A stretch of DNA of 60,978 nucleotides, the filler included, from Sphacelaria rigidula (lineage: Eukaryota), in NCBI GenBank assembly GCA_964200075.2. It is 6 parts of 6 records of this genome, joined end to end, with 100 filler letters (N's around TTAATTAATTAA, not from the genome) between each part and the next. Parts side by side here need not be neighbours in the genome. Positions count along the whole stretch, not along the records: positions 1 to 10,080 come from CAXNAA020007187.1; positions 10,181 to 20,260 come from CAXNAA020007188.1; positions 20,361 to 30,440 come from CAXNAA020007189.1; positions 30,541 to 40,620 come from CAXNAA020007190.1; positions 40,721 to 50,799 come from CAXNAA020007191.1; positions 50,900 to 60,978 come from CAXNAA020007192.1. One strand, given 5' to 3'. Position 1 is the stretch's first letter. Each line of letters begins with the position of its first letter. The notes beneath the pieces are model-generated. The model was given only the letters and a program-made list of their open reading frames with translations, searched no databases and was not told where the DNA came from. A program made the translations under genes and the position numbers. Of the stretch, positions 1-60,978 are shown in pieces.

Positions 1-1329
1 GGCGCTGTATGGCCATTTTTTTCGTGACACTTTTAGCTGGTTTTGGGGAGGGGCTATCGTAGAAAGTGTCAACAATTGAACATCGCCTTCGCATTTGTCA
101 GCAGCAAAATCAAGACCGCGCAGTGAGCTGTTGGCGAGTTGAACAAGGCACACATGTGGGCAAACGTCCTCACTGTCGGTCAGCTGTGCTCGACAAGTGC
201 AGAGGGGTGACCAAATCCCTGCGGTCATGCAACCCGTAACAGAGAGTTCCCTCGAAGGATGCATCTGTGTGAAGTGCCGGCGCAAGAATTTCCTTGTGAC
301 AAGGATGCATCCCTGCACAAGTACTTCACCGAGGGGGCTTGAAGAAATTAACGTAAACAATGGTTGGTGCTATGGAGATGCCACCTTCCCTAACGCTAAC
401 CCTAGCACTAACATCGACCAAGGCATACCGAGGACGCTCGGGCAAGGGGGGTGCAGTGTCGTAGCTAAAGCGTGCGTTACGAGAACTCGAATCGACGCCT
501 TTCGAGAGCTCAAATCGACGCCTTCGAGCCGACTTTGGACCAAACCACGTTCTGGACGACCTGGTTCTACTGCTCACCACTGCTCACCTGCCCCGAATCA
601 TGATTTTTCTCAGAACTTTCTTTCGCCTGAAACCAAGTCAAATTGAGTACCAATCGTTGTTCATGTACATTTCTTCAGGTCTACCAGTGTCACACTACAG
701 GCGAATGTATATATGCGTGCGCAGATGCATAAACTTGGACATATTGAGCGACTGGACGGCTGACGCGGTAGCAAACTGGCACCGGTCTGTACTGCGGTCC
801 TTTCTGGATCATGACCATCTGTAGTGCACCGATCGGCATACAGTCTGTTGAGCTGCGCACTTCATGGCGCACGGCCCTAAGCGCGCTGCAGCCGCTGCGA
901 GGCGTGAAACATCGCTCATAGGCTGTGCAAACCACAGTCAACAGTTCCAAGCCGCTAAATCTGGTGCTGTGCGCTGCAGCAGTGCGCACTAGGGGGCAAA
1001 ACGGTAAGATTTTGTTCCGAAAAAATGTTTTTTGCTTTTGGCGCAACACTGACTTCACAGGATCATCTCGGTGCCGGTGCTGCGCAGGTTAATAACTGTG
1101 AGTTAGCCCGCTGATTCGGTAAGGGCCTCGCGGAGGGATATTTCGGAACTGAAACGATTAAATCACTAATTTACCGCTTTTTCTTCTCAAGCGTATCCTC
1201 TACTCTCCATCTCACGAAAACATCGTTCTATGTAATTGGAGGCTCCCTCATCAGTTGTGTTTGTTCACGTCTGTTTATTTTTCGCGGAGGGCAATATAGT
1301 AAATCTGGAATATATACAGTCACTTTTAA

Positions 1330-1456
1330 ATGAATTAATTGAATAATTAGAGGTTGATTGAGGATGGATGGTTGGATGGCTGGATGGATGGTTGGTTGGA
1401 TGGCTGGTTGGATGGATGGTTGGATTGTATTTTTTTGGATAGAGGGGAAGACAGTG
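1330..1456 (-). repeat. (GGAT/GGTT)n microsatellite with a conserved flank; further copies at 8565-8666 and 8670-8822. Possible 3' tail of a non-LTR element
   Basis: All three sites share aattaatt...gattgaggatggatgg...tttt-(g/c)ga(c/t)a-ggg(g/a)aagaca. Confidence 0.55.
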
Positions 1457-1535
1457 TATACTTGCTCGATCGGAGCGGACAAAGCGATAACTCGCGCGCT
1501 TTTTCTCCCTTTATTCAACCCATGTCTATTATTTA

Positions 1536-1827
1536 CATGTATCATTTCACATGTTCACCACTTTTGCCGAGTTTTCTCTGGCAGCAAGGCATTTTTCCCC
1601 ACGCTTTTTTTTGCAGCGCACTGAAAAGGCATACTCGTACGAAGTACATTTTATACTTTCGACTTGCGTCACCCCCGGGAGGCCCGTACCAACCTCCCGA
1701 AGGGAAACCTTGCATATATATATATATATGTACATGTATCATTTCGCATTTTTCACCACTTTCGCCAAGTGTTTCTGGCTGCAAGGCATCTTAGCCCGCG
1801 CTTTCTTTTGCAGTGCACGAAGGAGGA
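1536..1827 (+). repeat. Diverged direct duplication of a ~95-bp unit (1536-1630 and 1732-1827)
   Basis: catgtatcatttc(a/g)cat-ttcaccactt-gcc-ag---tctggc-gcaaggcat-tt-ccc-cgcttt-tttgcag-gcac-aa-agg in both copies. Confidence 0.8.
1657..1712 (-). repeat. ~56-bp dispersed stem-loop repeat (second copy 4106-4161), probably the 3' end of a 5'-truncated LINE or SINE
   Basis: tttcgacttgcgtcacccccgggaggccc(g/a)taccaacctcccgaaggg(a/g)aaccttg nearly identical at both sites; internal hairpin cgggagg/cctcccg. Confidence 0.6.
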
Positions 1828-3299
1828 TCAGCGGTGTGTTACAATTCAGGTTTGGGTGTCATCTGATACCTGTGGCGCGTTTTCTTGCCATCGAAAGTCG
1901 CCGACACTGGCTCTTTTTTGCGGGGTGTCGATCCCGAACCACAAAAGCCTTTCCAAAATCGTCGAAAACTTCAAACAAGAGCCGCAAAAGCCCGCTCATG
2001 GCGGGGTATTTTTTTCACCGTGATTTTCTTTGCGTTCTCGATGATTTGGGAACACGAAGACGGTGGTTATGCAGCCAATGTCACGAGAACATGAGAGCAA
2101 AGCAGTTGAAAACAGCTGGACATTGCCTTGACCTAGTCAGCAGCAAACACAAATCGAATGATCTGAGATCCCTTATCATTTAGTTTTGACGCGAAGCCTC
2201 TACCACGGTCATATCTGCGTAATATATGCCCCAATTATGCAAACGTAACAATCCACAAAAAATGCATCGTGAAGAGTACTGAAGAATGTGTAGATTGATA
2301 TTAGAGGAAGGGGTCACAGTCACAGCTACAGCAGGGGAAGTCGCTGATGGCCCGGTGTGCATTGATACGGTGGATACCCACGGTGCGTGGCATTTTGTGT
2401 TTTCAACACCCTGCTGTTTGATGACGGCTAGATGGAGTGGGTACAGTGATCGTTGATCACGCAGGCTGCGACGGATCCTGCCGGCCTCATCATCAATCGT
2501 CGCCCAGTTATGGACGAACGTTCGAAGAAACCCAGCAAATAAGCATCGTTTATGATCCGCTACCATATATGTGAGGGTTATGAGCTGAACATTTCCGCTT
2601 CAAAAAGCTCGACAGTCGAAGATTGAGCTCCTGTCGCGCGCCCAGTAGGTAGTGCCGCGGACCCTTGCCGGCCTACCCGGCACTGGGGGCGACATCCTGG
2701 CACAGACAGTTCCATCACTACCGGGACGGCCGTGCACAGGCCGGCAGCCGGAATGGCTGTTGCACTGGTGTTCCCCTAGCGTTAACAGCTTAGACTACGG
2801 CCACACGAGGCTTTGCACGCGAACATTTCGGTGCTTGCCTCACTTCCACTTCGGCCATGTTCTGTGGATTATTTGATTATTTCACGATCTCACCGCCTGA
2901 TATGTATGTGTATGGAAATGTTTTACACTCTAGACGAGAGCGTTCTACAGTCAGTATACAATTAAAAAATATGTACTGTGCACAGGATAGAAGCTTTTGC
3001 CTTCTGCGACGTGCACAATACTCGTACAAAAATGGGAACTGCGCTCAGTATGACTTCAAGACAGTGTAGAAATCTCCACGCGGCATTAATTGTTACAACC
3101 GGCTTGCGCGCCATAGCGGCTGTGCTACCACACAACTTCGCTCAAGATACAGGCAGGAATTATAGCGGCAGAGGCGACCTATTACTCTTGCGTGCGCCAC
3201 CTAGGGCGAATGCACACCCAGCTGCAAAACCGACCGCTGTACTAGATGTGGCAGAGCGAGGGGTGGTACACCACGTACACGCAGACAGCAAGCAGTATC

Positions 3300-3337
<38 letters not shown>

Positions 3338-3612
3338 CTTGTACTGTCTACAAGTGTGACTTGAAATCCGCGCGCGCGGGGTCGGGCCGGCATTTAGAGA
3401 ACCCTGCACGACGTCGCCGTGTACTACCGGGACGCAACCTTATTTCAGTAGCAATCACTTGCGATGTGTGCTGTGATGGGTTTCGTGCGTGATGGTTTTT
3501 TTTCCACCTCCGCACACCGCCCGTGAAGCGAGCTCTTCGTGCTGGAAGTATCCACCGCTTTTCCCGCCACTCTTGGTCTGAGACAATTGAAACTGCCAAG
3601 TATGACAGTATT

Positions 3613-4033
3613 TAACAGTGGATTCTCGAAATTGTGGTTGAAAAACAAACGAGATTCAACTCAAAAGCCGTGCTTTCCCTGACCAAAATATATGACAAAC
3701 GACTTTCATATGGACCACCCCATCCCTCCCGATCTCCCTAAAACCATATCGGGGGATTCTTAGCCTTCCATTCTCCCAGAGGGTATGTGCGAAAGCATAT
3801 CTTTGCCTCGGTTTCGGGGTGAAAAAAGACGTTTTTTGTCCCCCAAAACGTGCTTTCGCACATACCCTTTGGGGGAACGGAAGGCTAGAAATCGCTCGAA
3901 ATAGTTTAAGGGAGGTCGGGAGGGATGAGGTGGTCCATAGAAAAGCCATTTGTCATGAATTTAGATCCGAGAAAGCACCGCTTCTGAGTTGAGCCTCATT
4001 TTGTCTCAACCCCTTCCTCGAGAATCCACTGTT
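3613..4033. mobile_element. Foldback MITE (AACAG-terminal family), palindromic over its whole length
   Basis: Ends aacagtggattctcga / tcgagaatccactgtt. Inner arms pair (ttcaactcaaaagccgtgcttt / aaagcaccgcttctgagttga; agggtatgtgcgaaagca / tgctttcgcacataccct). Related ends at 20188, 50736, 60915 and, more diverged, 40567 and 40772. Confidence 0.85.
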
Positions 4034-6387
4034 ATCTGCTGCAAGGTACATATTCTCCCACAAAATTGGCTCCAAAAATATGAAGAAGGAATAACACAGG
4101 TTTATTTTCGACTTGCGTCACCCCCGGGAGGCCCATACCAACCTCCCGAAGGGGAACCTTGTATTACATTTTGTGTTGTCCAGGGTGTGAAATTTTTACA
4201 GGCTGCTACATTGCACTATTTCACTTTGGAAATACGAGTCCTTGTCACCAGCCCCGCATTTTACAGGCCACGGCATTCGAAGCATGGTGTTTGATCGTGT
4301 TACATGGGTAGTGCTTCATGCAGGCTGTTGGTTCCTGTAATGCCTGTCTCAGCTAGATTGCGGCACGTAAGTGGCATGGATCTGAAGTCGACAACAACAG
4401 CCGTGTCGAGGTTAGCGCACCACGTAAGAGGAGGCACCTCTAGGATAAGGTTAGTTATTATTGGTTTTCATCCGTAGGATGGACCCGCCTCGATATTGTC
4501 CCGAAAATGTATCTCCGATACACTTGGATATGATGACGATCTCTCGAAAATATACCGATTCGTGGTATCTACCGAGATGCGTTGACAACATATCAACCAC
4601 CAGCCGTTGCGTTTTCCCTTCGTGACCTGCCAGGCGGTTGGAATTGGCCTGGACGAGGCGTTCCCACTTTGGGCTCTCAGTTCGCATGGTGTGGGAGGTT
4701 TAGAGTGGAGCACCATCGAAATCGGCCAGGTTTGTTCACACATTTGTACAGGAAGTTAGGCGACCGTTGAGGTGTTGAAAGTCCCGCCGATCTCACAAGA
4801 CACGACTGTCGGATACAGTGACGGAGTGTTGGTCCATCGGCCTTGGCCCTCCTGCAACTAAGCTGTCCTTGGACATACAGACACTCGGCAACACTGATGT
4901 TTGGCTACAAGTTAATTTTTGCAAGACTAGCAAGGCAGCCAACCGTCGCGTGCATGCGCCATCGCTGTATTGTTGTGGCGGCGGTTTGTTGCATGCCGTC
5001 GGTGACTGGCACACGAAGCATGAAGCGCGGGTACAACAGCCATCAGGAGTACTCTTGCGCCCTATCCGTAACATATACCAGGGTAAACGGGTCGTAGATT
5101 TTGAGGTGCTCCCGAAGCTGCGAGCAGTCAACGAAATTATTTCTCTCAAATTTGAACAGGTTCTGGCAATTGTGGGGCTTGGGGTGACCTTCGTTCAGCT
5201 ATGTGGATACAGCTGGCTTGTGAAGAAGATTGGGATGCTGGAGGTGCAGACGGGAAGCTCATACCTGAACTTGCCTATCATCTTGACGCTTCCCAACGTC
5301 AAGTATTTGAGCTGGAACGACGCCAGCCTGAAGATCGCTCTAGTGTTGTTTTTGACGATCTTCTGGTCGTGCCTGAGTGCGGTGAGTAGCGCCAAGTTAT
5401 GTTTCCACGCGAAGGTTTTCTGTCTCACGTGAAACAAGAGTCGGCCGCCACCCTGCTGATTCCTTTGACCGCACCCTTCTCATCGAGGTGGATGCGACTG
5501 TAGTTACCGGGGGAGAGATGGGTTGATCCCTGGAGACCACAGATTTGTCTCAAGGAAGAGGAGGGGTTCAACGTGTGACGGAAAAAGCAAGAATGAAAAC
5601 CTAATACTCGCGTCTTGTTACATGCTCCGGTTATAGGTCAATTAGGCATCACATTTCCCCCGGCCATGTAGTCAGAGAGTCTCCGATTCTGTTGGAGGTG
5701 TGTCCTTATGGCTAATGTTCGAGTGCTGAAAATTCAAACGTAGTGCAGAATTTTCTAGTTGCTGCGGCAAAGACAACTTTTCTGCATATCTTGGTGATCC
5801 CTCTACACTGTGGCAAGGGTCACCCCTCGAAGCAGTCTGAGCACCCATCTGTGCGAACTGAGATGTGACGTTTTGCTTGCAGTATGTGCAGTTGCAACTA
5901 GCTAGTTGTAACGACTGGAGATACCCCACGCCCCGCCCGCCTTGAAAGTTATCCTCATATTACACCGAAATCGTCGCCTGGGGAACGGCATTCGCGAATT
6001 GAAAAACAGATCAACATTGGAGTACTGCTGGCGTCGACGAGTCCTGTTCCTGCGCACCTGCGCGGCAAGCTAAGTGGGTTACTCCTCATGAGTCAGAGCC
6101 TCGGCAGAACTATCGGGCCTGCTTCGTGGGCAGCCATGTACGCGTGGTCGATCTCCAGCTCACCTACTGGCGGTGAAAGCATGCCGCTGGTTGATTTCCG
6201 TTTCGTATTCACCGTTTCGGCGCTGATCATGGGCGTAGTTGCCATGTTATCTCGCCGCGTACTTACTATGGAGACCATGATGAATGTGGTGGAGGCTTCG
6301 CCGCCAGGAAAAGTGTAGAGCAAGTCGGGACATGGACGCCATGGGCACACCTTGAGGTGGAGTGATTATGTTCTGTAGGGGTTGAGA

Positions 6388-7565
6388 TAGAGGTGTTCAT
6401 CTGAAAAAAAAACCCCGGTTATAACCGGTTTTTGGAGACCCCAAAAGGCGTTAACCGGTTACGGCTATGAAAAAAAACGGAGTTTTTTTTGCCGGTTTAA
6501 GCGGTTCACCGGAAAACCGGTTTAACCGGATAAGCAAGGGAAAACGCCTCCAAACCATTGAAACGCAGGTGAATTCGGCGTTGTTGTCGTATGTTTCGTG
6601 TGTGGTGGGTAATGGATACTCTCGAACACACCCATTGCCGGTAACGGCAAGGTTCAATCTCACACCTCCGTACTCCGCACTCCGCACCCGTGCAACACCG
6701 GTCGAACTTTACAGCACAGTGGCTGAAGACTGGTGACAAAGAGTTTTATGCGTGATAGGAAATGGTGTCCGTGATCACGTGAACAGCTGCTGTTCAAATC
6801 TTGCACCTATCCGTACCAAACACAGGGTGTCAAAAATCGAAAATAAAAACTTTACTCCGGAGTGTAGATAGTAGAGGGAACCTGAACCGTTCTTTTTCTA
6901 ATTTCTTTGTTATCGGCGATTTTCTCAGGCTCTTCCGCTCGTCACCGTCCATCACAGTGGGGATTCGAAGATTCTTGTATCCGGTTGAGTACAGATGAGT
7001 TTTGTTTTCGTTGAATGTGGAGCAGATACAAATATCTTCGAATCCCCACTGTGATGGACGGTGACAAGCGGAAGAGCCTGGGAAAATCGCCGATGACAAA
7101 GAAATTAGAAAAAGAACGGTTCAGGTTCCCACTACTATCTACTACTCCGGAGTATAGTTTTTATTTTCGATTTTTGACACCCTGTGTTTGGTATGGATAG
7201 GTGCAAGATTTGAACAGCAGCTGTTCACGTGATCACGGACACCATTTCTTATCACGCATAAAACTCTTTGTCACCAGTCTTCAGCCACTGTGCTGTGAAG
7301 TTCGACCGGTGTTGCACGGGTGCGGAGTGCGGAGTACGGAGGTGTGAGATTGAACCTCGCCGTTACCGGCAATGGGTGTGTTCGAGAGTATCCATTACCC
7401 ACCACACACGAAACATACGACAACAACGTCGAATTCACCTGCGTTTCAATGGTTTGGAGGCGTTTTCCCTTGCTTATCCGGTTAAACCGGTTGTTTGGTT
7501 TTCAAAATCACGCCTCCTTATCCGGTAACCGTTTTTTCGATTTTCCTATCCGATGAACACCTCTA
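6388..7565. mobile_element. Non-autonomous hAT-like DNA transposon with a ~470-bp internal inverted repeat
   Basis: TIR TAGAGGTGTTCATC / GATGAACACCTCTA; flanking 8-mers ggttgaga / ggctgagg (6/8, degenerate TSD); clustered subterminal AACCGG/CCGGTT; arms 6515-6981 and 7025-7492 are near-identical reverse complements. Confidence 0.85.
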
Positions 7566-7868
7566 GGCTGAGGTTGCCATAAAACATCGACTTGGGCCCG
7601 CATCTTGGCGAGTCACGAGGTGATGTAGCGGCTTGTTGAGTTTGATACGTTGCGAGGAAGAACAAAGTAGGATACGGCAGATGCTACTTCTTCCTTGTCT
7701 GAAAACGTAACCTGGGGTGGATGCAGTATCTCGGAACTTACGACACGGATAAGTATGATGCGTTGGAGTCAGGCTTTTGCTTATCATGCTAGCATGATTT
7801 CTGGCATAATTCCACCTCGATAGCATAAATAACGTACGAGCTGGGCCAGCCTAGAGGCGGATTTGAAG

Positions 7869-8156
7869 TTTGCAGGCCCTTGCTCTCGCCAATATTTAGA
7901 GTTGAACCCTGAAATTTGTCATGGACAATGCATAGGGCACGAAAAAATAATTTACAACTGTACCAAAATTTTATTTTTTATTTCTTCATGAGTTAAGGGC
8001 ATTTTACTGATACCTGAAAACTGTTAATGCCCTTAACTCATGAAGAAATAAAAACAACTCTTGGTGCCGCTGTAATTTTTTTTAGCGCCCTTTGTATTGT
8101 CCACACCAAATTTCAGGGTCCAACTCTAAATATTGGCGGGAGCATGGGTCTTCAAA
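7869..8156. mobile_element. Foldback/MITE-like inverted repeat (arms ~7869-8003 and ~8026-8156)
   Basis: ctcgccaatatttagagttgaaccctgaaatttg vs caaatttcagggtccaactctaaatattggcggg; tatttcttcatgagttaagggcatt vs aatgcccttaactcatgaagaaata. Confidence 0.8.
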
Positions 8157-8829
8157 AAGCTTGGTCGGCAGAAATTCGGAACAGTATTTCGCAGGTCACT
8201 CACGGGCCCACGTTTGGTTTTCGTGTATTAAAATTTTGTGTGGGCACCCTCTAAGGCATAATTAACAAAAAAATGTGGGTCAGGTTGCTTTTTTTCTTTT
8301 TTTTCACTGGTGTAGGGCGTTCTACCATGGTAACGACCATTTCTTCACGAGAAAGCCCCAACCTCCATGAAAAAAACAAAATGAAAGCCCATTTTTTATT
8401 TATTCGGCACTCTTTTGTGGTTCTCCACACCAAGAATCGTCGCCATCCGCTAAATGCATCGATCGGGAGTTTCATAGAGATTTCAGTACTGGCGCTATCT
8501 CCCTTAGGTATAGGAATATATTACTAGACATGGGGTTTAATCGACGAGATTTTTTTAAAAAATAAATAAATTAATTAATTAATTAATTCAAGATTGATTG
8601 AGGATAGATGGTTGGATGGTTGAGGATGGGTGGTTGGTTTTATTTTCGAACAAGGGAAAGACAGTGAATAAATAAATTAATTAATTAATTGATTGAGGAT
8701 GGATGGATGGATGGTTGGTTGGGTGAGATGGGTGGGGTGGGTGGTTGGTTGTGGTTGTATTTATTTTCGTCGTGGTTGGTTGTATTTATTTTTGTGGCTT
8801 GTTTTTTGGACAAGGGAAGACAAAAAATA

Positions 8830-9850
8830 TGATATTATAAGGGGTTGAACAATATACATTGGTTTGTAGTGGAGTTTTGAGGAAAAATAAACTTTGCTCT
8901 TAGGCCTTATCGTGTTTGGGGATGAATGGTTGTATTTTTATCTTTGGATAAGGGAGAGACAAAATGGAAAAAAAAAAATGGATAAAATAGACACTTTCCC
9001 GGTAGGAGAAGGTAACGACTTGCGCGGCTTTGAGGTGAAGGGCACATGAGGTACACCCTATTCAGATGATGCGGTGCGGTGATGGAGATGCCAAACAGAG
9101 CGACGTCACCGTAGATGGCATACATCGTGATATGTCGAGTAGGTGGAGTGATGGCAAAAAATTAACAGAGATCGCGGGGATTGGGCAGGTATGACGGAGT
9201 CCGTCGGAAACCACACATAAATTAGGAACGCCAAGTCGTGAGAAAGAGGTGAAACGGGGCATGGAAACCATAGGTTGCATCGCGGCTGAGGGCAAAACTT
9301 GGTGGGGCTGGTTCCGTGCGCATGAAATGGAGGAGGCGAGGTTGATGAGGCACACCGCCTTCATAGTACGTACATTCACCTATGCATGAAATCGTGGAAT
9401 AATTATAGCACGGTACAAAGGAGGGACCGAAATGCGGTGCATATATCTTTCACGATAATAGTGAGAAGGGAAAAATAGGAAGGAGAGACGAACCTAACAA
9501 TAAGGTGCCCCGTGAACAAATTGGTAAAGAAGGGAACGAACGACATGAGTTGACTCGATATTCTGGGGAAAATGCGAGAGAAATAGAAGACGGAAGAGCC
9601 CGGCATGAAATTTTTTATATAAGATGTCATGGAGGAAGAAATGAAGACACGACACGGAGTGGCGATTGCCGGATCCATGTCTGTAATCGGAGGATAGGTA
9701 GTCGTTTTCGGTATCTTTGTCGGTAATCCGAGGAGTAGGTCGTGGACGGAACCGAGAGGGGGAATGAGAGGAAAAACAACAATATAAAGGAACCATATGA
9801 CGATGGCACGGAGATATTTTCTCCCCAAAGCAAGAAAAGGACTCACGCAA
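8830..9850 (-). pseudogene. Possible decayed 3' end of a non-LTR retrotransposon
   Basis: Strand-biased, broken coding-like sequence with a Cys/His cluster (FCPQPRC...HLF across a frameshift), running into the (CCAT)n tail; no diagnostic RT motif seen. Confidence 0.3.
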
Positions 9851-10080
9851 CTGACAGACCCAGTTGATTTTAATTAAGCATCGAAAACACCAAAAGAAGG
9901 TGAGTACGGTACGAGCTGGGCCAGCCTAGAAACGGATTTATGCTCTAAAAGCAATATCTCATCGACACAAACGAGTTGGGCCGTGACCCGCACATCGTAT
10001 TAATCGTCCAACCAATGGGAATGTGCCCATCTGGTCAAAAGTTTGGGCCCACAATTTCTCGTTGATTAAACTCCATGTCT

Positions 10081-10180
10081 NNNNNNNNNNNNNNNNNNNN
10101 NNNNNNNNNNNNNNNNNNNNNNNNTTAATTAATTAANNNNNNNNNNNNNNNNNNNNNNNNNNNNNNNNNNNNNNNNNNNN
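10081..10180. other. Artificial 100-nt contig spacer (N-TTAATTAATTAA-N, stops in all six frames); identical spacers at 20261-20360, 30441-30540, 40621-40720 and 50800-50899
   Basis: Same N-run with central TTAATTAATTAA every ~10,180 bp; the flanking segments are 10,080 or 10,079 bp. Confidence 0.95.
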
Positions 10181-11559
10181 TACGCTCTGCTTCTATGGCT
10201 GCCCCGCGGCTGTACTGAGTAAGAGAGCTGCTTGTAGATAAGACATGATGCTAAGCAAACACGTGAGTTCCTTATCAAGAGTCTGAACATGAATGAATCT
10301 ACATTGTGATAAGTCAAGGGAGGATAGCTAGGTCTGTGTGAGTTTGCCCACGTGGGAGCTTGGTGAGGCTGACACCATGGTATCTCCCGGCACTCATACT
10401 GATAGACCCCAGCCACTGCATTAGCTAGCTCCCTCTTTATGACAAGGGTGTTCTTGGTGTAATACGGACGAATTGACGCCGGTACAGCATCATGGACCCG
10501 ACCCTCCGCTACCCCGCGCGAAGATCATATGTACTGTAGTGTGCCACCGTGCAGTTTGCTGTCTGGTGCTTTGTACGCTGCTGTTGTACTGCACTACATA
10601 TTTGTATTACAGTTGCGCTTGTACATTTATTGACTGTTTACCTGCACGATGATACGTCATCGACCCCCGACTCGGCGAATTTCACCGAACTACGCGGTAC
10701 TATAATAAGTATCGCCAGCTGCGCTGGTATTGCCTCTAGACACACGGCATCCGGTAGTTATTTTTTTTCTCAGCCTCAACGTGTTCTCAAAATAGAACTG
10801 AGCGGTTTGACGTTGCTGTTCGCTGCATCCCACACGTCTATTCCTTCGTGGCATGCAGGTTTGTTAATGCGCCGTTGCGCGGGTGACAGCCACTGTATGT
10901 CTGTTGATTGTGACAACCTTCTTTTTCTTGTCTCTTGCTGTTACAATTTATTCCAATACACACACACATACGGTTTGTTGTGTGCCTTCGACACACACAC
11001 ATATATATATATATATTCCCTTTCGTCTGCACCTAATTAAAAAGGTGATAGACCGCTACATGTGCGGAGTTGCACGGACCTACATGTCGATCGAAAACTG
11101 TCGACAGTACCCTGCCACTATGTCTCTTTATATTTTTGTTCGCTCCGCCCCAGTCCTCAGCAACTGTGCTGTCTCCCACGACGAAGCGTTCACTTTTCAA
11201 CCCCCGCATCTCTACGTTAACGATCTGGCGCAATTGCGCACGTGTACAAGCCACTTCTGATATCAACCGCCCTTCGGCTTCATCGGAGCAAGATGTCACG
11301 AAGGACGGTGCTCTCCCTACAGACAGTGGTGACCGACCGTACAAATCAACCACGCGTAGTGAGACGAGTGATGAAAAAAACGAACCAGAACGTTGTGATG
11401 TTGATGAGAGCGTCGTTGCAGGACGTATTTACAGGGACGTGAGTGTGGATAAACACTAGTACTCCTAGCCCCCCCACAAACACATCTACTGCCCCGAACA
11501 CAGCCCGCCAGAATGGAACCCACGACTCTACCGATGCCAAACGTACCACCTGACGGTGT

Positions 11560-14196
11560 TTGGGAATCGCACAACACCCAGCGTTTCCGAATCACCGACG
11601 GTGTACTTTTACGTGTGTGACCGCTTGTAACACTTCGCCGTCACCCTCTTTACATTTTGATAACGCTTCTACTCCAAACCCCATTGTCGACCACAGGTCC
11701 ACAGTCGGGCCCCAACAACCTTCAACAACAAACCGCGGCAATATATTTTCTTTCACTCAGCCAGTGTACCATCACCACTTAACAAAATCCTCGTCGGCCA
11801 GCGTGGGTTCTCGCTTGTCGTGTGGGTGCGCTAGCGTTGACCGTTCTGTCATGACGGGTTCCATGACAGCACAGTCCTGTGCAACATTGCATGACTCCCA
11901 AATGCGTAATGACCAACCCCAGTGTTTTCATACTGGATCTGATCACCCAGTTGTATTTCTGAGTGGTAGTAATCAATGCCAGTTCGATCCGATCGCCCCA
12001 CGGGATCGGCAGTCGTGTAGCATAGCGCCTACCGCCTTAGAAGCAGGTACATCTTCTGATACGGTAGCTGTTACCCCTACGACCGTTCATCGTAGGATGC
12101 AACGTTTACAGAGACTCCCCAGCCCCGAGAAGGACTCAGGAGTCCAATCGACCCCAGTAACACATGCGTGCGAAATTCCGCGTGTGCCCGGTCCCCTTTC
12201 ATTTGGTGAGCGTAATTCTTCGTGCAATACGCGCGCCAGTGCCGAACCCTTGCTTTCCGTAGCTCAGCGGGTTGGGAAGGAACCCCAAGCGACAGTGCCG
12301 ACCAAGCGCCACACGTGTAGTCACGAACGGACTGACCTTGCCAGCTTCCCAAAGGCCCCTGGAACAGCCGGCTCTAGAGTGCGCTATACGCGACACCAGG
12401 AGAGGGCTCTTGCGGATGAAACTGTAAATAAACCTGTAGTTGCCGCTGCATCCGCCTACCAAGAAGGTGCCCGGGTGCCGGGCACAGCGGATGAAAGCCT
12501 TGTCGTAGAACAGGTCGGTGTTTCCCAGATCCCGAACAGATCAGCACCGCTTCCTGCCGACCCCTCGGAATCTATGGTGAAGAACAAAGTAGCGTTGACA
12601 TCTGTTGGAACAGTAAACCCGCTACGCCCTGCATGTAAATCTCATGGTGCCGGACAAACCCCGGCTGTGCCGTCCGAATTGCAGTCCGATCAGGACTGTT
12701 CCTCCCCTGCTTCTCACAGCTCCAGACAATTATTACAAACATCCAAATCCACTTCTTTTCCTAGGCGTCGTCCATCCCTGACTGTGTACGAAATACAACT
12801 TTCGTCTACTGCACCATACGCCCTAAAAAAAAACCCGTGCCATGACGACCCTTCGGAGAACACATTCGTTCCGGAGGATCAATCTCGAGTCTATTTTAAT
12901 ACCATTGCCCAACAACACAAGAGCGATGTGCCTACAGATCAATTATCGGAATTTGGACCGGACTTGGTCAGTGGAACTACACTCATGGATGACGCCTCCT
13001 TCACAACCCGAATAGGTATACATAGTGGAGTACATGCAACACGCCCTTTGATAGCCGTTGCACTGCCCGACACTGGCTCGCCACAAACTTTCGTCACAGC
13101 CAGCTGCTGGCAACACATAATGAACACTGGAGCAGCAGACAAATATTGCCTTTCTACTGTTCCCCCTCGTGTATTTGGCGGGTTTGGTGCTTCCACTCCC
13201 CCTACGGTTGAACAACCAGTAAGACTCAGTGTGCAATTCTTCGATGACACGGGTCCCACTGCACGATTATCTTTGTGGGTACTCATTGTGCCCGATGGTT
13301 CCATGTCGGTTGATGTTCTCTTGGGACGTGATAGCTGGTCGCGTTTTTCCACACATACATACACGACAAACGCACCTGTCTTGAACCGACCACTGACAGG
13401 CAGATTAAAACTTGGACATCACGACGCTGATCCAGGGGCTCAGGCCTATGTCGATGACCCAACACAAGCAGGCGATGCTACTCAACTGTATTATGTTGGA
13501 GACCACGTCGTCTCTCTGTCCCGTAAACCTCAACACATCCATGTGAATCTTGCGAGACGGAACGGATCCCCCGCCCTCACTGGACAGTACTTGGTCGACT
13601 TAACCAATCCCAACCAAACCCCAGACAGTATTCCCCCCTTTGATCAGACCGACGTACTTGTCCATGAGAGTTGGCAATCCATTCCTCTCACGTCCTCTGC
13701 ATGTCTCGATGTCCTTCCTGGTCAGTTGTTGGGTTTTGCTCGAGCGCCCCTCCTACGGGCAGCCTTGTCGAATGTATGTCTGAAGGTGCCACCGCAAGCA
13801 TCATCAGACAGCTCAGAGACAAACGGTTCCACTTCGTTCGATAAGACTGACCCCATGGTTGTAGCCGAATCGACTGATACGCCTGACACAAAATCTCCGA
13901 CTGTCTTACTAGATACATTCTCCCCAGAGCAACGTGTTAGTTTTCAACGATTATGGGATGGAATTCCCCCCCATTTGAGACACATTGCGTTTGATTTATC
14001 TGGTGAGGGTTGGACACCCCCGGTGATTGATCGGTTGCGCTCCATCTTTATACGATACTCTGAACGGTTTCCCAAATCGTCAACAGATTTAGGCCGCTGC
14101 AACACTATACCGTTCAAAATCAACATTCCTGATGGTACGACACCTATCGCCATGCGTCCGTACCGTACGAACCCTCTTCTAGCGGGTACAATTTAA
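11560..14196 (+). pseudogene. Gypsy pol N-terminal part: long S/P/T-rich linker, aspartic protease and start of RT; ends at an in-frame TAA
   Basis: ALPDTGSPQTF protease motif, DVLLGRD, then DLGRC...PIAMRPYR; the same frame resumes after the stop (VNLDEYLSAGLIRHS). Confidence 0.85.
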
Positions 14197-14700
14197 GTAA
14201 ATCTCGACGAATACTTGTCCGCCGGGTTAATACGGCACTCAGCGTCTCCGTGGGCCTCACCTTTGGCAGTCGCCCGGAAGAAGAATGGTAAGATCCGACT
14301 GACCGTCAATTATCAACAATTGAACGCAGTCACCAAAATCACACGTCTACCTCTTCCCCGGATAGATGAAATCATCGACTCTCTCGGCGGAGGCAAAGTT
14401 TTTTCGAACTTCGACATGCAGCTCGGTTACCACCAAGTGGTGATGGATCCGCACTCTATCGAGCTGACGGCGTTTTGCACCTCGTCAGAACTATATGAGT
14501 GGCTGGTCACTCCACAAGGTGCCGCCGGCGCCCCAGGCGCGTTTCAACGTGTGATATTTCGCGTCATTGATGGCCTGTCCAAATGCTGCATGTATCTCGA
14601 CGATGCGGTGGTTCACGGCAGTACACCTGCTGAACACGTCAAACATTTGGCGTTCTTCTTTTCTCGTTTTGAACAACACAATTTGAAGCCCGACACCTTC
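14197..14700 (+). pseudogene. Reverse transcriptase core, truncated; RNase H deleted
   Basis: SPWASP, RLTVNYQQLN, LPRIDE, GYHQ, TAF, PQG and YLDD (14593-14604); homology ends after NLKP. Confidence 0.92.
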
Positions 14701-15219
14701 CAAACCACCTCCGCCCACCATAGTCGAAACCTCGACTGTGCCTCCTCCACCCCGTGATGGTACCACCTCCGGTACCACACCATCCGACACCCTCCACAAC
14801 GTAGAAATAGAGGTGAACGTTCCGTTTGAGAATACACTGACCACCCCCTCTGACCTTGATCCAAATAACGCCTTGTGTCCATCCCACAGCGATTCGATCC
14901 CCTGCGTCTTGAACAACCCCTCCGACAGTGTATTCAAGGAACTGATCCTCTTTTCTCACGCCGATTGGGCCCGGGAACAGCAAGCTGAACCTGCTTGTAG
15001 AGCAGCTATACATTATCTATCCAATGGATGCACCTCCTCCTTTCCAGAAGCTGAGTTCCTTTTGCCAGTAGGGCCCCACCGAGCCCCCACACAGGATGAA
15101 GTTACTGAATTATTGCGTAAAGGCATGATTTATACGGATGATGATGGCGTTGTTCTTTTAGTTCACTGCCCCCCCACGAAACCTCCTGGAGGGAAACCTA
15201 CAAGTAGTAGTCACGCCAT

Positions 15220-16932
15220 TTGTTGGGTGATGCCCCCGTACGTATTTATGTTCCGACGCTTCTGCGTCCATGGGTTCTCCATGAACGCCACTCACAAGCA
15301 TCCACACATCTGGGCGTCGCTAGGACCTCCCAGATGCTTCAGCGTTATTTATTGTGGATTTGTATGAACCAATGTGTGCGTTGGTGGGTTTGGCGGTGTC
15401 TTCTTTGCCGAACACGCAAAACTTCGCGCCAAACAGTTAGATGGCCGGTAATCTCTATGTCCCTCCCCAATGGGCCTGGTGAAATAGTTTCATGGGACTA
15501 CTTTGGCCCCCTGCCCCTCACTGACAGCGGTAACAAGTACATTTTGTTGTTTACGGATCGGTTCAGTCGACATGCTGTGATGAATGCTGTTTCGGAGGCC
15601 AACTATAGTGCAGAAGGGACTGCCAACGTCCTTGTGTACACATATATCCCTCAGTGGGGTGTCCCCAGACGTCTGTTATCCGATAACGGCCCACATTTTG
15701 CCGACAAACTTTCTGCCGCGATCAGAAATCTCCTGGGTGCCCATCGCATTTTTACTAGTTCATACCATCCGTCCACAAACGGTGGGACCGAACGACTTAA
15801 TCACACGATGGCGCAAATGCTTGCCACAGTGACCAATGAGCGACAAACGGACTGGAACATGCACTTACCCCTTGTCCAAATGAACTACAACAACTCCGTC
15901 AATGCCGCCACAGGCTTGGCTCCCAATGAAGTTCATATTGGTCGTATGCCCAGGTTGCCATTGACAGTGTTCGACAGGAAACCCCCTGGTGGTCATCAGA
16001 GTTTGGATCGGGATATTGTGGAGTATCATGTGCCTGTTAGTAATCGTCTTTGTCTTGCATATGAGGTGGTACGGGAGCAGAACTTGATCAACGCAGCAAA
16101 GGTAGCTAAGGCAAACAGCATGTTGGATAATGCAGTGAATTACCGTCCGGTGTGGAAAGTAGGTGAATGGGCATGGGTGTATTACGATGTGAGAACTGTA
16201 ACCCAAGGTGCAAGCTTTGCCAAGTCGTCGTCGGATAAGGTGTTGAAGTCGAAGCTTTGCTTGAATTGGACTGGTCCTTGGAAGATTTCGGCAGTTGGGC
16301 CCTGTGATACCGCCCCTGACGATATGCCAATAGGTGAGAAGCTTTTGTATTTGTATTTCCCCACGGATGAGCCTGGCGTCAAACCCAAAAACCGGGTCTT
16401 GATGCTTCGGTGCAAGCCGTGTCTGCCCCCTCACGACACTAGTGATATGCCCAAGCAATTGCCTATGGGGCTCAATCAGTTTATGCTAACCATGTCTGCG
16501 TCGAAAACCCCACCGTACCACATGACGGTTGAAGACGCTGACGGTCCTCTTGAACGTGTAGTGGTTGATCGCATCTCGGGCCATCAGTTAGTCCGAGGTC
16601 GAGGTGGTAAAATTGCGGTTATGTATCAGACTCACTGGAAAGGCCTCATGCGTGTTACGTGGGAACGGGAGGAGGATTTGCGTCATTTTCGAAGAGAGAT
16701 ACTTTCATATTGGGTCGGAGATGTCGGCCAACACCGCCCGTTGAACAAACGATATAGGTCTATGCGAAAAGGCGCAGAGCTCGTGAACTGGCCCGAGAAC
16801 ACTCGGCACGATTTGTCATTTCGGGCTATAGTCTCATTTCTCGTTCGCAATACCTGCGCTCTTTTTCGAAGAAACGTTTGCCGAAAGGTGCATATTTTTG
16901 GTACAGGGCTATGGATTCGCGGTGGTGGCTAA
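15220..16932 (+). pseudogene. Gypsy integrase (HHCC, DDE, GPW) plus chromodomain, frameshifted
   Basis: H..H..CLLC zinc finger; SWDYFG, LSDNG, NGGTE with D-35-E spacing; WTGPW; VDRISGHQ...YQTHWKG...TWEREEDL chromodomain at ~16555-16690. Confidence 0.92.
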
Positions 16933-17144
16933 GAAAGATTCACTTGATAGATCCTGAGGCGGACGATTCGTACTACATCCGCTTCCTCGATGACCCGGGT
17001 CCTCTCAAGCTCCGTCTCAACGACGATTACTACACCGAGATGCCGACCGCTCGCCGAGGATCTTGGTGCCTACAACGACACGACAAGGAGGACATCGACA
17101 CAGCTGTCTTGCGCAACCCCGACACGGCGTGGGATACGGAATAA
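16878..17144 (+). pseudogene. Frameshifted C-terminal tail of pol, Tudor/Agenet/SH3-barrel-like
   Basis: GAYFWYRAMDSRWWLRKIH...YYIRFLDDPG aromatic pattern. Confidence 0.5.
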
Positions 17145-18977
17145 TCTTGATGGCGAATTTGCGTTCCTTCTGATTTTATTCGTGTTTTTTTAAATCCCCC
17201 CTGTTTTTATTTTTATTTTTCCTTGTCTTGTCGTTGGTGTCATTTCCTCAAGTACCGTTGCGAGTCAGTTGTCTTCGTTTGTCCCTACCGCCCATCGTAG
17301 TCCCCCTGGTCTCGCCGTGTTTTTTTTTGTAGTTTCTTTTCTGCTTCCCCTTGCCCTCTCGTGGTCTCGTTTCCCTGAACAACGTGTAGCCCGGTAGCCC
17401 ACGTTTCCCTCGGCAGTACCCAGTAGCCGCGTATGTCGGTGTTCTGTAGTGAACCGTGCCGCTTATGCCTGTTCCTGTATGCAGCTTTTGTGTTTCGTTT
17501 CTTTTTTGTTAGCACTTGTTTTTTTACTTTTTACTTTTTTTTCTTGTTTTTCTTTGTTTTCTTTTTCTTTTTGTTCTGCCCTGTGTCCCCTTCTTCCTAC
17601 CTTGCATGGTCCCCTGTTTTCCTTATTTTTGTCTTTGGTTTTTCCTTTCGTATTCGGAGGCGGACGACGCACCCCGTTAGTATTCTCCAACACGCCCCGT
17701 ACCAACCCCTTCCCGGGGCACATACCCGATGTGTGCGATTGTCCAACCACGTCCGCCATCAACCTCCCCAACGGACTGGTTCTTTCGGTGTACCCTGTTA
17801 TTCGTTTCCCCCCCACTCTTTTTTCGTTTTTGTGTTTGGTTTTTTTTATAGCTTAATACCGTTGGACTCACGTCCAACAAGCCCTCTCCTTGAGTACCGT
17901 CGCAAATTCTGTGAAATTGCTCGCTGTATTAGGTGTCCCATGTTCGGGGATATTTCTCTTGGATTATGTTCAGTTCCGCTGCTACACCAGTCCGCCGAAA
18001 CAAAAAGAAACATTCGTTTTGTTTTTCGCAGTCTCGAGGGCGTACATCCGGTCCGCCGCTTCGGAAATCAGTAGGGTGGTTCGTTATTGTTGTAGGGTTA
18101 TTGCTGGCGAATTATCGCGTTGATGTGCTCGGCGGGAGTTTATTCTCCCGTTTGTATGCCCACCCTCTCGATTTTATCGTCTGAACGGGCATGTATCTAA
18201 GAGCGGACGGCATCGTCCCCTCTTTCTGTGTATACTTGCCGTGGTTCACCACGAACGCATCGGGTTACCCGCCTTGGATTTATTTCCTACGGTTGTGTGT
18301 TATTCGTTGACGCTTTGTGAGACGATACGGGCACCTTTTCAATTCGATGGGCCGCCCTTCATCGTCACGTTGGTGCATCATATTGCCTCACGGCTGCATG
18401 TTGATTTTGGTTTCCGGTGTCTTTCGCTCAGCGATTTTCTTTTCCCGCTTGAGCATTCAACACCGTCGCGTTCTACTAATGAAAGAAGTGTACGATCGTT
18501 TGTGCTTGCCCGGTACTGTGAAACGCCTTGGCGGGCTGCTTACCAAACTCTGACAGCGGAACTGAACGTCTAATGAGACATGATTTCCCCTTCGCATGAT
18601 AGCAGTCAAGCTTTATATCAAGGTTTTGTAGCGGATGGACTACCGGCTTGTTTTTGTTTTGCTGCTTTAGTTTTTTTTATGGCGGATTCGTCCTAGATTC
18701 CTGGATATTCGTAGCTTCTGGCGCTATGTTTCCGGAGGTTGCCGTTTCTTCCGTTTTTCACACCCTTCGGATTTTTTCTTCTTCTCCATATATCGTGTCG
18801 CCCTCTACGTCCCCGTCACAGTACTCCCCCCTGAACGTGTCTCACCTTTTATTTTTATTATAGTATCTTGCTTTATTTCTTTTATTTGGTTCTGTGGTGT
18901 GGGGAAATGGAATGTGTGGGTAAAGCAACCTCGTTTCACTGCGTTCTCCTGCGATTGCTTTACCCATTGGAGGCTAG

Positions 18978-19664
18978 TGTGATATGATGTGACTGCAAGA
19001 CGTAGCCATGATCTTGGGCAAAGTCATATTGAATGATGGGACATTTTCATGCTCAATTAGCGGAGAATTCGCTGCCCCTTGAGGTTGACGTTCTACGGAG
19101 AGCATGTATTTGAATTCGAAAAAAGATAGTGACCTAACCATGGCATGAATTGACGAGCACGCCTTTTGGGCTTGTATGGTATGACCTTAGCTACGTTGAT
19201 TTAGGGGGCGGCAAAGCGCGTTCAAAATAGTAGCCCCTACGATCACTCTCTCTTCTCATCTCGGTTTTCGGCTGCGATTCACCAGTTTCCCCAATGGAGT
19301 ATCTACAAACCGCGAGAAAGTGAGTCCCAGAGATAAGAGCAGTAGTCGGGCTGCTGTTTTGTCTGGTGTGTTTTATTGATTAAACCTTAGGCCTGTTTCG
19401 GTTTGTGTTGTATTCATGTTCTGTAACTGAGCTGTAGATGAAGCTCGGATACAATCAATTGTGTGAAACAAAAACAGTGCTACTCTTGTCTGTAATTGCT
19501 TATTGTCTCTTTGTGTGAAAGCAACACGAGAGCGACTGTGGTCAGCCCGCGCTGTTGAGCTGAGTAAACAAACAACGTACGCAGAGGTCTCTGAACCTGG
19601 AACCATCTTGGTGAACACCACCATTACACCCTTCTCAAGGTGCCTTCACCTTTTTCACATCACA
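18978..19664 (+). repeat. Probable 3' LTR of the Gypsy element (could be an unrelated solo LTR)
   Basis: Starts TGTGATATGA and ends TCACATCACA (9/10 inverted match); weak purine tract ggaggctag upstream; no partner LTR in this contig. Confidence 0.55.
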
Positions 19665-19679
19665 GGGGTTGGGGGGGAA

Positions 19680-20070
19680 GGGGGTACTCATGATCTTCCA
19701 TGCCGTACTCACGAGACCATTGACCTCGCCGAACCAAGCTCACGAGACGGAACATACTGTTTTTTTCGCCGAACCAAGCTCGCAGTCACCGAGCACGAGG
19801 CGCCGTGATGTGTTCGGCAAGTCGCATGGAGGGTGAGCTACATCCTACTACGATTGCTCGGCCCGAAGCGCACTCATCATCTTGCATTTGGATGACAGCC
19901 TCGAATGAGGTGCTTCATTTCCTTGTGTTGCCACTTCCAGAGACGGTCACGTGTTAGACACTACCTCACGGTGCTTCCCGTTCAACATCATCTTTGAGGA
20001 TGATGACGAATCTACCAATCACAGGACGTGCCACTCGGCCGTAGGGCCTGCAACGAACCATAACCGCCAC
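19680..20070 (+). repeat. Dispersed repeat family starting GGGGG-GTACTCATGATC; copies at 55000-55390 (long), 30372-30440, 21470-21507 (-) and 52315-52358 (-)
   Basis: Shared gtactcatgatcatgcatgccatagtcataagacc terminus; 19800-20000 aligns with 55127-55310 (cgccgt-atgtgttcggc-agtc...ggcccgaagcg...cagcctcgaatga). Confidence 0.8.
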
Positions 20071-20187
20071 AGTCAGGTCTGCTGCGCAGATGTGCGGATT
20101 TTTTCCGGCGCTGCTTTTTACGCATCGCCACTGATAAGGTTGATGGACAACCTTGCACGCACAAAACGCCTAGAAAATACAGGATCA

Positions 20188-20260
20188 AACAGCCGTTTTT
20201 CGAAAATGGGGTTGAAAAAACAAATGAGGTTCAACTCAAAAGCCGTGCTTTCCCTGACCT
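20188..20260. mobile_element. End of an AACAG-family MITE cut by the contig end; same at 50736-50799, related at 60915-60978, 40567-40620 and 40721-40772
   Basis: aacagccg-ttttcgaaaatggggttgaaaaaa-aaatgaggttcaactcaaaagccgtgcttt matches the left arm of 3613-4033. Confidence 0.8.
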
Positions 20261-20494
20261 NNNNNNNNNNNNNNNNNNNNNNNNNNNNNNNNNNNNNNNN
20301 NNNNTTAATTAATTAANNNNNNNNNNNNNNNNNNNNNNNNNNNNNNNNNNNNNNNNNNNNAAACGACTAAGGCGAGCAACAAGTGAAAACGCCCCCTCTC
20401 CCCCACCCCCCCAGCCACTGGAACCCCCCGGATATCTCAGGACTGTCAGCCAGTAAAAGTGTTCCAAGGCGACGCTCGCCGTCTGAGGGTTGAT

Positions 20495-20620
20495 CTCTGT
20501 TATCCTGTCGAAAACAGGGGAGGAAATTGAAAGTGAAGGGGGAGGGGGTGTCTTCTCGTAATGTTGCCTCCTGATCATATGACATGGCTTGGAAAGATTC
20601 TACCTTGCTCCAACCACGTT
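20495..20620 (+). repeat. Dispersed repeat, second copy at ~25690-25815
   Basis: cctgtcgaaaacaggg...aaattgaaagtga...gtctt...ttgcctc...atgac...ggcttggaaa in both. Confidence 0.65.
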
Positions 20621-20849
20621 CCTAAAAACACATCATTACTTCCGAGTCAGTTCTTCTCCTCGAACGGTATGGGGTCAAAACAGTGGTGTCACCTTCCGCG
20701 GTCGGTGTATCCACTCCCTCCCGTACTCAGGAGTCCTCGGGTGGGCCGAAGTCACCCAGAGGGCTTCGCGCACCCCATACTGTTGTATTGCACGTGAGCG
20801 GCTCCTGGTCGACACCGTTATTTTTGTTTTCCTCACACTTTGAACCCCT

Positions 20850-21113
20850 CCCCTTCCTCGGGACGAGTCCGTGGTCTCAAGGGATCATCCCATCTCTCCC
20901 CCGGTACACGCCTTGCGTTTTGGTCTCGCAGATTGGGTCAGCACTCCCGCGCCGCGTCAACTCACGTCAAACAAACTACTTTGTTTACTCACGTTCTCAT
21001 GCTCTCCACGGTGGAAATACGATATTGCGAAGAGAAAACCCAACGCATCGGGAATCGAACCCTCGTTCGCTCCAACTTAATGGTGACAGCTGGACCATTA
21101 CACCTCGTCGAGC
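20850..21113 (-). mobile_element. tRNA-derived SINE (Pol III head; 3' boundary uncertain, may extend to ~20640)
   Basis: Minus strand has A-box-like GGTGTAATGG (21095-21104) and B box GGTTCGATTCC (21051-21061), no complete cloverleaf, followed by a non-tRNA body. Confidence 0.7.
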
Positions 21114-21274
21114 TCTTTGTACTGGTCGTCAGTCATGCTCGGTACCATATCCGTTCCCTGTGGGCCCGGCGCTAGTACCTTCATCAGTCACATTTTTCGG
21201 CATGCTGTTTTCAATTTTCCAGCAAACTCTTTGAATAACCACCGACAATGAGTCACCGGCTGAAGCTCGTTTTA

Positions 21275-21976
21275 GCGCCCCCCACCTCGTGCTTCGCTCC
21301 GTCTCGAAAGGGATGCGTGGTCAATGGTCAAACGACTAAGGCAAGCAACCAAAGAAGACNNNNNNNNNNGTTTAAAGGGAAGCGGGGTAAATGGTCAAAC
21401 CAATAAGGAAAGCAAAAAAAGGGGCCCCCCCCCCCCCCCCCCGACACACACACACACACACACACACCTGATGACTATGGCATGCATGATCATGAGTACA
21501 CCCCCACACATCCCCACACCTCGCTTCGTCTCGAAAGCAGTAGACTTTATCACTTGGTTGTTGACAGATAGTTCTCGGAAATCTACGGCTTGTGGACAGG
21601 TGCAGCATCGGATTATAGTGTAGACACCGAAATCCGTATCTTTGAAGGGGGTGTGCTCCTGGCGTGCGCAGAACGTGTTCTTGTCTTCATCGGCGCCTGG
21701 GGCGCCGATTTGACGTCTGGCAACGTACACTTCGCCTTGGGAACACGTTGCACCCCCCTTGCCCGAGGGTTCTCGGTATGTCTTCGTTGGGGTTGAGGTA
21801 AGGGTTAGGGTTAGGGTTAGTGTTATTCGAAATGCATCAGCACCTGCACAAACCATAAATTTCCGAGAAATATCTATCAACTGCCAAGTGGTAAATTCAC
21901 CTCCTCGAAAGGGATGCGTGGTCAATGATCAAACGACTAAGGCAAGCGACAAATGAGTACGCCCCCCCTCCCCCCA
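21275..21976 (+). repeat. Tandem cluster of a short unit (ctcgaaagggatgcgtggtcaatg-tcaaacgactaaggcaagc...atgagtac-Cn); another copy at 20361-20410
   Basis: Unit at 21275-21358, partial at 21380-21440, and MITE-interrupted at 21500-21976. Confidence 0.7.
21538..21903. mobile_element. MITE with ~65-bp imperfect TIRs, perfect 8-bp TSD and internal (TTAGGG)n
   Basis: TSD CTCGAAAG at 21530-21537 and 21904-21911; empty site at 21303-21320; arms tttatcacttgg...ttctcggaaat...caggtgc / gcacctg...atttccgagaa...ccaagtggtaaa. Confidence 0.85.
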
Positions 21977-23130
21977 CCCGGATCTAAAAGAGTGCAATGA
22001 GCACTCGTCCATCTCACCATCGGGGTGCGCGTATTGATTTAACTCGGCTGACATTGTTGATGTTGTTGCCGGTAAAGAACCCCTCCAGGGCACATCTCCT
22101 TTTCCGGTCGAAACGTCTAAATACGAGTAGCCTCACTTCATGCCCCATCCTACTCATTTTCCGACGGCGACCAATCGTTATACTGCTCGTGCGGGCAGAG
22201 TGCAGCATACGTCGTCGTCATAAAATACCGTGAGTATGTGATGCACGCCATCACGGTAGGTTTTCCTTGACTGGCCCACTGAAAAATGAACATTGGTCCA
22301 CTCATGTTCGGGAGTCGGAGTATACGTCGGATGAGCGTAGCGTTCAACTCCCGTCCCCTCATTGTTGCACCAAAAGCTACGAAGTACTGTGAAAAAAAGG
22401 CGACGTCCCGAGTGAGCAACACTCTGTCTTCACACAGATGAAGTCATCTTGAGCCGGGATCCGCATCGGTGTCACTATGACCGCTGAACGGCTACGAAGA
22501 ATTGTGGGTGCTTGCTGAACCAGCACGCCCCCTTGTTTCTGCTCTGCTGTGGTGAACGCCACATGCTGAGCCATGGGCTCGCTGCGTAAAGGGTTGCCGA
22601 CCCGCAGAGTGCTGCTCCATGGTGCAACTATCACTGGTTCGTTCTCGAATACGGTTACCGATTTCGATACGTGATCTGTTTCGAAGAGAGTCGTGAGCGT
22701 ATCGTAGATTGCATCATCCGGCTTCTGTTGAGCAGGCAGACAGGTTGGTCGTGCCGACGGCGGTACAGTGTCTAGCATGCACAACACGGTTCTCCACCTA
22801 GACCCGCACAAATCCAACCGACATGAAAAAAATCGACGATGTCTCTAGGTTGTGTGCTTTCGATTCAAGAAATCGTTCGAGCTGACCGGGACTCGAGGAA
22901 CCTACCAAACAATTCGCATGTGATCGACCTGCTTCAAGTGCGACCGTTTTTCCGCCCAAGCGGTCGTGAACAACTGTACGTATCTCTGGTGAATGGCGTG
23001 TCCGTTTATCTTCTCTAGACCGGCAGTGTCTCGGCGGAGGTAATCGGAAACCGTACCGCCACCCGAGTGACAATAATGGTGTATCTCGTCATGCTCACCA
23101 CGAGTTGTAGGATGTACTACTGCGTTTTCT
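21977..23130 (-). pseudogene. Tyrosine recombinase of a DIRS-type retrotransposon with N-terminal ALOG-like domain; frameshifted and 3'-truncated
   Basis: Read across frameshifts: PRDIVDF..LDLCG..T.VHARHCTAVG...C...C.LRYAHDSLR...GNPLRSE..AQHVAFTTAEQKQGGVLVQQAP (ALOG-like); RDVAFF...TMRGREL (catalytic Arg box); KTYRDG; SLHSFRSG HxxR at 21977-22000; the Tyr box is missing. Confidence 0.85.
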
Positions 23131-23859
23131 TGATGCGGACACAAAGAGAAGCGGGCGAGAGCATCCTTGTTCGCCTCATTCTCCGTGTCCAGAGCTTAGC
23201 GTGCTCCGAGAAACTTTACTGCGAGACTGAGCGCCGTGCGTATAGTGTATAGCCCGCAAGGTCTGGTAATGATATTGCAACGATCAAATGTAGGTCGAGG
23301 GATGGAAAACGGGAAAACATTCGGTGATAAAGTAGATTATACTCTCGCAAATTTCACCTCAAATGCCAGCATCCCCCACTTCTTGAAGCAAAACGGCAGG
23401 GATGTGTGCAGAGGGAATCGCGTTTGTTTCTTCTCTTCTTGCTTTGAGATCAACAGTAAAACGAGTTTGACGCAAAGAAGGGCAAAGAAAATAGCTAATG
23501 CTGACGAGGAATCGAACCAACGTGTTCGCGTTGCAAAATCCATCGTCTTCCTCCCTCAGGAGCCATTTGAAAACAAATCCGCGGCTTGAAATCCGTGAAA
23601 ATTTCGCCACGGATTACGCTGTAAATCCGTAGCAGGAGCCATACTATGAATCCGTCCGGAGCGGAATGTGCGCAGATCGAGTCCTCGTACCTATTACTTT
23701 TTCGTGTCCGCTCTTTTATTGATGTTTTTTTTCGTTCTGACGCTACAGTCTTCAATCCGTAGAACCACGGTTTTATCCGTACATATCCCTGCAAAAAGGT
23801 TGCTGTCCCTCTTCAATGATGAACCCGGAAGAAAGGTGAAACCCCTCCTGGGATTGAAA

Positions 23860-24203
23860 ACCCCCAGATCTTACTGCGGCACTTGGCAGTAGGAGAAACC
23901 AGGATTGTTTCCGATCTGGGACTGCTACAACGGCCCGTGCCTTGCACTCCCCTGTGACAACACTCCAACCATCCTGGCCGGCGGAAAACAGAAACCGAAA
24001 CGCGTCCTGGGCGATCCAGGCATGCAACCCACGTCATGGGGCAAGACGGCAACTCTTGCACATCCCTGCGTATGGTACCGAGAGTAGAAAAATAGGTCGA
24101 CCTCTGTACATTGCCCCGCGTCCCAGGGCCGATGAACCGGGGCGGGGGTGACCCTCGAGTCTACACCGAAGTCGCCAGCCCAGCCGCACGAATTTCCGAA
24201 CAC
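23860..24203 (-). pseudogene. DIRS-type DNA N6-adenine methyltransferase domain remnant
   Basis: WAGDFGVD...FYSRYHTQGCARVAVLPHDV...FGFCFPPARMVG, then frameshifted ECKARAVVAVPDRKQSWFLLL; lies upstream of the recombinase on the same strand. Confidence 0.75.
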
Positions 24204-24879
24204 TGACTAGATTATGATCATGACACTGCAGGCTAGGGGGTTTGATGTTGAAGCACAAATGCACATAGAAATGGTACGAATGCAAGCAAAAGACGGTACA
24301 ACGGGGCGACCCACACGACAAGAATGAGCGCGCAGACCCACCAAACACAGAGCGCGTAGATATACGATACTGGCAACTCGTTAAACGCTCAACATCGCAC
24401 ACGTCACCTCTGTGGGGGTTAGACGTGAGCGAAACGAGCGATCACCGCGGTTCGGCAGGGTAATAACGAAATATAACCCCCACGATACCTGAACAACACC
24501 CCACGAAAGTAGAGCACCACCCCGTACGAACAGAAAAAAGCACGCCGCCCAGGCTGTGTATCGGCGTCTGTGTCGAAAACCCACGCACACAGTTTGTAGT
24601 GAAAGACTTGCAGGGAAAGGATGAGGGCGTGTTCCGCCAAGGGCGCCAAAACGGAGGTGAGAAAACGAGCGCTAGTGAACCGCCCCTACGGGACGCGTCA
24701 CGCATACATAGTATTCACCTTACCCGTGTTAGATACGAAGGCCAGAGGCCGTTTCGACTCCGGCTTGCTCGAGGCTCGTTGGGGATGACCGAGAATTCAT
24801 GCTACGGTAGGGCTTGCCCATTTGGACCTAGATATATTACTCCTTCAGGGGCTCCTAAAGTTGAGAGCTGCACGAGTCA

Positions 24880-25560
24880 TTTTTAGGATGAAGTAAAGGG
24901 CTCCGAACAATACGAACCTCAAAAGATATCCGTGCACCCCCATCGTAGTACCACTCGGAGATCTTCCGCCAAGCTCCTCCTCTACTCGAGGGACTCGATT
25001 GTCACATGTAGATCGCCCGATGTGCTTATGGCCAGAGGCCGATCAGCCGCTGACAACGCTCTGGTGCTCCACTGAGTCGCCCGGCCTCACGGCTGCTCCC
25101 CCCGCGGTACAGAGCGCGGAGTGTGGCGGTGTAATGTCTGTCGGGAGGACCGGAATTCCGCCGGCAGTTTCCACGTTTTTCGTGATAGTGGCATGTCCAA
25201 AGATATTTCACGATTGCTTGGCATTGCGCCCGCTTCTGCCGCAGCGCGACTCCCGCAGTCGAACCACCCTCTTCCCGAGCACCCATTTCCATGGAGAACA
25301 GCTTGGAGGGATTTTGTGCATCGCCCGAGTCGTGGATCCGGGTAAGAGGCCCAAAAAGGCGTTCGAGACCTACTGTCGTGAGCTCGCGTGGACCGGGTTT
25401 CAAGACAAAATGCTCGAGTCGCCAAGTCGGGACATTTCTGTCTCCCTACTGCGTGACTAGGGTCAGAATTTTGTCGAGGCTCGCGGGCGGCCGCGCCGGG
25501 TCCAGGTCGGTGTTCGGCATACTCATGGCGGATACCGTGAAATGAATCACAGTGACTGCG
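24880..25560 (-). pseudogene. Decayed coding segment, possibly the gag of the same DIRS element
   Basis: Broken ORF (MPNTDLDP...LERLFGPLTRIHD...LWTCHYHEK) 5' of the MTase on the same strand; assignment is positional only. Confidence 0.3.
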
Positions 25561-26089
25561 GAAGGGACACAGGCCGAGCCAAGAGACAATAAATCTCTCT
25601 GGAGTACGTGAGCTGCAAAGCCACTGGGCGAGAGACATGGGCGTGTATGCTGACGAATGAATGAGTCTCAGCGGATCACTATTTCATATGTGTTTCCCTG
25701 TCGAAAACAGGGTGGGATAAATTGAAAGTGAGGAGAGGGCCTGTCGTCTTACAATTTTGCCTCTCTGGCTTATGACGGCTTGGAAAAATGATGTCTTGTT
25801 CCGATGACGCTTCTAGTGATACGTTTCTTATAAATGCCGTCCCACCAATAGCGTTCATCTGCATCTCACTTACAGGAGGGGTGTTTCACCTGATGACTAT
25901 TTCGTTGACTCCCCCCTCTCGGCACTCCTGTGTTGTTGTCGATATGGACTTGCGGCGTACAGTGTCTTTTACCACGTTCACAGAAGAGGAGCAGGTAGTT
26001 GTGCTTCCTCCGTCGCCCTTTGTGTGCGTGGTATTCTGTGTTTGATATAAAACTCATCTCGGCGCAGTCTGTTTGCCACATATACACCG

Positions 26090-26470
26090 TGACACATTTG
26101 AAAAATACGGGGAAAACGTAACTATGGGCCATTTAATGCTATGTAGGATTTGAGTTTTTGGACGGGACAAATGTAACGTAACGTGATGTAACGTGTGGAC
26201 CTTGAAGCAGTGTCTCTTGGGATTTTCTAGATGTAAAAGAAGCTGGTTTGTGAATTTTCCACGTGACACGTGACACGTGACACAATCACGAAAGAACACA
26301 GAGTTTTCGTCACATTTGGAAAGTAAAACACTTTGTTAGGGTTCATGCGAAGGACCGAAGGACCACACGTTACATCACGTTACGTTAAATTTGTCCCATC
26401 GCAAAAATCAAACCTTTCCTGGTTCTAAATGACTCAAAAATAGCTTTTTTTCAAATCTGCCATGTAAAAG
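26090..26470. mobile_element. Foldback/MITE-like inverted repeat
   Basis: gggacaaatgtaacgtaacgtgatgtaacgtgtgg (26164-26198) vs ccacacgttacatcacgttacgttaaatttgtccc (26363-26397); weaker outer arms. Confidence 0.7.
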
Positions 26471-26696
26471 CGTCACGTGTAACGTTTATACCCCTGGAAA
26501 TTTTCAAAAATGGAGCATGGCTCAGGGAAAATGAAAAAATTATTTGGAGCATGAATGCCTCCGTACCATACACTGCCAAAACAAAAACACAAGCTCAACT
26601 GACACCTCCGGGCGCCGCTCATACCAGCTCATCTTGTTTCTCTGTCACCGTAATCAGCACAATTACACATTTGAAACTTGAGGGTCGTTCGTGGTC

Positions 26697-27550
26697 TTCG
26701 ACTATTCTACATCCTTATTTTCAACATCAGTCAGCTTTATGTCCGGATGAATAAGAGCAGAAACCACGATTGTAGGTAGCAGCATGTGCGCGACATGCGA
26801 AAGACATACGGCGCTTTTGCTGCTGACCTTGCACAGTCGTGGCTTCTGCTCTTCGTCATCCAGACGTACAGCTAACCGATGTTGAGAATGAGGATGTACA
26901 GTAGTCGAGAAGCCATGGGACATGGTGACGACTGCCGAGGAAATATACCGCAACAAAGGCATGGCGATGAAATGCATACTACGCTCGGGATGCCCGCCCC
27001 CTTGCCGCACCCCACACCATACCCTACTCGATGCAGGTCAACGATGTGCCCACTTATACCGCAGACATGATGCCGAACCCGGTCCCCACCGGAGGGATTG
27101 GTGCTCCATCCGGATCGGGTATCGTTAACGAGGTTTGTGCTCCACAACCATGTGTATATCGCGAACGTGATACCGCAGCTGCTCTTCAACGTAGAAATTT
27201 GAGCTCAATCCGGAGCGGGCATCGTTAACGCACGAGGGTTCTGCGCCACAACGAGGAGCAGGTTCGGCATCATGTTTACGGTATGCACATGATTATGGCG
27301 CACAAACCTCGTTAACGACGCCCGCTCCGGATGGAGCACCACTTCCTTTGTTGAGGACCAAGTTCGGCGTCATGGTCGCGTTATAAGCAGGCACATCGTT
27401 GACCTTCACCGAGAAGGATATAATGTCGGGCGCGGCAGAGGGGCGGGCATCCCGGGTGTAATATGCATTTCATCGCCATGGCTCAGTTCCGATATTTCCT
27501 CGGCAGTGATCACGATGTCTGATGGCCTCTCGACTACATCCTCATTTTTG
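26697..27550. repeat. Compound palindrome: arms 26697-26777 / 26829-26910 overlapping arms 26883-27152 / 27286-27550, with partial direct copies in the loop
   Basis: catggcgatgaaatgcata vs tatgcatttcatcgccatg; cgttaacgaggtttgtgc vs gcacaaacctcgttaacg; agagcagaaaccacga vs tcgtggcttctgctct. Confidence 0.8.
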
Positions 27551-28654
27551 ACAGTTGGGCATCGCAGCCGCACAATTATGACGACGGCGCGGGCTGCACC
27601 AGCATTGGTGCTGACTTTCTGAGCGAGATCGGGGAGAGGGAAGATATGTCGGAGGGTTCGGAGGGAATATACGGTGGTGGCAGCTTTTGGTGGCAGGGAC
27701 AGGAAAGGCGCAAATGTTAAGGGCGGGGAGGGTTTGCTCGGGGGACTGGAGTTGCGGGCCGAAGATGGTGAGCAGTAACGATGTACGACCTGCACCGTAT
27801 GTATAGATAGGAGGCCTCTGAACCACATGCATCGCGCGCGTGCGTATGTCGCGTGTGTCGCCCCCGCTCCCCCCCCAAAGAAAACAAACGGGGGGTGGTG
27901 GTGGTATTTTGGTTAGTTTTGTCACCTCGTTTGGCTTTGGCCGCTCTTCTTGTCATGTGTGAAGCCTGTATCGCATCATCAGTGTTTGCTGTAAATGAAT
28001 GTGTCCCAAAGATTTCCTGTTCGTCGGTTGTGTGATGAAAGCAAAGTCAGTTTCCTGTATTGGTGTTCATAACTTGCCCCTTAGTCGGGGGTTCCAGTGC
28101 TCTGCTGCTGCCAAGTTGTCGGGTGCTAGTTTTCTCTGTGCTGTAGTGAAAGGCGATATAATTTGGGACATGACAACGCGAACAAAATATGCAGATACAC
28201 CGTCGTGAGTGTCGATACGACCAGAAGTGTCCTACCCGTGTGCTGCACTGTACTATACTGCGCTGGATTATGCTGTACCAGAAATTCTTCCTTACTATGT
28301 TCACAGCGTGGCATTAGATCCTCCATTGCATTGTACAATGTATTGTATAATACAACGCAGTACAGCACAAGCACAACCAGCGTACCAAGCAACGAGTGTC
28401 TCCAGTTTGGCATGGCGTAGATGGCAAGGTATAATACCCCCTCTCCGAGTGATTCTACGTGTTGGAGCGTCGATTTTATCCAAAATCGAGACCCGTCCCT
28501 TTTGGCAACACCCCAACACCGGACGAGAGTGATGGAATTTTTTTCCAGCGAAGCAGGTTTCGGGATCGTGGCGCCCGTCAGTAGTATTCTTGTGTTCTTG
28601 TTATGACTTCGCCAAGTATGACCTTCTAAGTCAAATTGGCAATGGTTACTGACA

Positions 28655-28719
28655 GTCGTCACGCAAATGCTCGGCCTGGGCCAAGCCCTACCTCCTGGGG
28701 TGGTGGTGGTGGTGGTGGT

Positions 28720-28751
<32 letters not shown>

Positions 28752-29092
28752 GACTTTTCACATTTTTCTGAAAAAGCCCAATCGTGGGAGGTGTTGTATG
28801 AAAAATGGACGTCTCCACCCACCTCCAGCGTACACAGGTCATGGACTGCCCTGGTGGATGTGCTTTACAGCTTTTCGTGTTGTTGTGATGTAGTCACCAA
28901 GCATTACATTCCTCTTCAAATTGTGCTTTACAGCTTTTCGTGTTGTTGTGATGTGATGAAGTCACCAAGCACTACAATTCCTCTTCAAATTACAATTAAA
29001 TGGCAACGACTATCGACAGCCATCATGCAAACCCTCGGCCTGGACCATACCCCACCTCCTGCATGGGGTGGCGCGTGTGTCGACTTCTCAGG
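28655..29092 (+). repeat. Nested direct repeats with (GGT)n(GT)n microsatellite
   Basis: ctcggcctgg...cctcctg...gtgtgtcgactt at 28670-28756 and 29034-29086; ~63-bp tandem duplication 28859-28991. Confidence 0.7.
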
Positions 29093-29459
29093 TTTGGCAG
29101 ATTCGATACTGTACGCAGTACACTCCTTTCCACTGCAATACGTTGTCTAGGGGTGCATTTATATTTTGGGGATTAGACAAGAAAGCGTATACCACGTGGT
29201 TCTAGGGATACAAAAGGGTAGCGCACTTTTCGGTTCGGGGCGCAGCACTGCACGCGCGCTGGGCATCTCCGAACACGTTCCAGTGCCTCAGCCCTACACC
29301 CAACGAGCTTTGGCAGCATGGCCAACCTTCTTGCTTTTTACACATGGCAACAGTGTTTACCGGGGTGCGGGAAAGGAGACCTTGTGGGAAAACCCTGCTT
29401 AGTCAACAACCCAGCCGGGTATACCTGACACTAAGCTAAAGAAATATATCGTGTCTTTT

Positions 29460-30038
29460 TTTGTTCACGTGCGTACCCTCTCATGTCCCTTGACATCCTG
29501 CATACCTGATTTGGCTCAGTGGTGACCCTGCTGCGGGCTCCGCAGTGGACACCCCAAACACCCCCTCTTTTGCCAATATACGCCCTGCCAAAAAAATCAA
29601 AAAGTTCAACGACCAAGATATCGTGGCCCGCTGCTGGATACCGCGTAGTCCCAAAGTATCGGACTACGTGCGCCGGGCAAGAATGCTCGTCTCCGGGAGA
29701 TCACAAAGATCCAAAGACGTGTGAAAAGTTTTGCCCGCCCACACAAGATCCTGCCACTCTGTCATCCTCCACATGATGACGTGCGTACGGGCGGGTGACG
29801 GCAAGACTCCCCACACTTGTTGAACTTTTTGTAGTCTCCCGCAGACGGATGTCGTGCTCTGCGCACATAGTTGGGTATTTTGGAACTGCGCCGCAGCAAG
29901 CCGCAGACCACGATATCGTGGTCGTTGGACTTTCAGGTCGTTCCGGCAGGTTGACAAAAAGGGTATATTTGGGTGTCCACTGCGGAGCCCGCAGCAGGTA
30001 TACGTCAAGGAACTTTAGAGGTTACACACGTGAACAAG
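29460..30038. mobile_element. Foldback element, arms ~29460-29722 and ~29812-30038
   Basis: cctgctgcgggctccgcagtggacaccc vs gggtgtccactgcggagcccgcagcagg; ttgttcacgtg vs cacgtgaacaa; aacgaccaagatatcgtgg vs ccacgatatcgtggtcgtt. Confidence 0.8.
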
Positions 30039-30049
30039 GAAGGGCTATT

Positions 30050-30385
30050 CTATGGGGTAAGTGTTCGATATTTCCATGAACTATTTCGATACAATCGTAG
30101 TCGTCCGGTACGAAGAGGCATTTTACGGTACCGCCCAGGACGTCGTGGGTACTCACCCACGCCTTTATATCCTTGATTACGTGCGCAACAAGTTGCCGCA
30201 GGGGGCCGGTTTCCATCCCACCCCTTTGCCCTTCCCACTCCTCATCCCCATACAAACCCCTGTGAACCAGCTCCCACACATCTCTCCTGGAACGCTTCGT
30301 GTCGTAGTTGAAGCTCACACACTGCTGACCATGTTGCCAAAACAGCTCGATGGGCTGAAAAGATGGCATGTAGGTGGGGTGTACT
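30050..30385 (-). pseudogene. C-terminal fragment of an IS630/Tc1/mariner DDE transposase
   Basis: P.YMPSFQPIELFWQHG matches the P-Y-x-P-x-x-(N/Q)-P-I-E-x-x-W motif holding the third catalytic residue; cut upstream by a repeat. Confidence 0.75.
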
Positions 30386-32231
30386 CATGATCATGCATGC
30401 CATAGTCATAAGACCATCGACCTCGGATCCCTACAAAGCCNNNNNNNNNNNNNNNNNNNNNNNNNNNNNNNNNNNNNNNNNNNNTTAATTAATTAANNNN
30501 NNNNNNNNNNNNNNNNNNNNNNNNNNNNNNNNNNNNNNNNGTGTATCTGCGACGTGTTCCTGTGTATTCAACATGGTATACATGAAATCATCACGCATTC
30601 GTCTGCGCATGATTGGACTTAACTAGATACTTGTTCGCTCTAGTACATCGGCTCGCACAGTAGAGATGCGCATGTGGACAACAACTATGTCCAACACTAT
30701 TCTGTTTGTAACAATGTATCAACCATCTGCAGTATCAAGAGTCATTCATGGGTGTATTCTATTCTGAGGCCGGTGGACAGGAGTGACGTTTTCGCATGTC
30801 GTGAAACCGGCGAGGGTTGGAGGTGCTGGAATGCGCGCGTAGCCCAAACGGTTGCCCCCATTACTCATCGCGAAGTCAATTGATTGGGATGTGATGTTTT
30901 GCATCATCTGCGCCAAGACGGCAGCTACAAGTTTGGTGGTCGATTTTGTTTATCTCATCGGGATTCGAGCTTTATAACAAATTCAGTGGAAAAAACATGG
31001 TTTTTTTGCGATTTCCTCGATCACCAGAACAGCTTTGGTTCCACAATCTTTCCAGATTGTAGCTTGGACAAACACACGCTGGTTAGTAGCCTACGCACGC
31101 CGTGGTTCGTAGCCCGGGACAGCGAAAATGGGAAATCATCGAGTGAAAACCCTACTCAAATCATAAGTACTTGGGGGAACTTTACGGCGTGCATAATCAG
31201 GGGATGAACGAGATCTCCGGTCTGTTCGTGCTTTTGGTCGGTGACACTTTTTGGGCTCATTTTGGGGGGTCAGGCGCGCCCATAACAGTGCAGGCCGTAC
31301 AATGCTGCACGTTGTTCAAGTCCTTTTCACGTCGCACTGTAGGAAGAGAACATATATATATATATATACATTGTCCTGCGCTGTCTGTACTGTACTTTTC
31401 CCCTTTCCTTTCACGCCCTACTTACTGTGCTGCAGCAGCTGTGCGCAAATATGTTGTGGAACGCGCGTGAAAAACTGGAGTTCGTGACGGTATATAACAC
31501 CCCCATATATCAAAATAAGCCGCAGGCATCTACATTGAAAATAGCCAGCTATACGTAGCATATAAGCCGCGCCAATTCTGCAGTGCATGGCACCGCACGT
31601 ATAAGCACGGTATAGCGCACTGTCCCTCGTGGTATTGTACAGTTCAGTACAGTTTATCGTTGTGATTATATGTCCACATCAAAGTACAATATCAACCGCG
31701 ATGAGATCTTTGGCGTTTTTATTAATCTCAAAATTATTTTGTGTATGTATTAGTTTGGTAGACACGAGACTACGTGTTTCTCATCAGGTATATGCATTCA
31801 TAACCGAGGTATAGCCTGTTCTGGCAACAACACCTCAGCTGCAACTAAAGCTTGCGTGCAGTATGTGGGACTTGAACAGCAGAAGCTGCTCGCAAACAAG
31901 TTCTTTCTCTGCCCATTTTCAGGTATTGGCGGGCAAGATGGGCATTTATTTCGAACAGCTTCCGGTGTACAAATTCTATCTGCTATGGTGTATATGGGAT
32001 CATCTGTACAGCTTCTGCTCTTCGAAACGAATCTTTTTTGCCCTATTCCGAATTTGATTTAGGATTTATTTCGAACAGCAGAGGCTGTCCAAATTCCAGA
32101 TTTCCACTACACTTGTTGTGCATTTAGAAAAAATCCGGGGGATTTCAATGTTGACACCGACCTTTGAGAGCCCCAAAATTGAAAATCCCAATAATTGAGA
32201 AGTACAAAGAATACAACTATACTAACTACTA

Positions 32232-32300
32232 TCATGTGTCGGTCAGTGGATAACAGTCCAGCCTTGTGAAGATGAAGTTGTGGGTTCGACTCCACGTCCA
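32232..32300 (+). ncRNA. tRNA-like Pol III head (SINE head or tRNA pseudogene, GTG-like loop)
   Basis: A-box-like GGTCAGTGG (32241), B box GGTTCGACTCC (32283-32293) in a gtgg/ccac T-stem, T7 run downstream; acceptor stem does not pair. Confidence 0.45.
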
Positions 32301-34155
32301 AACTTGCTCAGTCCTTTTTTTCCGCCAGTACCTTGCCCCTAGCTGCATGTGAAGGGTAGTGTTTGTGCGGAAACACACTGCACAGCATTGCCAGCAGCGA
32401 TGAACTCTTCACGGGGCGACGGAACCCCGTGATTCGTCCTGTAATAATAAGACGCATAAAACACTGTACAGTAGACGTCCTGCCAAAAAAACTGCACAGT
32501 ATTCATGAGCACTATAGAGGAACCCTGTGAACGTCCTGTGCTACGCTGAAAAACTCTGTTCAGTAAAATTCTCGCCAGCAACACTGCGCAGGGTACGTAC
32601 ACCCTGTAGACCCCCTCAACAGGGTGCTAACTGTCCACGTGTGCGAGCTTCTCGTGGTTTTTGTTGCATTCTTTCACCTTCTGGTTTTTGGGTTTTGGTA
32701 GTCAAACCTACCTAGCCAGTTTGCTAGATAGTCAGTAGTTAGCTACCGCGAACCTTTCAACCTGTGCGCTACACCGTACATAGTACTCGTGACTTGCAGC
32801 TTTTGCTGCTTGCTGCTTGCTGCAGCGTTTGACTGCACGCCTTGGACACGCTGGATCAACTTGCATTGTCGCACCAACCCTGTCTTGTTGTGTTGCTGCT
32901 TATTTTGTAGAATACATACCTGCATCTTGCACTGGTCGTGCGTGTATTATATCTGCACAAGGTACAATCCCTGCTCGTTCACTACAGAACGATCACACGC
33001 CCCGCCAGCACTGCCTTGCGTACTTGGCTTTGTTGCCCCCTCCCTTCTGGCAGGACAAGTCTTCTACTACAGGTTTGTTACAGGACACCAGTGCACAGGG
33101 TGCACTGTTGCTCATAGTCAGCCGGTGTTCCTGACCTGAGCTCCTTGCCAAGTCTGCAATCTTCCGCTTTCATATTTCAGTATCGATCGTACACGACTGT
33201 TGCATCTTTTGTTCACGGGTCGCTGAATAACACAACCCGTGCTCCTAAAACGGGTGACCGCGGACATCTGTACACGAGATTTGTGACCGTTCCGGCACTT
33301 TCGCTGCGTCACGATCTACGTCACTCGTAGCTACTTTGTTGTTGTTGTTGTTCTCTTCTAGTGTACTTCGCACATCTGTAGAGCAGCGCTGTACATCACC
33401 GCGGTAAGTAACAATACACAGCACAACGGACTGTGAGGTTTTTTCTCATTAATCCCCTCTCAGCCAAAGGAATAATTAATTGTCCTGAGACAGTTTCGTC
33501 GTGATAATACTCGTTGTAACATCCCAGACTTACGTTACGTGCTCTCTTGGAGCAAACGGTACTCGAAACCAGTGCCCCTTGCCTGTGCACCACCTTTTTT
33601 CGGCACCCGCCCTCAGCGTTGCCCCTGCTGCGCACAACTTCAACTTTGGTTCATATACATACGTTGTCCCAACTCCGTTGTGTAACAAGCTTTCGCCCTG
33701 CACTGCACAGTCCGATGTTGCGGTCTACATCCCAATCTTTGTAGAAGACTTTGTGCTGCCCTACGCCGCACAACCATTCCGTGCTCATCTAAAACTTTCA
33801 CTGAACACCGCCAGTCGTTTCTCAGATTGTGCCGGGATAATACAGTTATAGTCTGCCCTTGACGCCACAGCCGGAGCACATGTGAGTTGTACTACTCTCA
33901 GATACCAACGCTGCTACAGACAACTGGATTTGCGCCTTTTTCGACGCCGTACGTCTGTTCTGTGCACAAGCCCGAGCTTCCGTTGACAGCAATTACCGCC
34001 ACAACTTAGATAGTTGTATTGATCAGACCTCTGACGTTGTTGTTACATACAGCAATTAGCTTGAATAATAATCCTCGAGTTCATCAGGTTCCCACGGTCC
34101 CTCCAGGCGCTATTAGGCTTCATTATCCCGTATTTCCGGATACAAGCTTCGGCCA

Positions 34156-37100
34156 TTGCACTTAGCATTTCTTGGTGTCACGATTGTGCCCCCAACTGAG
34201 TTGTTGTCCCTGGACACACGTGTCCAGCTTGGCCCTGTAACGGTTGCTTCAACCGTGGCACCCCGTCGCATGACGGTTGACAACTCTCGAGACGACTCAG
34301 TCCCGGCGAAGTGTATCGCTTCTGGAGCAAGAGATTTTGTCACACGGGCTGCTTCCGTTACGGACCCCCATCGCACGGCTCTCGGCAATCCCATGCGCCC
34401 GACTGCGCAGTCCAATGTCGGACCAGCAGTCGCGGCCATGCATTCTGCCCTGCAGAATATGCATCGCACTTCATCTGCGTCGGCGCACTCGCCAGCCTCA
34501 GCTCTCATCGAAGCATTCACGGCTTTTTGGCAGGCCACACTCCAAGACCAATCGGCGTCTGCTCACGTGCAATTCAACGATGATTCTGTACCTACCACGC
34601 CCAAACCCGTACATTTGGCGCGCCGATCGGCGACATCGCGTCCTCCGTTCGTCACTCATGAAAAGTTCAACGAACATGAGTCCAGCCCCTCCTCGACGTC
34701 AAACCAAAGTCTTGCTCGCGCTCCTGACCGGCGCCGCACACCGACAGTTGGTCACGACCACGTCACCCGTGCTGGCACTTCCAAGGACAACTCCCGCAAG
34801 GCTTGAATTCATCGCGCATTTTCACACGCCCGAAAAATGTCACTCATGGTCGCACATATGACGGGAGTTCACGACACAGTTCCAACTCATCGCGCGCTCC
34901 GAAGCGCCCGGTGAATGCCAACCGTGACCGTACTCAAGAGGATGATTCGCGGCACAGATCAAGTTCATCGCGCGTTCACTCGCGCTCGAAGAACACCGAT
35001 GGTGCTACCGCGCGCACCCCTCCTGCTTCGCATCCGACACGCCGCCGTCGTTTACGCAATGAAAATACTGTACATGCTGACGATATCCGATATATATTTT
35101 CGGACATGTCACCGCCTCTGGAATCCTCAAATGAGGGATCCGGCCGTACTTCATCGCAAAACCGAGGACCCCGCAATGACCGCGACTCGCCGTCCCGCTC
35201 TGCTGCTGCGGTTATTCGTTCTCTTCAACAACGATTGACAGACCTCGAGCAAAAACTATCAACAATGGCGAACTCAAGAACCACCGCCGCTGCCGCCAAG
35301 ACCACGGTGGAGACAACAGACGTTACTGCAGCTACTGCTGCCTTCACAACTACCGCTGCCGCCGCTGCTACCTTGGCCGCTGCGCCTTCTTCCACGCCAA
35401 CTACAGTCACGGCCCCAACACCCGTTGCCGCCCCGTCTACAGTCGACACCCACGCAGATAGTGGTCCAACCACTGGCCCGGTCGCGGATGCCCCCGTGCG
35501 CTCGCCCCCGTATGTGGAGGATCTCCCTCCGCCCGGCGATGAGCATTGCCCTACCGACCTTCTGTTGGGGCTGTTCAGGAACCGCCCCCGTGCGAAACAA
35601 CTGGAACTCATTGATGATTTCGCCTCGCAAGCGGCAGCGCTGGCCAAGAACGTACTCGAGCAACAAAGGGAGGCCGACGTCGCTGTGGCACGCGTTCTAG
35701 CCGAAGAACACGCAGCCAAGCACCAAGACCTCCAGTGCCAGGCTGCACGTGCTCAGACAACAAACTCCGTGGCTCAACGGGCTCTACAGGAAGGCCGCAC
35801 TGCTGCGTTGGCGGCTCAGAAGCGCATCAAGGAGCTCGAGGATTATGTCTGCAGAACTGCCCATGACGCGGCCACGTGGGTGGCCCGCCTCTCAAACCAC
35901 CCGGGCTCTCCGCCGCCCATCGGCAACACGCCCGGTGGTCGCTCTTTCCCCCCGCCAACGACCGACACGTCTACTTATGTGATCCTACGTAAGACCGACA
36001 ATACGTCGTATGCCTCGGCCGCTACCATCCCCACGACGGCCCCAACACGCCCACCTCATGCACCTAGCTCGGCGGCCGATGCCCGCCTGACGCCAGGTCC
36101 GCTACTGGCGCCTCACGAACGAGTGTGGCTTTCTCGTTCCGCGGTCGATTATGCCGGCCCGTTCCACAGAACCAACCACCTCCACTGTTCTCGCCAGGCG
36201 TGAAAATTGATTTCGCAACGCATGCTCTACGCCATTGGTGTTTACGTGTAGCAGGGGGGCTTCTTTCCCGACGAAGGCGTACTGGCACTCACCTTGGGCC
36301 AACTGGTCCTCTAGATGACTATCGGCGATTGCCCGGGTCACCAGCGTTACGTCCGCGCTGTCACCGATCTTTTGGCGGCGCTACGCGCCGCTTGCAACCC
36401 TGATCCCGGCGCCACCATCGCCGACGATGACCAAGATGAAGATGGGTGGACTGCCGCAAGTGCCAGCTGCAGGGGACAAAAGAAGAACCACCGGAAGGAT
36501 TATGACGACAACGACGGAGGAGGCTCACGCCGTCGCCACGGTGGTGAAGGATGCTCTTCGGGCGGCTCCGGACCGAACCGCCCGGCTCGCAATACCCACG
36601 GCCCGCCTCGCAAGAAAGCCGGACGTAATTCTTCCGGGTCTTCCGCGACAGGCTGGAACCGGTCTGGTACAGACCTTCCCCCCTCGGGTCTGGCGACACC
36701 AAGGCAAGTGGTCCCTGAATTGGCTGATGTTTCGGCCCGCATATTAGGTTTATCTGATACGGACACACCTGACCGTCCATTGTCTTCTACTGCAGCCGGC
36801 GCTTCAGCAACCGCTGCGGCTGACAAAGAACGTTCCGAAGCTAGTAAAAACCAACTTCCGATAGAGCCGAGTCTGGTCGAGTAGCTGCAATACGGAGACA
36901 GTATATTCAGATGGATGTGAAAAGGCTCTGGCACATTGAAACCATGCCTGCTGCGGGTAACGAAGATTCGGGCCAGTTTACTTCTGCCCTCATCACGTCC
37001 ATTCGCCGCGCTGTTTGTAACATCCTTCCTTGGCGAATGCAACTGGCACACAGCGTTTCGAAGATTCTGATTGGGTAGAGGGCTAGCAGACTCCCTTGTA

Positions 37101-38176
37101 TGAAGCATTGCATCGATCCATCAGCCGCCGCTTTCCCGACATCGCTGCTTCTTTAACACAGATCCTCGACGGCTTCCTCGCCGAAATGGATCCGGATCGT
37201 GCCAAGGAGAAGACAGGCCCGGTATTGCTCTCTGATTTGGAGAGGCGTTTCATAGGTTATTTTGACGAAAGTGACCAAGCCAGCGCCATCCAGAGACTGA
37301 GTTCTTTTGCTGTTGCATCGGATGTCCCCTTCGCGGAATACCTCCGCGAATTTAAGCTTTTGGTTTCTGGTACTACGGGTGTCGGACGCCAAAACGGGCC
37401 GAGCGATGCAATGTGTCACACTTACGTTCGCAATAGCGTTGCTCAACAGTAACCGGCTCTGATGCCGTCGTTGTTTCCGGGTGTCTTGGCGCATCGCGAG
37501 GTACCTTCCGCCTCTGTCGATACTATATGATCTGCTTTTGTACACCAAGAGGGTAATCTAACGCCCGCCATACGTGGCAAACCTTCTACGTCGGTGCGCT
37601 CACCTACGGTTTTGCCCTCCGCTCATGCCCAAGGGTCTCGCGGCAGGAATTCGAGCTCGTCTCGCGTTTCATGGACCCCCGACTCGGTCGCCGGTTCAGT
37701 TATGCATGTTCAGAGTACCAGAGATGCTTTCAGAGCGAGATTTGATGGTTGGCCGTTTTCCGAGGAAAATTGGGACGATATTTATTTGACTTCAACAACG
37801 GCATCCATTACGAATGATCCCCATTTGTGGAACCCACTTCTTTCATCTTCCACCAGACGCAATGCCTTCAGCAGTCATGCCAACAGTTGCATCAACCGTA
37901 GCGTTCAAGGCCACAGTATGCGCGACTGTGACAGTCCATGCATCAAAGCCTTTGATCTTATGAACCCTGAATTGCAGGACAATGAACCCGCGCGGCGCCG
38001 ACGGCAAAAACGTATGCGCGGCTATTGCCCACCTAATCAAAATCACCGTAACAATTCGAATCAACGTTCCAACAAAGCACTAATCGCGGTCGCCGAGAAA
38101 AGAAAAATCACGCGAGCCCTCGCCAGAACAATCAAAATTATCGCGACAACAAACGTTCCGCTGAGAAGGCCGTGTA
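34156..38176 (+). pseudogene. Decayed retrotransposon gag-like polyprotein (low-complexity/coiled-coil N-terminus, capsid-like core, zinc knuckle); no pol follows
   Basis: Chained frameshifted ORFs; LSDLERRFIGYF...AIQRL...FAEYLREFKLL (retrotransposon gag pattern, 37230-37365); degenerate knuckle C-IN-R-SVQG-H-SMRD-C at 37888-37929; N/R/Q-rich tail. Confidence 0.7.
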
Positions 38177-40566
38177 AGAGTACGTTTGGCGGCTTTCTAC
38201 CGATGATATTCGCTATTCCAACAAATATTTGCTGTTCCAACAAATATTCGCTTGTGCAAGATATCCCGTATCAGCTCGCAGCGGATATTGTACCTCCCCG
38301 GGTGTGTTGGAGTACGTTTGGCGGCTTTCTCCCGATGATATTCGCTGTTCAAATAAACATTCGCTTTTACAAGATATCCCACTTCAGCTCACAGCGATAT
38401 CGAACCTCCCTGGGTGTGTGAGAGTACGTTTGGCGGCTTTGTCCCCATGGTCTCCGCTGTTCCAAGAAATATTCGCTGTTCTATGGAATGTTCGCTTTCT
38501 CAAACGATCACATTTCAGCTCACAGTGGATATTGTACCTCCCTGGGTATGTTAGAGTACGTTTGGCGGTTTTCTCCCGATGATATTCGCTGTTCCCAGAA
38601 ATATTCGCTTTCTCAAACCATCCCATTTCAGCTCACAGAGAATATTGTACCTCCCTGGGTGTGTTGGAGTACGTTTGGCGGCTTTTTCCCGATGATATTC
38701 GCTGTTCCCAGGAATATTCGCTTTTGAAAAAAGTCTCATTTCAGCTCACAGCAGGTTTTGTACCTCCCCGGGTGTGTTAGAGTACGTTTGGCAGCCTTCT
38801 CTCCTTGATATTCGCTGTTCCCAGAAATATTGGCTGTTCCAAACAAATATTGGCTTTTGCAAAATATCCCGTTGCAGCTCACAGCGGATATTGTACCTCC
38901 CTGGGTGTGTTGGAGTTTGTTTGATGGCTTCATCTCCTTGATATTCACTATTTCAGGAAATATTTCCTTTAGCAAAATATCTCACTTCAGCTCTCAGCGG
39001 ATATCGTACCTCCCTGGGTGTGTTGTACGTTTGGCGGCTTTATCCTCTTGATATTCGCTGTTCCCAGCAATAATCGCTTCCGCATAACATCCCATTCCAG
39101 CTCACAGGGGATATTGTACCTCCCTGGGTGTGGTGGAGTACTTTCGGCGGCTTCATACCCTTGACATTTGCTGTTCCCCGAAATATTCGCTTTCGCAGAA
39201 TATCCCATTCCAGCTCACAGCGGATATTGTACCTCCCTTGGGTGTGTTAGAGTTCCTTTGGCGGCTTTGTCCCCATGATATTCGCTGATCCCAGAAATAA
39301 CTGCTTTCGCAAATCATCCCATTCCAGCTCACAGCGGAAATTGTACCTCCCAGGGTGTGTTTGAGATCGTTTTGCGACTCCACATCCTTGATATTTGTTG
39401 GATGTTCCAAGAAGTATTCGCTTTTAAAAAAATATTCACTTTTGCAAAATATCCCACTTTAGCCTACAGCGGATACTGTACCTCCCTTGGTGTGTTAGAG
39501 TACGTTTGGCGGCTTCATCCCCTTGACATCCGCTGTTCCCCGAAATATTCGCTTCCGCATAATATCCCAGTTCAGCTCACAGCGGATACTGTACCTCCCT
39601 GGGTGTGTTAGAGTACGTTTGGCGGCTTTGTCCTCATGACATTCGCCGTTCCTCGAAGTATTTGCTTTCGCAGAATATCCCATTCCAGCTCACAGCGGAT
39701 ATTGTACCTTCCTGGGTGTGTTAGAGATCGTTGGACGGCTCTAAATCCTTGATATTTGTTGGATGTTCCAAGAAGTATTCGCTTTTAAAAAAATATTCAA
39801 CTTTTGCAAAATATCCCACTTCAGCCTACAGCGGATACTGTACCTCCTTGGGTGTGTCCGAGTACGTTTGACGACTTTATCCCCATGATGTTCGCTGTTT
39901 GAAACAGTTTTCGCTGTTCCAACAAATATTCGCTTGTGCACAATATCCCATTTCAGCTCACAGCAGATATTGTACCTCCCTTCTTGTGTTTGAGTAGGTT
40001 TGGCGGCTTTATCCTCTTGGTATTCGCTGTTCCCAGCAATAATTGCTTCTGAATAATATCCCATTCCAGCTCACAGCCGATATTGTACATCCCTGGGTGT
40101 GTCGAAGTACGTTCGACGACTTTGTCCCCATGATATTCGCTGTTCGAAACTGTTTTCGCTGTTCTAACACATATTCGCTTCCGCATAATATCCGATTCCA
40201 GCTCACAGGGGATATTGTACCTCCCTGGGTGTGTTAGGGTACGTTTGGCGGCTTCATCCCCTTGACATTCGCTGTTCCCCGAAAAATTCGCTTTCGCAAA
40301 GTATCCCATTCCAGCTCACAGCGGATATTATACCTCCCTTGGGTGTGTCAGGGTTTTTTTGGCGGCTTTGTCCTCATGATATTCGCTGTTCCCAGAAAAA
40401 ATAGCTTTCACAAATTATCCCATTCCAGCTCACATCGGATATTGTACCTCCCGGGGCGCGTGAGAGACCGTTTAGCGGCTCTATATCCTTGATATTTGAT
40501 GTTTCAAGTAGTACCCCTGTTCCATGAAATATTCACTTTTGCAAAATATCCCATTACAGCCTACAA
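38171..40566. repeat. Tandem array of ~20 units of ~113 bp or ~133 bp (satellite/minisatellite)
   Basis: Unit gagtacgtttggcggc...gatattcgctgttcc...atattcgct...atatcccatt-cagctcacagcggatattgtacctccctgggtgtgtta; long units carry an extra ~20-bp atattcgctgttcc module. Confidence 0.95.
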
Positions 40567-41964
40567 ACAGCCGATCATCTATGTTGAGGATGGTGCTTTT
40601 CATTGAGGATGAAAACCCGGNNNNNNNNNNNNNNNNNNNNNNNNNNNNNNNNNNNNNNNNNNNNTTAATTAATTAANNNNNNNNNNNNNNNNNNNNNNNN
40701 NNNNNNNNNNNNNNNNNNNNGTGTTTCATCCTCAACAAAAAGCACCATCCTCAATATAGATGATTCGCTGTTTGCACCCAATGTAAATTACACAAGCTCG
40801 TCAAGCTATACTATACTGTGAATAAATATTTATTGATTAACCGGGGAAGCATGGAAACTTCGAACCATACGTTCTTGCTCAACGTGTTTTCTCTACATGC
40901 TTGTATGCGGGGAAACATGTAAGCTCTACAGACAGTGTAAGGCTTGCCAAAGTATACCCGTGAATCCAACATTGATCACGCCAGGGGGGGTAGGGAAGCA
41001 TGCTCAATAAACAATTTGTAGAAACGACGAACAGAGATGATGGCATTGGTCCGCATTTGCCCGCAGCTTCAGAAACATACCATTATTGCAGTACAAAATA
41101 GACCGCAGTGCAGTACCGTATACAAGGAGTAATCAGCCTGGAATACAGTACACAGAAAACAGATGAATATGAGAGAAAACTATGATACGTGGAATCACTC
41201 ATAACAACACTTCGCAGTTCTGTTTCTGCTTGCAATCGGCGTGCTCAACGTGCTTCGTCAGCGCTCAATGTCTGAGAACACAAGATCAACTGCATCTCAA
41301 TATCACCAGCCATTGTGACCTTGCCCCCCTGTTGTGTACATCACGGTCAGTTGAAGCCCTGACTGTCAACTCATACAGTTTAGAACACAAGTGGTTGTCC
41401 ATACAAGGCAACATGTTGAGTGCTTCACTGAATAGTTCTACATGTCGGAGACATGAGATCGACTACTGTGCTGTCTGTATCAACTACGGCAGATGATGGA
41501 AAATAACAGCCCTACACGACAAAATATGAAATCACATCCATACCCTCGGGGCATACATGAAAGAAAGATACTGCATAGATGAGCAGGGCATAACACTGAT
41601 GGAAAAAACAGGGGATGGAAGGGAAGGGCAATATATTGCAGACAAAAACAATCCGACTGCAAGGCTGCAACATGAATCTTCGACATGGTACACGTGGCGA
41701 GATATCCATTTATTGTGGCGTTGTATAACACCACCAGTTCAACAAAAGAACAACAAGGACATATGACACTCTAAAAAGCAAGAAAATACCTAAACCAATT
41801 CGCAAACTAGAAGAAATAACTACCGACCGATAACAGCAACATTCTTGGAGTCGTCCTACTCTTCGACCCTGGTGGTTCTATCAAGATTCAATGCTCAATC
41901 GAACGAAAAAAATTATAGAGGAAAACGTGCCTTTTGAGCACTGCGGCTCGTCTTTAGGTAGAAG

Positions 41965-42290
41965 CTAAGAAGCTGATGACTGACGTTGTTGTCCTGGACG
42001 TGGCGGTTCATTGGCGTTTGGATGCTAGAGTTGGTGACGCGCGTGTCAAGGGATATTGCCGCTGCTGATCTTCGGTACCGTACTGCTCCAGTTAGCTCAA
42101 AAAACAAAATAAAATATTGATACATGCCTTCGGGGCTCCTCAGCCCATCTGATATAAAAGCTGAGAAGCTGATGATATTGTTGTCCTGGATGTAGCTGTT
42201 CACTGGCGTCTCGATGCTAGAGGTGGTGACGCCCGTGTCGGGGCGTGTTTCCGCTGCCGATCTTCGGTACCGTACTGCTCCAGTTAGCTC
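41965..42290 (+). repeat. Direct duplication of a ~130-bp unit (41965-42098 and 42160-42290)
   Basis: ttgttgtcctgga...ggcgt-tgctagag-tggtgacgc...gctg-gatcttcggtaccgtactgctccagttagctc twice. Confidence 0.85.
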
Positions 42291-42599
42291 TTGTGATGCT
42301 GCGATGCTGTCCGTTGATGTGGTGTTTCTTCTTGTAGTCTGCGGCGTGTGCGCGTTTAGATGCCTCGTAGTTGAGTAACCCGTTTTAACTCTCCCTTTGA
42401 AAAGAGATATTTTACATCATGTTTGATGTCTTAAAAACTCTCTTTATCAGCTTGCTACAGTAGCTGTAATTTTCAAGCAGGCGGGTGTAATTCACCGAAC
42501 ATCCACCAGTTTGAAATGAGTGAGGTGAGGGAATATGGTACACTCAGGCAGGGGACCCACTTATAATCTCCTCGTTCCTGATGCTCAGTCACCGAGGCC

Positions 42600-43010
42600 G
42601 AAGAGGGTCGGCGGTGCAGCAGTGGAGCTATCAGACGCGGAAAAGATGTTGATTGACCTCTGCTGCACTGTTGAATCCAAGGCCAGATGAGAGAGTGACA
42701 TCGACGTCGGTTCGTGCGGAGACTCGGCATCCCAAATCCCAAATCATATCTTTACTCAAGTAATGACTCAATTGAAATCCAATCAAGGCAACTTCAAGCC
42801 TAGTACATATACCTCTGTCGTGGGACTCTTATAAACCCACGCCATTCAACGTGATAGCGACCAGCGACGCACGTGTAAAACGAACGGCTTGCTGGTGATT
42901 AATCCACATGCCGCCGAAATATTCACCCAAGATATACCATTCTAGTACTCGCCGGTCTGTATCCAGAAACGGCAGTTCAGCCGCTGCTAATCTAATCACA
43001 TAACAGCCGC
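42600..43010. repeat. Diverged dispersed repeat with coding character, paralogous to ~50150-50565; family unknown
   Basis: gatagcgaccag-gacg-ac-tgtaaaacg and aaatattc-c-aagatatac-ttctagtac-cgccggtc shared; plus-strand peptides NIHPRYTILVLAGLYPET vs NIRQRYTFLVPAGQYSET. Confidence 0.6.
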
Positions 43011-43440
43011 CTATGGTGAACACCAACCCCCTTGTGAAACCTGACGTCCGGTGATATGGGAGAGCACCGCGCTCGCGCAACATCACCGGCAGAGACACAG
43101 AAGACAGAGGACGGTTTGACCACCTACACAAAGCAGAAGTTCCGTTGTAAAAGAATTTACTGAAATTCATTCATGTCGAAGATAAAAGTTGACTCAAGTT
43201 TGAAACGTTTGAATTCAGCTCCGGACCGGCACGTGGGTGCTACAGAGAGCCCCCTTTCCGTTGTACAAGCTGTTCATCCCAGGACAGTGTAACCCCGCGC
43301 AGTACAACACCATGCACCTCAGCGCAGCACAGAACAGCAGATCTCCATGCAGCGAAGTGCAATGCAGTGCAGTACAGATTATCGTACTGTCTGTGTAGTG
43401 TTATGCTCGGGTATGAACTGCGCCGGCTGCAAGAAGGTAC

Positions 43441-43695
43441 TGTGACGAAAATACGCCGTTACCTTGAGTTGGTAGTGATGATATGGATAATGACTGAGGG
43501 CACGGAGATTCTGGAGGGTTCTAGATAATGACCGGGGACACGGATATGGTATCTGCAGGTCTAGCTGGTGCCCTAGAAGGGCACTCTTGACTAATGATAA
43601 TGTTGAAAAGGTTGACAACTGAAACTGAGGTCAGTAAGACTGGGGAGTCCCTCAACAGCAGTGATCCAACAGTGCTTCCACTGGCTGCCGTCACA
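43441..43695 (+). repeat. 5' LTR (255 bp)
   Basis: TGTGACG...CGTCACA; direct repeat of 47949-48174. Confidence 0.93.
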
Positions 43696-44059
43696 ATATC
43701 AATACTGGTGCTAGTGTTAGTGTTAGTGTTAGTGTTAATGTTAGTGCTAGAAATTTACTAGAAAGGATTTCGGTAGGAGTCTGGGAGCTGTGTAAACCTG
43801 ATACACCACGGAGGCGTGGAGAAGGTTCCAGCTGAGGCAGTTGCAGAAAGGCGGCTGGCCTGTGATTGATCTAGACTGGAGACTTGCTGACTCGCGTGCA
43901 GCGGGAGTTTGGTGGCTCCTACGACTGTGTGGTGCGGCGACGAAGCAAGGAAAGTGCGATTCGCGAAGGATCGCTGGCCTGCAGAAGTTCGCAGGTAGCC
44001 GGATACAGCTACAGGTATGGCGCCGACTCACGAGATACGTCCACCGTGACACCCGCTGT

Positions 44060-45660
44060 CATGCGGGACGAATTGTGACCTCCCCAAAACGGGGACAGAT
44101 ACTCAGAGAGTGCATCTCGCACTTTTTACACGAGGTACTTGGAATACAAGAGACGTGTGGAGCACGATATTGCAGGGGGTGCCGTGCGGCATCAGGTGGT
44201 GACTATGGCTCAACAAGTACCAACTCATGTACAGAGAGTGTTCGCTCGTCCGGAACATAATGAGAGCACTCTCACCTCGCCGCAATTGGTTGTGGCGATA
44301 AAAAAACATGCTGGGCATGCGGCGGGCGCCGAGGTAGTTCTGACCCAAGCGTCCGCGGCCATGGCGAAAGCTGTCGCAATGGATTCTCGGGGGGAAACAA
44401 TGTTGGAGCGTGTGGAGCCCATCTTGGCCAATTTGGAGAAGTACTTCACGGAAAATCCTAACGTGGAGCTAGTATATCGTTCCCCGATGGTGAGTTCATT
44501 CCCGGCCCGGCATCAGTAATCTCGAAGGCTTTGGTGGAGGGGTTGGCACCGGAAAATTTCAAGCAAGCCGTGGTTGTCAAGCTGCAGCACCAAACAGATT
44601 GGAAGGACGACCCGTACCTGGTGATGAGCACCGTCGTGGCCGAGGCCAAGGAGTGGCGGGAAACAGAGGTGTTCTGCCAGTCGTCCACCTCTTCGCCGAA
44701 ATGTTTGCGCAACCATGGCTCGAAATCGGCTGGTCGCGCCGCGAGTATTACTTGCCATCGCTGTGGCCCGGTCGGCCATTATGCACGCAATTGCCCAACG
44801 TCTCCCGGTGGAGAGTCTGGGCAGTCTAGTGCCGCGCGCCATCAGCATCGTCAGCACAAGGGCAATAGACGAGGTGATTGTGGTGGCGGCGGCGGATCCT
44901 CCGGCGGTGGAGGGTCGCAAGCGAGCCCTCAGCAGCAGCAGCAGCAGCAGAATCAGCAGCAGCAGGGGCAGCGGCGTCAGCATGGGCCTTGCTCTGGGTC
45001 CGGCGCCGCCGTAGGTGCTGCTGCTCCGCAACGGGCGGTGCAGGTGGGCCCGACTTCTACAGAGTCGAACACTGCGCCGGCGCCGGTGGTGGCGCCGGCG
45101 GCACACCGGCAGCAGCGCCAGGCGCGACGCCTGTTGACGCACTGGTCGGAGGGTCGCCAAATTCTTGGTTTGCTGGCTGGGGGGCGTACCCGCCGGCGGT
45201 GCCGCTTAAACCTGCCGGGGCGTCTTCGCCTGCGCAGCTTGCGCAGCCGTGGCGTCAAGTGGGATTGGCGGCGCATAGGTCAACGGGAGAAGTTCACGTG
45301 GAGCTTGCCGACAGATACATTCCGACGGAGTTATGTCTTCCGAATCAACGGTAGCGTGGAGCCATTGTGGTACGGTCTGTGCTGGATTCTGGCGCCTATT
45401 TCACCAGTCTGCCGGTGCAGATGGTTGAGATGCTGGAGCGTCAACTCCCGGGTGTGCCGCTGCGCATCCCCTTTCCGCTCGGGGGGCGGCAGGCAGTCAC
45501 CGCGTCAGGTCAGCATGTTTCAGTCACGGAGCGTACTGTTCCGTTGCAGCTAGCCTTCAAGACTGCTTGGGGGCTGGCGTCGTTGCCTCCGATCTCGTTG
45601 CGATTATGCCAGGGTCGGGTGGCGTTGTTCTTCTGGGGCTGCCGACGCTACAGGATCTAT
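44060..45660 (+). pseudogene. Gypsy gag and protease, frameshifted
   Basis: Zinc knuckle CHRCGPVGHYARNC (~44753-44794), poly-Q tract, protease motif VLDSGAYFT (~45379-45405). Confidence 0.88.
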
Positions 45661-45854
45661 GAGTCGACCAGTATGAGCGGTTGAAGGACTCCATCAAGAC
45701 ACGTCTATCTGCACCTGGTCCGCACGTGGAGACGGCCACCTTTTGGGCAGTCGTCGCGTGAGCTTGTCGGTGGATGCTTTTCAGGAGACTGGGAGGCAGG
45801 GGACCGAGGTGGCGGGATGAGGCGGTAGGATCTTGAGTAGAGCGCGACCCGGAG

Positions 45855-47948
45855 ATGTCAATGATTCCGGCGGAAGAGGAGTCCGCTCGGAAGGTCGTGC
45901 TGGAGGAGAGCGTGACAGATGCTGGGGCGACAGGCCTCAGCGCCTCAAAAGCGAAGCGCCTGCGCGGCATATTGCATTGCCGCGTCTACGCGTTTCGTCG
46001 TGCGCTCCAGGGTGATCCCCCTGCGCGCGTGGAGCCCATGCGTGTTCAGCTGAAAGCTGGAGCGTCCGCGGCGAAGACAAAGCCGCGGCGGTATGATCCA
46101 GTGATGTCGAGTTGGTTGGCGTTGTGCATGGCGGCTCTTTCGGCGCTCGGGTTGGTGTTACGGAATTTGCAGGTGGGGTGGTCCAGTCCAGATATGGCTT
46201 TTCCAAAGAAGGCTGCATCGTGGACGAAGGGCAGGCTGCAGGCGTGGGCGGCAGCGAAGGATCTGGTGGCTCATGTCGTGACGCTGTTCCATCCTCGTTC
46301 TGATTGTCAGGTATCAATATTTCCGGATGCATTTGAGTGCCATTGGGGTAGTTTTGTCGCGCAGGTGACTACAATTGGAATCAAAATGCCTGTGCGCGCT
46401 GTGGCTGTGTATGGTCCGTGTGAACCTGATGACTCGATGCCGTCCAAATCTGTTGTCCGCCAAGCCCAACGAGAAGACCTCGGGGCCGAAGATGTGGATG
46501 TGCAATCTTTCGAGTCGAACGTTGGTACTGCTGTCTTGGACAATGAAGGTCTGTTTCGTGTGCATGTGCGTGGCCGAAACGTTTTGTGGATTCCAAGTTC
46601 TGACAAGCAGTTGCAGGTACGTCTCATGATTTGCGCGCACATGCGTGACGCCGGGCATCGTGGTGTGGCTGCGACGCTCGTGCGCTTGCAAGAGGTTTGT
46701 GTATGGCAGCCGATAGAAACTCATGTGCGCGAATTTGTCGGCCAGTGTCTTCACTGTGCTGACTCGAGGGCGGGCGATGTTGTCCCCCGCCTGCTCAGCG
46801 AAACGGTCGATGGGACCACGCAGAATGAAGTCGTTCATTTTGACTTCTTGTACGTGGGCGAGAGTGGCCCACTAGCTTCCCAAGGCTTGTCGGAGGATGC
46901 TGGGTTTCGATACATTTTGATAATCATGGATGATTTGAGCAACTTTGTGGCTCTAGAACCAGTAGCAGTGTGTACTGCTGAATCAACCGCTGCATCTTTG
47001 CTGAAATGGTGCAAATGTTGGGGGTGCCGCGTGTATGGGTGAGTGATACCGCCACGCATTTCAATAATGCGATCTTGGCTCGATTGCGAGAGACTTCGCG
47101 CGTTGATCACCAGTTTGCGGTAGCGTATTCTCCGTGGTCTAACGGCACGTGCGAACGCATGGTCAAGGAAGTAGTTCGCGCTCTTCGCTCTATTCTTCTC
47201 GAGCAGCGTAGAGCGGTTTCCGAGTGTGGGGCCGTGTTGCCGGCGGTACAATGAGCGCTTAATACAGCGTATCGTCGTCGTTACGATAGTACGCCGTACC
47301 ACGTGATGTTTGGTCGTGCCCCTCGGACGCCTTTCTCGGTGCTGGCGTCTTCGTCGGCGGGGGAATGGAATTGTGATGTTTTGGACGATATTTAAATTAA
47401 GGGTGCATTGCAAGGAGTCTCGGACTCGCAAGAACGTTTCCACGTTCAAGTGCAGGAACGTTTTGCCGCTGAACGTGCGCGTAGACGTGAGGGGTCCTCG
47501 TCGGGACTGCAATTGCCGAATTTTAAGGTAGACGACTATGTCGTGCATGCACGCGTGCGTCTTCCAGGTGTTACGCCCAAGTTGATGGCGACTTGGACTG
47601 GTCCATGGAGAGTGCTTGGTGCTCACCACCCGCACGTGTTTGAGATTCAGAACAATGTTTCGGGTCGTGTTCAAACTGCCCGTGTAGTTCGTTTGCCTTT
47701 TATGCATTTTCGCGGCTGACGTTAAGGACGTGTTCCAGCATGCTTTTAATGAGAGGCAGTTTCAGATGGCTGGTATTGTCCGAGTGGCGGAAGCAGATGA
47801 TCGTTCGTTGATCGTGTTGGTCGACTGGGTTGGTTTCGGAGTTGAGGAGCGCACGTGGGAGCCTTTCAAGAATATTTTTGAGGCCGCTCCGGAATTTCTT
47901 ACAAAGGAGTTGCGTAAGTTGCGTGTTGCCTGCGCGCTTTGGGAGTGC
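45855..47948 (+). pseudogene. Gypsy pol remnant: RT N-terminal fragment, RNase H fragment, integrase and chromodomain
   Basis: VEPMRVQLK..WSSP (RT start, no YxDD); IFPDA..HWG (RNase H start); CAH...GHRG...CLHC; HFDF, SDTATHF, SNGTCER; WTGPW; LVDWVGF...TWEP. Confidence 0.88.
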
Positions 47949-48174
47949 TGCGACGAATATACGCCGTTACATTTAGTTGGTAGTGATTATATGGATAATG
48001 ACTGAGGGCACGGAGATTCTGGAGGGTTCTGAATAATGACCGGGAACACGGATGTGGTATCTGCAGGTCTAGCTGGTGCCCTAGAAGGGCACTCCTGAAT
48101 GATGAGAATTTTGTCAGGCTGGGGAGTCCCTCAACAGCAGTGATCCAACCGTGCCTCCACTGACTGGCGTCACA
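47949..48174 (+). repeat. 3' LTR (226 bp; ~30-bp indel relative to the 5' LTR)
   Basis: TGCGACG...CGTCACA followed by GTAC. Confidence 0.93.
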
Positions 48175-49599
48175 GTACACTGTATACAGTTCTAATGTAG
48201 TACGTAGATGGCGGTGGTGGCGGTGCTATCGCGATTCATGACGTGCGACATCTGGCCGTAGGTAACGTGTAACTCGGGTCGTTGTGTGGTCGATGGAGAA
48301 AGGTACCAGACTAGCGCCCTTTGAGGCGTAACGATCGCATATTGGGAATCTGCACCCGGGTTCCAACGACCACCAACGTGAAGCGAGATCAATGGAGTGT
48401 ACAGAGCGCGACAGATATCGAGAAACTCTTATTTAGAGCGAGGCCCGGCGTCCCATTTTCTCTTCAAATCCAGCACAAATGCTCAACTCCAAATTCCTTT
48501 TGTTCGAAGAGGTTCAAAACGTTGAATGCCTAGTTTTGAAATTCTTATTTTGCACAGGCATAGAAGTAGGGGACATTCAAGGTACCCCACTACTCTTACC
48601 CTCGGCCAAAAAAGACTGCAGGTACAGTACTACACCGTGCGGCAGCAGTGAGTAGTACGTGAACCAGCCTCGTTCCGAAAGACAAAATCTGAGCAAAATG
48701 CAGTGCAGCACTGTTCGAGGTTTGTACAGTTTGTCAATGTCCATGAGGTGCCCCAGCAGATATCAATGTTGTTCGCCAGTTTGAAAAAGGAGGCAACTTG
48801 GTTGGGGGCCTGATTTAGCCATGGTGGTTTTCGGGTCGGTTTTTTATTATTCTGAGGTGCAGTTCATTCTTGCAGAGTCTCACCTGCCGACCCCCTTGCA
48901 CTTTTCGATGTCTAATTCTTACATTCTCCTTGATTTCACCACGAATGCTTACCCCCTACATTCTTGAATTGAAACAAACAAGCCTGAGATTCTTAGCTGC
49001 GAATGTTTCAACATCTGTCGCGCTCTGTTATTATACATAAATTTCGAGTCGTCAAGCTGGACGTTATAACGATACGATACGAGAATCGGATGCGGCGAGC
49101 GTGACATATGGTAACGCAGCAAGGAAAACTCCGTTGTTGTTGGACCTCACAGCACGAGAACCACAAGATTGGGGGCACTTGACATCGAAAACATTGACGT
49201 GCAATCCTACCCCACCCACCCCTCGGTACATTCGCCAACCGTAGATGTGGAAGATCCCAAGACTCACAGTAGGGATGCAACGTCTGGAGCACTTCTCAGA
49301 CGCCGGCCGGGGCAGTCCAAACCTGAGATACGGCACCGCAGTTGATCTCGAGGTAAGACCACCACGACCTCCTTGATTCAGTAATGCCGCGAGAAGTATA
49401 AGTCCCGGAGATCGCGGGAACCTGCCCACATTCCCCTCGTTCGCGCTGATGATTGTGGGTTTTGAACGAACTTGAGTATGCAAAAAAATCGGAATGGCAT
49501 CCTCTCCCGTGTGCCAAGTGGCGGAAACTGTCCCCCTAGCTACTAGAGGTAGAGAGAGTGATAACAACCCAGGATCAATACCCCCGTCGTTGCTATCTA

Positions 49600-50052
49600 G
49601 TTGTTTATATGCTGAAAACACAGGATTTTACAAATTGGGGGTATTTTTTGTATTGGGGATGAAAACCCGGAGAAATCAAATCTTCGTATCCACACCAAAT
49701 CTTCGAAGTATGCTTCCATTTCTTCACCTGCTGCTTGTTATTGACAACTACAAATTTGGATGTCGATACCCGAAATGTCGGGGTCTTAAATTAAAAACCG
49801 ATTTTGGCGTCCGATCGGATTACCTAAATCCCCCCAAAATGGTTTTTAACCTAGGACCCCAACATTTCGATTATTAAAATCCAAATTTGTATGGCGTGTA
49901 GTAGTTGTCATTAGCTACCAGCAAGTGAACAAATGAAGGCATACTTCGAAAATTTGATGTGGATACGAAGATTTTATCTCTTCGCGTTTTCACCCCCAAT
50001 AGAAAATCCATTCCCAATTTGTAAAATCTCGTGTTGGAGGTGCAAACTAAAA
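49600..50052. mobile_element. Foldback element, arms ~49600-49762 and ~49878-50052
   Basis: gattttacaaattggg vs cccaatttgtaaaatc; aaatcttcgtatccaca vs tgtggatacgaagattt; ggatgaaaacccgg also occurs in the MITE end at 40607-40620. Confidence 0.8.
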
Positions 50053-52398
50053 ACATGCACGACGGTATGGAACTGCACTCGAGGAACAATGAAGGAGAAG
50101 AAATATGGTACACCTCGGAACCTACTTTGTGGTCTCGTTCCGGAGGGCTCGGACACCGAAGTAGGGTACAGCTGGAGACTTATTAGACGCTGGACAAAGT
50201 GTTGATGAATGCTCTACTGCCCTGTTGAGATCCCTGGGACGATGGGCGAGTGACCAGCATAGGGTTATGGTAGACATTCGGCATCCCCGATCCCAAGACA
50301 TGTCTTCACTAGATGTCATTACTCATCTCAAATCCAAGCGAGCCTACTTCGAGCTCCTAGTTACGTATATATCGTATTGTTCAACGCCTATAAATCCACG
50401 TCATCTGACAAGATAGCGACCAGAGACGTACTTGTAAAACGTATCAGCTGGCTCGTGGTTGATCCACACCGCTCAAATATTCGCCAAAGATATACATTTC
50501 TAGTACCCGCCGGTCAGTACTCAGAAACAGTAACTCAGCAATTGCAAGTCCCTGTCACATAACATATGCCTCTTATGGGTAAAGCAATTGCAGACTATGA
50601 CAAGATACGAGAATGCTGCACCCATACCCTCTCCCGCACCACAAAAAGTCCAGACCAAACAATTCTGAACCTTGAAGGATTCGGGCACATGAAGGTGCAC
50701 GGGTACTCACCGAGACAGATGCAAAAGCACTACATAACAGCCGATTTTCGAAAATGGGGTTGAAAAAAAAAATGAGGTTCAACTCAAAAGCCGTGCTTTN
50801 NNNNNNNNNNNNNNNNNNNNNNNNNNNNNNNNNNNNNNNNNNNTTAATTAATTAANNNNNNNNNNNNNNNNNNNNNNNNNNNNNNNNNNNNNNNNNNNNC
50901 AAGCAGAAGTCGGAATAGGAGTTGTAGCCGGGACGGGAGTTAATAGGTTGCTTCTTCCCATTTTTTGTTGGTTTTCCTCCCCCCCCCCCCCCGCGCGCTT
51001 TCCAAAGAATATTCTATCATTATCGAAAAAGTCCCTGGTATCACGTTCACACCCCCGCTCTGCGTACAGTTGAAAAATGAGGGAGGAAAACTGAAGACCG
51101 GGAGAAAGAACACGCACGCACGTTGTTTTTTTATTTCCGCGTGTGGTGGCGAAAAACATACTTAATGAGACAAAACTAGAATGCTGCGTTTTGTATTGGA
51201 AAATAAAATGTACAAGTTCTAACGGTGGATTTGATGGCTATACAGGAGGTGGACCTTAGCTAAATCATGGGTGTTTCCAGAACGAGGGCATATTTGATGC
51301 AGGTCGCTATTCTTTTTTGCAAAAATGTCCCTATACTACAGCCTCATGCCCACGAAAGCGGGGCACTACAGAGAGATGGCACCTTCTCTTGGTCTTATAC
51401 TGCCTGTTGAGATACTTCCTACAGGTCCGCTTACTGTAGTGTACTTGGAGAGAATCCACCCTAGACGTAATTTATCCCTCATACCGTCCTTCCCACGTCC
51501 GGCCGGCTCTCCCTTTCCCTCCACCTCTCCAGTGGACGTGCTTGTTTGTATTGTTGGGTACCCCAGAAGTCTAAGGTTGTATCCCCTGGGAGTACCTTCG
51601 CTTGTCCGCGATAACTTTCCCGGGATTTCCTCTACCCCCCCCCCCCCCCCCTTGCCTTCCCTTCTGTTTGACGTACGCGACCCTTTTGATTCGTCGTGTT
51701 CTGCGTGTTCATCTTTGGCTCTCTTCGGTTGACCGGGTGAAAACCCTCGCAGTTCGAAGGAGAGTATCTGGACCTCGACGGCATAAGGGACAAGGTAAGA
51801 TGATGTTACTGGACACAAGGCAGCACGAACTGTTTTTTTCTTGTTTCTCTCGGTGCTTCTCATCGCACGGGTAGGCTACTCGTACCTGTGTTGATTCGAG
51901 AGTCTGCAGGCTCGTGTTTGGTCTTTGCTGATTTTTCACCAACCCGTCGTGCACCAATTCGAGGTAGTTGTCATCACACCTCGTGCGTGTATTAATAGTA
52001 GGTGCGCCCACCCCACGCATTGAACATAGCAACGCATAAAAAAATATGCCACCGTCATATCCAACAGCACAACAGCAGAGGTAGCTGCTGGGTTTTGAGG
52101 AAATGCAAGGATGCTTGAAGTTTTCATGTGGTACAGCAGCAGTCGAACATTTGCATTAACTCTTGTGATTATTCTCGTTACTGGCGCTCATGTACATGCC
52201 CATCATCTTGGATGTTCCCTCCAATGTGTGCGAATCCGAGCCACAGGGCACTTTCACAACTACCGCGCGGTACACGAATAACATTCCCTCGGATTCGCAC
52301 ACACGGAAAGCAGTGGTCTTATGACTATGGCATGCATGATGATGAGTACCCCCTTCCACCCTTTCCCCAAATCAACACATATGTGCACATACTCGCAG

Positions 52399-52802
52399 CT
52401 GAATGCCGAAGAATACCTTACGCTGAAGGACTTCGAGGACGATCTCACCCTCTTGACTGTAGAAGCTAAAGAAGTGTTAGGCAGGCAGAAGTCCACCCTC
52501 GCCCGCCTCGAGGTCTTGTCTGCCCAGGCGGCCGCCGCCGTACCAACCACGAGAGGCCGCTCCAACAGCGGCGCCGGCCCCGGCGCCGTCGCCGCCGCCG
52601 CCGGAGAGGGTGCGAGCGCAGGGGCCTCGGGTGGGCCGACGCGCGCCCCTGGGTTCGGGTGTGAAGAGGAGCATGAGGCGAAGAGGGCGGCGGCGGCGGC
52701 GGAGGTAGAAGTGGACCGTGCTGCGAACGCCGTGGACCGCGCGGCCAGTGCCCTAGACAAGGCGTACTTCTTGCGCGATGCTGCCATGTCGTACCTTCAA
52801 AG
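52399..52802 (+). CDS. ATAD2: Internal exon of an ATAD2/Yta7-like AAA+ bromodomain protein gene (bromodomain C-terminal half); upstream exons not found in this contig
   Basis: cag acceptor and ag|gt donor; LNAEEYLTLKDFEDDLTLL...AYFLRDAA matches bromodomain helices B/C; phase fits the next exon. Confidence 0.7.
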
Positions 52803-54195
52803 GTGGGTGATTTCATTCTTGTTTCATCTAGGCGTGTCAGTGTTGAGATGAGGCATGTTGCACGATTTGATAATCGGGGTTTGTACCGTCCTGATTGGTT
52901 CCCTGTCTTGTTTCGAAAGTCTTGTTGTTTTTGCGCGGAGAGTATATGACCACAGGCATAAGTTGGCATTCTCGTGACGTTGGAGTCTGTCTCTTGTTCG
53001 CGATGAATCAGGCACCGCTTCCGTTTCTCTATTTTATCACGTGAAATCTCTGACCCCAGTTTCCTCCCGCTTCCGTACTTGCTGTATTTGCCAACAAGGG
53101 ACACAGCCAGACGCTCGCAATGCCTCTTGACCTTGAGAGTATTAGGTTTCCAGTACATGAGCAAAACAAAGAAGTCTCGTATGGTGCAGTACTAATTTTC
53201 TATTTTTTGCGGCGAATACTGACCTCATGACATTAACGAAGGGTAAGCGACCGGGCAGTTGGAGACGAGATCTGACATGGCTTTGTCGGGAAAGCGTACC
53301 CAGGTATCCATGCAAAACCTAGTTGGTTGGCGCTATAGCAATCAAGACCTGGTGTTCGTGGCCGTCCGAGGCTTCAAGGTAAAATGACTCGGAGTCATCA
53401 GTACGTCATTTCGAGACTGCATTCTTGGGTACAAATCACTTCGAAATCCTAAGTATCCCGGGACTCCTTTGTTTTTTCGGAAGATCCGACCACCCTCGCA
53501 CACATGTATTGCACTTGAAATAAAAGCACCAACGCCCAGCTGGGGAGAACACAGGGACCGCGCTCACGCCAAGGCCAAGTGACGCGTCAACGAATGACAG
53601 AAGCCTCCACTCCTGCATACCCTGTACAGCCAAGACTGAAAGCGGCGTGGTCGAAGGCAAAAGCCACCAGCACCCACCGTTGTACACTTGGAAAACCTGA
53701 GTGCGCAACTCATGGATTCGGCTGGCAAACTATCCGCATGATGTCTGTCCGTGATCGTTCTCGACTCAATATCCCCCGAGACACGTCGCTGCTGTCGTGA
53801 TATCGTTCTGGAAGTCGCGTCTGTCGGCTAGAAGACTGCACACAGATGGGCATCTATATAACTGTAAGGTGCCCCGAGGGATTATAGTTCTATGTCCTGT
53901 CCTGCCCTGAACTGTACTGTACTGTGCGGTGCGGTGCGATGCTGTCTCTGTTGCGCTGTGTACCGCGATTTGCCGTGGTGTATTGGCCTGCTTTTTTGTA
54001 CCCAGTGTGAATTCTGACCCGCAATGACTGCACGTCATTTTTCGAGTGCGTGGTTGATCATGATGGCATGCTTCATTACCTGCGCTAACGACCAGCCAGC
54101 GACATGAAACTTTTGTCGTTTGTGATCCCCGGGCTCTGAGGGGCCCACATAGTCCCCTCCCCATACCGTAATTCTTACTCGATTTAACCCAACAG

Positions 54196-54499
54196 CTGCG
54201 TGAGCCGCCTGGGCTACGACCTCGAGGCCAAGTGCAGAGATATCGCCGGGCGACGCAAAACCGGTGGCAGCAGCACGAGAAAGAGATGCGCCGAAGTCGC
54301 TGCCGGCAATGAGCGGGGTGCGAGCGGTGGCGGTGGTGGGCAGGGAGCCGGGGCCAGTGGGGCAGACAACGGCAGCAGATCTTCGCCAAATTATACATCC
54401 GAGAGCGTCATCGTTGATATCTACGGTCAACCAGCTCAAGGAGGCGCCAGCACCGCGAAGGAACGGAGCACGAGGGCGTCGCGGAGGACAGCAAGTTCG
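54196..54499 (+). CDS. ATAD2: Exon of the ATAD2/Yta7-like gene
   Basis: aacag acceptor (phase 2) and gtaagg donor; LGYDLEAKCRDIAGRRK resembles the ATAD2 post-bromodomain helix (LxxDFExxCxEIxxxRK). Confidence 0.7.
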
Positions 54500-54711
54500 G
54501 TAAGGAGTTGCGTGCGGGCTTTTGGTGCTTGGGGAACTTGTGTGTTGTGTGTAGAACGGGGGAACTGGCCTAGGTCCGTGGGGTTTCGTTTTTTCCAGCG
54601 TGTGCCGTGCGGCTCGTGCAAGGGCGTTGAAAGATTGTGCTGCGCTCTCTTGTTTCTCTGCGTCTCTTTTTTGGCGCACGAGTGTGACTTGTGGCACTCG
54701 CACTCGCTAGG

Positions 54712-54954
54712 CTGCTCGTTGGCCGTAAAATTAATAGGGCGAGCACTCGAGTCACTGCTCGTTGCGGAAAAAATTAAAAGAGCGAACACTCGAGTCGTTG
54801 CTCGCTGTGGGAACAAACTAATAGGGCGAGGACTCGAGTCATTTCTCGTTGTAGAACAAAGTAATGACTCGAGCACACGAGTCATTGTTCGTTGTGTTTT
54901 CAAAAAACATTCACGAGTGCTCGTTTCGACGAGTAATGACCCGTCCGATGTGTG
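54712..54954. mobile_element. Intronic element with ~46-bp tandem subterminal repeats (gagcactcgagtcattgctcgttg); related end at 59688-59770; CACTA/CMC-like
   Basis: About five CTCGAG-centred units; termini cgtccgatgtgtg (to 54954) and catacgtcggacg (from 59688) are near reverse complements. Confidence 0.5.
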
Positions 54955-55625
54955 AAGTGTTTGCATGGTACTAACCACGTCTACGAGTTGCAGGCCCGGG
55001 TGGGGGGGGGGGCGTACCCATGATATTGTAGGCAGCCATAAGGCCATTGTCCTTGCATCCCTGCCCAGCCGGTATGGAGCACGCCGGGTTTTCGCCGTAT
55101 CAGGGTCACAATCACCAAGCGCCAAGCGCCGTCATGTGTTCGGCGAGTCATATCAAGGGCGAGCTGCATCCTGCTAAGATTGTTCGGCCCGAAGCGTACT
55201 AATTATCTTGCGTATGAATGGCAGCCTCGAATGACTTGCTTCATTTTCCGGTATCGCCGCTTGCAGAGAATGCCACGGAATACTCTGTCTCATGGGTGTT
55301 TTATCTTTGAATATTACATAGTGCGATCACCCCCTTTGCGCGGATTTCAGATTTTCCACCCTGGACAAAATGATCTATATCGACCACAATCATGATGACA
55401 GTAAAAAAAGGCGATCAAGAAAATACGGCAGCCTGGTTCCCTACCTTGCGCAGTGAGAGGCGTGTTACACAGCGTCGTTGACAACCAACGCCAACCCCTG
55501 AAAGGGACACGGGGCAGGAGAGGGGGGTGATCACGTTGTACCACCATGGAGGGTTCTGTTTGCGAGTGATGACGCAGTGTGCCCTACCTTATTTCTCGCG
55601 CGCGACCAAAACTACAAATTCTCAG

Positions 55626-55727
55626 GACGGGAGACTAGTTCAGCTGGGCGACAACGGCAAGCTCCTGGTACAGGGTACGGAGGTGGAGGTGACCGGTGTG
55701 CAACCCCGCAAGCGTGCCGCCCGAGAG
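55626..55727 (+). CDS. ATAD2: Probable exon of the ATAD2/Yta7-like gene
   Basis: ttctcag acceptor, gag|gtga donor, 102 nt, phase 0/0, GC-rich codons (DGRLVQLGDNGK...RKRAARE). Confidence 0.55.
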
Positions 55728-56235
55728 GTGATCACTTGCGTAAAATACACGACGGTGCAGTCGTCGGCGTGACATGCCATCGTAGTAGAAATGACTCCGC
55801 AACTGTTGTGGCCAGTTGTGGTGGTGAAGAGCACTGCCTATGGCGTGTACCGCAGTTTCCCCCGTTGAGCTAACTGTAGCTGTCATTTGTGCTCGACGTG
55901 AACGGAACAGGGTGAGCGCAGTTGTCCCTCAGCGGTTTTACCTCAGACCCTGTGCAAGAAAAGGGCGGCTCAAGCACAGGATTGACAAGTATGTTATTAA
56001 CTCCTCTCCGAAACGCGGTAGACACGACTATTGCTCTACGTACGATCAATCTGTTCGCGTCTTCTTCCGCTTCCTTGATATTTACGTTTCCTGTCGTAAT
56101 TTTGTACTACCTTCCCGCCGTGCCGTACCGAACCGCCGCGCGCCGCGTCCACTCCGCCTCCCCCTCCCCCAACTCCCCCCGCGGAATTTCGACACGGAAC
56201 ACGCGCTACACAAGCCTCATCAAGAGCAGCAACAG

Positions 56236-57840
56236 GTCATCGACCCTCCCGCAAAACGCAGACTTGTTCCCGCCGGTGACGAATCGACTCGCGGTACGTG
56301 GCAACAAGGAGTGCGGAAAGGGGACGAAGGAGAAGAAAAGGACCGTGAAGAAGGGCATGGGCACAGCACGGCCACTGCGGGCGCCGCGGGTACGCCAACA
56401 ACACAGCGTTCGTTGTTAGCACCGATCGCGCTTGAAAACGGGGGTTCTTCTCTGAGCGAAGTGACTGGCGCAGGGGTAGCAGCAGGGATAGAAACCGACG
56501 GCGAGATCAGGGATGATAAGGTAGCTGCAGCAGCGGCCGAGAGTGCCACGGGCTCTGCCGTCACGACGGCTTCACCCCCCGCAGCTACGGTCGCTCACAA
56601 TGGTCTTCCCGCAGTGGGCGGCGATTCTGATGGTTCAAGCCCTAGCGCAGTGAACGAGTCGGTTAACCTACTTTTGGGTTCTCCGAGCAAGGACGGCAGC
56701 ACCGACGTTTCGCCAACACGAAAACCTACCGCAGTAGTAGCAGCAGCGGCGGCAGCAGATATTCGTGATGGCAGCGCGTGCGGCGCGATGTCACCAAGTG
56801 CGAGCAACCATGACTCCGGTGCTGCTGCAAAATGCAGGATTACGGCGTCGGAAGTGAACAGTGCTGCATCACCCCAACCTATGGAAGTGGTAGCGACGGA
56901 GACACCGCCGGACAGTGCACGTGACATTCCCGCGTCCGAGGTCGAAGCATCAAAAGTTGTTGACACATCCCAGGAGAAGGTAATGCATGACGCGAACACG
57001 ATACTGGAGTTGAACGGGGCGTCCCATGACCACAATCCGGAAACGCCGCCAGTGGATCTTTCAGCGCAAGGTACTGAAACCGGCGAATCGGCCCTCGGGG
57101 GCGATGCAACGATGACGGGGTCGAGGGTGGCTGGAGATTTGACCGTTTCGTGGAAAGATGATTGGTCGAACGGCAATGACAATGTCGAACTCGCAGTGCT
57201 CAATAGTGGCGGTGCAGCAGCGACAGCATCAACGTCAGAGACAGCTGTAGCGGCAAAAGATGGGGCGGCGAGAGGCGAGGACGTGAATATGTCGTCGGAC
57301 GAATCAGCTCATACACCGACGGGGACCGCCATGGCGCCATCGCAGGCGGCGGCAGCGCTAGCCTTTCCTCCTCCGCAAAACTCGAACACCAAGACAGAAG
57401 GGATGGCCAAAGGGCAAGCCGGACTGAAAGAAAAACCTGCGGAAAGGAAGGAGAAGCGCGAAACTGCAGCACCTACCGCCGTTGCCTCGGTAGTGGAAAA
57501 AGAGGCGCAGGAGCACGCAAGAACTCGAGCGGCGGCGGCCGCGGCCGCGGCAAGGGCGAAAGCCGCTGCAGATGCAGAGGAGAAAAGGAAAGCGGTAGCC
57601 AAAGAGCAACAGGCCAAGCGCGAGTGTGAAGAAGCTTGCTCTCGTCTACTGGAAGGCAAAAGCCGCGTGTGCAGTGGCACCCACGGTTGGTCGGTGGAGC
57701 AGCTTCTGGCTCTGCGAGGGGGCGTATTGGAGCTGGGTGCGGCGCTGTGCGGACGAGCGATGCCGGGGTCGAGGTCGAAGTCGGCAAGTGACGCCGTGTA
57801 CGTCCTGCTACGGCATATAGATTACCGCGTAAGTTCTTGA
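56236..57840 (+). CDS. ATAD2: Terminal exon of the ATAD2/Yta7-like gene: disordered A/S/E-rich linker and C-terminal domain
   Basis: caacag acceptor in frame; PPAKRR NLS-like; SGTHGWSVEQLLALR matches the ATAD2/Yta7 C-terminal TxGxxVEQL motif; TGA at 57838-57840. Confidence 0.72.
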   Translation, partial: VIDPPAKRRLVPAGDESTRGTWQQGVRKGDEGEEKDREEGHGHSTATAGAAGTPTTQRSLLAPIALENGGSSLSEVTGAGVAAGIETDGEIRDDKVAAAAAESATGSAVTTASPPAATVAHNGLPAVGGDSDGSSPSAVNESVNLLLGSPSKDGSTDVSPTRKPTAVVAAAAAADIRDGSACGAMSPSASNHDSGAAAKCRITASEVNSAASPQPMEVVATETPPDSARDIPASEVEASKVVDTSQEKVMHDANTILELNGASHDHNPETPPVDLSAQGTETGESALGGDATMTGSRVAGDLTVSWKDDWSNGNDNVELAVLNSGGAAATASTSETAVAAKDGAARGEDVNMSSDESAHTPTGTAMAPSQAAAALAFPPPQNSNTKTEGMAKGQAGLKEKPAERKEKRETAAPTAVASVVEKEAQEHARTRAAAAAAAARAKAAADAEEKRKAVAKEQQAKRECEEACSRLLEGKSRVCSGTHGWSVEQLLALRGGVLELGAALCGRAMPGSRSKSASDAVYVLLRHIDYRVSS

Positions 57841-59249
57841 AGGCAAAAAATCACGGCGCAATTATTGCTTTCCTGACAGCCGTTTTATTTCATTAATGAA
57901 GCAAGGACAATGATGCCGAGTTGGACTCGGAGCTCTCGCCGGACAGTTGTTTTAGCTTTGCGCAGTTTTGATGGTTGATGGACTCCGTACTTTTTTATTT
58001 CGCGTTTTTTCTTCAATATTTCACATTTTGGACCTGATGTCTTCTATGGCGTGTGTGGGTGGGATTGTTGGGCTGCTTCCAAGAGTTGTAGCGTGGGGGA
58101 AACGCGATGGCCACGTTCCCGTCTTCTGGGAGGACGAATCCCATCTAGTTTATTTTCTTGTTGCGAGAGACCAGACGAGGGTGGGTATAGAATGGATTTG
58201 CTGGGAAGGGTCGAAGACACCTTTGTGCTCTCCCCTTCCAGTCCCATGTTTGGTGTCAGCATTGCCCAGAAGCGCTGATACACACAGCTTCCAGCAATGG
58301 GCTAGACGAGGGGGGGTAGTGGGTGATAATGTGTTCTGCAATGGGTTTCCATGGGTTTGCGACGTCGTTTTTTTTTTCGTCACATACACCGTTTTCACGT
58401 CGCATTTAGAGGGATATATATATATATATATAGTGACGCTTTTTCAGGGATGAAGGAGGGCTGTGTGTGAGGGGCAAACCAGGTCAACAAGGTCAGAGTG
58501 TGTGGCCGGCAGAGAGACAAGCACCGAGAACAAAAAACTACCCCAACCCGCCACAAGAACAAGAGAAACGAAGTCCAGGAATTGAAGGTGATTGTGTCCA
58601 TCCCCAGCCACATCAACGCCGAGATGCTGATGCTCTGGCGATATTCATTCCGGGCTGTCATCCAAACAGTCGGCGATCACCCGGATATGAATAAGGGGTG
58701 GGGGAAGCGGTTATTTGAAGTGTTTCCTATTTTCTGACGGGCACGATTAATGATAATCGTATGTACTGGAAGTCGTGCATGTGTGGCGAGTCTGTTGTAG
58801 CGCAGCAGGGGTGAAAATAAGCCCTGAGATGGAGGTTGGGGGCCGGGGGCGAAGGAATGCCATGGGTGCATCGAACAAGTGAGATGAACCGTGATTTGGT
58901 CGGCATGCTTGTCAACGTTTGAAAATGGAAAACATCATTTCTTGAAAAGCAGGGTGACCTCCCGGTGTTGACTTCTCGGCATTGATGGTCTACCCATTTT
59001 CATAGCTTGAGCCTTTTCATCCAGAGTGGATCATATGACCGGCTAGCTTGAATAACGCCAAGTCCTCGTGCCTGGGACACATCATGAAGAAGAGGGTAGA
59101 ACCATTAACACCACGGCCGTGCCATGAATTGTGCAGTCGAATTTTGAAGATATCGCATACGTGAGGGGGAGAGAATCTATTGACAGGTGTGCCGCCCGCC
59201 GTAGCAAAATGCTCACGATGACGGTTATCCGAAGCCTGTACATTCACCT

Positions 59250-59640
59250 CAGTAGCCTCGCTTGAAGATCACAAGCCCCAGCAAAATCATATCAGGTTGC
59301 GACAATTTGGGCGAGACATTCATCCGCTGTCGGCGACATCGCCACGAGTGTTGCCAACATCGCCGGAGTGTGTCGGTCACACAAAAGTATCGCATGCATC
59401 CGCTGCGTCCCTCCCCTTGTCGCCCGCACATCCTCACCTCCTCATTGCACGATCCATTGCGGATAACCGCGCTCCCTCCGAGTACTCTGCTCTCGCTCGT
59501 TCCGGAATCCTCGGAACGGTATACTGTGTGGTACTTTTCGGGTGCTGCATCATGTTCAAATATGAGGGAATCCGATGGAAGCGGTTTCCGCCACCTGGCT
59601 GGAGTCGTTACAAATGTGCGAAAGGAGATATACATTAGTT
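59250..59640 (-). pseudogene. Possible pogo/Tc5-like DDE transposase remnant
   Basis: RTFVTTPA...KPLP...LIF, VTD.....H and NVSPKLSQPD...FKRGY loosely follow the DDE_1 motif order. Confidence 0.3.
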
Positions 59641-60978
59641 TAGAGACGGAAGCAACAATGCGCGACAATGTAAGCTGGGGAAAGTTTCATACGTCGGACG
59701 AGCACTCGTTGGCCGTAATAAATCATGGAGCGAGCACTCGAGTCATTGCTCGTTGTGGAAAAAATTAAAAATTAACCCCTGTGTGCAGTGTTACGCCCAG
59801 TTTAGGATCACGTTTTTCATCACCACCCCCCAAAACGCGACTTGGTGAAGTGAAATAAGTCGGTAAGGCAGAATAATGACAACTATGCTGATACACAGCT
59901 GTAGTACTTATCCTACACTATCCCTCCGTCGAAGTCCGGTTCAATTCCATCCAGTACAGCACACGTACGATCGATGGATATCCAGGAAAAAAGCCACGGA
60001 AATCTGTACAAGCCCAGAAGCCATTTTCCAACATGGCCGACCTAGACGCAATCGCAGATAACTCGCGCTGCACGATTGGCAGCCAGCTGAAACTTGAGAG
60101 TCAAGAAGCAATTATTGCTAATAGCCATGGTTGAACAACAAACTCGCGCTCATTAGTTCTCGGGATGGTGCGGAAATCGCAAAATATAAACTCACTATAC
60201 ATCAACCTTTTCATGTACGGCAAGGGTATGCGCAGCCGTGACGTCGAGGGCTGATAGAGATGAATTTCAGCTGCACAGAGCAATTTGATTTGTCTTTGCA
60301 GCTGCTGTGTGTATTGAGATATTTTCATCTCGGTGGGGGGTGTTGGGATACATGACATGTGGTGGAAAAGCGTATCACATACTCCGGATTACGAAGAAAG
60401 TCGGTATCCAAAATAAGCTGGCGGCCATTGCGCCGCGTTTAGGTGTGTTCGTATTGTAGTCGTGAATACATTCTCCCGCCCTTTTTCATGGAAACAACAG
60501 CGTTGCCCGTCAGCAGAGAAGATATTTGAAGCAGGCGCATGCCGTTATAGCTGCGGTGGCGCGCGAGGTCGCTGTCCAATACATAGGGTGCAAACACACG
60601 CATACTGTCGTCAGCGACGCCGTGACCCCTCCGCGTCCAAGGTCAGTTCTCATTGCAAACAAACAACGCAAAAAAAGGACTCTACGAGCTGAGCCAGCCG
60701 ACAGTGTTCTGTAAATGTATCCGGGCCGAGTGGTGGGTAATTCGAAGCGTTGGGCGCTGACATATTGACGTAATATTTCCATCATCACAACGCACAATCT
60801 TACTGGAGATGCCAAGAAAAAACATGTATGCACTTGGAGCGATTTGAAGTTTCTCCAAAAACGAGAAAAACGCTATAATTCCGTGAAAATAAATGAAGAC
60901 GTGGGGATCGCTACTAACAGCCGATTTTGAATTTTGGGGTTCATACAAAATATGGGGTTGAAGTGGCATATCTCTCTT

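Follow-up and report, generated by a model that had tools for sequence, protein, structure and literature searches.

Units and spacers

The window, which is the whole stretch of DNA that was analysed (60,978 nt), consists of six segments (hereafter units) joined by five identical spacers of 100 nt. The unit lengths, measured from their coordinates, are 10,080, 10,080, 10,080, 10,080, 10,079 and 10,079 nt. They descend along the window and agree to within 1 nt at 10 kb, which bears out the four segments of 10,080 and two of 10,079 described in an earlier note on this DNA. Units 1 to 6 lie at 1..10080 (GC 0.475), 10181..20260, 20361..30440 (length with an internal gap counted in), 30541..40620, 40721..50799 and 50900..60978, respectively. 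Spacers 1 to 5 lie at 10081..10180, 20261..20360, 30441..30540, 40621..40720 and 50800..50899. A spacer period of 10,180 bp had also been reported; this was found for the first three intervals between spacer starts (10081, 20261, 30441, 40621 and 50800), and the last interval is 10,179. The first base (1) and the last base (60978) of the window are both unit ends.

Spacer sequence and published linkers

The spacers are not plain N: spacer 1 is made of 44 N, the 12-mer TTAATTAATTAA (10125-10136) and a further 44 N, and the other four are identical to it (5/5 spacers). The 12-mer is identical to its reverse complement and carries TAA in frames 1, 2 and 3, giving a stop in all six frames. Eight copies were found in the window (0.00 expected from shuffles), and this pattern of copies, taken with the near-equal unit lengths, cannot be produced by chance. 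Unit 1 has three natural copies of the 12-mer as well (8571, 8575 and 8677), without flanking N and within an AT-rich local repeat.

Linkers of this type are described in two sources: the contig concatenation linker NNNNNCACACACTTAATTAATTAAGTGTGTGNNNNN (PMC3019230) and the scaffold/contig linker NNNNNCATTCCATTCATTAATTAATTAATGAATGAATGNNNNN (bioRxiv 10.1101/2023.02.08.527609) are both built on the TTAATTAATTAA core, and the purpose given for both is to provide six-frame stops and so to avoid chimeric genes. The window spacers resemble the published linkers in the palindromic core, the N flanks, the identity at every join and the purpose, whereas the published linkers carry 5-N runs together with CACACAC/GTGTGTG or start-site flanks. 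The window spacer is without these and has the 12-mer alone between two 44-N runs, which makes exactly 100 nt. Exact identity to either of the two published linker strings was not found, the 12-nt core being the common part. Judged by its sequence, the window spacer is a variant of the published six-frame-stop linker convention.

Gap inside unit 3

The eleventh N run of the window is a 10-N gap within unit 3 (21360..21369; 999 + 10 N + 9071 = 10080), which is flanked by copies of a local repeat and has a C17 run and a (CA)n tract just downstream. Unit 3 is a gapped scaffold made up of a 999-nt and a 9,071-nt contig, not a single contig and, because the gap is counted in its 10,080 nt, it was whole records (scaffolds) that were sorted. 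The 10-N run fits the kind of a scaffold gap of unknown size, from which the five spacers differ in their central designed 12-mer and in the length-sorted units that they join; the uninterrupted N run of an evidence-backed scaffold gap was found at 21360-21369 only and in none of the five spacers. The earlier reading of the window as joined contigs therefore stands in so far as separate units were artificially joined, but the units are scaffolds or records, with seven contigs in six units.

Gene and repeat content of the units

There are 210 stop-to-stop ORFs of at least 90 aa, of which 194 were searched against Pfam; the 16 left out of this set were nine ORFs antisense to the unit 2 retroelement, its separately scanned integrase ORF and six satellite ORFs. 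Shorter ORFs (55-89 aa) were also searched where they lay no more than 2 kb from a unit end, 142 out of 162 in all (of the other 20, 19 lie in the satellite and one touches a spacer). Among the scanned ORFs only retroelement domains passed. The sub-threshold matches were MFS_1 at 5902-6315 (E 0.0035), TMEM171 and DUF5830, and a match to the disordered-repeat family PT covers a GGAT microsatellite. No Pfam family reached its curated cut-off among the ORFs of at least 90 aa in unit 1, and no Pfam-recognisable exon was found in the scanned ORFs lying up to 2 kb from the unit ends. The earlier note had explained missing upstream exons of a host gene by the separate contigs; no truncated host gene could be named from the ORFs scanned. 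Searches with Rfam (gathering thresholds) and ARAGORN yielded no match and no tRNA, respectively.

On the + strand of unit 2 lies a Ty3/gypsy-like retroelement with an 880-aa ORF (11554-14193), a reverse transcriptase (RT, 14197-14754) and an integrase (15211-16929); an LTR pair was looked for in this element and was not found. In the Protein Atlas, the 880-aa ORF resembles retroviral aspartyl-protease clusters (0.93), a match that serves as a lead only. A short chromovirus-like LTR element in unit 5, with LTRs at 43437-43698 and 47945-48177, carries zf-CCHC, Integrase_H2C2 and chromo domains. A low-complexity 491-aa ORF (34728-36200) lies in the GC-rich block of unit 4 (34-38 kb), which is followed by a satellite array of a ~113-nt repeat (38206-40565) that nearly reaches the 3' end of the unit. 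In unit 6, a 666-aa ORF (55840-57837) has a small family of relatives, no Pfam match and a Protein Atlas score of 0.76, too low to be informative. A viral origin of the long orphan ORFs was considered and dropped, no IMG/VR pattern match having encoded a relative. Six long palindromes are present in the 60 kb, and three of the long palindromic elements are in unit 1 (3613-4034, 6515-7492 and 7869-8156).

Source genome

Repeat families are common to the unit pairs 1-2, 1-3, 1-5, 2-3, 2-5, 2-6, 3-6 and 4-5. As repeats are thus common across all six units, the units come from one genome. Relatives were searched with the retroelement proteins of units 2 and 5 only, and most matches were nameless. 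In one search, all seven organism-bearing names among the 120 matches listed of 309 were brown algal (six Ectocarpus, one Sphacelaria). The second search gave 15 of 15 such names among 35 matches (13 Sphacelaria, one Scytosiphon and one Hapterophycus), with identity up to 87%. The common repeats and the retroelement proteins of units 2 and 5 agree with a single-source brown-algal (Phaeophyceae) genome, and the source is probably a brown alga.

Unit ends and junctions

Unit ends were scored as lying in a repeat when at least 30 of the last 100 nt belonged to a repeat found also in another unit. Five of the 12 ends did so, whereas for 100-nt windows in the unit interiors the rate was 2.4% (binomial P 5e-6); the test is not fully independent, since four of the five positive ends match one another in pairs. 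The remaining seven ends (six, if a weak copy at the 3' end of unit 6 is counted) have no repeat common to another unit in the 60-kb sample.

The 3' end of unit 2 (20179-20259) runs into the palindromic repeat family, that of unit 3 (30377-30425) lies within a ~45-nt dispersed repeat, and unit 5 has repeats at both ends (40724-40774 and 50736-50799). The weak copy in unit 6 (about 60911-60962) is of the palindromic-repeat terminus. Units 2 and 5 run, at their 3' ends, into one and the same terminus of the palindromic element, of which a full copy is present in unit 1 (about 3605-4040). The continuation of this element (unit 1, 3685-4100) was looked for in the 500 nt at the start of units 3 and 6 and was not found there, matches of 9-11 nt only being obtained (E at least 0.46), so the repeat entered by the left unit is not carried on at junctions 2 and 5. 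At junction 4, the satellite of unit 4 breaks off 55 nt short of the unit end, and unit 5 does not take it up again. A single repeat is entered from outside by both the 3' end of unit 4 and the 5' end of unit 5, with stops 3-6 nt apart. Such paired, repeat-entering ends are the pattern left by assembler breaks.

The same two ends match each other in inverted orientation across spacer 4, over 51 nt (90%). Taken alone, this match could represent the two arms of one foldback element. It was rejected as evidence of linkage, since two scaffolds entering the same repeat from outside, tail to head, give such a match. It is very improbable that units 4 and 5 flank a single foldback element on its two sides and are hence true neighbours. 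A bridging contig was sought by scanning metagenome_contigs with two queries, one taken from the 3' end of unit 1 (28 nt) and one from the 5' end of unit 6 (30 nt); neither gave a match in this collection, where such DNA is unlikely to occur.

The sorted lengths, the ends in repeats and the state of junctions 2 and 5 all speak for independent assembly units on either side of a linker that stops translation in six frames and is identical, with its flanking N, at every join.

Origin of the joins

Assemblers and archives commonly list records from longest to shortest. The window resembles such length-sorted draft assembly output in that successive lengths drop by 0-1 nt and ends fall in dispersed repeats. 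The window is very probably a technical concatenation of six independent, length-sorted records of one draft assembly with a fixed 100-nt separator, and we infer that the units are physically non-adjacent in the genome. Six records of a fragmented eukaryotic draft assembly would have been taken in length order, longest first, and strung together with the separator N44-TTAATTAATTAA-N44, in which the N runs would mark the break and the palindromic 12-mer would halt translation in six frames, letting no ORF or gene call cross the join. The records would end at the points where assembly halted, in most cases some tens of bases inside dispersed repeats, and the order, orientation and adjacency of the units would hold no genomic information.

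As to the maker of the join, we infer that it was most likely made when whole records were packed into the window, because a record end falls exactly at each limit of the window; a slice of a deposited pseudomolecule is less likely. In that case the depositor would have concatenated leftover scaffolds by length into a public 'chrUn' or 'unplaced' pseudomolecule, from which the window was cut, and the units would still be unlinked. Linkers with a TTAATTAATTAA core are a long-standing convention of depositors and annotators for building pseudomolecules (PMC3019230; bioRxiv 10.1101/2023.02.08.527609), which speaks for a join of this kind. Those published linkers nevertheless have 5 N per side and extra flanks, not N44, and an arbitrary slice would rarely have both of its limits on unit ends. 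We consider a depositor-made join unlikely.

Two further readings would give the units a genomic order. The window could be one real scaffold of six ordered and oriented parts, with each 100-nt block standing for a gap of unknown size that linking evidence supports. The conventional length of such a gap is 100 nt, which is the length of the blocks, and the inverted match across spacer 4 points the same way. An engineered palindromic stop 12-mer does not stand in the middle of a real gap, however, nor would the parts of a scaffold descend in length within 1 nt; the window's genuine gap is written as 10 plain N, and the repeats entered at junctions 2 and 5 are not carried on across them. A single scaffold is thus highly unlikely. 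The nearly constant segment lengths would also suit a continuous sequence cut into tiles of about 10,080 nt with spacers inserted, but such tiling expects equal tiles and one odd remainder, not four segments of 10,080 followed by two of 10,079. Arbitrary cuts would fall in common repeats in about 2.4% of cases, against the 5/12 ends seen. Equal tiles and continuity were not found: the unit 4 satellite is not resumed in unit 5, the palindromic element is not carried on at junctions 2 and 5, and none of junctions 2, 4 and 5 is continuous. To fixed tiling we attach almost no credence.

Use of the window

The concatenation of length-sorted records is a packaging artefact, not biology, and each of the six units is to be analysed separately. 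The earlier note held that any system built across a spacer is an artefact; the six-frame-stop linker, the sorted lengths, the unit ends in repeats and the broken-off repeat at junctions 2 and 5 support this, and it applies to any operon, gene model, repeat pair, synteny or system that extends over a spacer. Distances and strand relations between units are meaningless, and genes or elements cut at a unit end were truncated by assembly, not by biology. As the window is eukaryotic, and probably brown algal, a prokaryote-style reading of ORFs and operons is inapplicable.

Palindromic elements and fragmentation

The breaks may be non-random. No fewer than three units break off 50-80 nt inside one and the same terminus of the ~430-nt palindromic element: units 2 and 5 at their 3' ends and, as a weak case, unit 6 at its 3' end. 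A high-copy foldback/MITE-like family is a possible, if somewhat doubtful, candidate for a leading cause of the fragmentation of this brown-algal assembly, and it may be an undescribed element family.

Layout of the joined records

All N runs and all blocks between them were enumerated across the window. The six assembly records joined there (units 1-6) were found at positions 1-10080, 10181-20260, 20361-30440 and 30541-40620 (units 1-4, 10080 nt each, including an internal 10-N gap in unit 3) and at 40721-50799 and 50900-60978 (units 5 and 6, 10079 nt each), separated by five 100-nt spacers starting at 10081, 20261, 30441, 40621 and 50800. The segment lengths claimed in the earlier note (four of 10,080 and two of 10,079) were exact on this enumeration, and its 10,180-bp spacing held for three intervals, but the fourth was 10,179. 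Concatenation, as an observation, was confirmed, and its interpretation as separate units joined together was supported. A length-sorted list of very many records is the only possible origin of six 10-kb lengths that descend in order and differ by no more than 1 nt. The first and last bases of the window were exact unit ends, which points to a packing of whole records rather than a slice of a longer molecule; packing of the window is probably the step at which the units were joined.

Unit 3 was composed of 999 nt, a run of 10 N (21360-21369) and 9,071 nt, i.e. 10,080 in total, and is therefore a gapped scaffold, with the gap included in the length sorting. The window thus held six records and seven contigs: the description of the units as contigs stands in so far as they are separate assembly units, but they are records or scaffolds, not all of them contigs. 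One local repeat was present on both sides of the gap (region 21281-21460) and also formed the 5' end of the unit (20361-20408), and a C17 homopolymer with a (CA)n run was located downstream of the gap (21424-21460). The gap region is a typical hard-to-assemble spot.

Spacer sequence

The five spacers were identical, each consisting of 44 N, TTAATTAATTAA and 44 N. TTAATTAATTAA is its own reverse complement and carries TAA in each of three frames, and therefore provides stops in all six frames. Eight copies were counted in the window (0.00 expected from shuffles): five were the spacer cores, and the other three (8571, 8575 and 8677) lack flanking N and belong to a local repeat in unit 1 that is AT-rich, and are for these reasons natural. 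Rather than plain N, each spacer is a linker designed to stop translation in all six frames, a detail not given in the earlier note. The 12-mer occurs in the full text of 31 papers that also mention contigs. Compared with the contig-linker convention described in two publications (PMC3019230; bioRxiv 10.1101/2023.02.08.527609), the spacer is a variant, in which N on either side of the bare core brings the length to exactly 100 nt.

Unit ends and continuity across the joins

The six units were compared by all-against-all BLAST. Shared repeat families connected all of them (links 1-2, 1-3, 1-5, 2-3, 2-5, 2-6, 3-6 and 4-5), which indicates that the units come from one genome; bases in repeats common to several units amounted to 2.1%. 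A unit end was scored positive when at least 30 of its last 100 nt lay in a repeat common to another unit. Five of the 12 ends were positive, versus 2.4% of the interior 100-nt windows (binomial P 5e-6, in a test that is not fully independent: 4/5 positive ends match one another pairwise). Units 2 and 5 were 96.9% identical over 64 nt at their 3' ends, and both ends aligned to the start of a palindromic (self-reverse-complementary) element of ~430 nt, complete in unit 1 (about 3605-4040); the 3' end of unit 6 carried a weak copy of the same terminus (77% over 53 nt). For unit 3, the 3' end fell inside a dispersed repeat of ~45 nt, also found in units 2, 3 and 6. Stops a few tens of bases inside repeats are assembler behaviour.

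Over 51 nt, the 3' end of unit 4 matched the 5' end of unit 5 in inverted orientation (90% identity). As the flanks of a single foldback element, these two units would be true neighbours, and the inverted match over spacer 4 was considered as linkage. This was rejected: the same picture arises from two scaffolds ending in one repeat family, tail to head, and units 4 and 5 enter one repeat from outside, each breaking off within 3-6 nt of a common point. We consider the single-element explanation very improbable. In the BLAST between units, unit 5 showed no resumption of the ~113-nt satellite that unit 4 carries at 38206-40565. The remainder of the ~430-nt palindrome (3685-4100 in unit 1) was absent from the first 500 nt of units 3 and 6, where the best matches were of 9-11 nt only (E at least 0.46). 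When a bridging contig was sought in metagenome_contigs, 0 matches were obtained, and such DNA is unlikely in that collection. For none of the junctions is there any support for continuity. The sorted lengths, the designed spacer, the ends in repeats and the lack of continuation at the tested joins bear out the earlier note in that the units were joined artificially and listed by length. The six-block arrangement does not reflect biology, and is useful only as a reminder that every unit has to be read by itself.

Retroelements in units 2 and 5

Unit 2 carried a Ty3/gypsy-like retroelement with long open frames (11554-16929, + strand), with Pfam matches to RVT_1 (14197-14754, +, E 3e-21) and to Integrase_H2C2 and rve (15211-16929, +). 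An 880-aa ORF upstream of the reverse transcriptase (RT) had no Pfam match and resembled retroviral protease clusters only in Atlas (0.93), which is a lead only. An LTR pair was not detected within the 10-kb scaffold. Unit 5 carried a short (~4.7 kb) chromovirus-like LTR element (43437-48177), with LTRs of ~260 nt (43437-43698 and 47945-48177, about 90% identical), Pfam matches to zf-CCHC (gag zinc knuckle) and Integrase_H2C2, and a chromodomain match just below the Pfam cut-off. Because no RT was detected among its ORFs of at least 90 aa, this element is probably internally deleted, judging from its sequence.

Among the first 120 of 309 matches to the unit 2 integrase, the relatives with organism names were six Ectocarpus and one Sphacelaria, most matches being nameless. 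The unit 5 pol fragment had 35 matches (up to 87% identity), also mostly nameless, the named ones being 13 Sphacelaria rigidula, one Scytosiphon and one Hapterophycus. For both proteins, the organism-bearing names were brown algal throughout among the matches listed, and a brown alga (Phaeophyceae) is therefore the probable source of the window.

Other coding content and repeats

The character of the window is eukaryotic. ORFs were sparse, and no match to Rfam (gathering thresholds) and no tRNA (ARAGORN) was found in the window. The Pfam scan covered 194/210 ORFs of at least 90 aa and 142/162 ORFs of 55-89 aa located no more than 2 kb from a unit end. With respect to host-gene exons, it gave only retroelement domains and sub-threshold matches in the scanned ORFs. 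The earlier proposal, that concatenation would explain why a host gene (unnamed) lacks its upstream exons, is plausible in general, because every gene that extends to the end of a record is cut short by assembly.

A GC-rich block of unit 6 contained a 666-aa ATG-started ORF (55840-57837, +), rich in Ala, Ser, Thr and Pro. It had no Pfam family and no relative in IMG/VR. A word-indexed search returned the identical protein only, and an exhaustive search returned 11 relatives (E 8e-39 to 1e-11), whose alignments fell mostly in the C-terminal ~130 residues; Pfam families were also absent from 6/6 tested relatives. By sequence comparison, the ORF probably represents a genuine gene restricted to its lineage. 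A 491-aa open frame (34728-36200, +) lay in a GC-rich (0.56-0.58) block of unit 4 where both strands carry overlapping ORFs; the frame was of low complexity (rich in Ala, Thr, Pro, Ser and Arg), with no Pfam match and no IMG/VR relative, and its protein-coding status is uncertain.

Six long palindromic elements were present in the 60 kb (3613-4034, 6515-7492, 7869-8156, 26887-27546, 29527-29998 and 49617-50035), with arm identities of 69-95%; that at 6515-7492 was about 980 nt long, with arms 94.6% identical. Units 2 and 5 have the terminus of the 3613-4034 palindrome at their 3' ends too, and unit 6 has a weak version of it there. These elements look like a foldback or MITE-like family. The satellite array of unit 4 (38206-40565, ~2.4 kb) had a repeat unit of ~113 nt with higher-order periods of 245 and 362, and stopped 55 nt short of the end of the record.

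Follow-up and report, generated by a model that had tools for sequence, protein, structure and literature searches.

A probable decayed copy of an ALOG-type DIRS1/PAT-like tyrosine-recombinase retrotransposon in Sphacelaria rigidula

The window analysed here is a stretch of 60,978 nucleotides made of six joined parts of the Sphacelaria rigidula genome (GCA_964200075.2), of which positions 20,361 to 30,440 derive from CAXNAA020007189.1. Its minus strand retains the C-terminal methyltransferase-fold domain of a pol protein (24203-23795), followed downstream in the same orientation by a recombinase gene (23220-21977) whose start lies near 23220. A sequence-only reading, obtained by stitching minus-strand frames, had delimited a DIRS-type retroelement at 21977-25560. 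The core gene remnants do lie inside this span, but the recombinase C-terminus falls outside it, at 21281-21104, and 24204-25560 is without detectable homology. The motifs quoted in that reading were all located on the minus strand, namely FGFCFPP (approx. 23999-23979) in the pol methyltransferase-fold remnant, HHYCHSG (approx. 23080-23060) in the N-terminal segment of the recombinase, GNP...EQ...GV..QA (approx. 22600-22520) in an ALOG helix and LHSFRSG (21997-21977) at the recombinase HxxR box. The motifs of the stitched path are therefore real, but the frame changes are more frequent than had been assumed and the ALOG zinc insert lies outside the long open frame that had been followed.

In a frameshift-aware alignment with P0004, a relative of 488 residues, 197 of the 402 codons of the recombinase gene between 23220 and 21977 are identical, with eight frameshifts in the reading path; overall, the window aligns with residues 5-469 of this protein. 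At the N-terminus (23055-23120), the segment containing HHYCHSG aligns with the CxxC...CxxC segment of P0004, three of the four cysteines being replaced, and the zinc-ribbon families DUF7575 and DUF7577 match 3/17 relatives at the same position, so that what had been noticed as a degenerate Cys/His segment can be identified as a degenerate N-terminal zinc ribbon. Next comes an ALOG-type DNA-binding domain (22520-22930, aligned with P0004 residues approx. 100-235) that comprises a zinc-ribbon insert and the helix GNP...EQ...GV..QA, and in which the zinc pattern C..C / H..C..C..C is kept, interrupted by a stop. The ALOG-like helical domain with an H/C zinc insert proposed earlier is borne out by intact relatives that align here: P0004, P0005 and P0006 score 32.5-32.9 bits with Pfam ALOG_dom (PF04852; cut-off 26.6), the match in P0004 covering residues 106-205 at 32.7 bits, and five of the 17 relatives match the family at E ≤ 0.01.

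The first part of the catalytic domain (21977-22457) was aligned with P0004 residues approx. 255-409 by both tblastn and the frameshift-aware procedure. The recombinase boxes recognized from the sequence hold up in this alignment, with the box I arginine (22359-22357) and the HxxR box (HSFR) both kept, along with three in-frame stops in the last aligned segment. The C-terminus of the protein is found at 21104-21281 (tblastn with P0004 residues 410-469, E 8e-9; 33/58 codons identical, one frameshift and one stop), where a lysine (21196-21194) stands in the place of the catalytic tyrosine, with a stop after it, WRYM of P0004 reading CRKM-stop; the WRYM tyrosine is present in P0004 and P0009. The residues by which a tyrosine recombinase is recognized (Arg, His-x-x-Arg and Tyr) are found in this protein family, the tyrosine itself being lost in the window copy. 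Pfam Phage_integrase matches 2/17 relatives, the two longest (407 and 488 residues), weakly and below the Pfam cut-off (E 0.002-0.005). A profile of the recombinase alignment, when searched against solved structures, returned Cre or Tre in 11 of 12 rows at non-significant E values of 0.5-1.4, and the structure model of P0004 (pLDDT 44.2) was too poor for a fold search.

The pol remnant (23795-24203, minus strand) was detected by tblastn with residues 603-743 of the pol relative P0044 (105 bits, E 1.7e-30), and a frameshift-aware alignment with residues 637-778 of P0045 gave 80 identical codons out of 135, two frameshifts and one stop. A 93-residue fragment of the window matches two proteins bearing RVT_1 (761 and 797 residues) at 57-61% identity; RVT_1 is present in nine of the ten pol relatives that share the C-terminal domain, and the only relative with a named source comes from Ectocarpus sp. 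Residues 603-743 are the sole part of P0044 that tblastn finds in the window. Residues 1-602 of this 761-residue relative, with the reverse transcriptase and RNase H, are without a match, as the sequence-only reading had supposed for both activities. The remnant is non-autonomous, since this copy has neither reverse transcriptase nor RNase H while RVT_1 is carried by relatives with the same C-terminal domain. Further downstream, 23343-23393 may encode the last 17 residues of pol: the match with P0045 residues 778-794 (22.7 bits, E 2.4) is at the level of shuffled controls, and the assignment is suggested by the collinear position and by a stop at 23337-23339. Altogether, the alignments with intact relatives reveal at least 11 frameshifts and eight in-frame stops, and the copy is immobile and unable to yield any of its proteins.

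Two insertions interrupt the remnants. A nested repeat of middle copy number (23426-23791) separates the pol remnant from the residues that may end it; its summed contig depth is 40 to 70 times that of its flanks, with the contigs of other copies differing by approximately 10%, and a repeat search in 23300-23950 revealed no terminal or inverted repeats around it. The recombinase gene is itself split by 695 bases (21282-21976) made of extremely abundant short-repeat copies with a poly-C tail, a (CA)n run, a short TTAGGG-like run and an N10 assembly gap (21360-21369) that conceals part of the sequence. With a summed contig depth of 1e5 to 1e6, where the flanks have approximately 66, it is bridged by no contig. 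The coding remnants are at single-copy depth in three sequencing runs, and a contig from a fourth run differs by approximately 2%.

Upstream of the pol remnant, 24204-25679 may represent either what decay has left of the element's 5' part or DNA that has nothing to do with it. It gave no Pfam match on either strand and no tblastn match to pol relatives; a 198-residue frame within it and slightly beyond (25090-25683) returned from the ESM Atlas sub-threshold bacterial hypothetical proteins, none of them usable, and 24632-24999 is a moderately repeated sequence as judged from contig depth. This stretch is bordered by a candidate 5' terminal direct repeat (25680-25815), paired with a candidate 3' repeat at 20487-20625. 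The two, of approximately 135 bases, have the same orientation with respect to the minus-strand genes, show 74% identity along 138 bases (E 1e-14 to 1e-19) and are both at single-copy depth. They may be the ends of the element, but at this level of similarity they could also stem from a repeat that has no relation to it.

With motifs recovered from so many frames, it may be asked if they had been stitched out of unrelated sequence by chance. In line with such an origin, no fragment of the window matches these families in Pfam directly: no ALOG, integrase or methyltransferase match came from 20 minus-strand fragments (E ≤ 1) or from P0001 (E ≤ 10), nor did eight plus-strand frames give any relevant one. 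A word-based protein search with a 155-residue frame found no match, an ESM Atlas search with the same frame no usable one, and Rfam none at E ≤ 0.1 in 20361-26000. Every family assignment therefore goes via intact relatives, and the profile searches proposed as a check of the sequence-only reading gave a mixed outcome, with ALOG above the cut-off in intact relatives, Phage_integrase weak and below it, no methyltransferase profile and nothing for the window fragments. Against chance, P0001, the read-through frame of 22380-23195 with TAG read as X, gave 42 phmmer matches at E ≤ 0.001, of which 12 reach E ≤ 1e-10, among 1.84 billion representatives, with P0004 aligned to its residues 10-253 at a library-wide E of 5.9e-18. 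With tblastn, P0004 scores 87-92 bits per segment in the window (linked E 7.9e-42), and the matches, at E 1e-30 to 1e-42, are collinear over 1.6 kb, while 22 reversed or shuffled control queries never exceeded 29.3 bits. A chance origin of the motifs is refuted by these searches, and its residual probability is negligible.

The methyltransferase-like domain had been described as a Dam-like adenine methyltransferase of FGFCFPP type. As to the fold, the model of the domain of a relative (pLDDT 73.2, pTM 0.73) matches 4jxj_A best, at Z 9.7 with an rmsd of 3.0 across 127 residues, and most by far of the 50 fold matches listed are methyltransferases. KsgA/Dim1/Erm enzymes have Z scores of 8.5-9.7, M.TaqI 7.7, T4 Dam 7.2 and E. 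coli Dam 6.6. The match is a moderate one, as models that lack any clear relative often reach a best Z of 7-8; the domain is predicted to adopt the class I (Rossmann-like) methyltransferase fold, with Dam not singled out. The methyltransferase part of the earlier assignment is thus supported by the model, while the Dam profile and the (D/N)PP motif are lacking. N6-adenine methyltransferases carry (D/N)PP[Y/F/W]. Here, FPP stands in place of the catalytic NPP (23987-23979); it comes after a predicted strand in the domain model, and from this position it would be the equivalent of motif IV, which follows strand 4. FPP is invariant in 10/10 relatives, followed by S, T or I, the window reading FPPA, and many positions around it are also invariant across the ten. 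Pfam methyltransferase families match none of the ten intact relatives even at E ≤ 10, a negative that leaves room for very distant kinship since the HMMER filters discard most weak matches. When a profile of the pol alignment was searched against solved structures, the 60 rows shown were all reverse transcriptases or pol proteins, with no methyltransferase among them.

The suggestion that the element carries a writer of N6-methyladenine (6mA) is not supported by these observations, and in all likelihood the methyltransferase-like part lacks DNA-methylating activity. In principle, intact members of the same element could possess a working non-canonical adenine methyltransferase that writes 6mA on their own DNA or cDNA, and the class I fold, the presence of N6-adenine enzymes among the best fold matches and the good conservation of the domain in ten relatives, which suggests selection for some function, speak for it. 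That such members exist is nonetheless improbable when set against the FPP[S/T/I] in place of (D/N)PP[Y/F/W] in all ten relatives, their strand-1 loop (DLMATPAS) devoid of a glycine-rich SAM loop and the failure of any Pfam methyltransferase model to match them, to which must be added that the window copy is broken regardless. In the accessible part of their paper, Iyer and Aravind (2012, PMC3537659) name the domain ‘catalytically inactive’, and inactivity presumably extends beyond the window copy to the whole family. As far as a recent preprint (10.64898/2026.05.21.726589) is accessible, even canonical transposon-borne DAMs expressed in E. coli gave no gain of 6mA, and no consistent link emerged between DIRS DAMs and host 6mA. 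Another thought, which must be regarded as unlikely, is that the FPP domain is functional in intact members either as a non-canonical adenine methyltransferase acting on cDNA or an RNA-DNA hybrid, or as a non-catalytic base-flipping or reading module in replication or recombination. If the non-canonical methyltransferase case were true, it would provide a transposon-borne DNA mark for a host with little 5mC, for which the window copy, being dead, could serve only as a family marker. Short of biochemical proof, the domain of this family, which lacks the catalytic Asn and the aromatic residue next to it, is therefore not to be listed among 6mA writers.

Two further explanations concern the nature of the locus as a whole. 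The lack of a reverse transcriptase in the window copy would suit a DNA transposon of Crypton type, or a solitary recombinase gene that has an unrelated methyltransferase-like fragment as its neighbour, were it not that this fragment shares 57-61% identity with the C-terminal domain of single-chain proteins bearing RVT_1 and immediately precedes the recombinase in the same orientation, as in the retroposon described in Ectocarpus. The RVT_1-linked homology and the gene order largely refute this explanation and make it very improbable. Equally hard to sustain is the domestication of the locus as a host gene, for example a solo ALOG DNA-binding protein encoded by the 133-residue open frame 22778-22380. 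This frame is 99% identical to a predicted library protein (P0002), the locus is kept in a second sample at approximately 2% divergence, and the accessible text of PMC3537659 considers remnants with a solo ALOG domain in Nematostella. Yet the open frame contains no more than the end of the ALOG domain, approximately 33 N-terminal and 20 C-terminal residues of its product derive from the wrong ancestral frame, the zinc insert and first helices lie in other frames with stops, and, among the listed runs that contain the stretch, none is recorded as RNA; of four runs presumed to be RNA, the one mapped covers a few short pieces at depth 2-5, too little to bear on expression.

The locus is best read as a decayed copy of an ALOG-type DIRS1/PAT-like tyrosine-recombinase retrotransposon, of the class first described in Ectocarpus, with a probability of roughly 0.9. 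The DIRS-type assignment of the sequence-only reading is upheld by the tblastn and phmmer homology together with the gene order, and the feature that separates the DIRS1/PAT-like group from Ngaro and VIPER, a methyltransferase-like domain at the C-terminus of pol and upstream of the recombinase, is found here. From the literature, an intact element would be transcribed and then reverse transcribed by its own pol, composed of reverse transcriptase, RNase H and the methyltransferase-fold domain, and would be inserted by the recombinase, whose ALOG domain and zinc ribbon would bind DNA, the catalytic domain (Arg, His-x-x-Arg, Tyr) cutting and rejoining it. The window copy is devoid of Gag, reverse transcriptase and RNase H, presumably through internal deletion or truncation, and keeps the last pol domain and the recombinase gene in the expected order and orientation; it also carries the two nested repeat insertions and has lost the nucleophilic tyrosine. 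In itself the finding is of low significance, being one more decayed copy of a kind expected in transposon-rich algal DNA. One modest use is in annotation, as gene callers have already made a predicted 133-residue protein from part of the remnant.

The element is not ‘hidden’, as had been thought, its class having been described in 2012 with identical gene order (Iyer and Aravind, PMC3537659). As given in the accessible part of that description, the Ectocarpus ALOG-domain DIRS1-like retroposon shares with the window the order of a methyltransferase-like domain ending pol followed by the recombinase, the build of the latter (zinc ribbon, ALOG with inserted zinc ribbon, catalytic domain) and the decay of most copies by stops and frameshifts. 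Its terminal direct repeats are of 159 bp, compared with approximately 135 bases for the candidate pair in the window. Judged from the published description, the window copy differs in being without Gag, reverse transcriptase and RNase H, and the approximately 5.3 kb between the candidate repeats compare with little over 9 kb in Ectocarpus. The window proteins are 49-61% identical to their nearest library relatives and show that, in algal data, the ALOG-type recombinase lineage extends to diverged members other than the published element; a metagenome scan for full-length loci yielded two short pol contigs (1.4 and 1.9 kb) without flanks in which an adjoining recombinase gene might be seen.

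Canonical DIRS1-like elements, such as Dictyostelium DIRS-1 (Piednoel et al. 2011, PMC3266345), share the tyrosine recombinase that replaces an integrase and the pol series of reverse transcriptase, RNase H and methyltransferase domain, the last of unknown function. They differ in their inverted terminal repeats and internal complementary region, where the candidate ends of the window are direct repeats, and in a recombinase with a plain XerC/D-type N-terminal domain devoid of the ALOG zinc insert. The PAT-like DIRS elements, which include five families catalogued in Ectocarpus, combine a methyltransferase domain with direct (split) repeats and occur in brown algae, where few copies are intact (63/842), according to the accessible text of PMC12477816, in which the term ALOG does not occur. 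The DAM-TEs (10.64898/2026.05.21.726589) share the trait of a prokaryote-derived adenine-methyltransferase-like domain, carried on DIRS and LTR elements. As far as the preprint is accessible, their domains were detected by a DAM profile (E ≤ 1e-5) and conserve Asn-Pro-Pro plus an aromatic residue, whereas the family of the window has Phe-Pro-Pro plus Ser, Thr or Ile and no Pfam methyltransferase match. Finally, the plant ALOG (LSH1/G1) transcription factors have a DNA-binding domain of the same family, PF04852 matching the relatives of the window recombinase; in plants it is found as solo domains in host genes, whereas in Sphacelaria it forms the broken N-terminus of the recombinase of a mobile element.

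The element is dead and rearranged, and belongs to a class of retroelements, the ALOG-type DIRS1-like class, known since its description by Iyer and Aravind in 2012 (PMC3537659). All of the motifs on which the sequence-only reading was built (FGFCFPP, HHYCHSG, GNP...EQ...GV..QA and LHSFRSG) were found on the minus strand, and the observation was accurate at this level. Pfam returned nothing relevant for 20 stop-to-stop minus-strand fragments of the window or for P0001, the translated read-through frame at 22380-23195 in which two TAG codons were entered as X, and an initial word-based protein search gave no match. When P0001 was compared exhaustively by phmmer with 1.84 billion representatives, 42 proteins matched with E ≤ 0.001 and 12 with E ≤ 1e-10, P0004 (488 residues) covering residues 10-253 of the query with E 5.9e-18. 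Also among the matches were P0032, a 2230-residue PKD-repeat protein that is unrelated, and P0041, which likewise looks unrelated. The minus-strand open frame at 22380-22778 is 99% identical to a predicted library protein of 133 residues (P0002), so that a piece of the dead recombinase has already been annotated as a protein by gene callers.

When 20 of the phmmer matches were scanned with Pfam, P0004, P0005 and P0006 exceeded the curated ALOG_dom cut-off (26.6 bits) with 32.7, 32.9 and 32.5 bits, respectively, and P0009 and P0037 stayed under it (25.5 and 19.7 bits). Phage_integrase was matched by P0004 at 18.5 bits (E 0.0019) and by P0009 (E 0.0052), at 488 and 407 residues the longest proteins of the set, in each case under the 27.1-bit cut-off, and DUF7575 and DUF7577, two small families of zinc ribbons, were matched at the N-termini of three relatives. 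The tallies in A5, an alignment of 17 recombinase relatives, were five for ALOG, three each for DUF7575 and DUF7577 and two for Phage_integrase. Both P0004 and P0009 contain TKRG.EL, HSFRSGGA and WRYM, in which, by what is established for tyrosine recombinases, the Arg, the His-x-x-Arg and the Tyr of this family are found. The element type, DIRS with an ALOG-domain tyrosine recombinase, had been named correctly.

In the window, a tblastn search with P0004 gave three segments of 87-92 bits in three frames from 23168 to 21977 (linked E 7.9e-42) and two further segments at 21281-21104 (E 8e-9); the best score among 22 reversed and shuffled control queries was 29.3 bits. Frameshift-aware alignment placed P0004 residues 5-409 on the minus strand at 23220-21977 (197 of 402 codons identical, with eight frameshifts and six in-frame stops) and residues 410-469, also on the minus strand, at 21281-21104 (33 of 58 codons identical, one frameshift, one in-frame stop). 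The recombinase tail lies beyond the interval 21977-25560 of the sequence-only reading. HHYCHSG is the N-terminal zinc ribbon, with three of its four cysteines gone; the ALOG zinc insert retains its Cys/His pattern, broken by a stop, in frames different from the long open frame followed in the initial reading. The box I arginine and LHSFRSG are retained; the nucleophilic tyrosine is lost, the WRYM of the relative being CRKM followed by a stop.

The whole element lies within the third piece (20361-30440, interrupted by a 10-N assembly gap at 21360-21369) of the six pieces of approximately 10.08 kb that compose the window, joined by artificial linkers (44 N + TTAATTAATTAA + 44 N) at 10081-10180, 20261-20360, 30441-30540, 40621-40720 and 50800-50899, across which no feature should be followed. 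Transposable elements abound in this eukaryotic DNA, and long open frames elsewhere contain RVT_1, rve, Integrase_H2C2 and zf-CCHC. Plus-strand LTR-retrotransposon genes are found at 11554-16929 (RVT_1, Integrase_H2C2 and rve) and 44462-47039 (zf-CCHC and Integrase_H2C2), a satellite-like tandem array of copies 68-92% alike at 38206-40565 (basic period approx. 113 bases, with further periods of 132, 245 and 362), and big imperfect palindromes at 26698-27546 and 29527-29998 (self-complementary over 680 and 488 bases, 76% and 69%, respectively).

LHSFRSG is separated from the remaining recombinase by 695 bases (21282-21976), which contain copies of a unit of approximately 50 bases plus poly-C, as well as the N10 gap, a run of (CA)n and a short one resembling TTAGGG. 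Copies of the poly-C repeat are found at 20361-20408, opening the third piece, and at 21296-21355, 21374-21421 and 21904-21979, on either side of the gap. The summed contig depth of these copies, and of the interruption itself, is 1e5 to 1e6 in four public runs, none of which provided a contig bridging 21282-21976. From the contig pile-up and the absence of a bridging contig it follows that the interruption arose by insertion, once or repeatedly, of a short and extremely abundant repeat, for which, as for the interruption, Rfam gave no match.

Of the pol gene, a 93-residue fragment (23928-24206) matches the intact relatives P0044 (761 residues; 61% identity, E 7e-24) and P0045 (797 residues; 57%, E 6e-21), both of which contain RVT_1. 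By tblastn, residues 603-743 alone of P0044 were matched nearby, at 24203-23795 (105 bits, E 1.7e-30), and frameshift-aware alignment to P0045 gave 80 of 135 identical codons, with two frameshifts and one stop. Residues 1-602, the reverse transcriptase and RNase H region, had no tblastn match near the element, so that the proposed loss of these domains holds; the sole other match of P0044 was in a different piece, to the reverse transcriptase of an LTR element that is unrelated (E 0.01). The last 17 pol residues gave a weak collinear match at 23393-23343 (22.7 bits, which is noise level). Between the methyltransferase-like domain and this possible pol end lies a repeat (approx. 23426-23791) at 40 to 70 times the depth of its flanks, in which terminal or inverted repeats were sought and none found. 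A second mid-copy repeat was observed at 24632-24999, the two ranging from approximately 7 to 70 times flank depth.

Searching with the methyltransferase-like domain of P0044 alone yielded 11 proteins, each of them closely related (51-100% identity); one bears the name 'unnamed protein product [Ectocarpus sp. CCAP 1310/34]'. In A2, the alignment of ten of them, the F-P-P triplet is invariant and followed by S, T or I, and the first strand is followed by DLMATPAS, without a glycine-rich loop. No Pfam methyltransferase family matched any of the ten at E ≤ 10, RVT_1 being the only type of match (nine of ten), and all 60 matches listed in a profile search of solved structures were reverse transcriptases. 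A 166-residue model of the domain, with the relatives as alignment (pLDDT 73.2, pTM 0.73), had KsgA as top Foldseek match (E 9.6e-4, TM 0.55). In an exhaustive VIA-align search, in which the large majority of the 50 matches listed were methyltransferases, rRNA adenine dimethylases reached Z 8.5-9.7 (e.g. 4jxj_A, rmsd 3.0 over 127 residues), followed by a cap adenosine methyltransferase (8.3), M.TaqI (7.7), T4 Dam (7.2) and E. coli Dam (6.6), values that are just moderately over those of unrelated models and do not single out Dam. In motif IV of N6-adenine methyltransferases a polar residue (D/N) binds the target amino group and an aromatic one stacks on the flipped base. Since it follows a predicted strand, FPP would occupy this position, and we read the domain as a class I methyltransferase fold that lacks the residues used by these enzymes.

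In 2011, Piednoel et al. (PMC3266345) described the methyltransferase domain of DIRS elements as being of unknown function. A 2026 preprint on DAM-carrying retrotransposons (10.64898/2026.05.21.726589) reports a conserved Asn-Pro-Pro triplet in its set, no consistent relation between DIRS DAMs and host 6mA, and no rise in 6mA when DAMs were expressed in dam-deficient E. coli. The suggestion of a transposon-borne 6mA writer, the sole claim that would have made the element interesting, is contradicted for the family by the FPP motif, the absent profile matches and the literature, and for the window copy also by its frameshifts and stops.

Flanking the remnants, the segments 20487-20625 and 25680-25815 form a pair of suitably oriented direct repeats that are 74% identical across 138 bases (E 1e-14 to 1e-19), each at single-copy depth. 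We consider these candidate element ends; if they are, the 1.5 kb between the upstream repeat and the pol remnant would be a decayed 5' region left by internal deletion, to which we give a probability of about 0.6. Since homology of this 1.5 kb was detected on neither strand, the internal deletion is something that we infer, the alternative being a truncated copy that adjoins unrelated DNA. The coding remnants, compared through contigs at 85% likeness, are at unique-sequence depth in three runs coded 'organism A' and in one 'algae metagenome' run (66, 14 and 25 in X1, X3 and X4), so that close paralogues are absent. The metagenome contig over 21949-23522 has 35 differing positions and one gap (approx. 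2%), so that a slightly diverged genome shares this decayed copy. When the 26% divergence of the candidate end repeats is added, these findings point to an old, fixed remnant. A brown alga or another alga as host would be consistent with the single named relative, from Ectocarpus, and with the labels of the runs.

Direct (split) repeats set PAT apart from DIRS1 elements (PMC3266345). The 2025 Ectocarpus transposable element catalogue contains five PAT-like DIRS families, of whose 842 copies 63 are intact, and ALOG goes unmentioned in it (PMC12477816). Judging from the null Pfam scans, the FPP family would escape a profile search such as that behind the DAM-carrying set (10.64898/2026.05.21.726589). 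In Ectocarpus, stop codons inactivate all copies of the ALOG-type element except one, and the intact element is slightly over 9 kb and has direct repeats of 159 bp at its ends (PMC3537659); if the repeats found here are terminal direct repeats, the window copy would be approximately 5.3 kb, as compared with those 9 kb.
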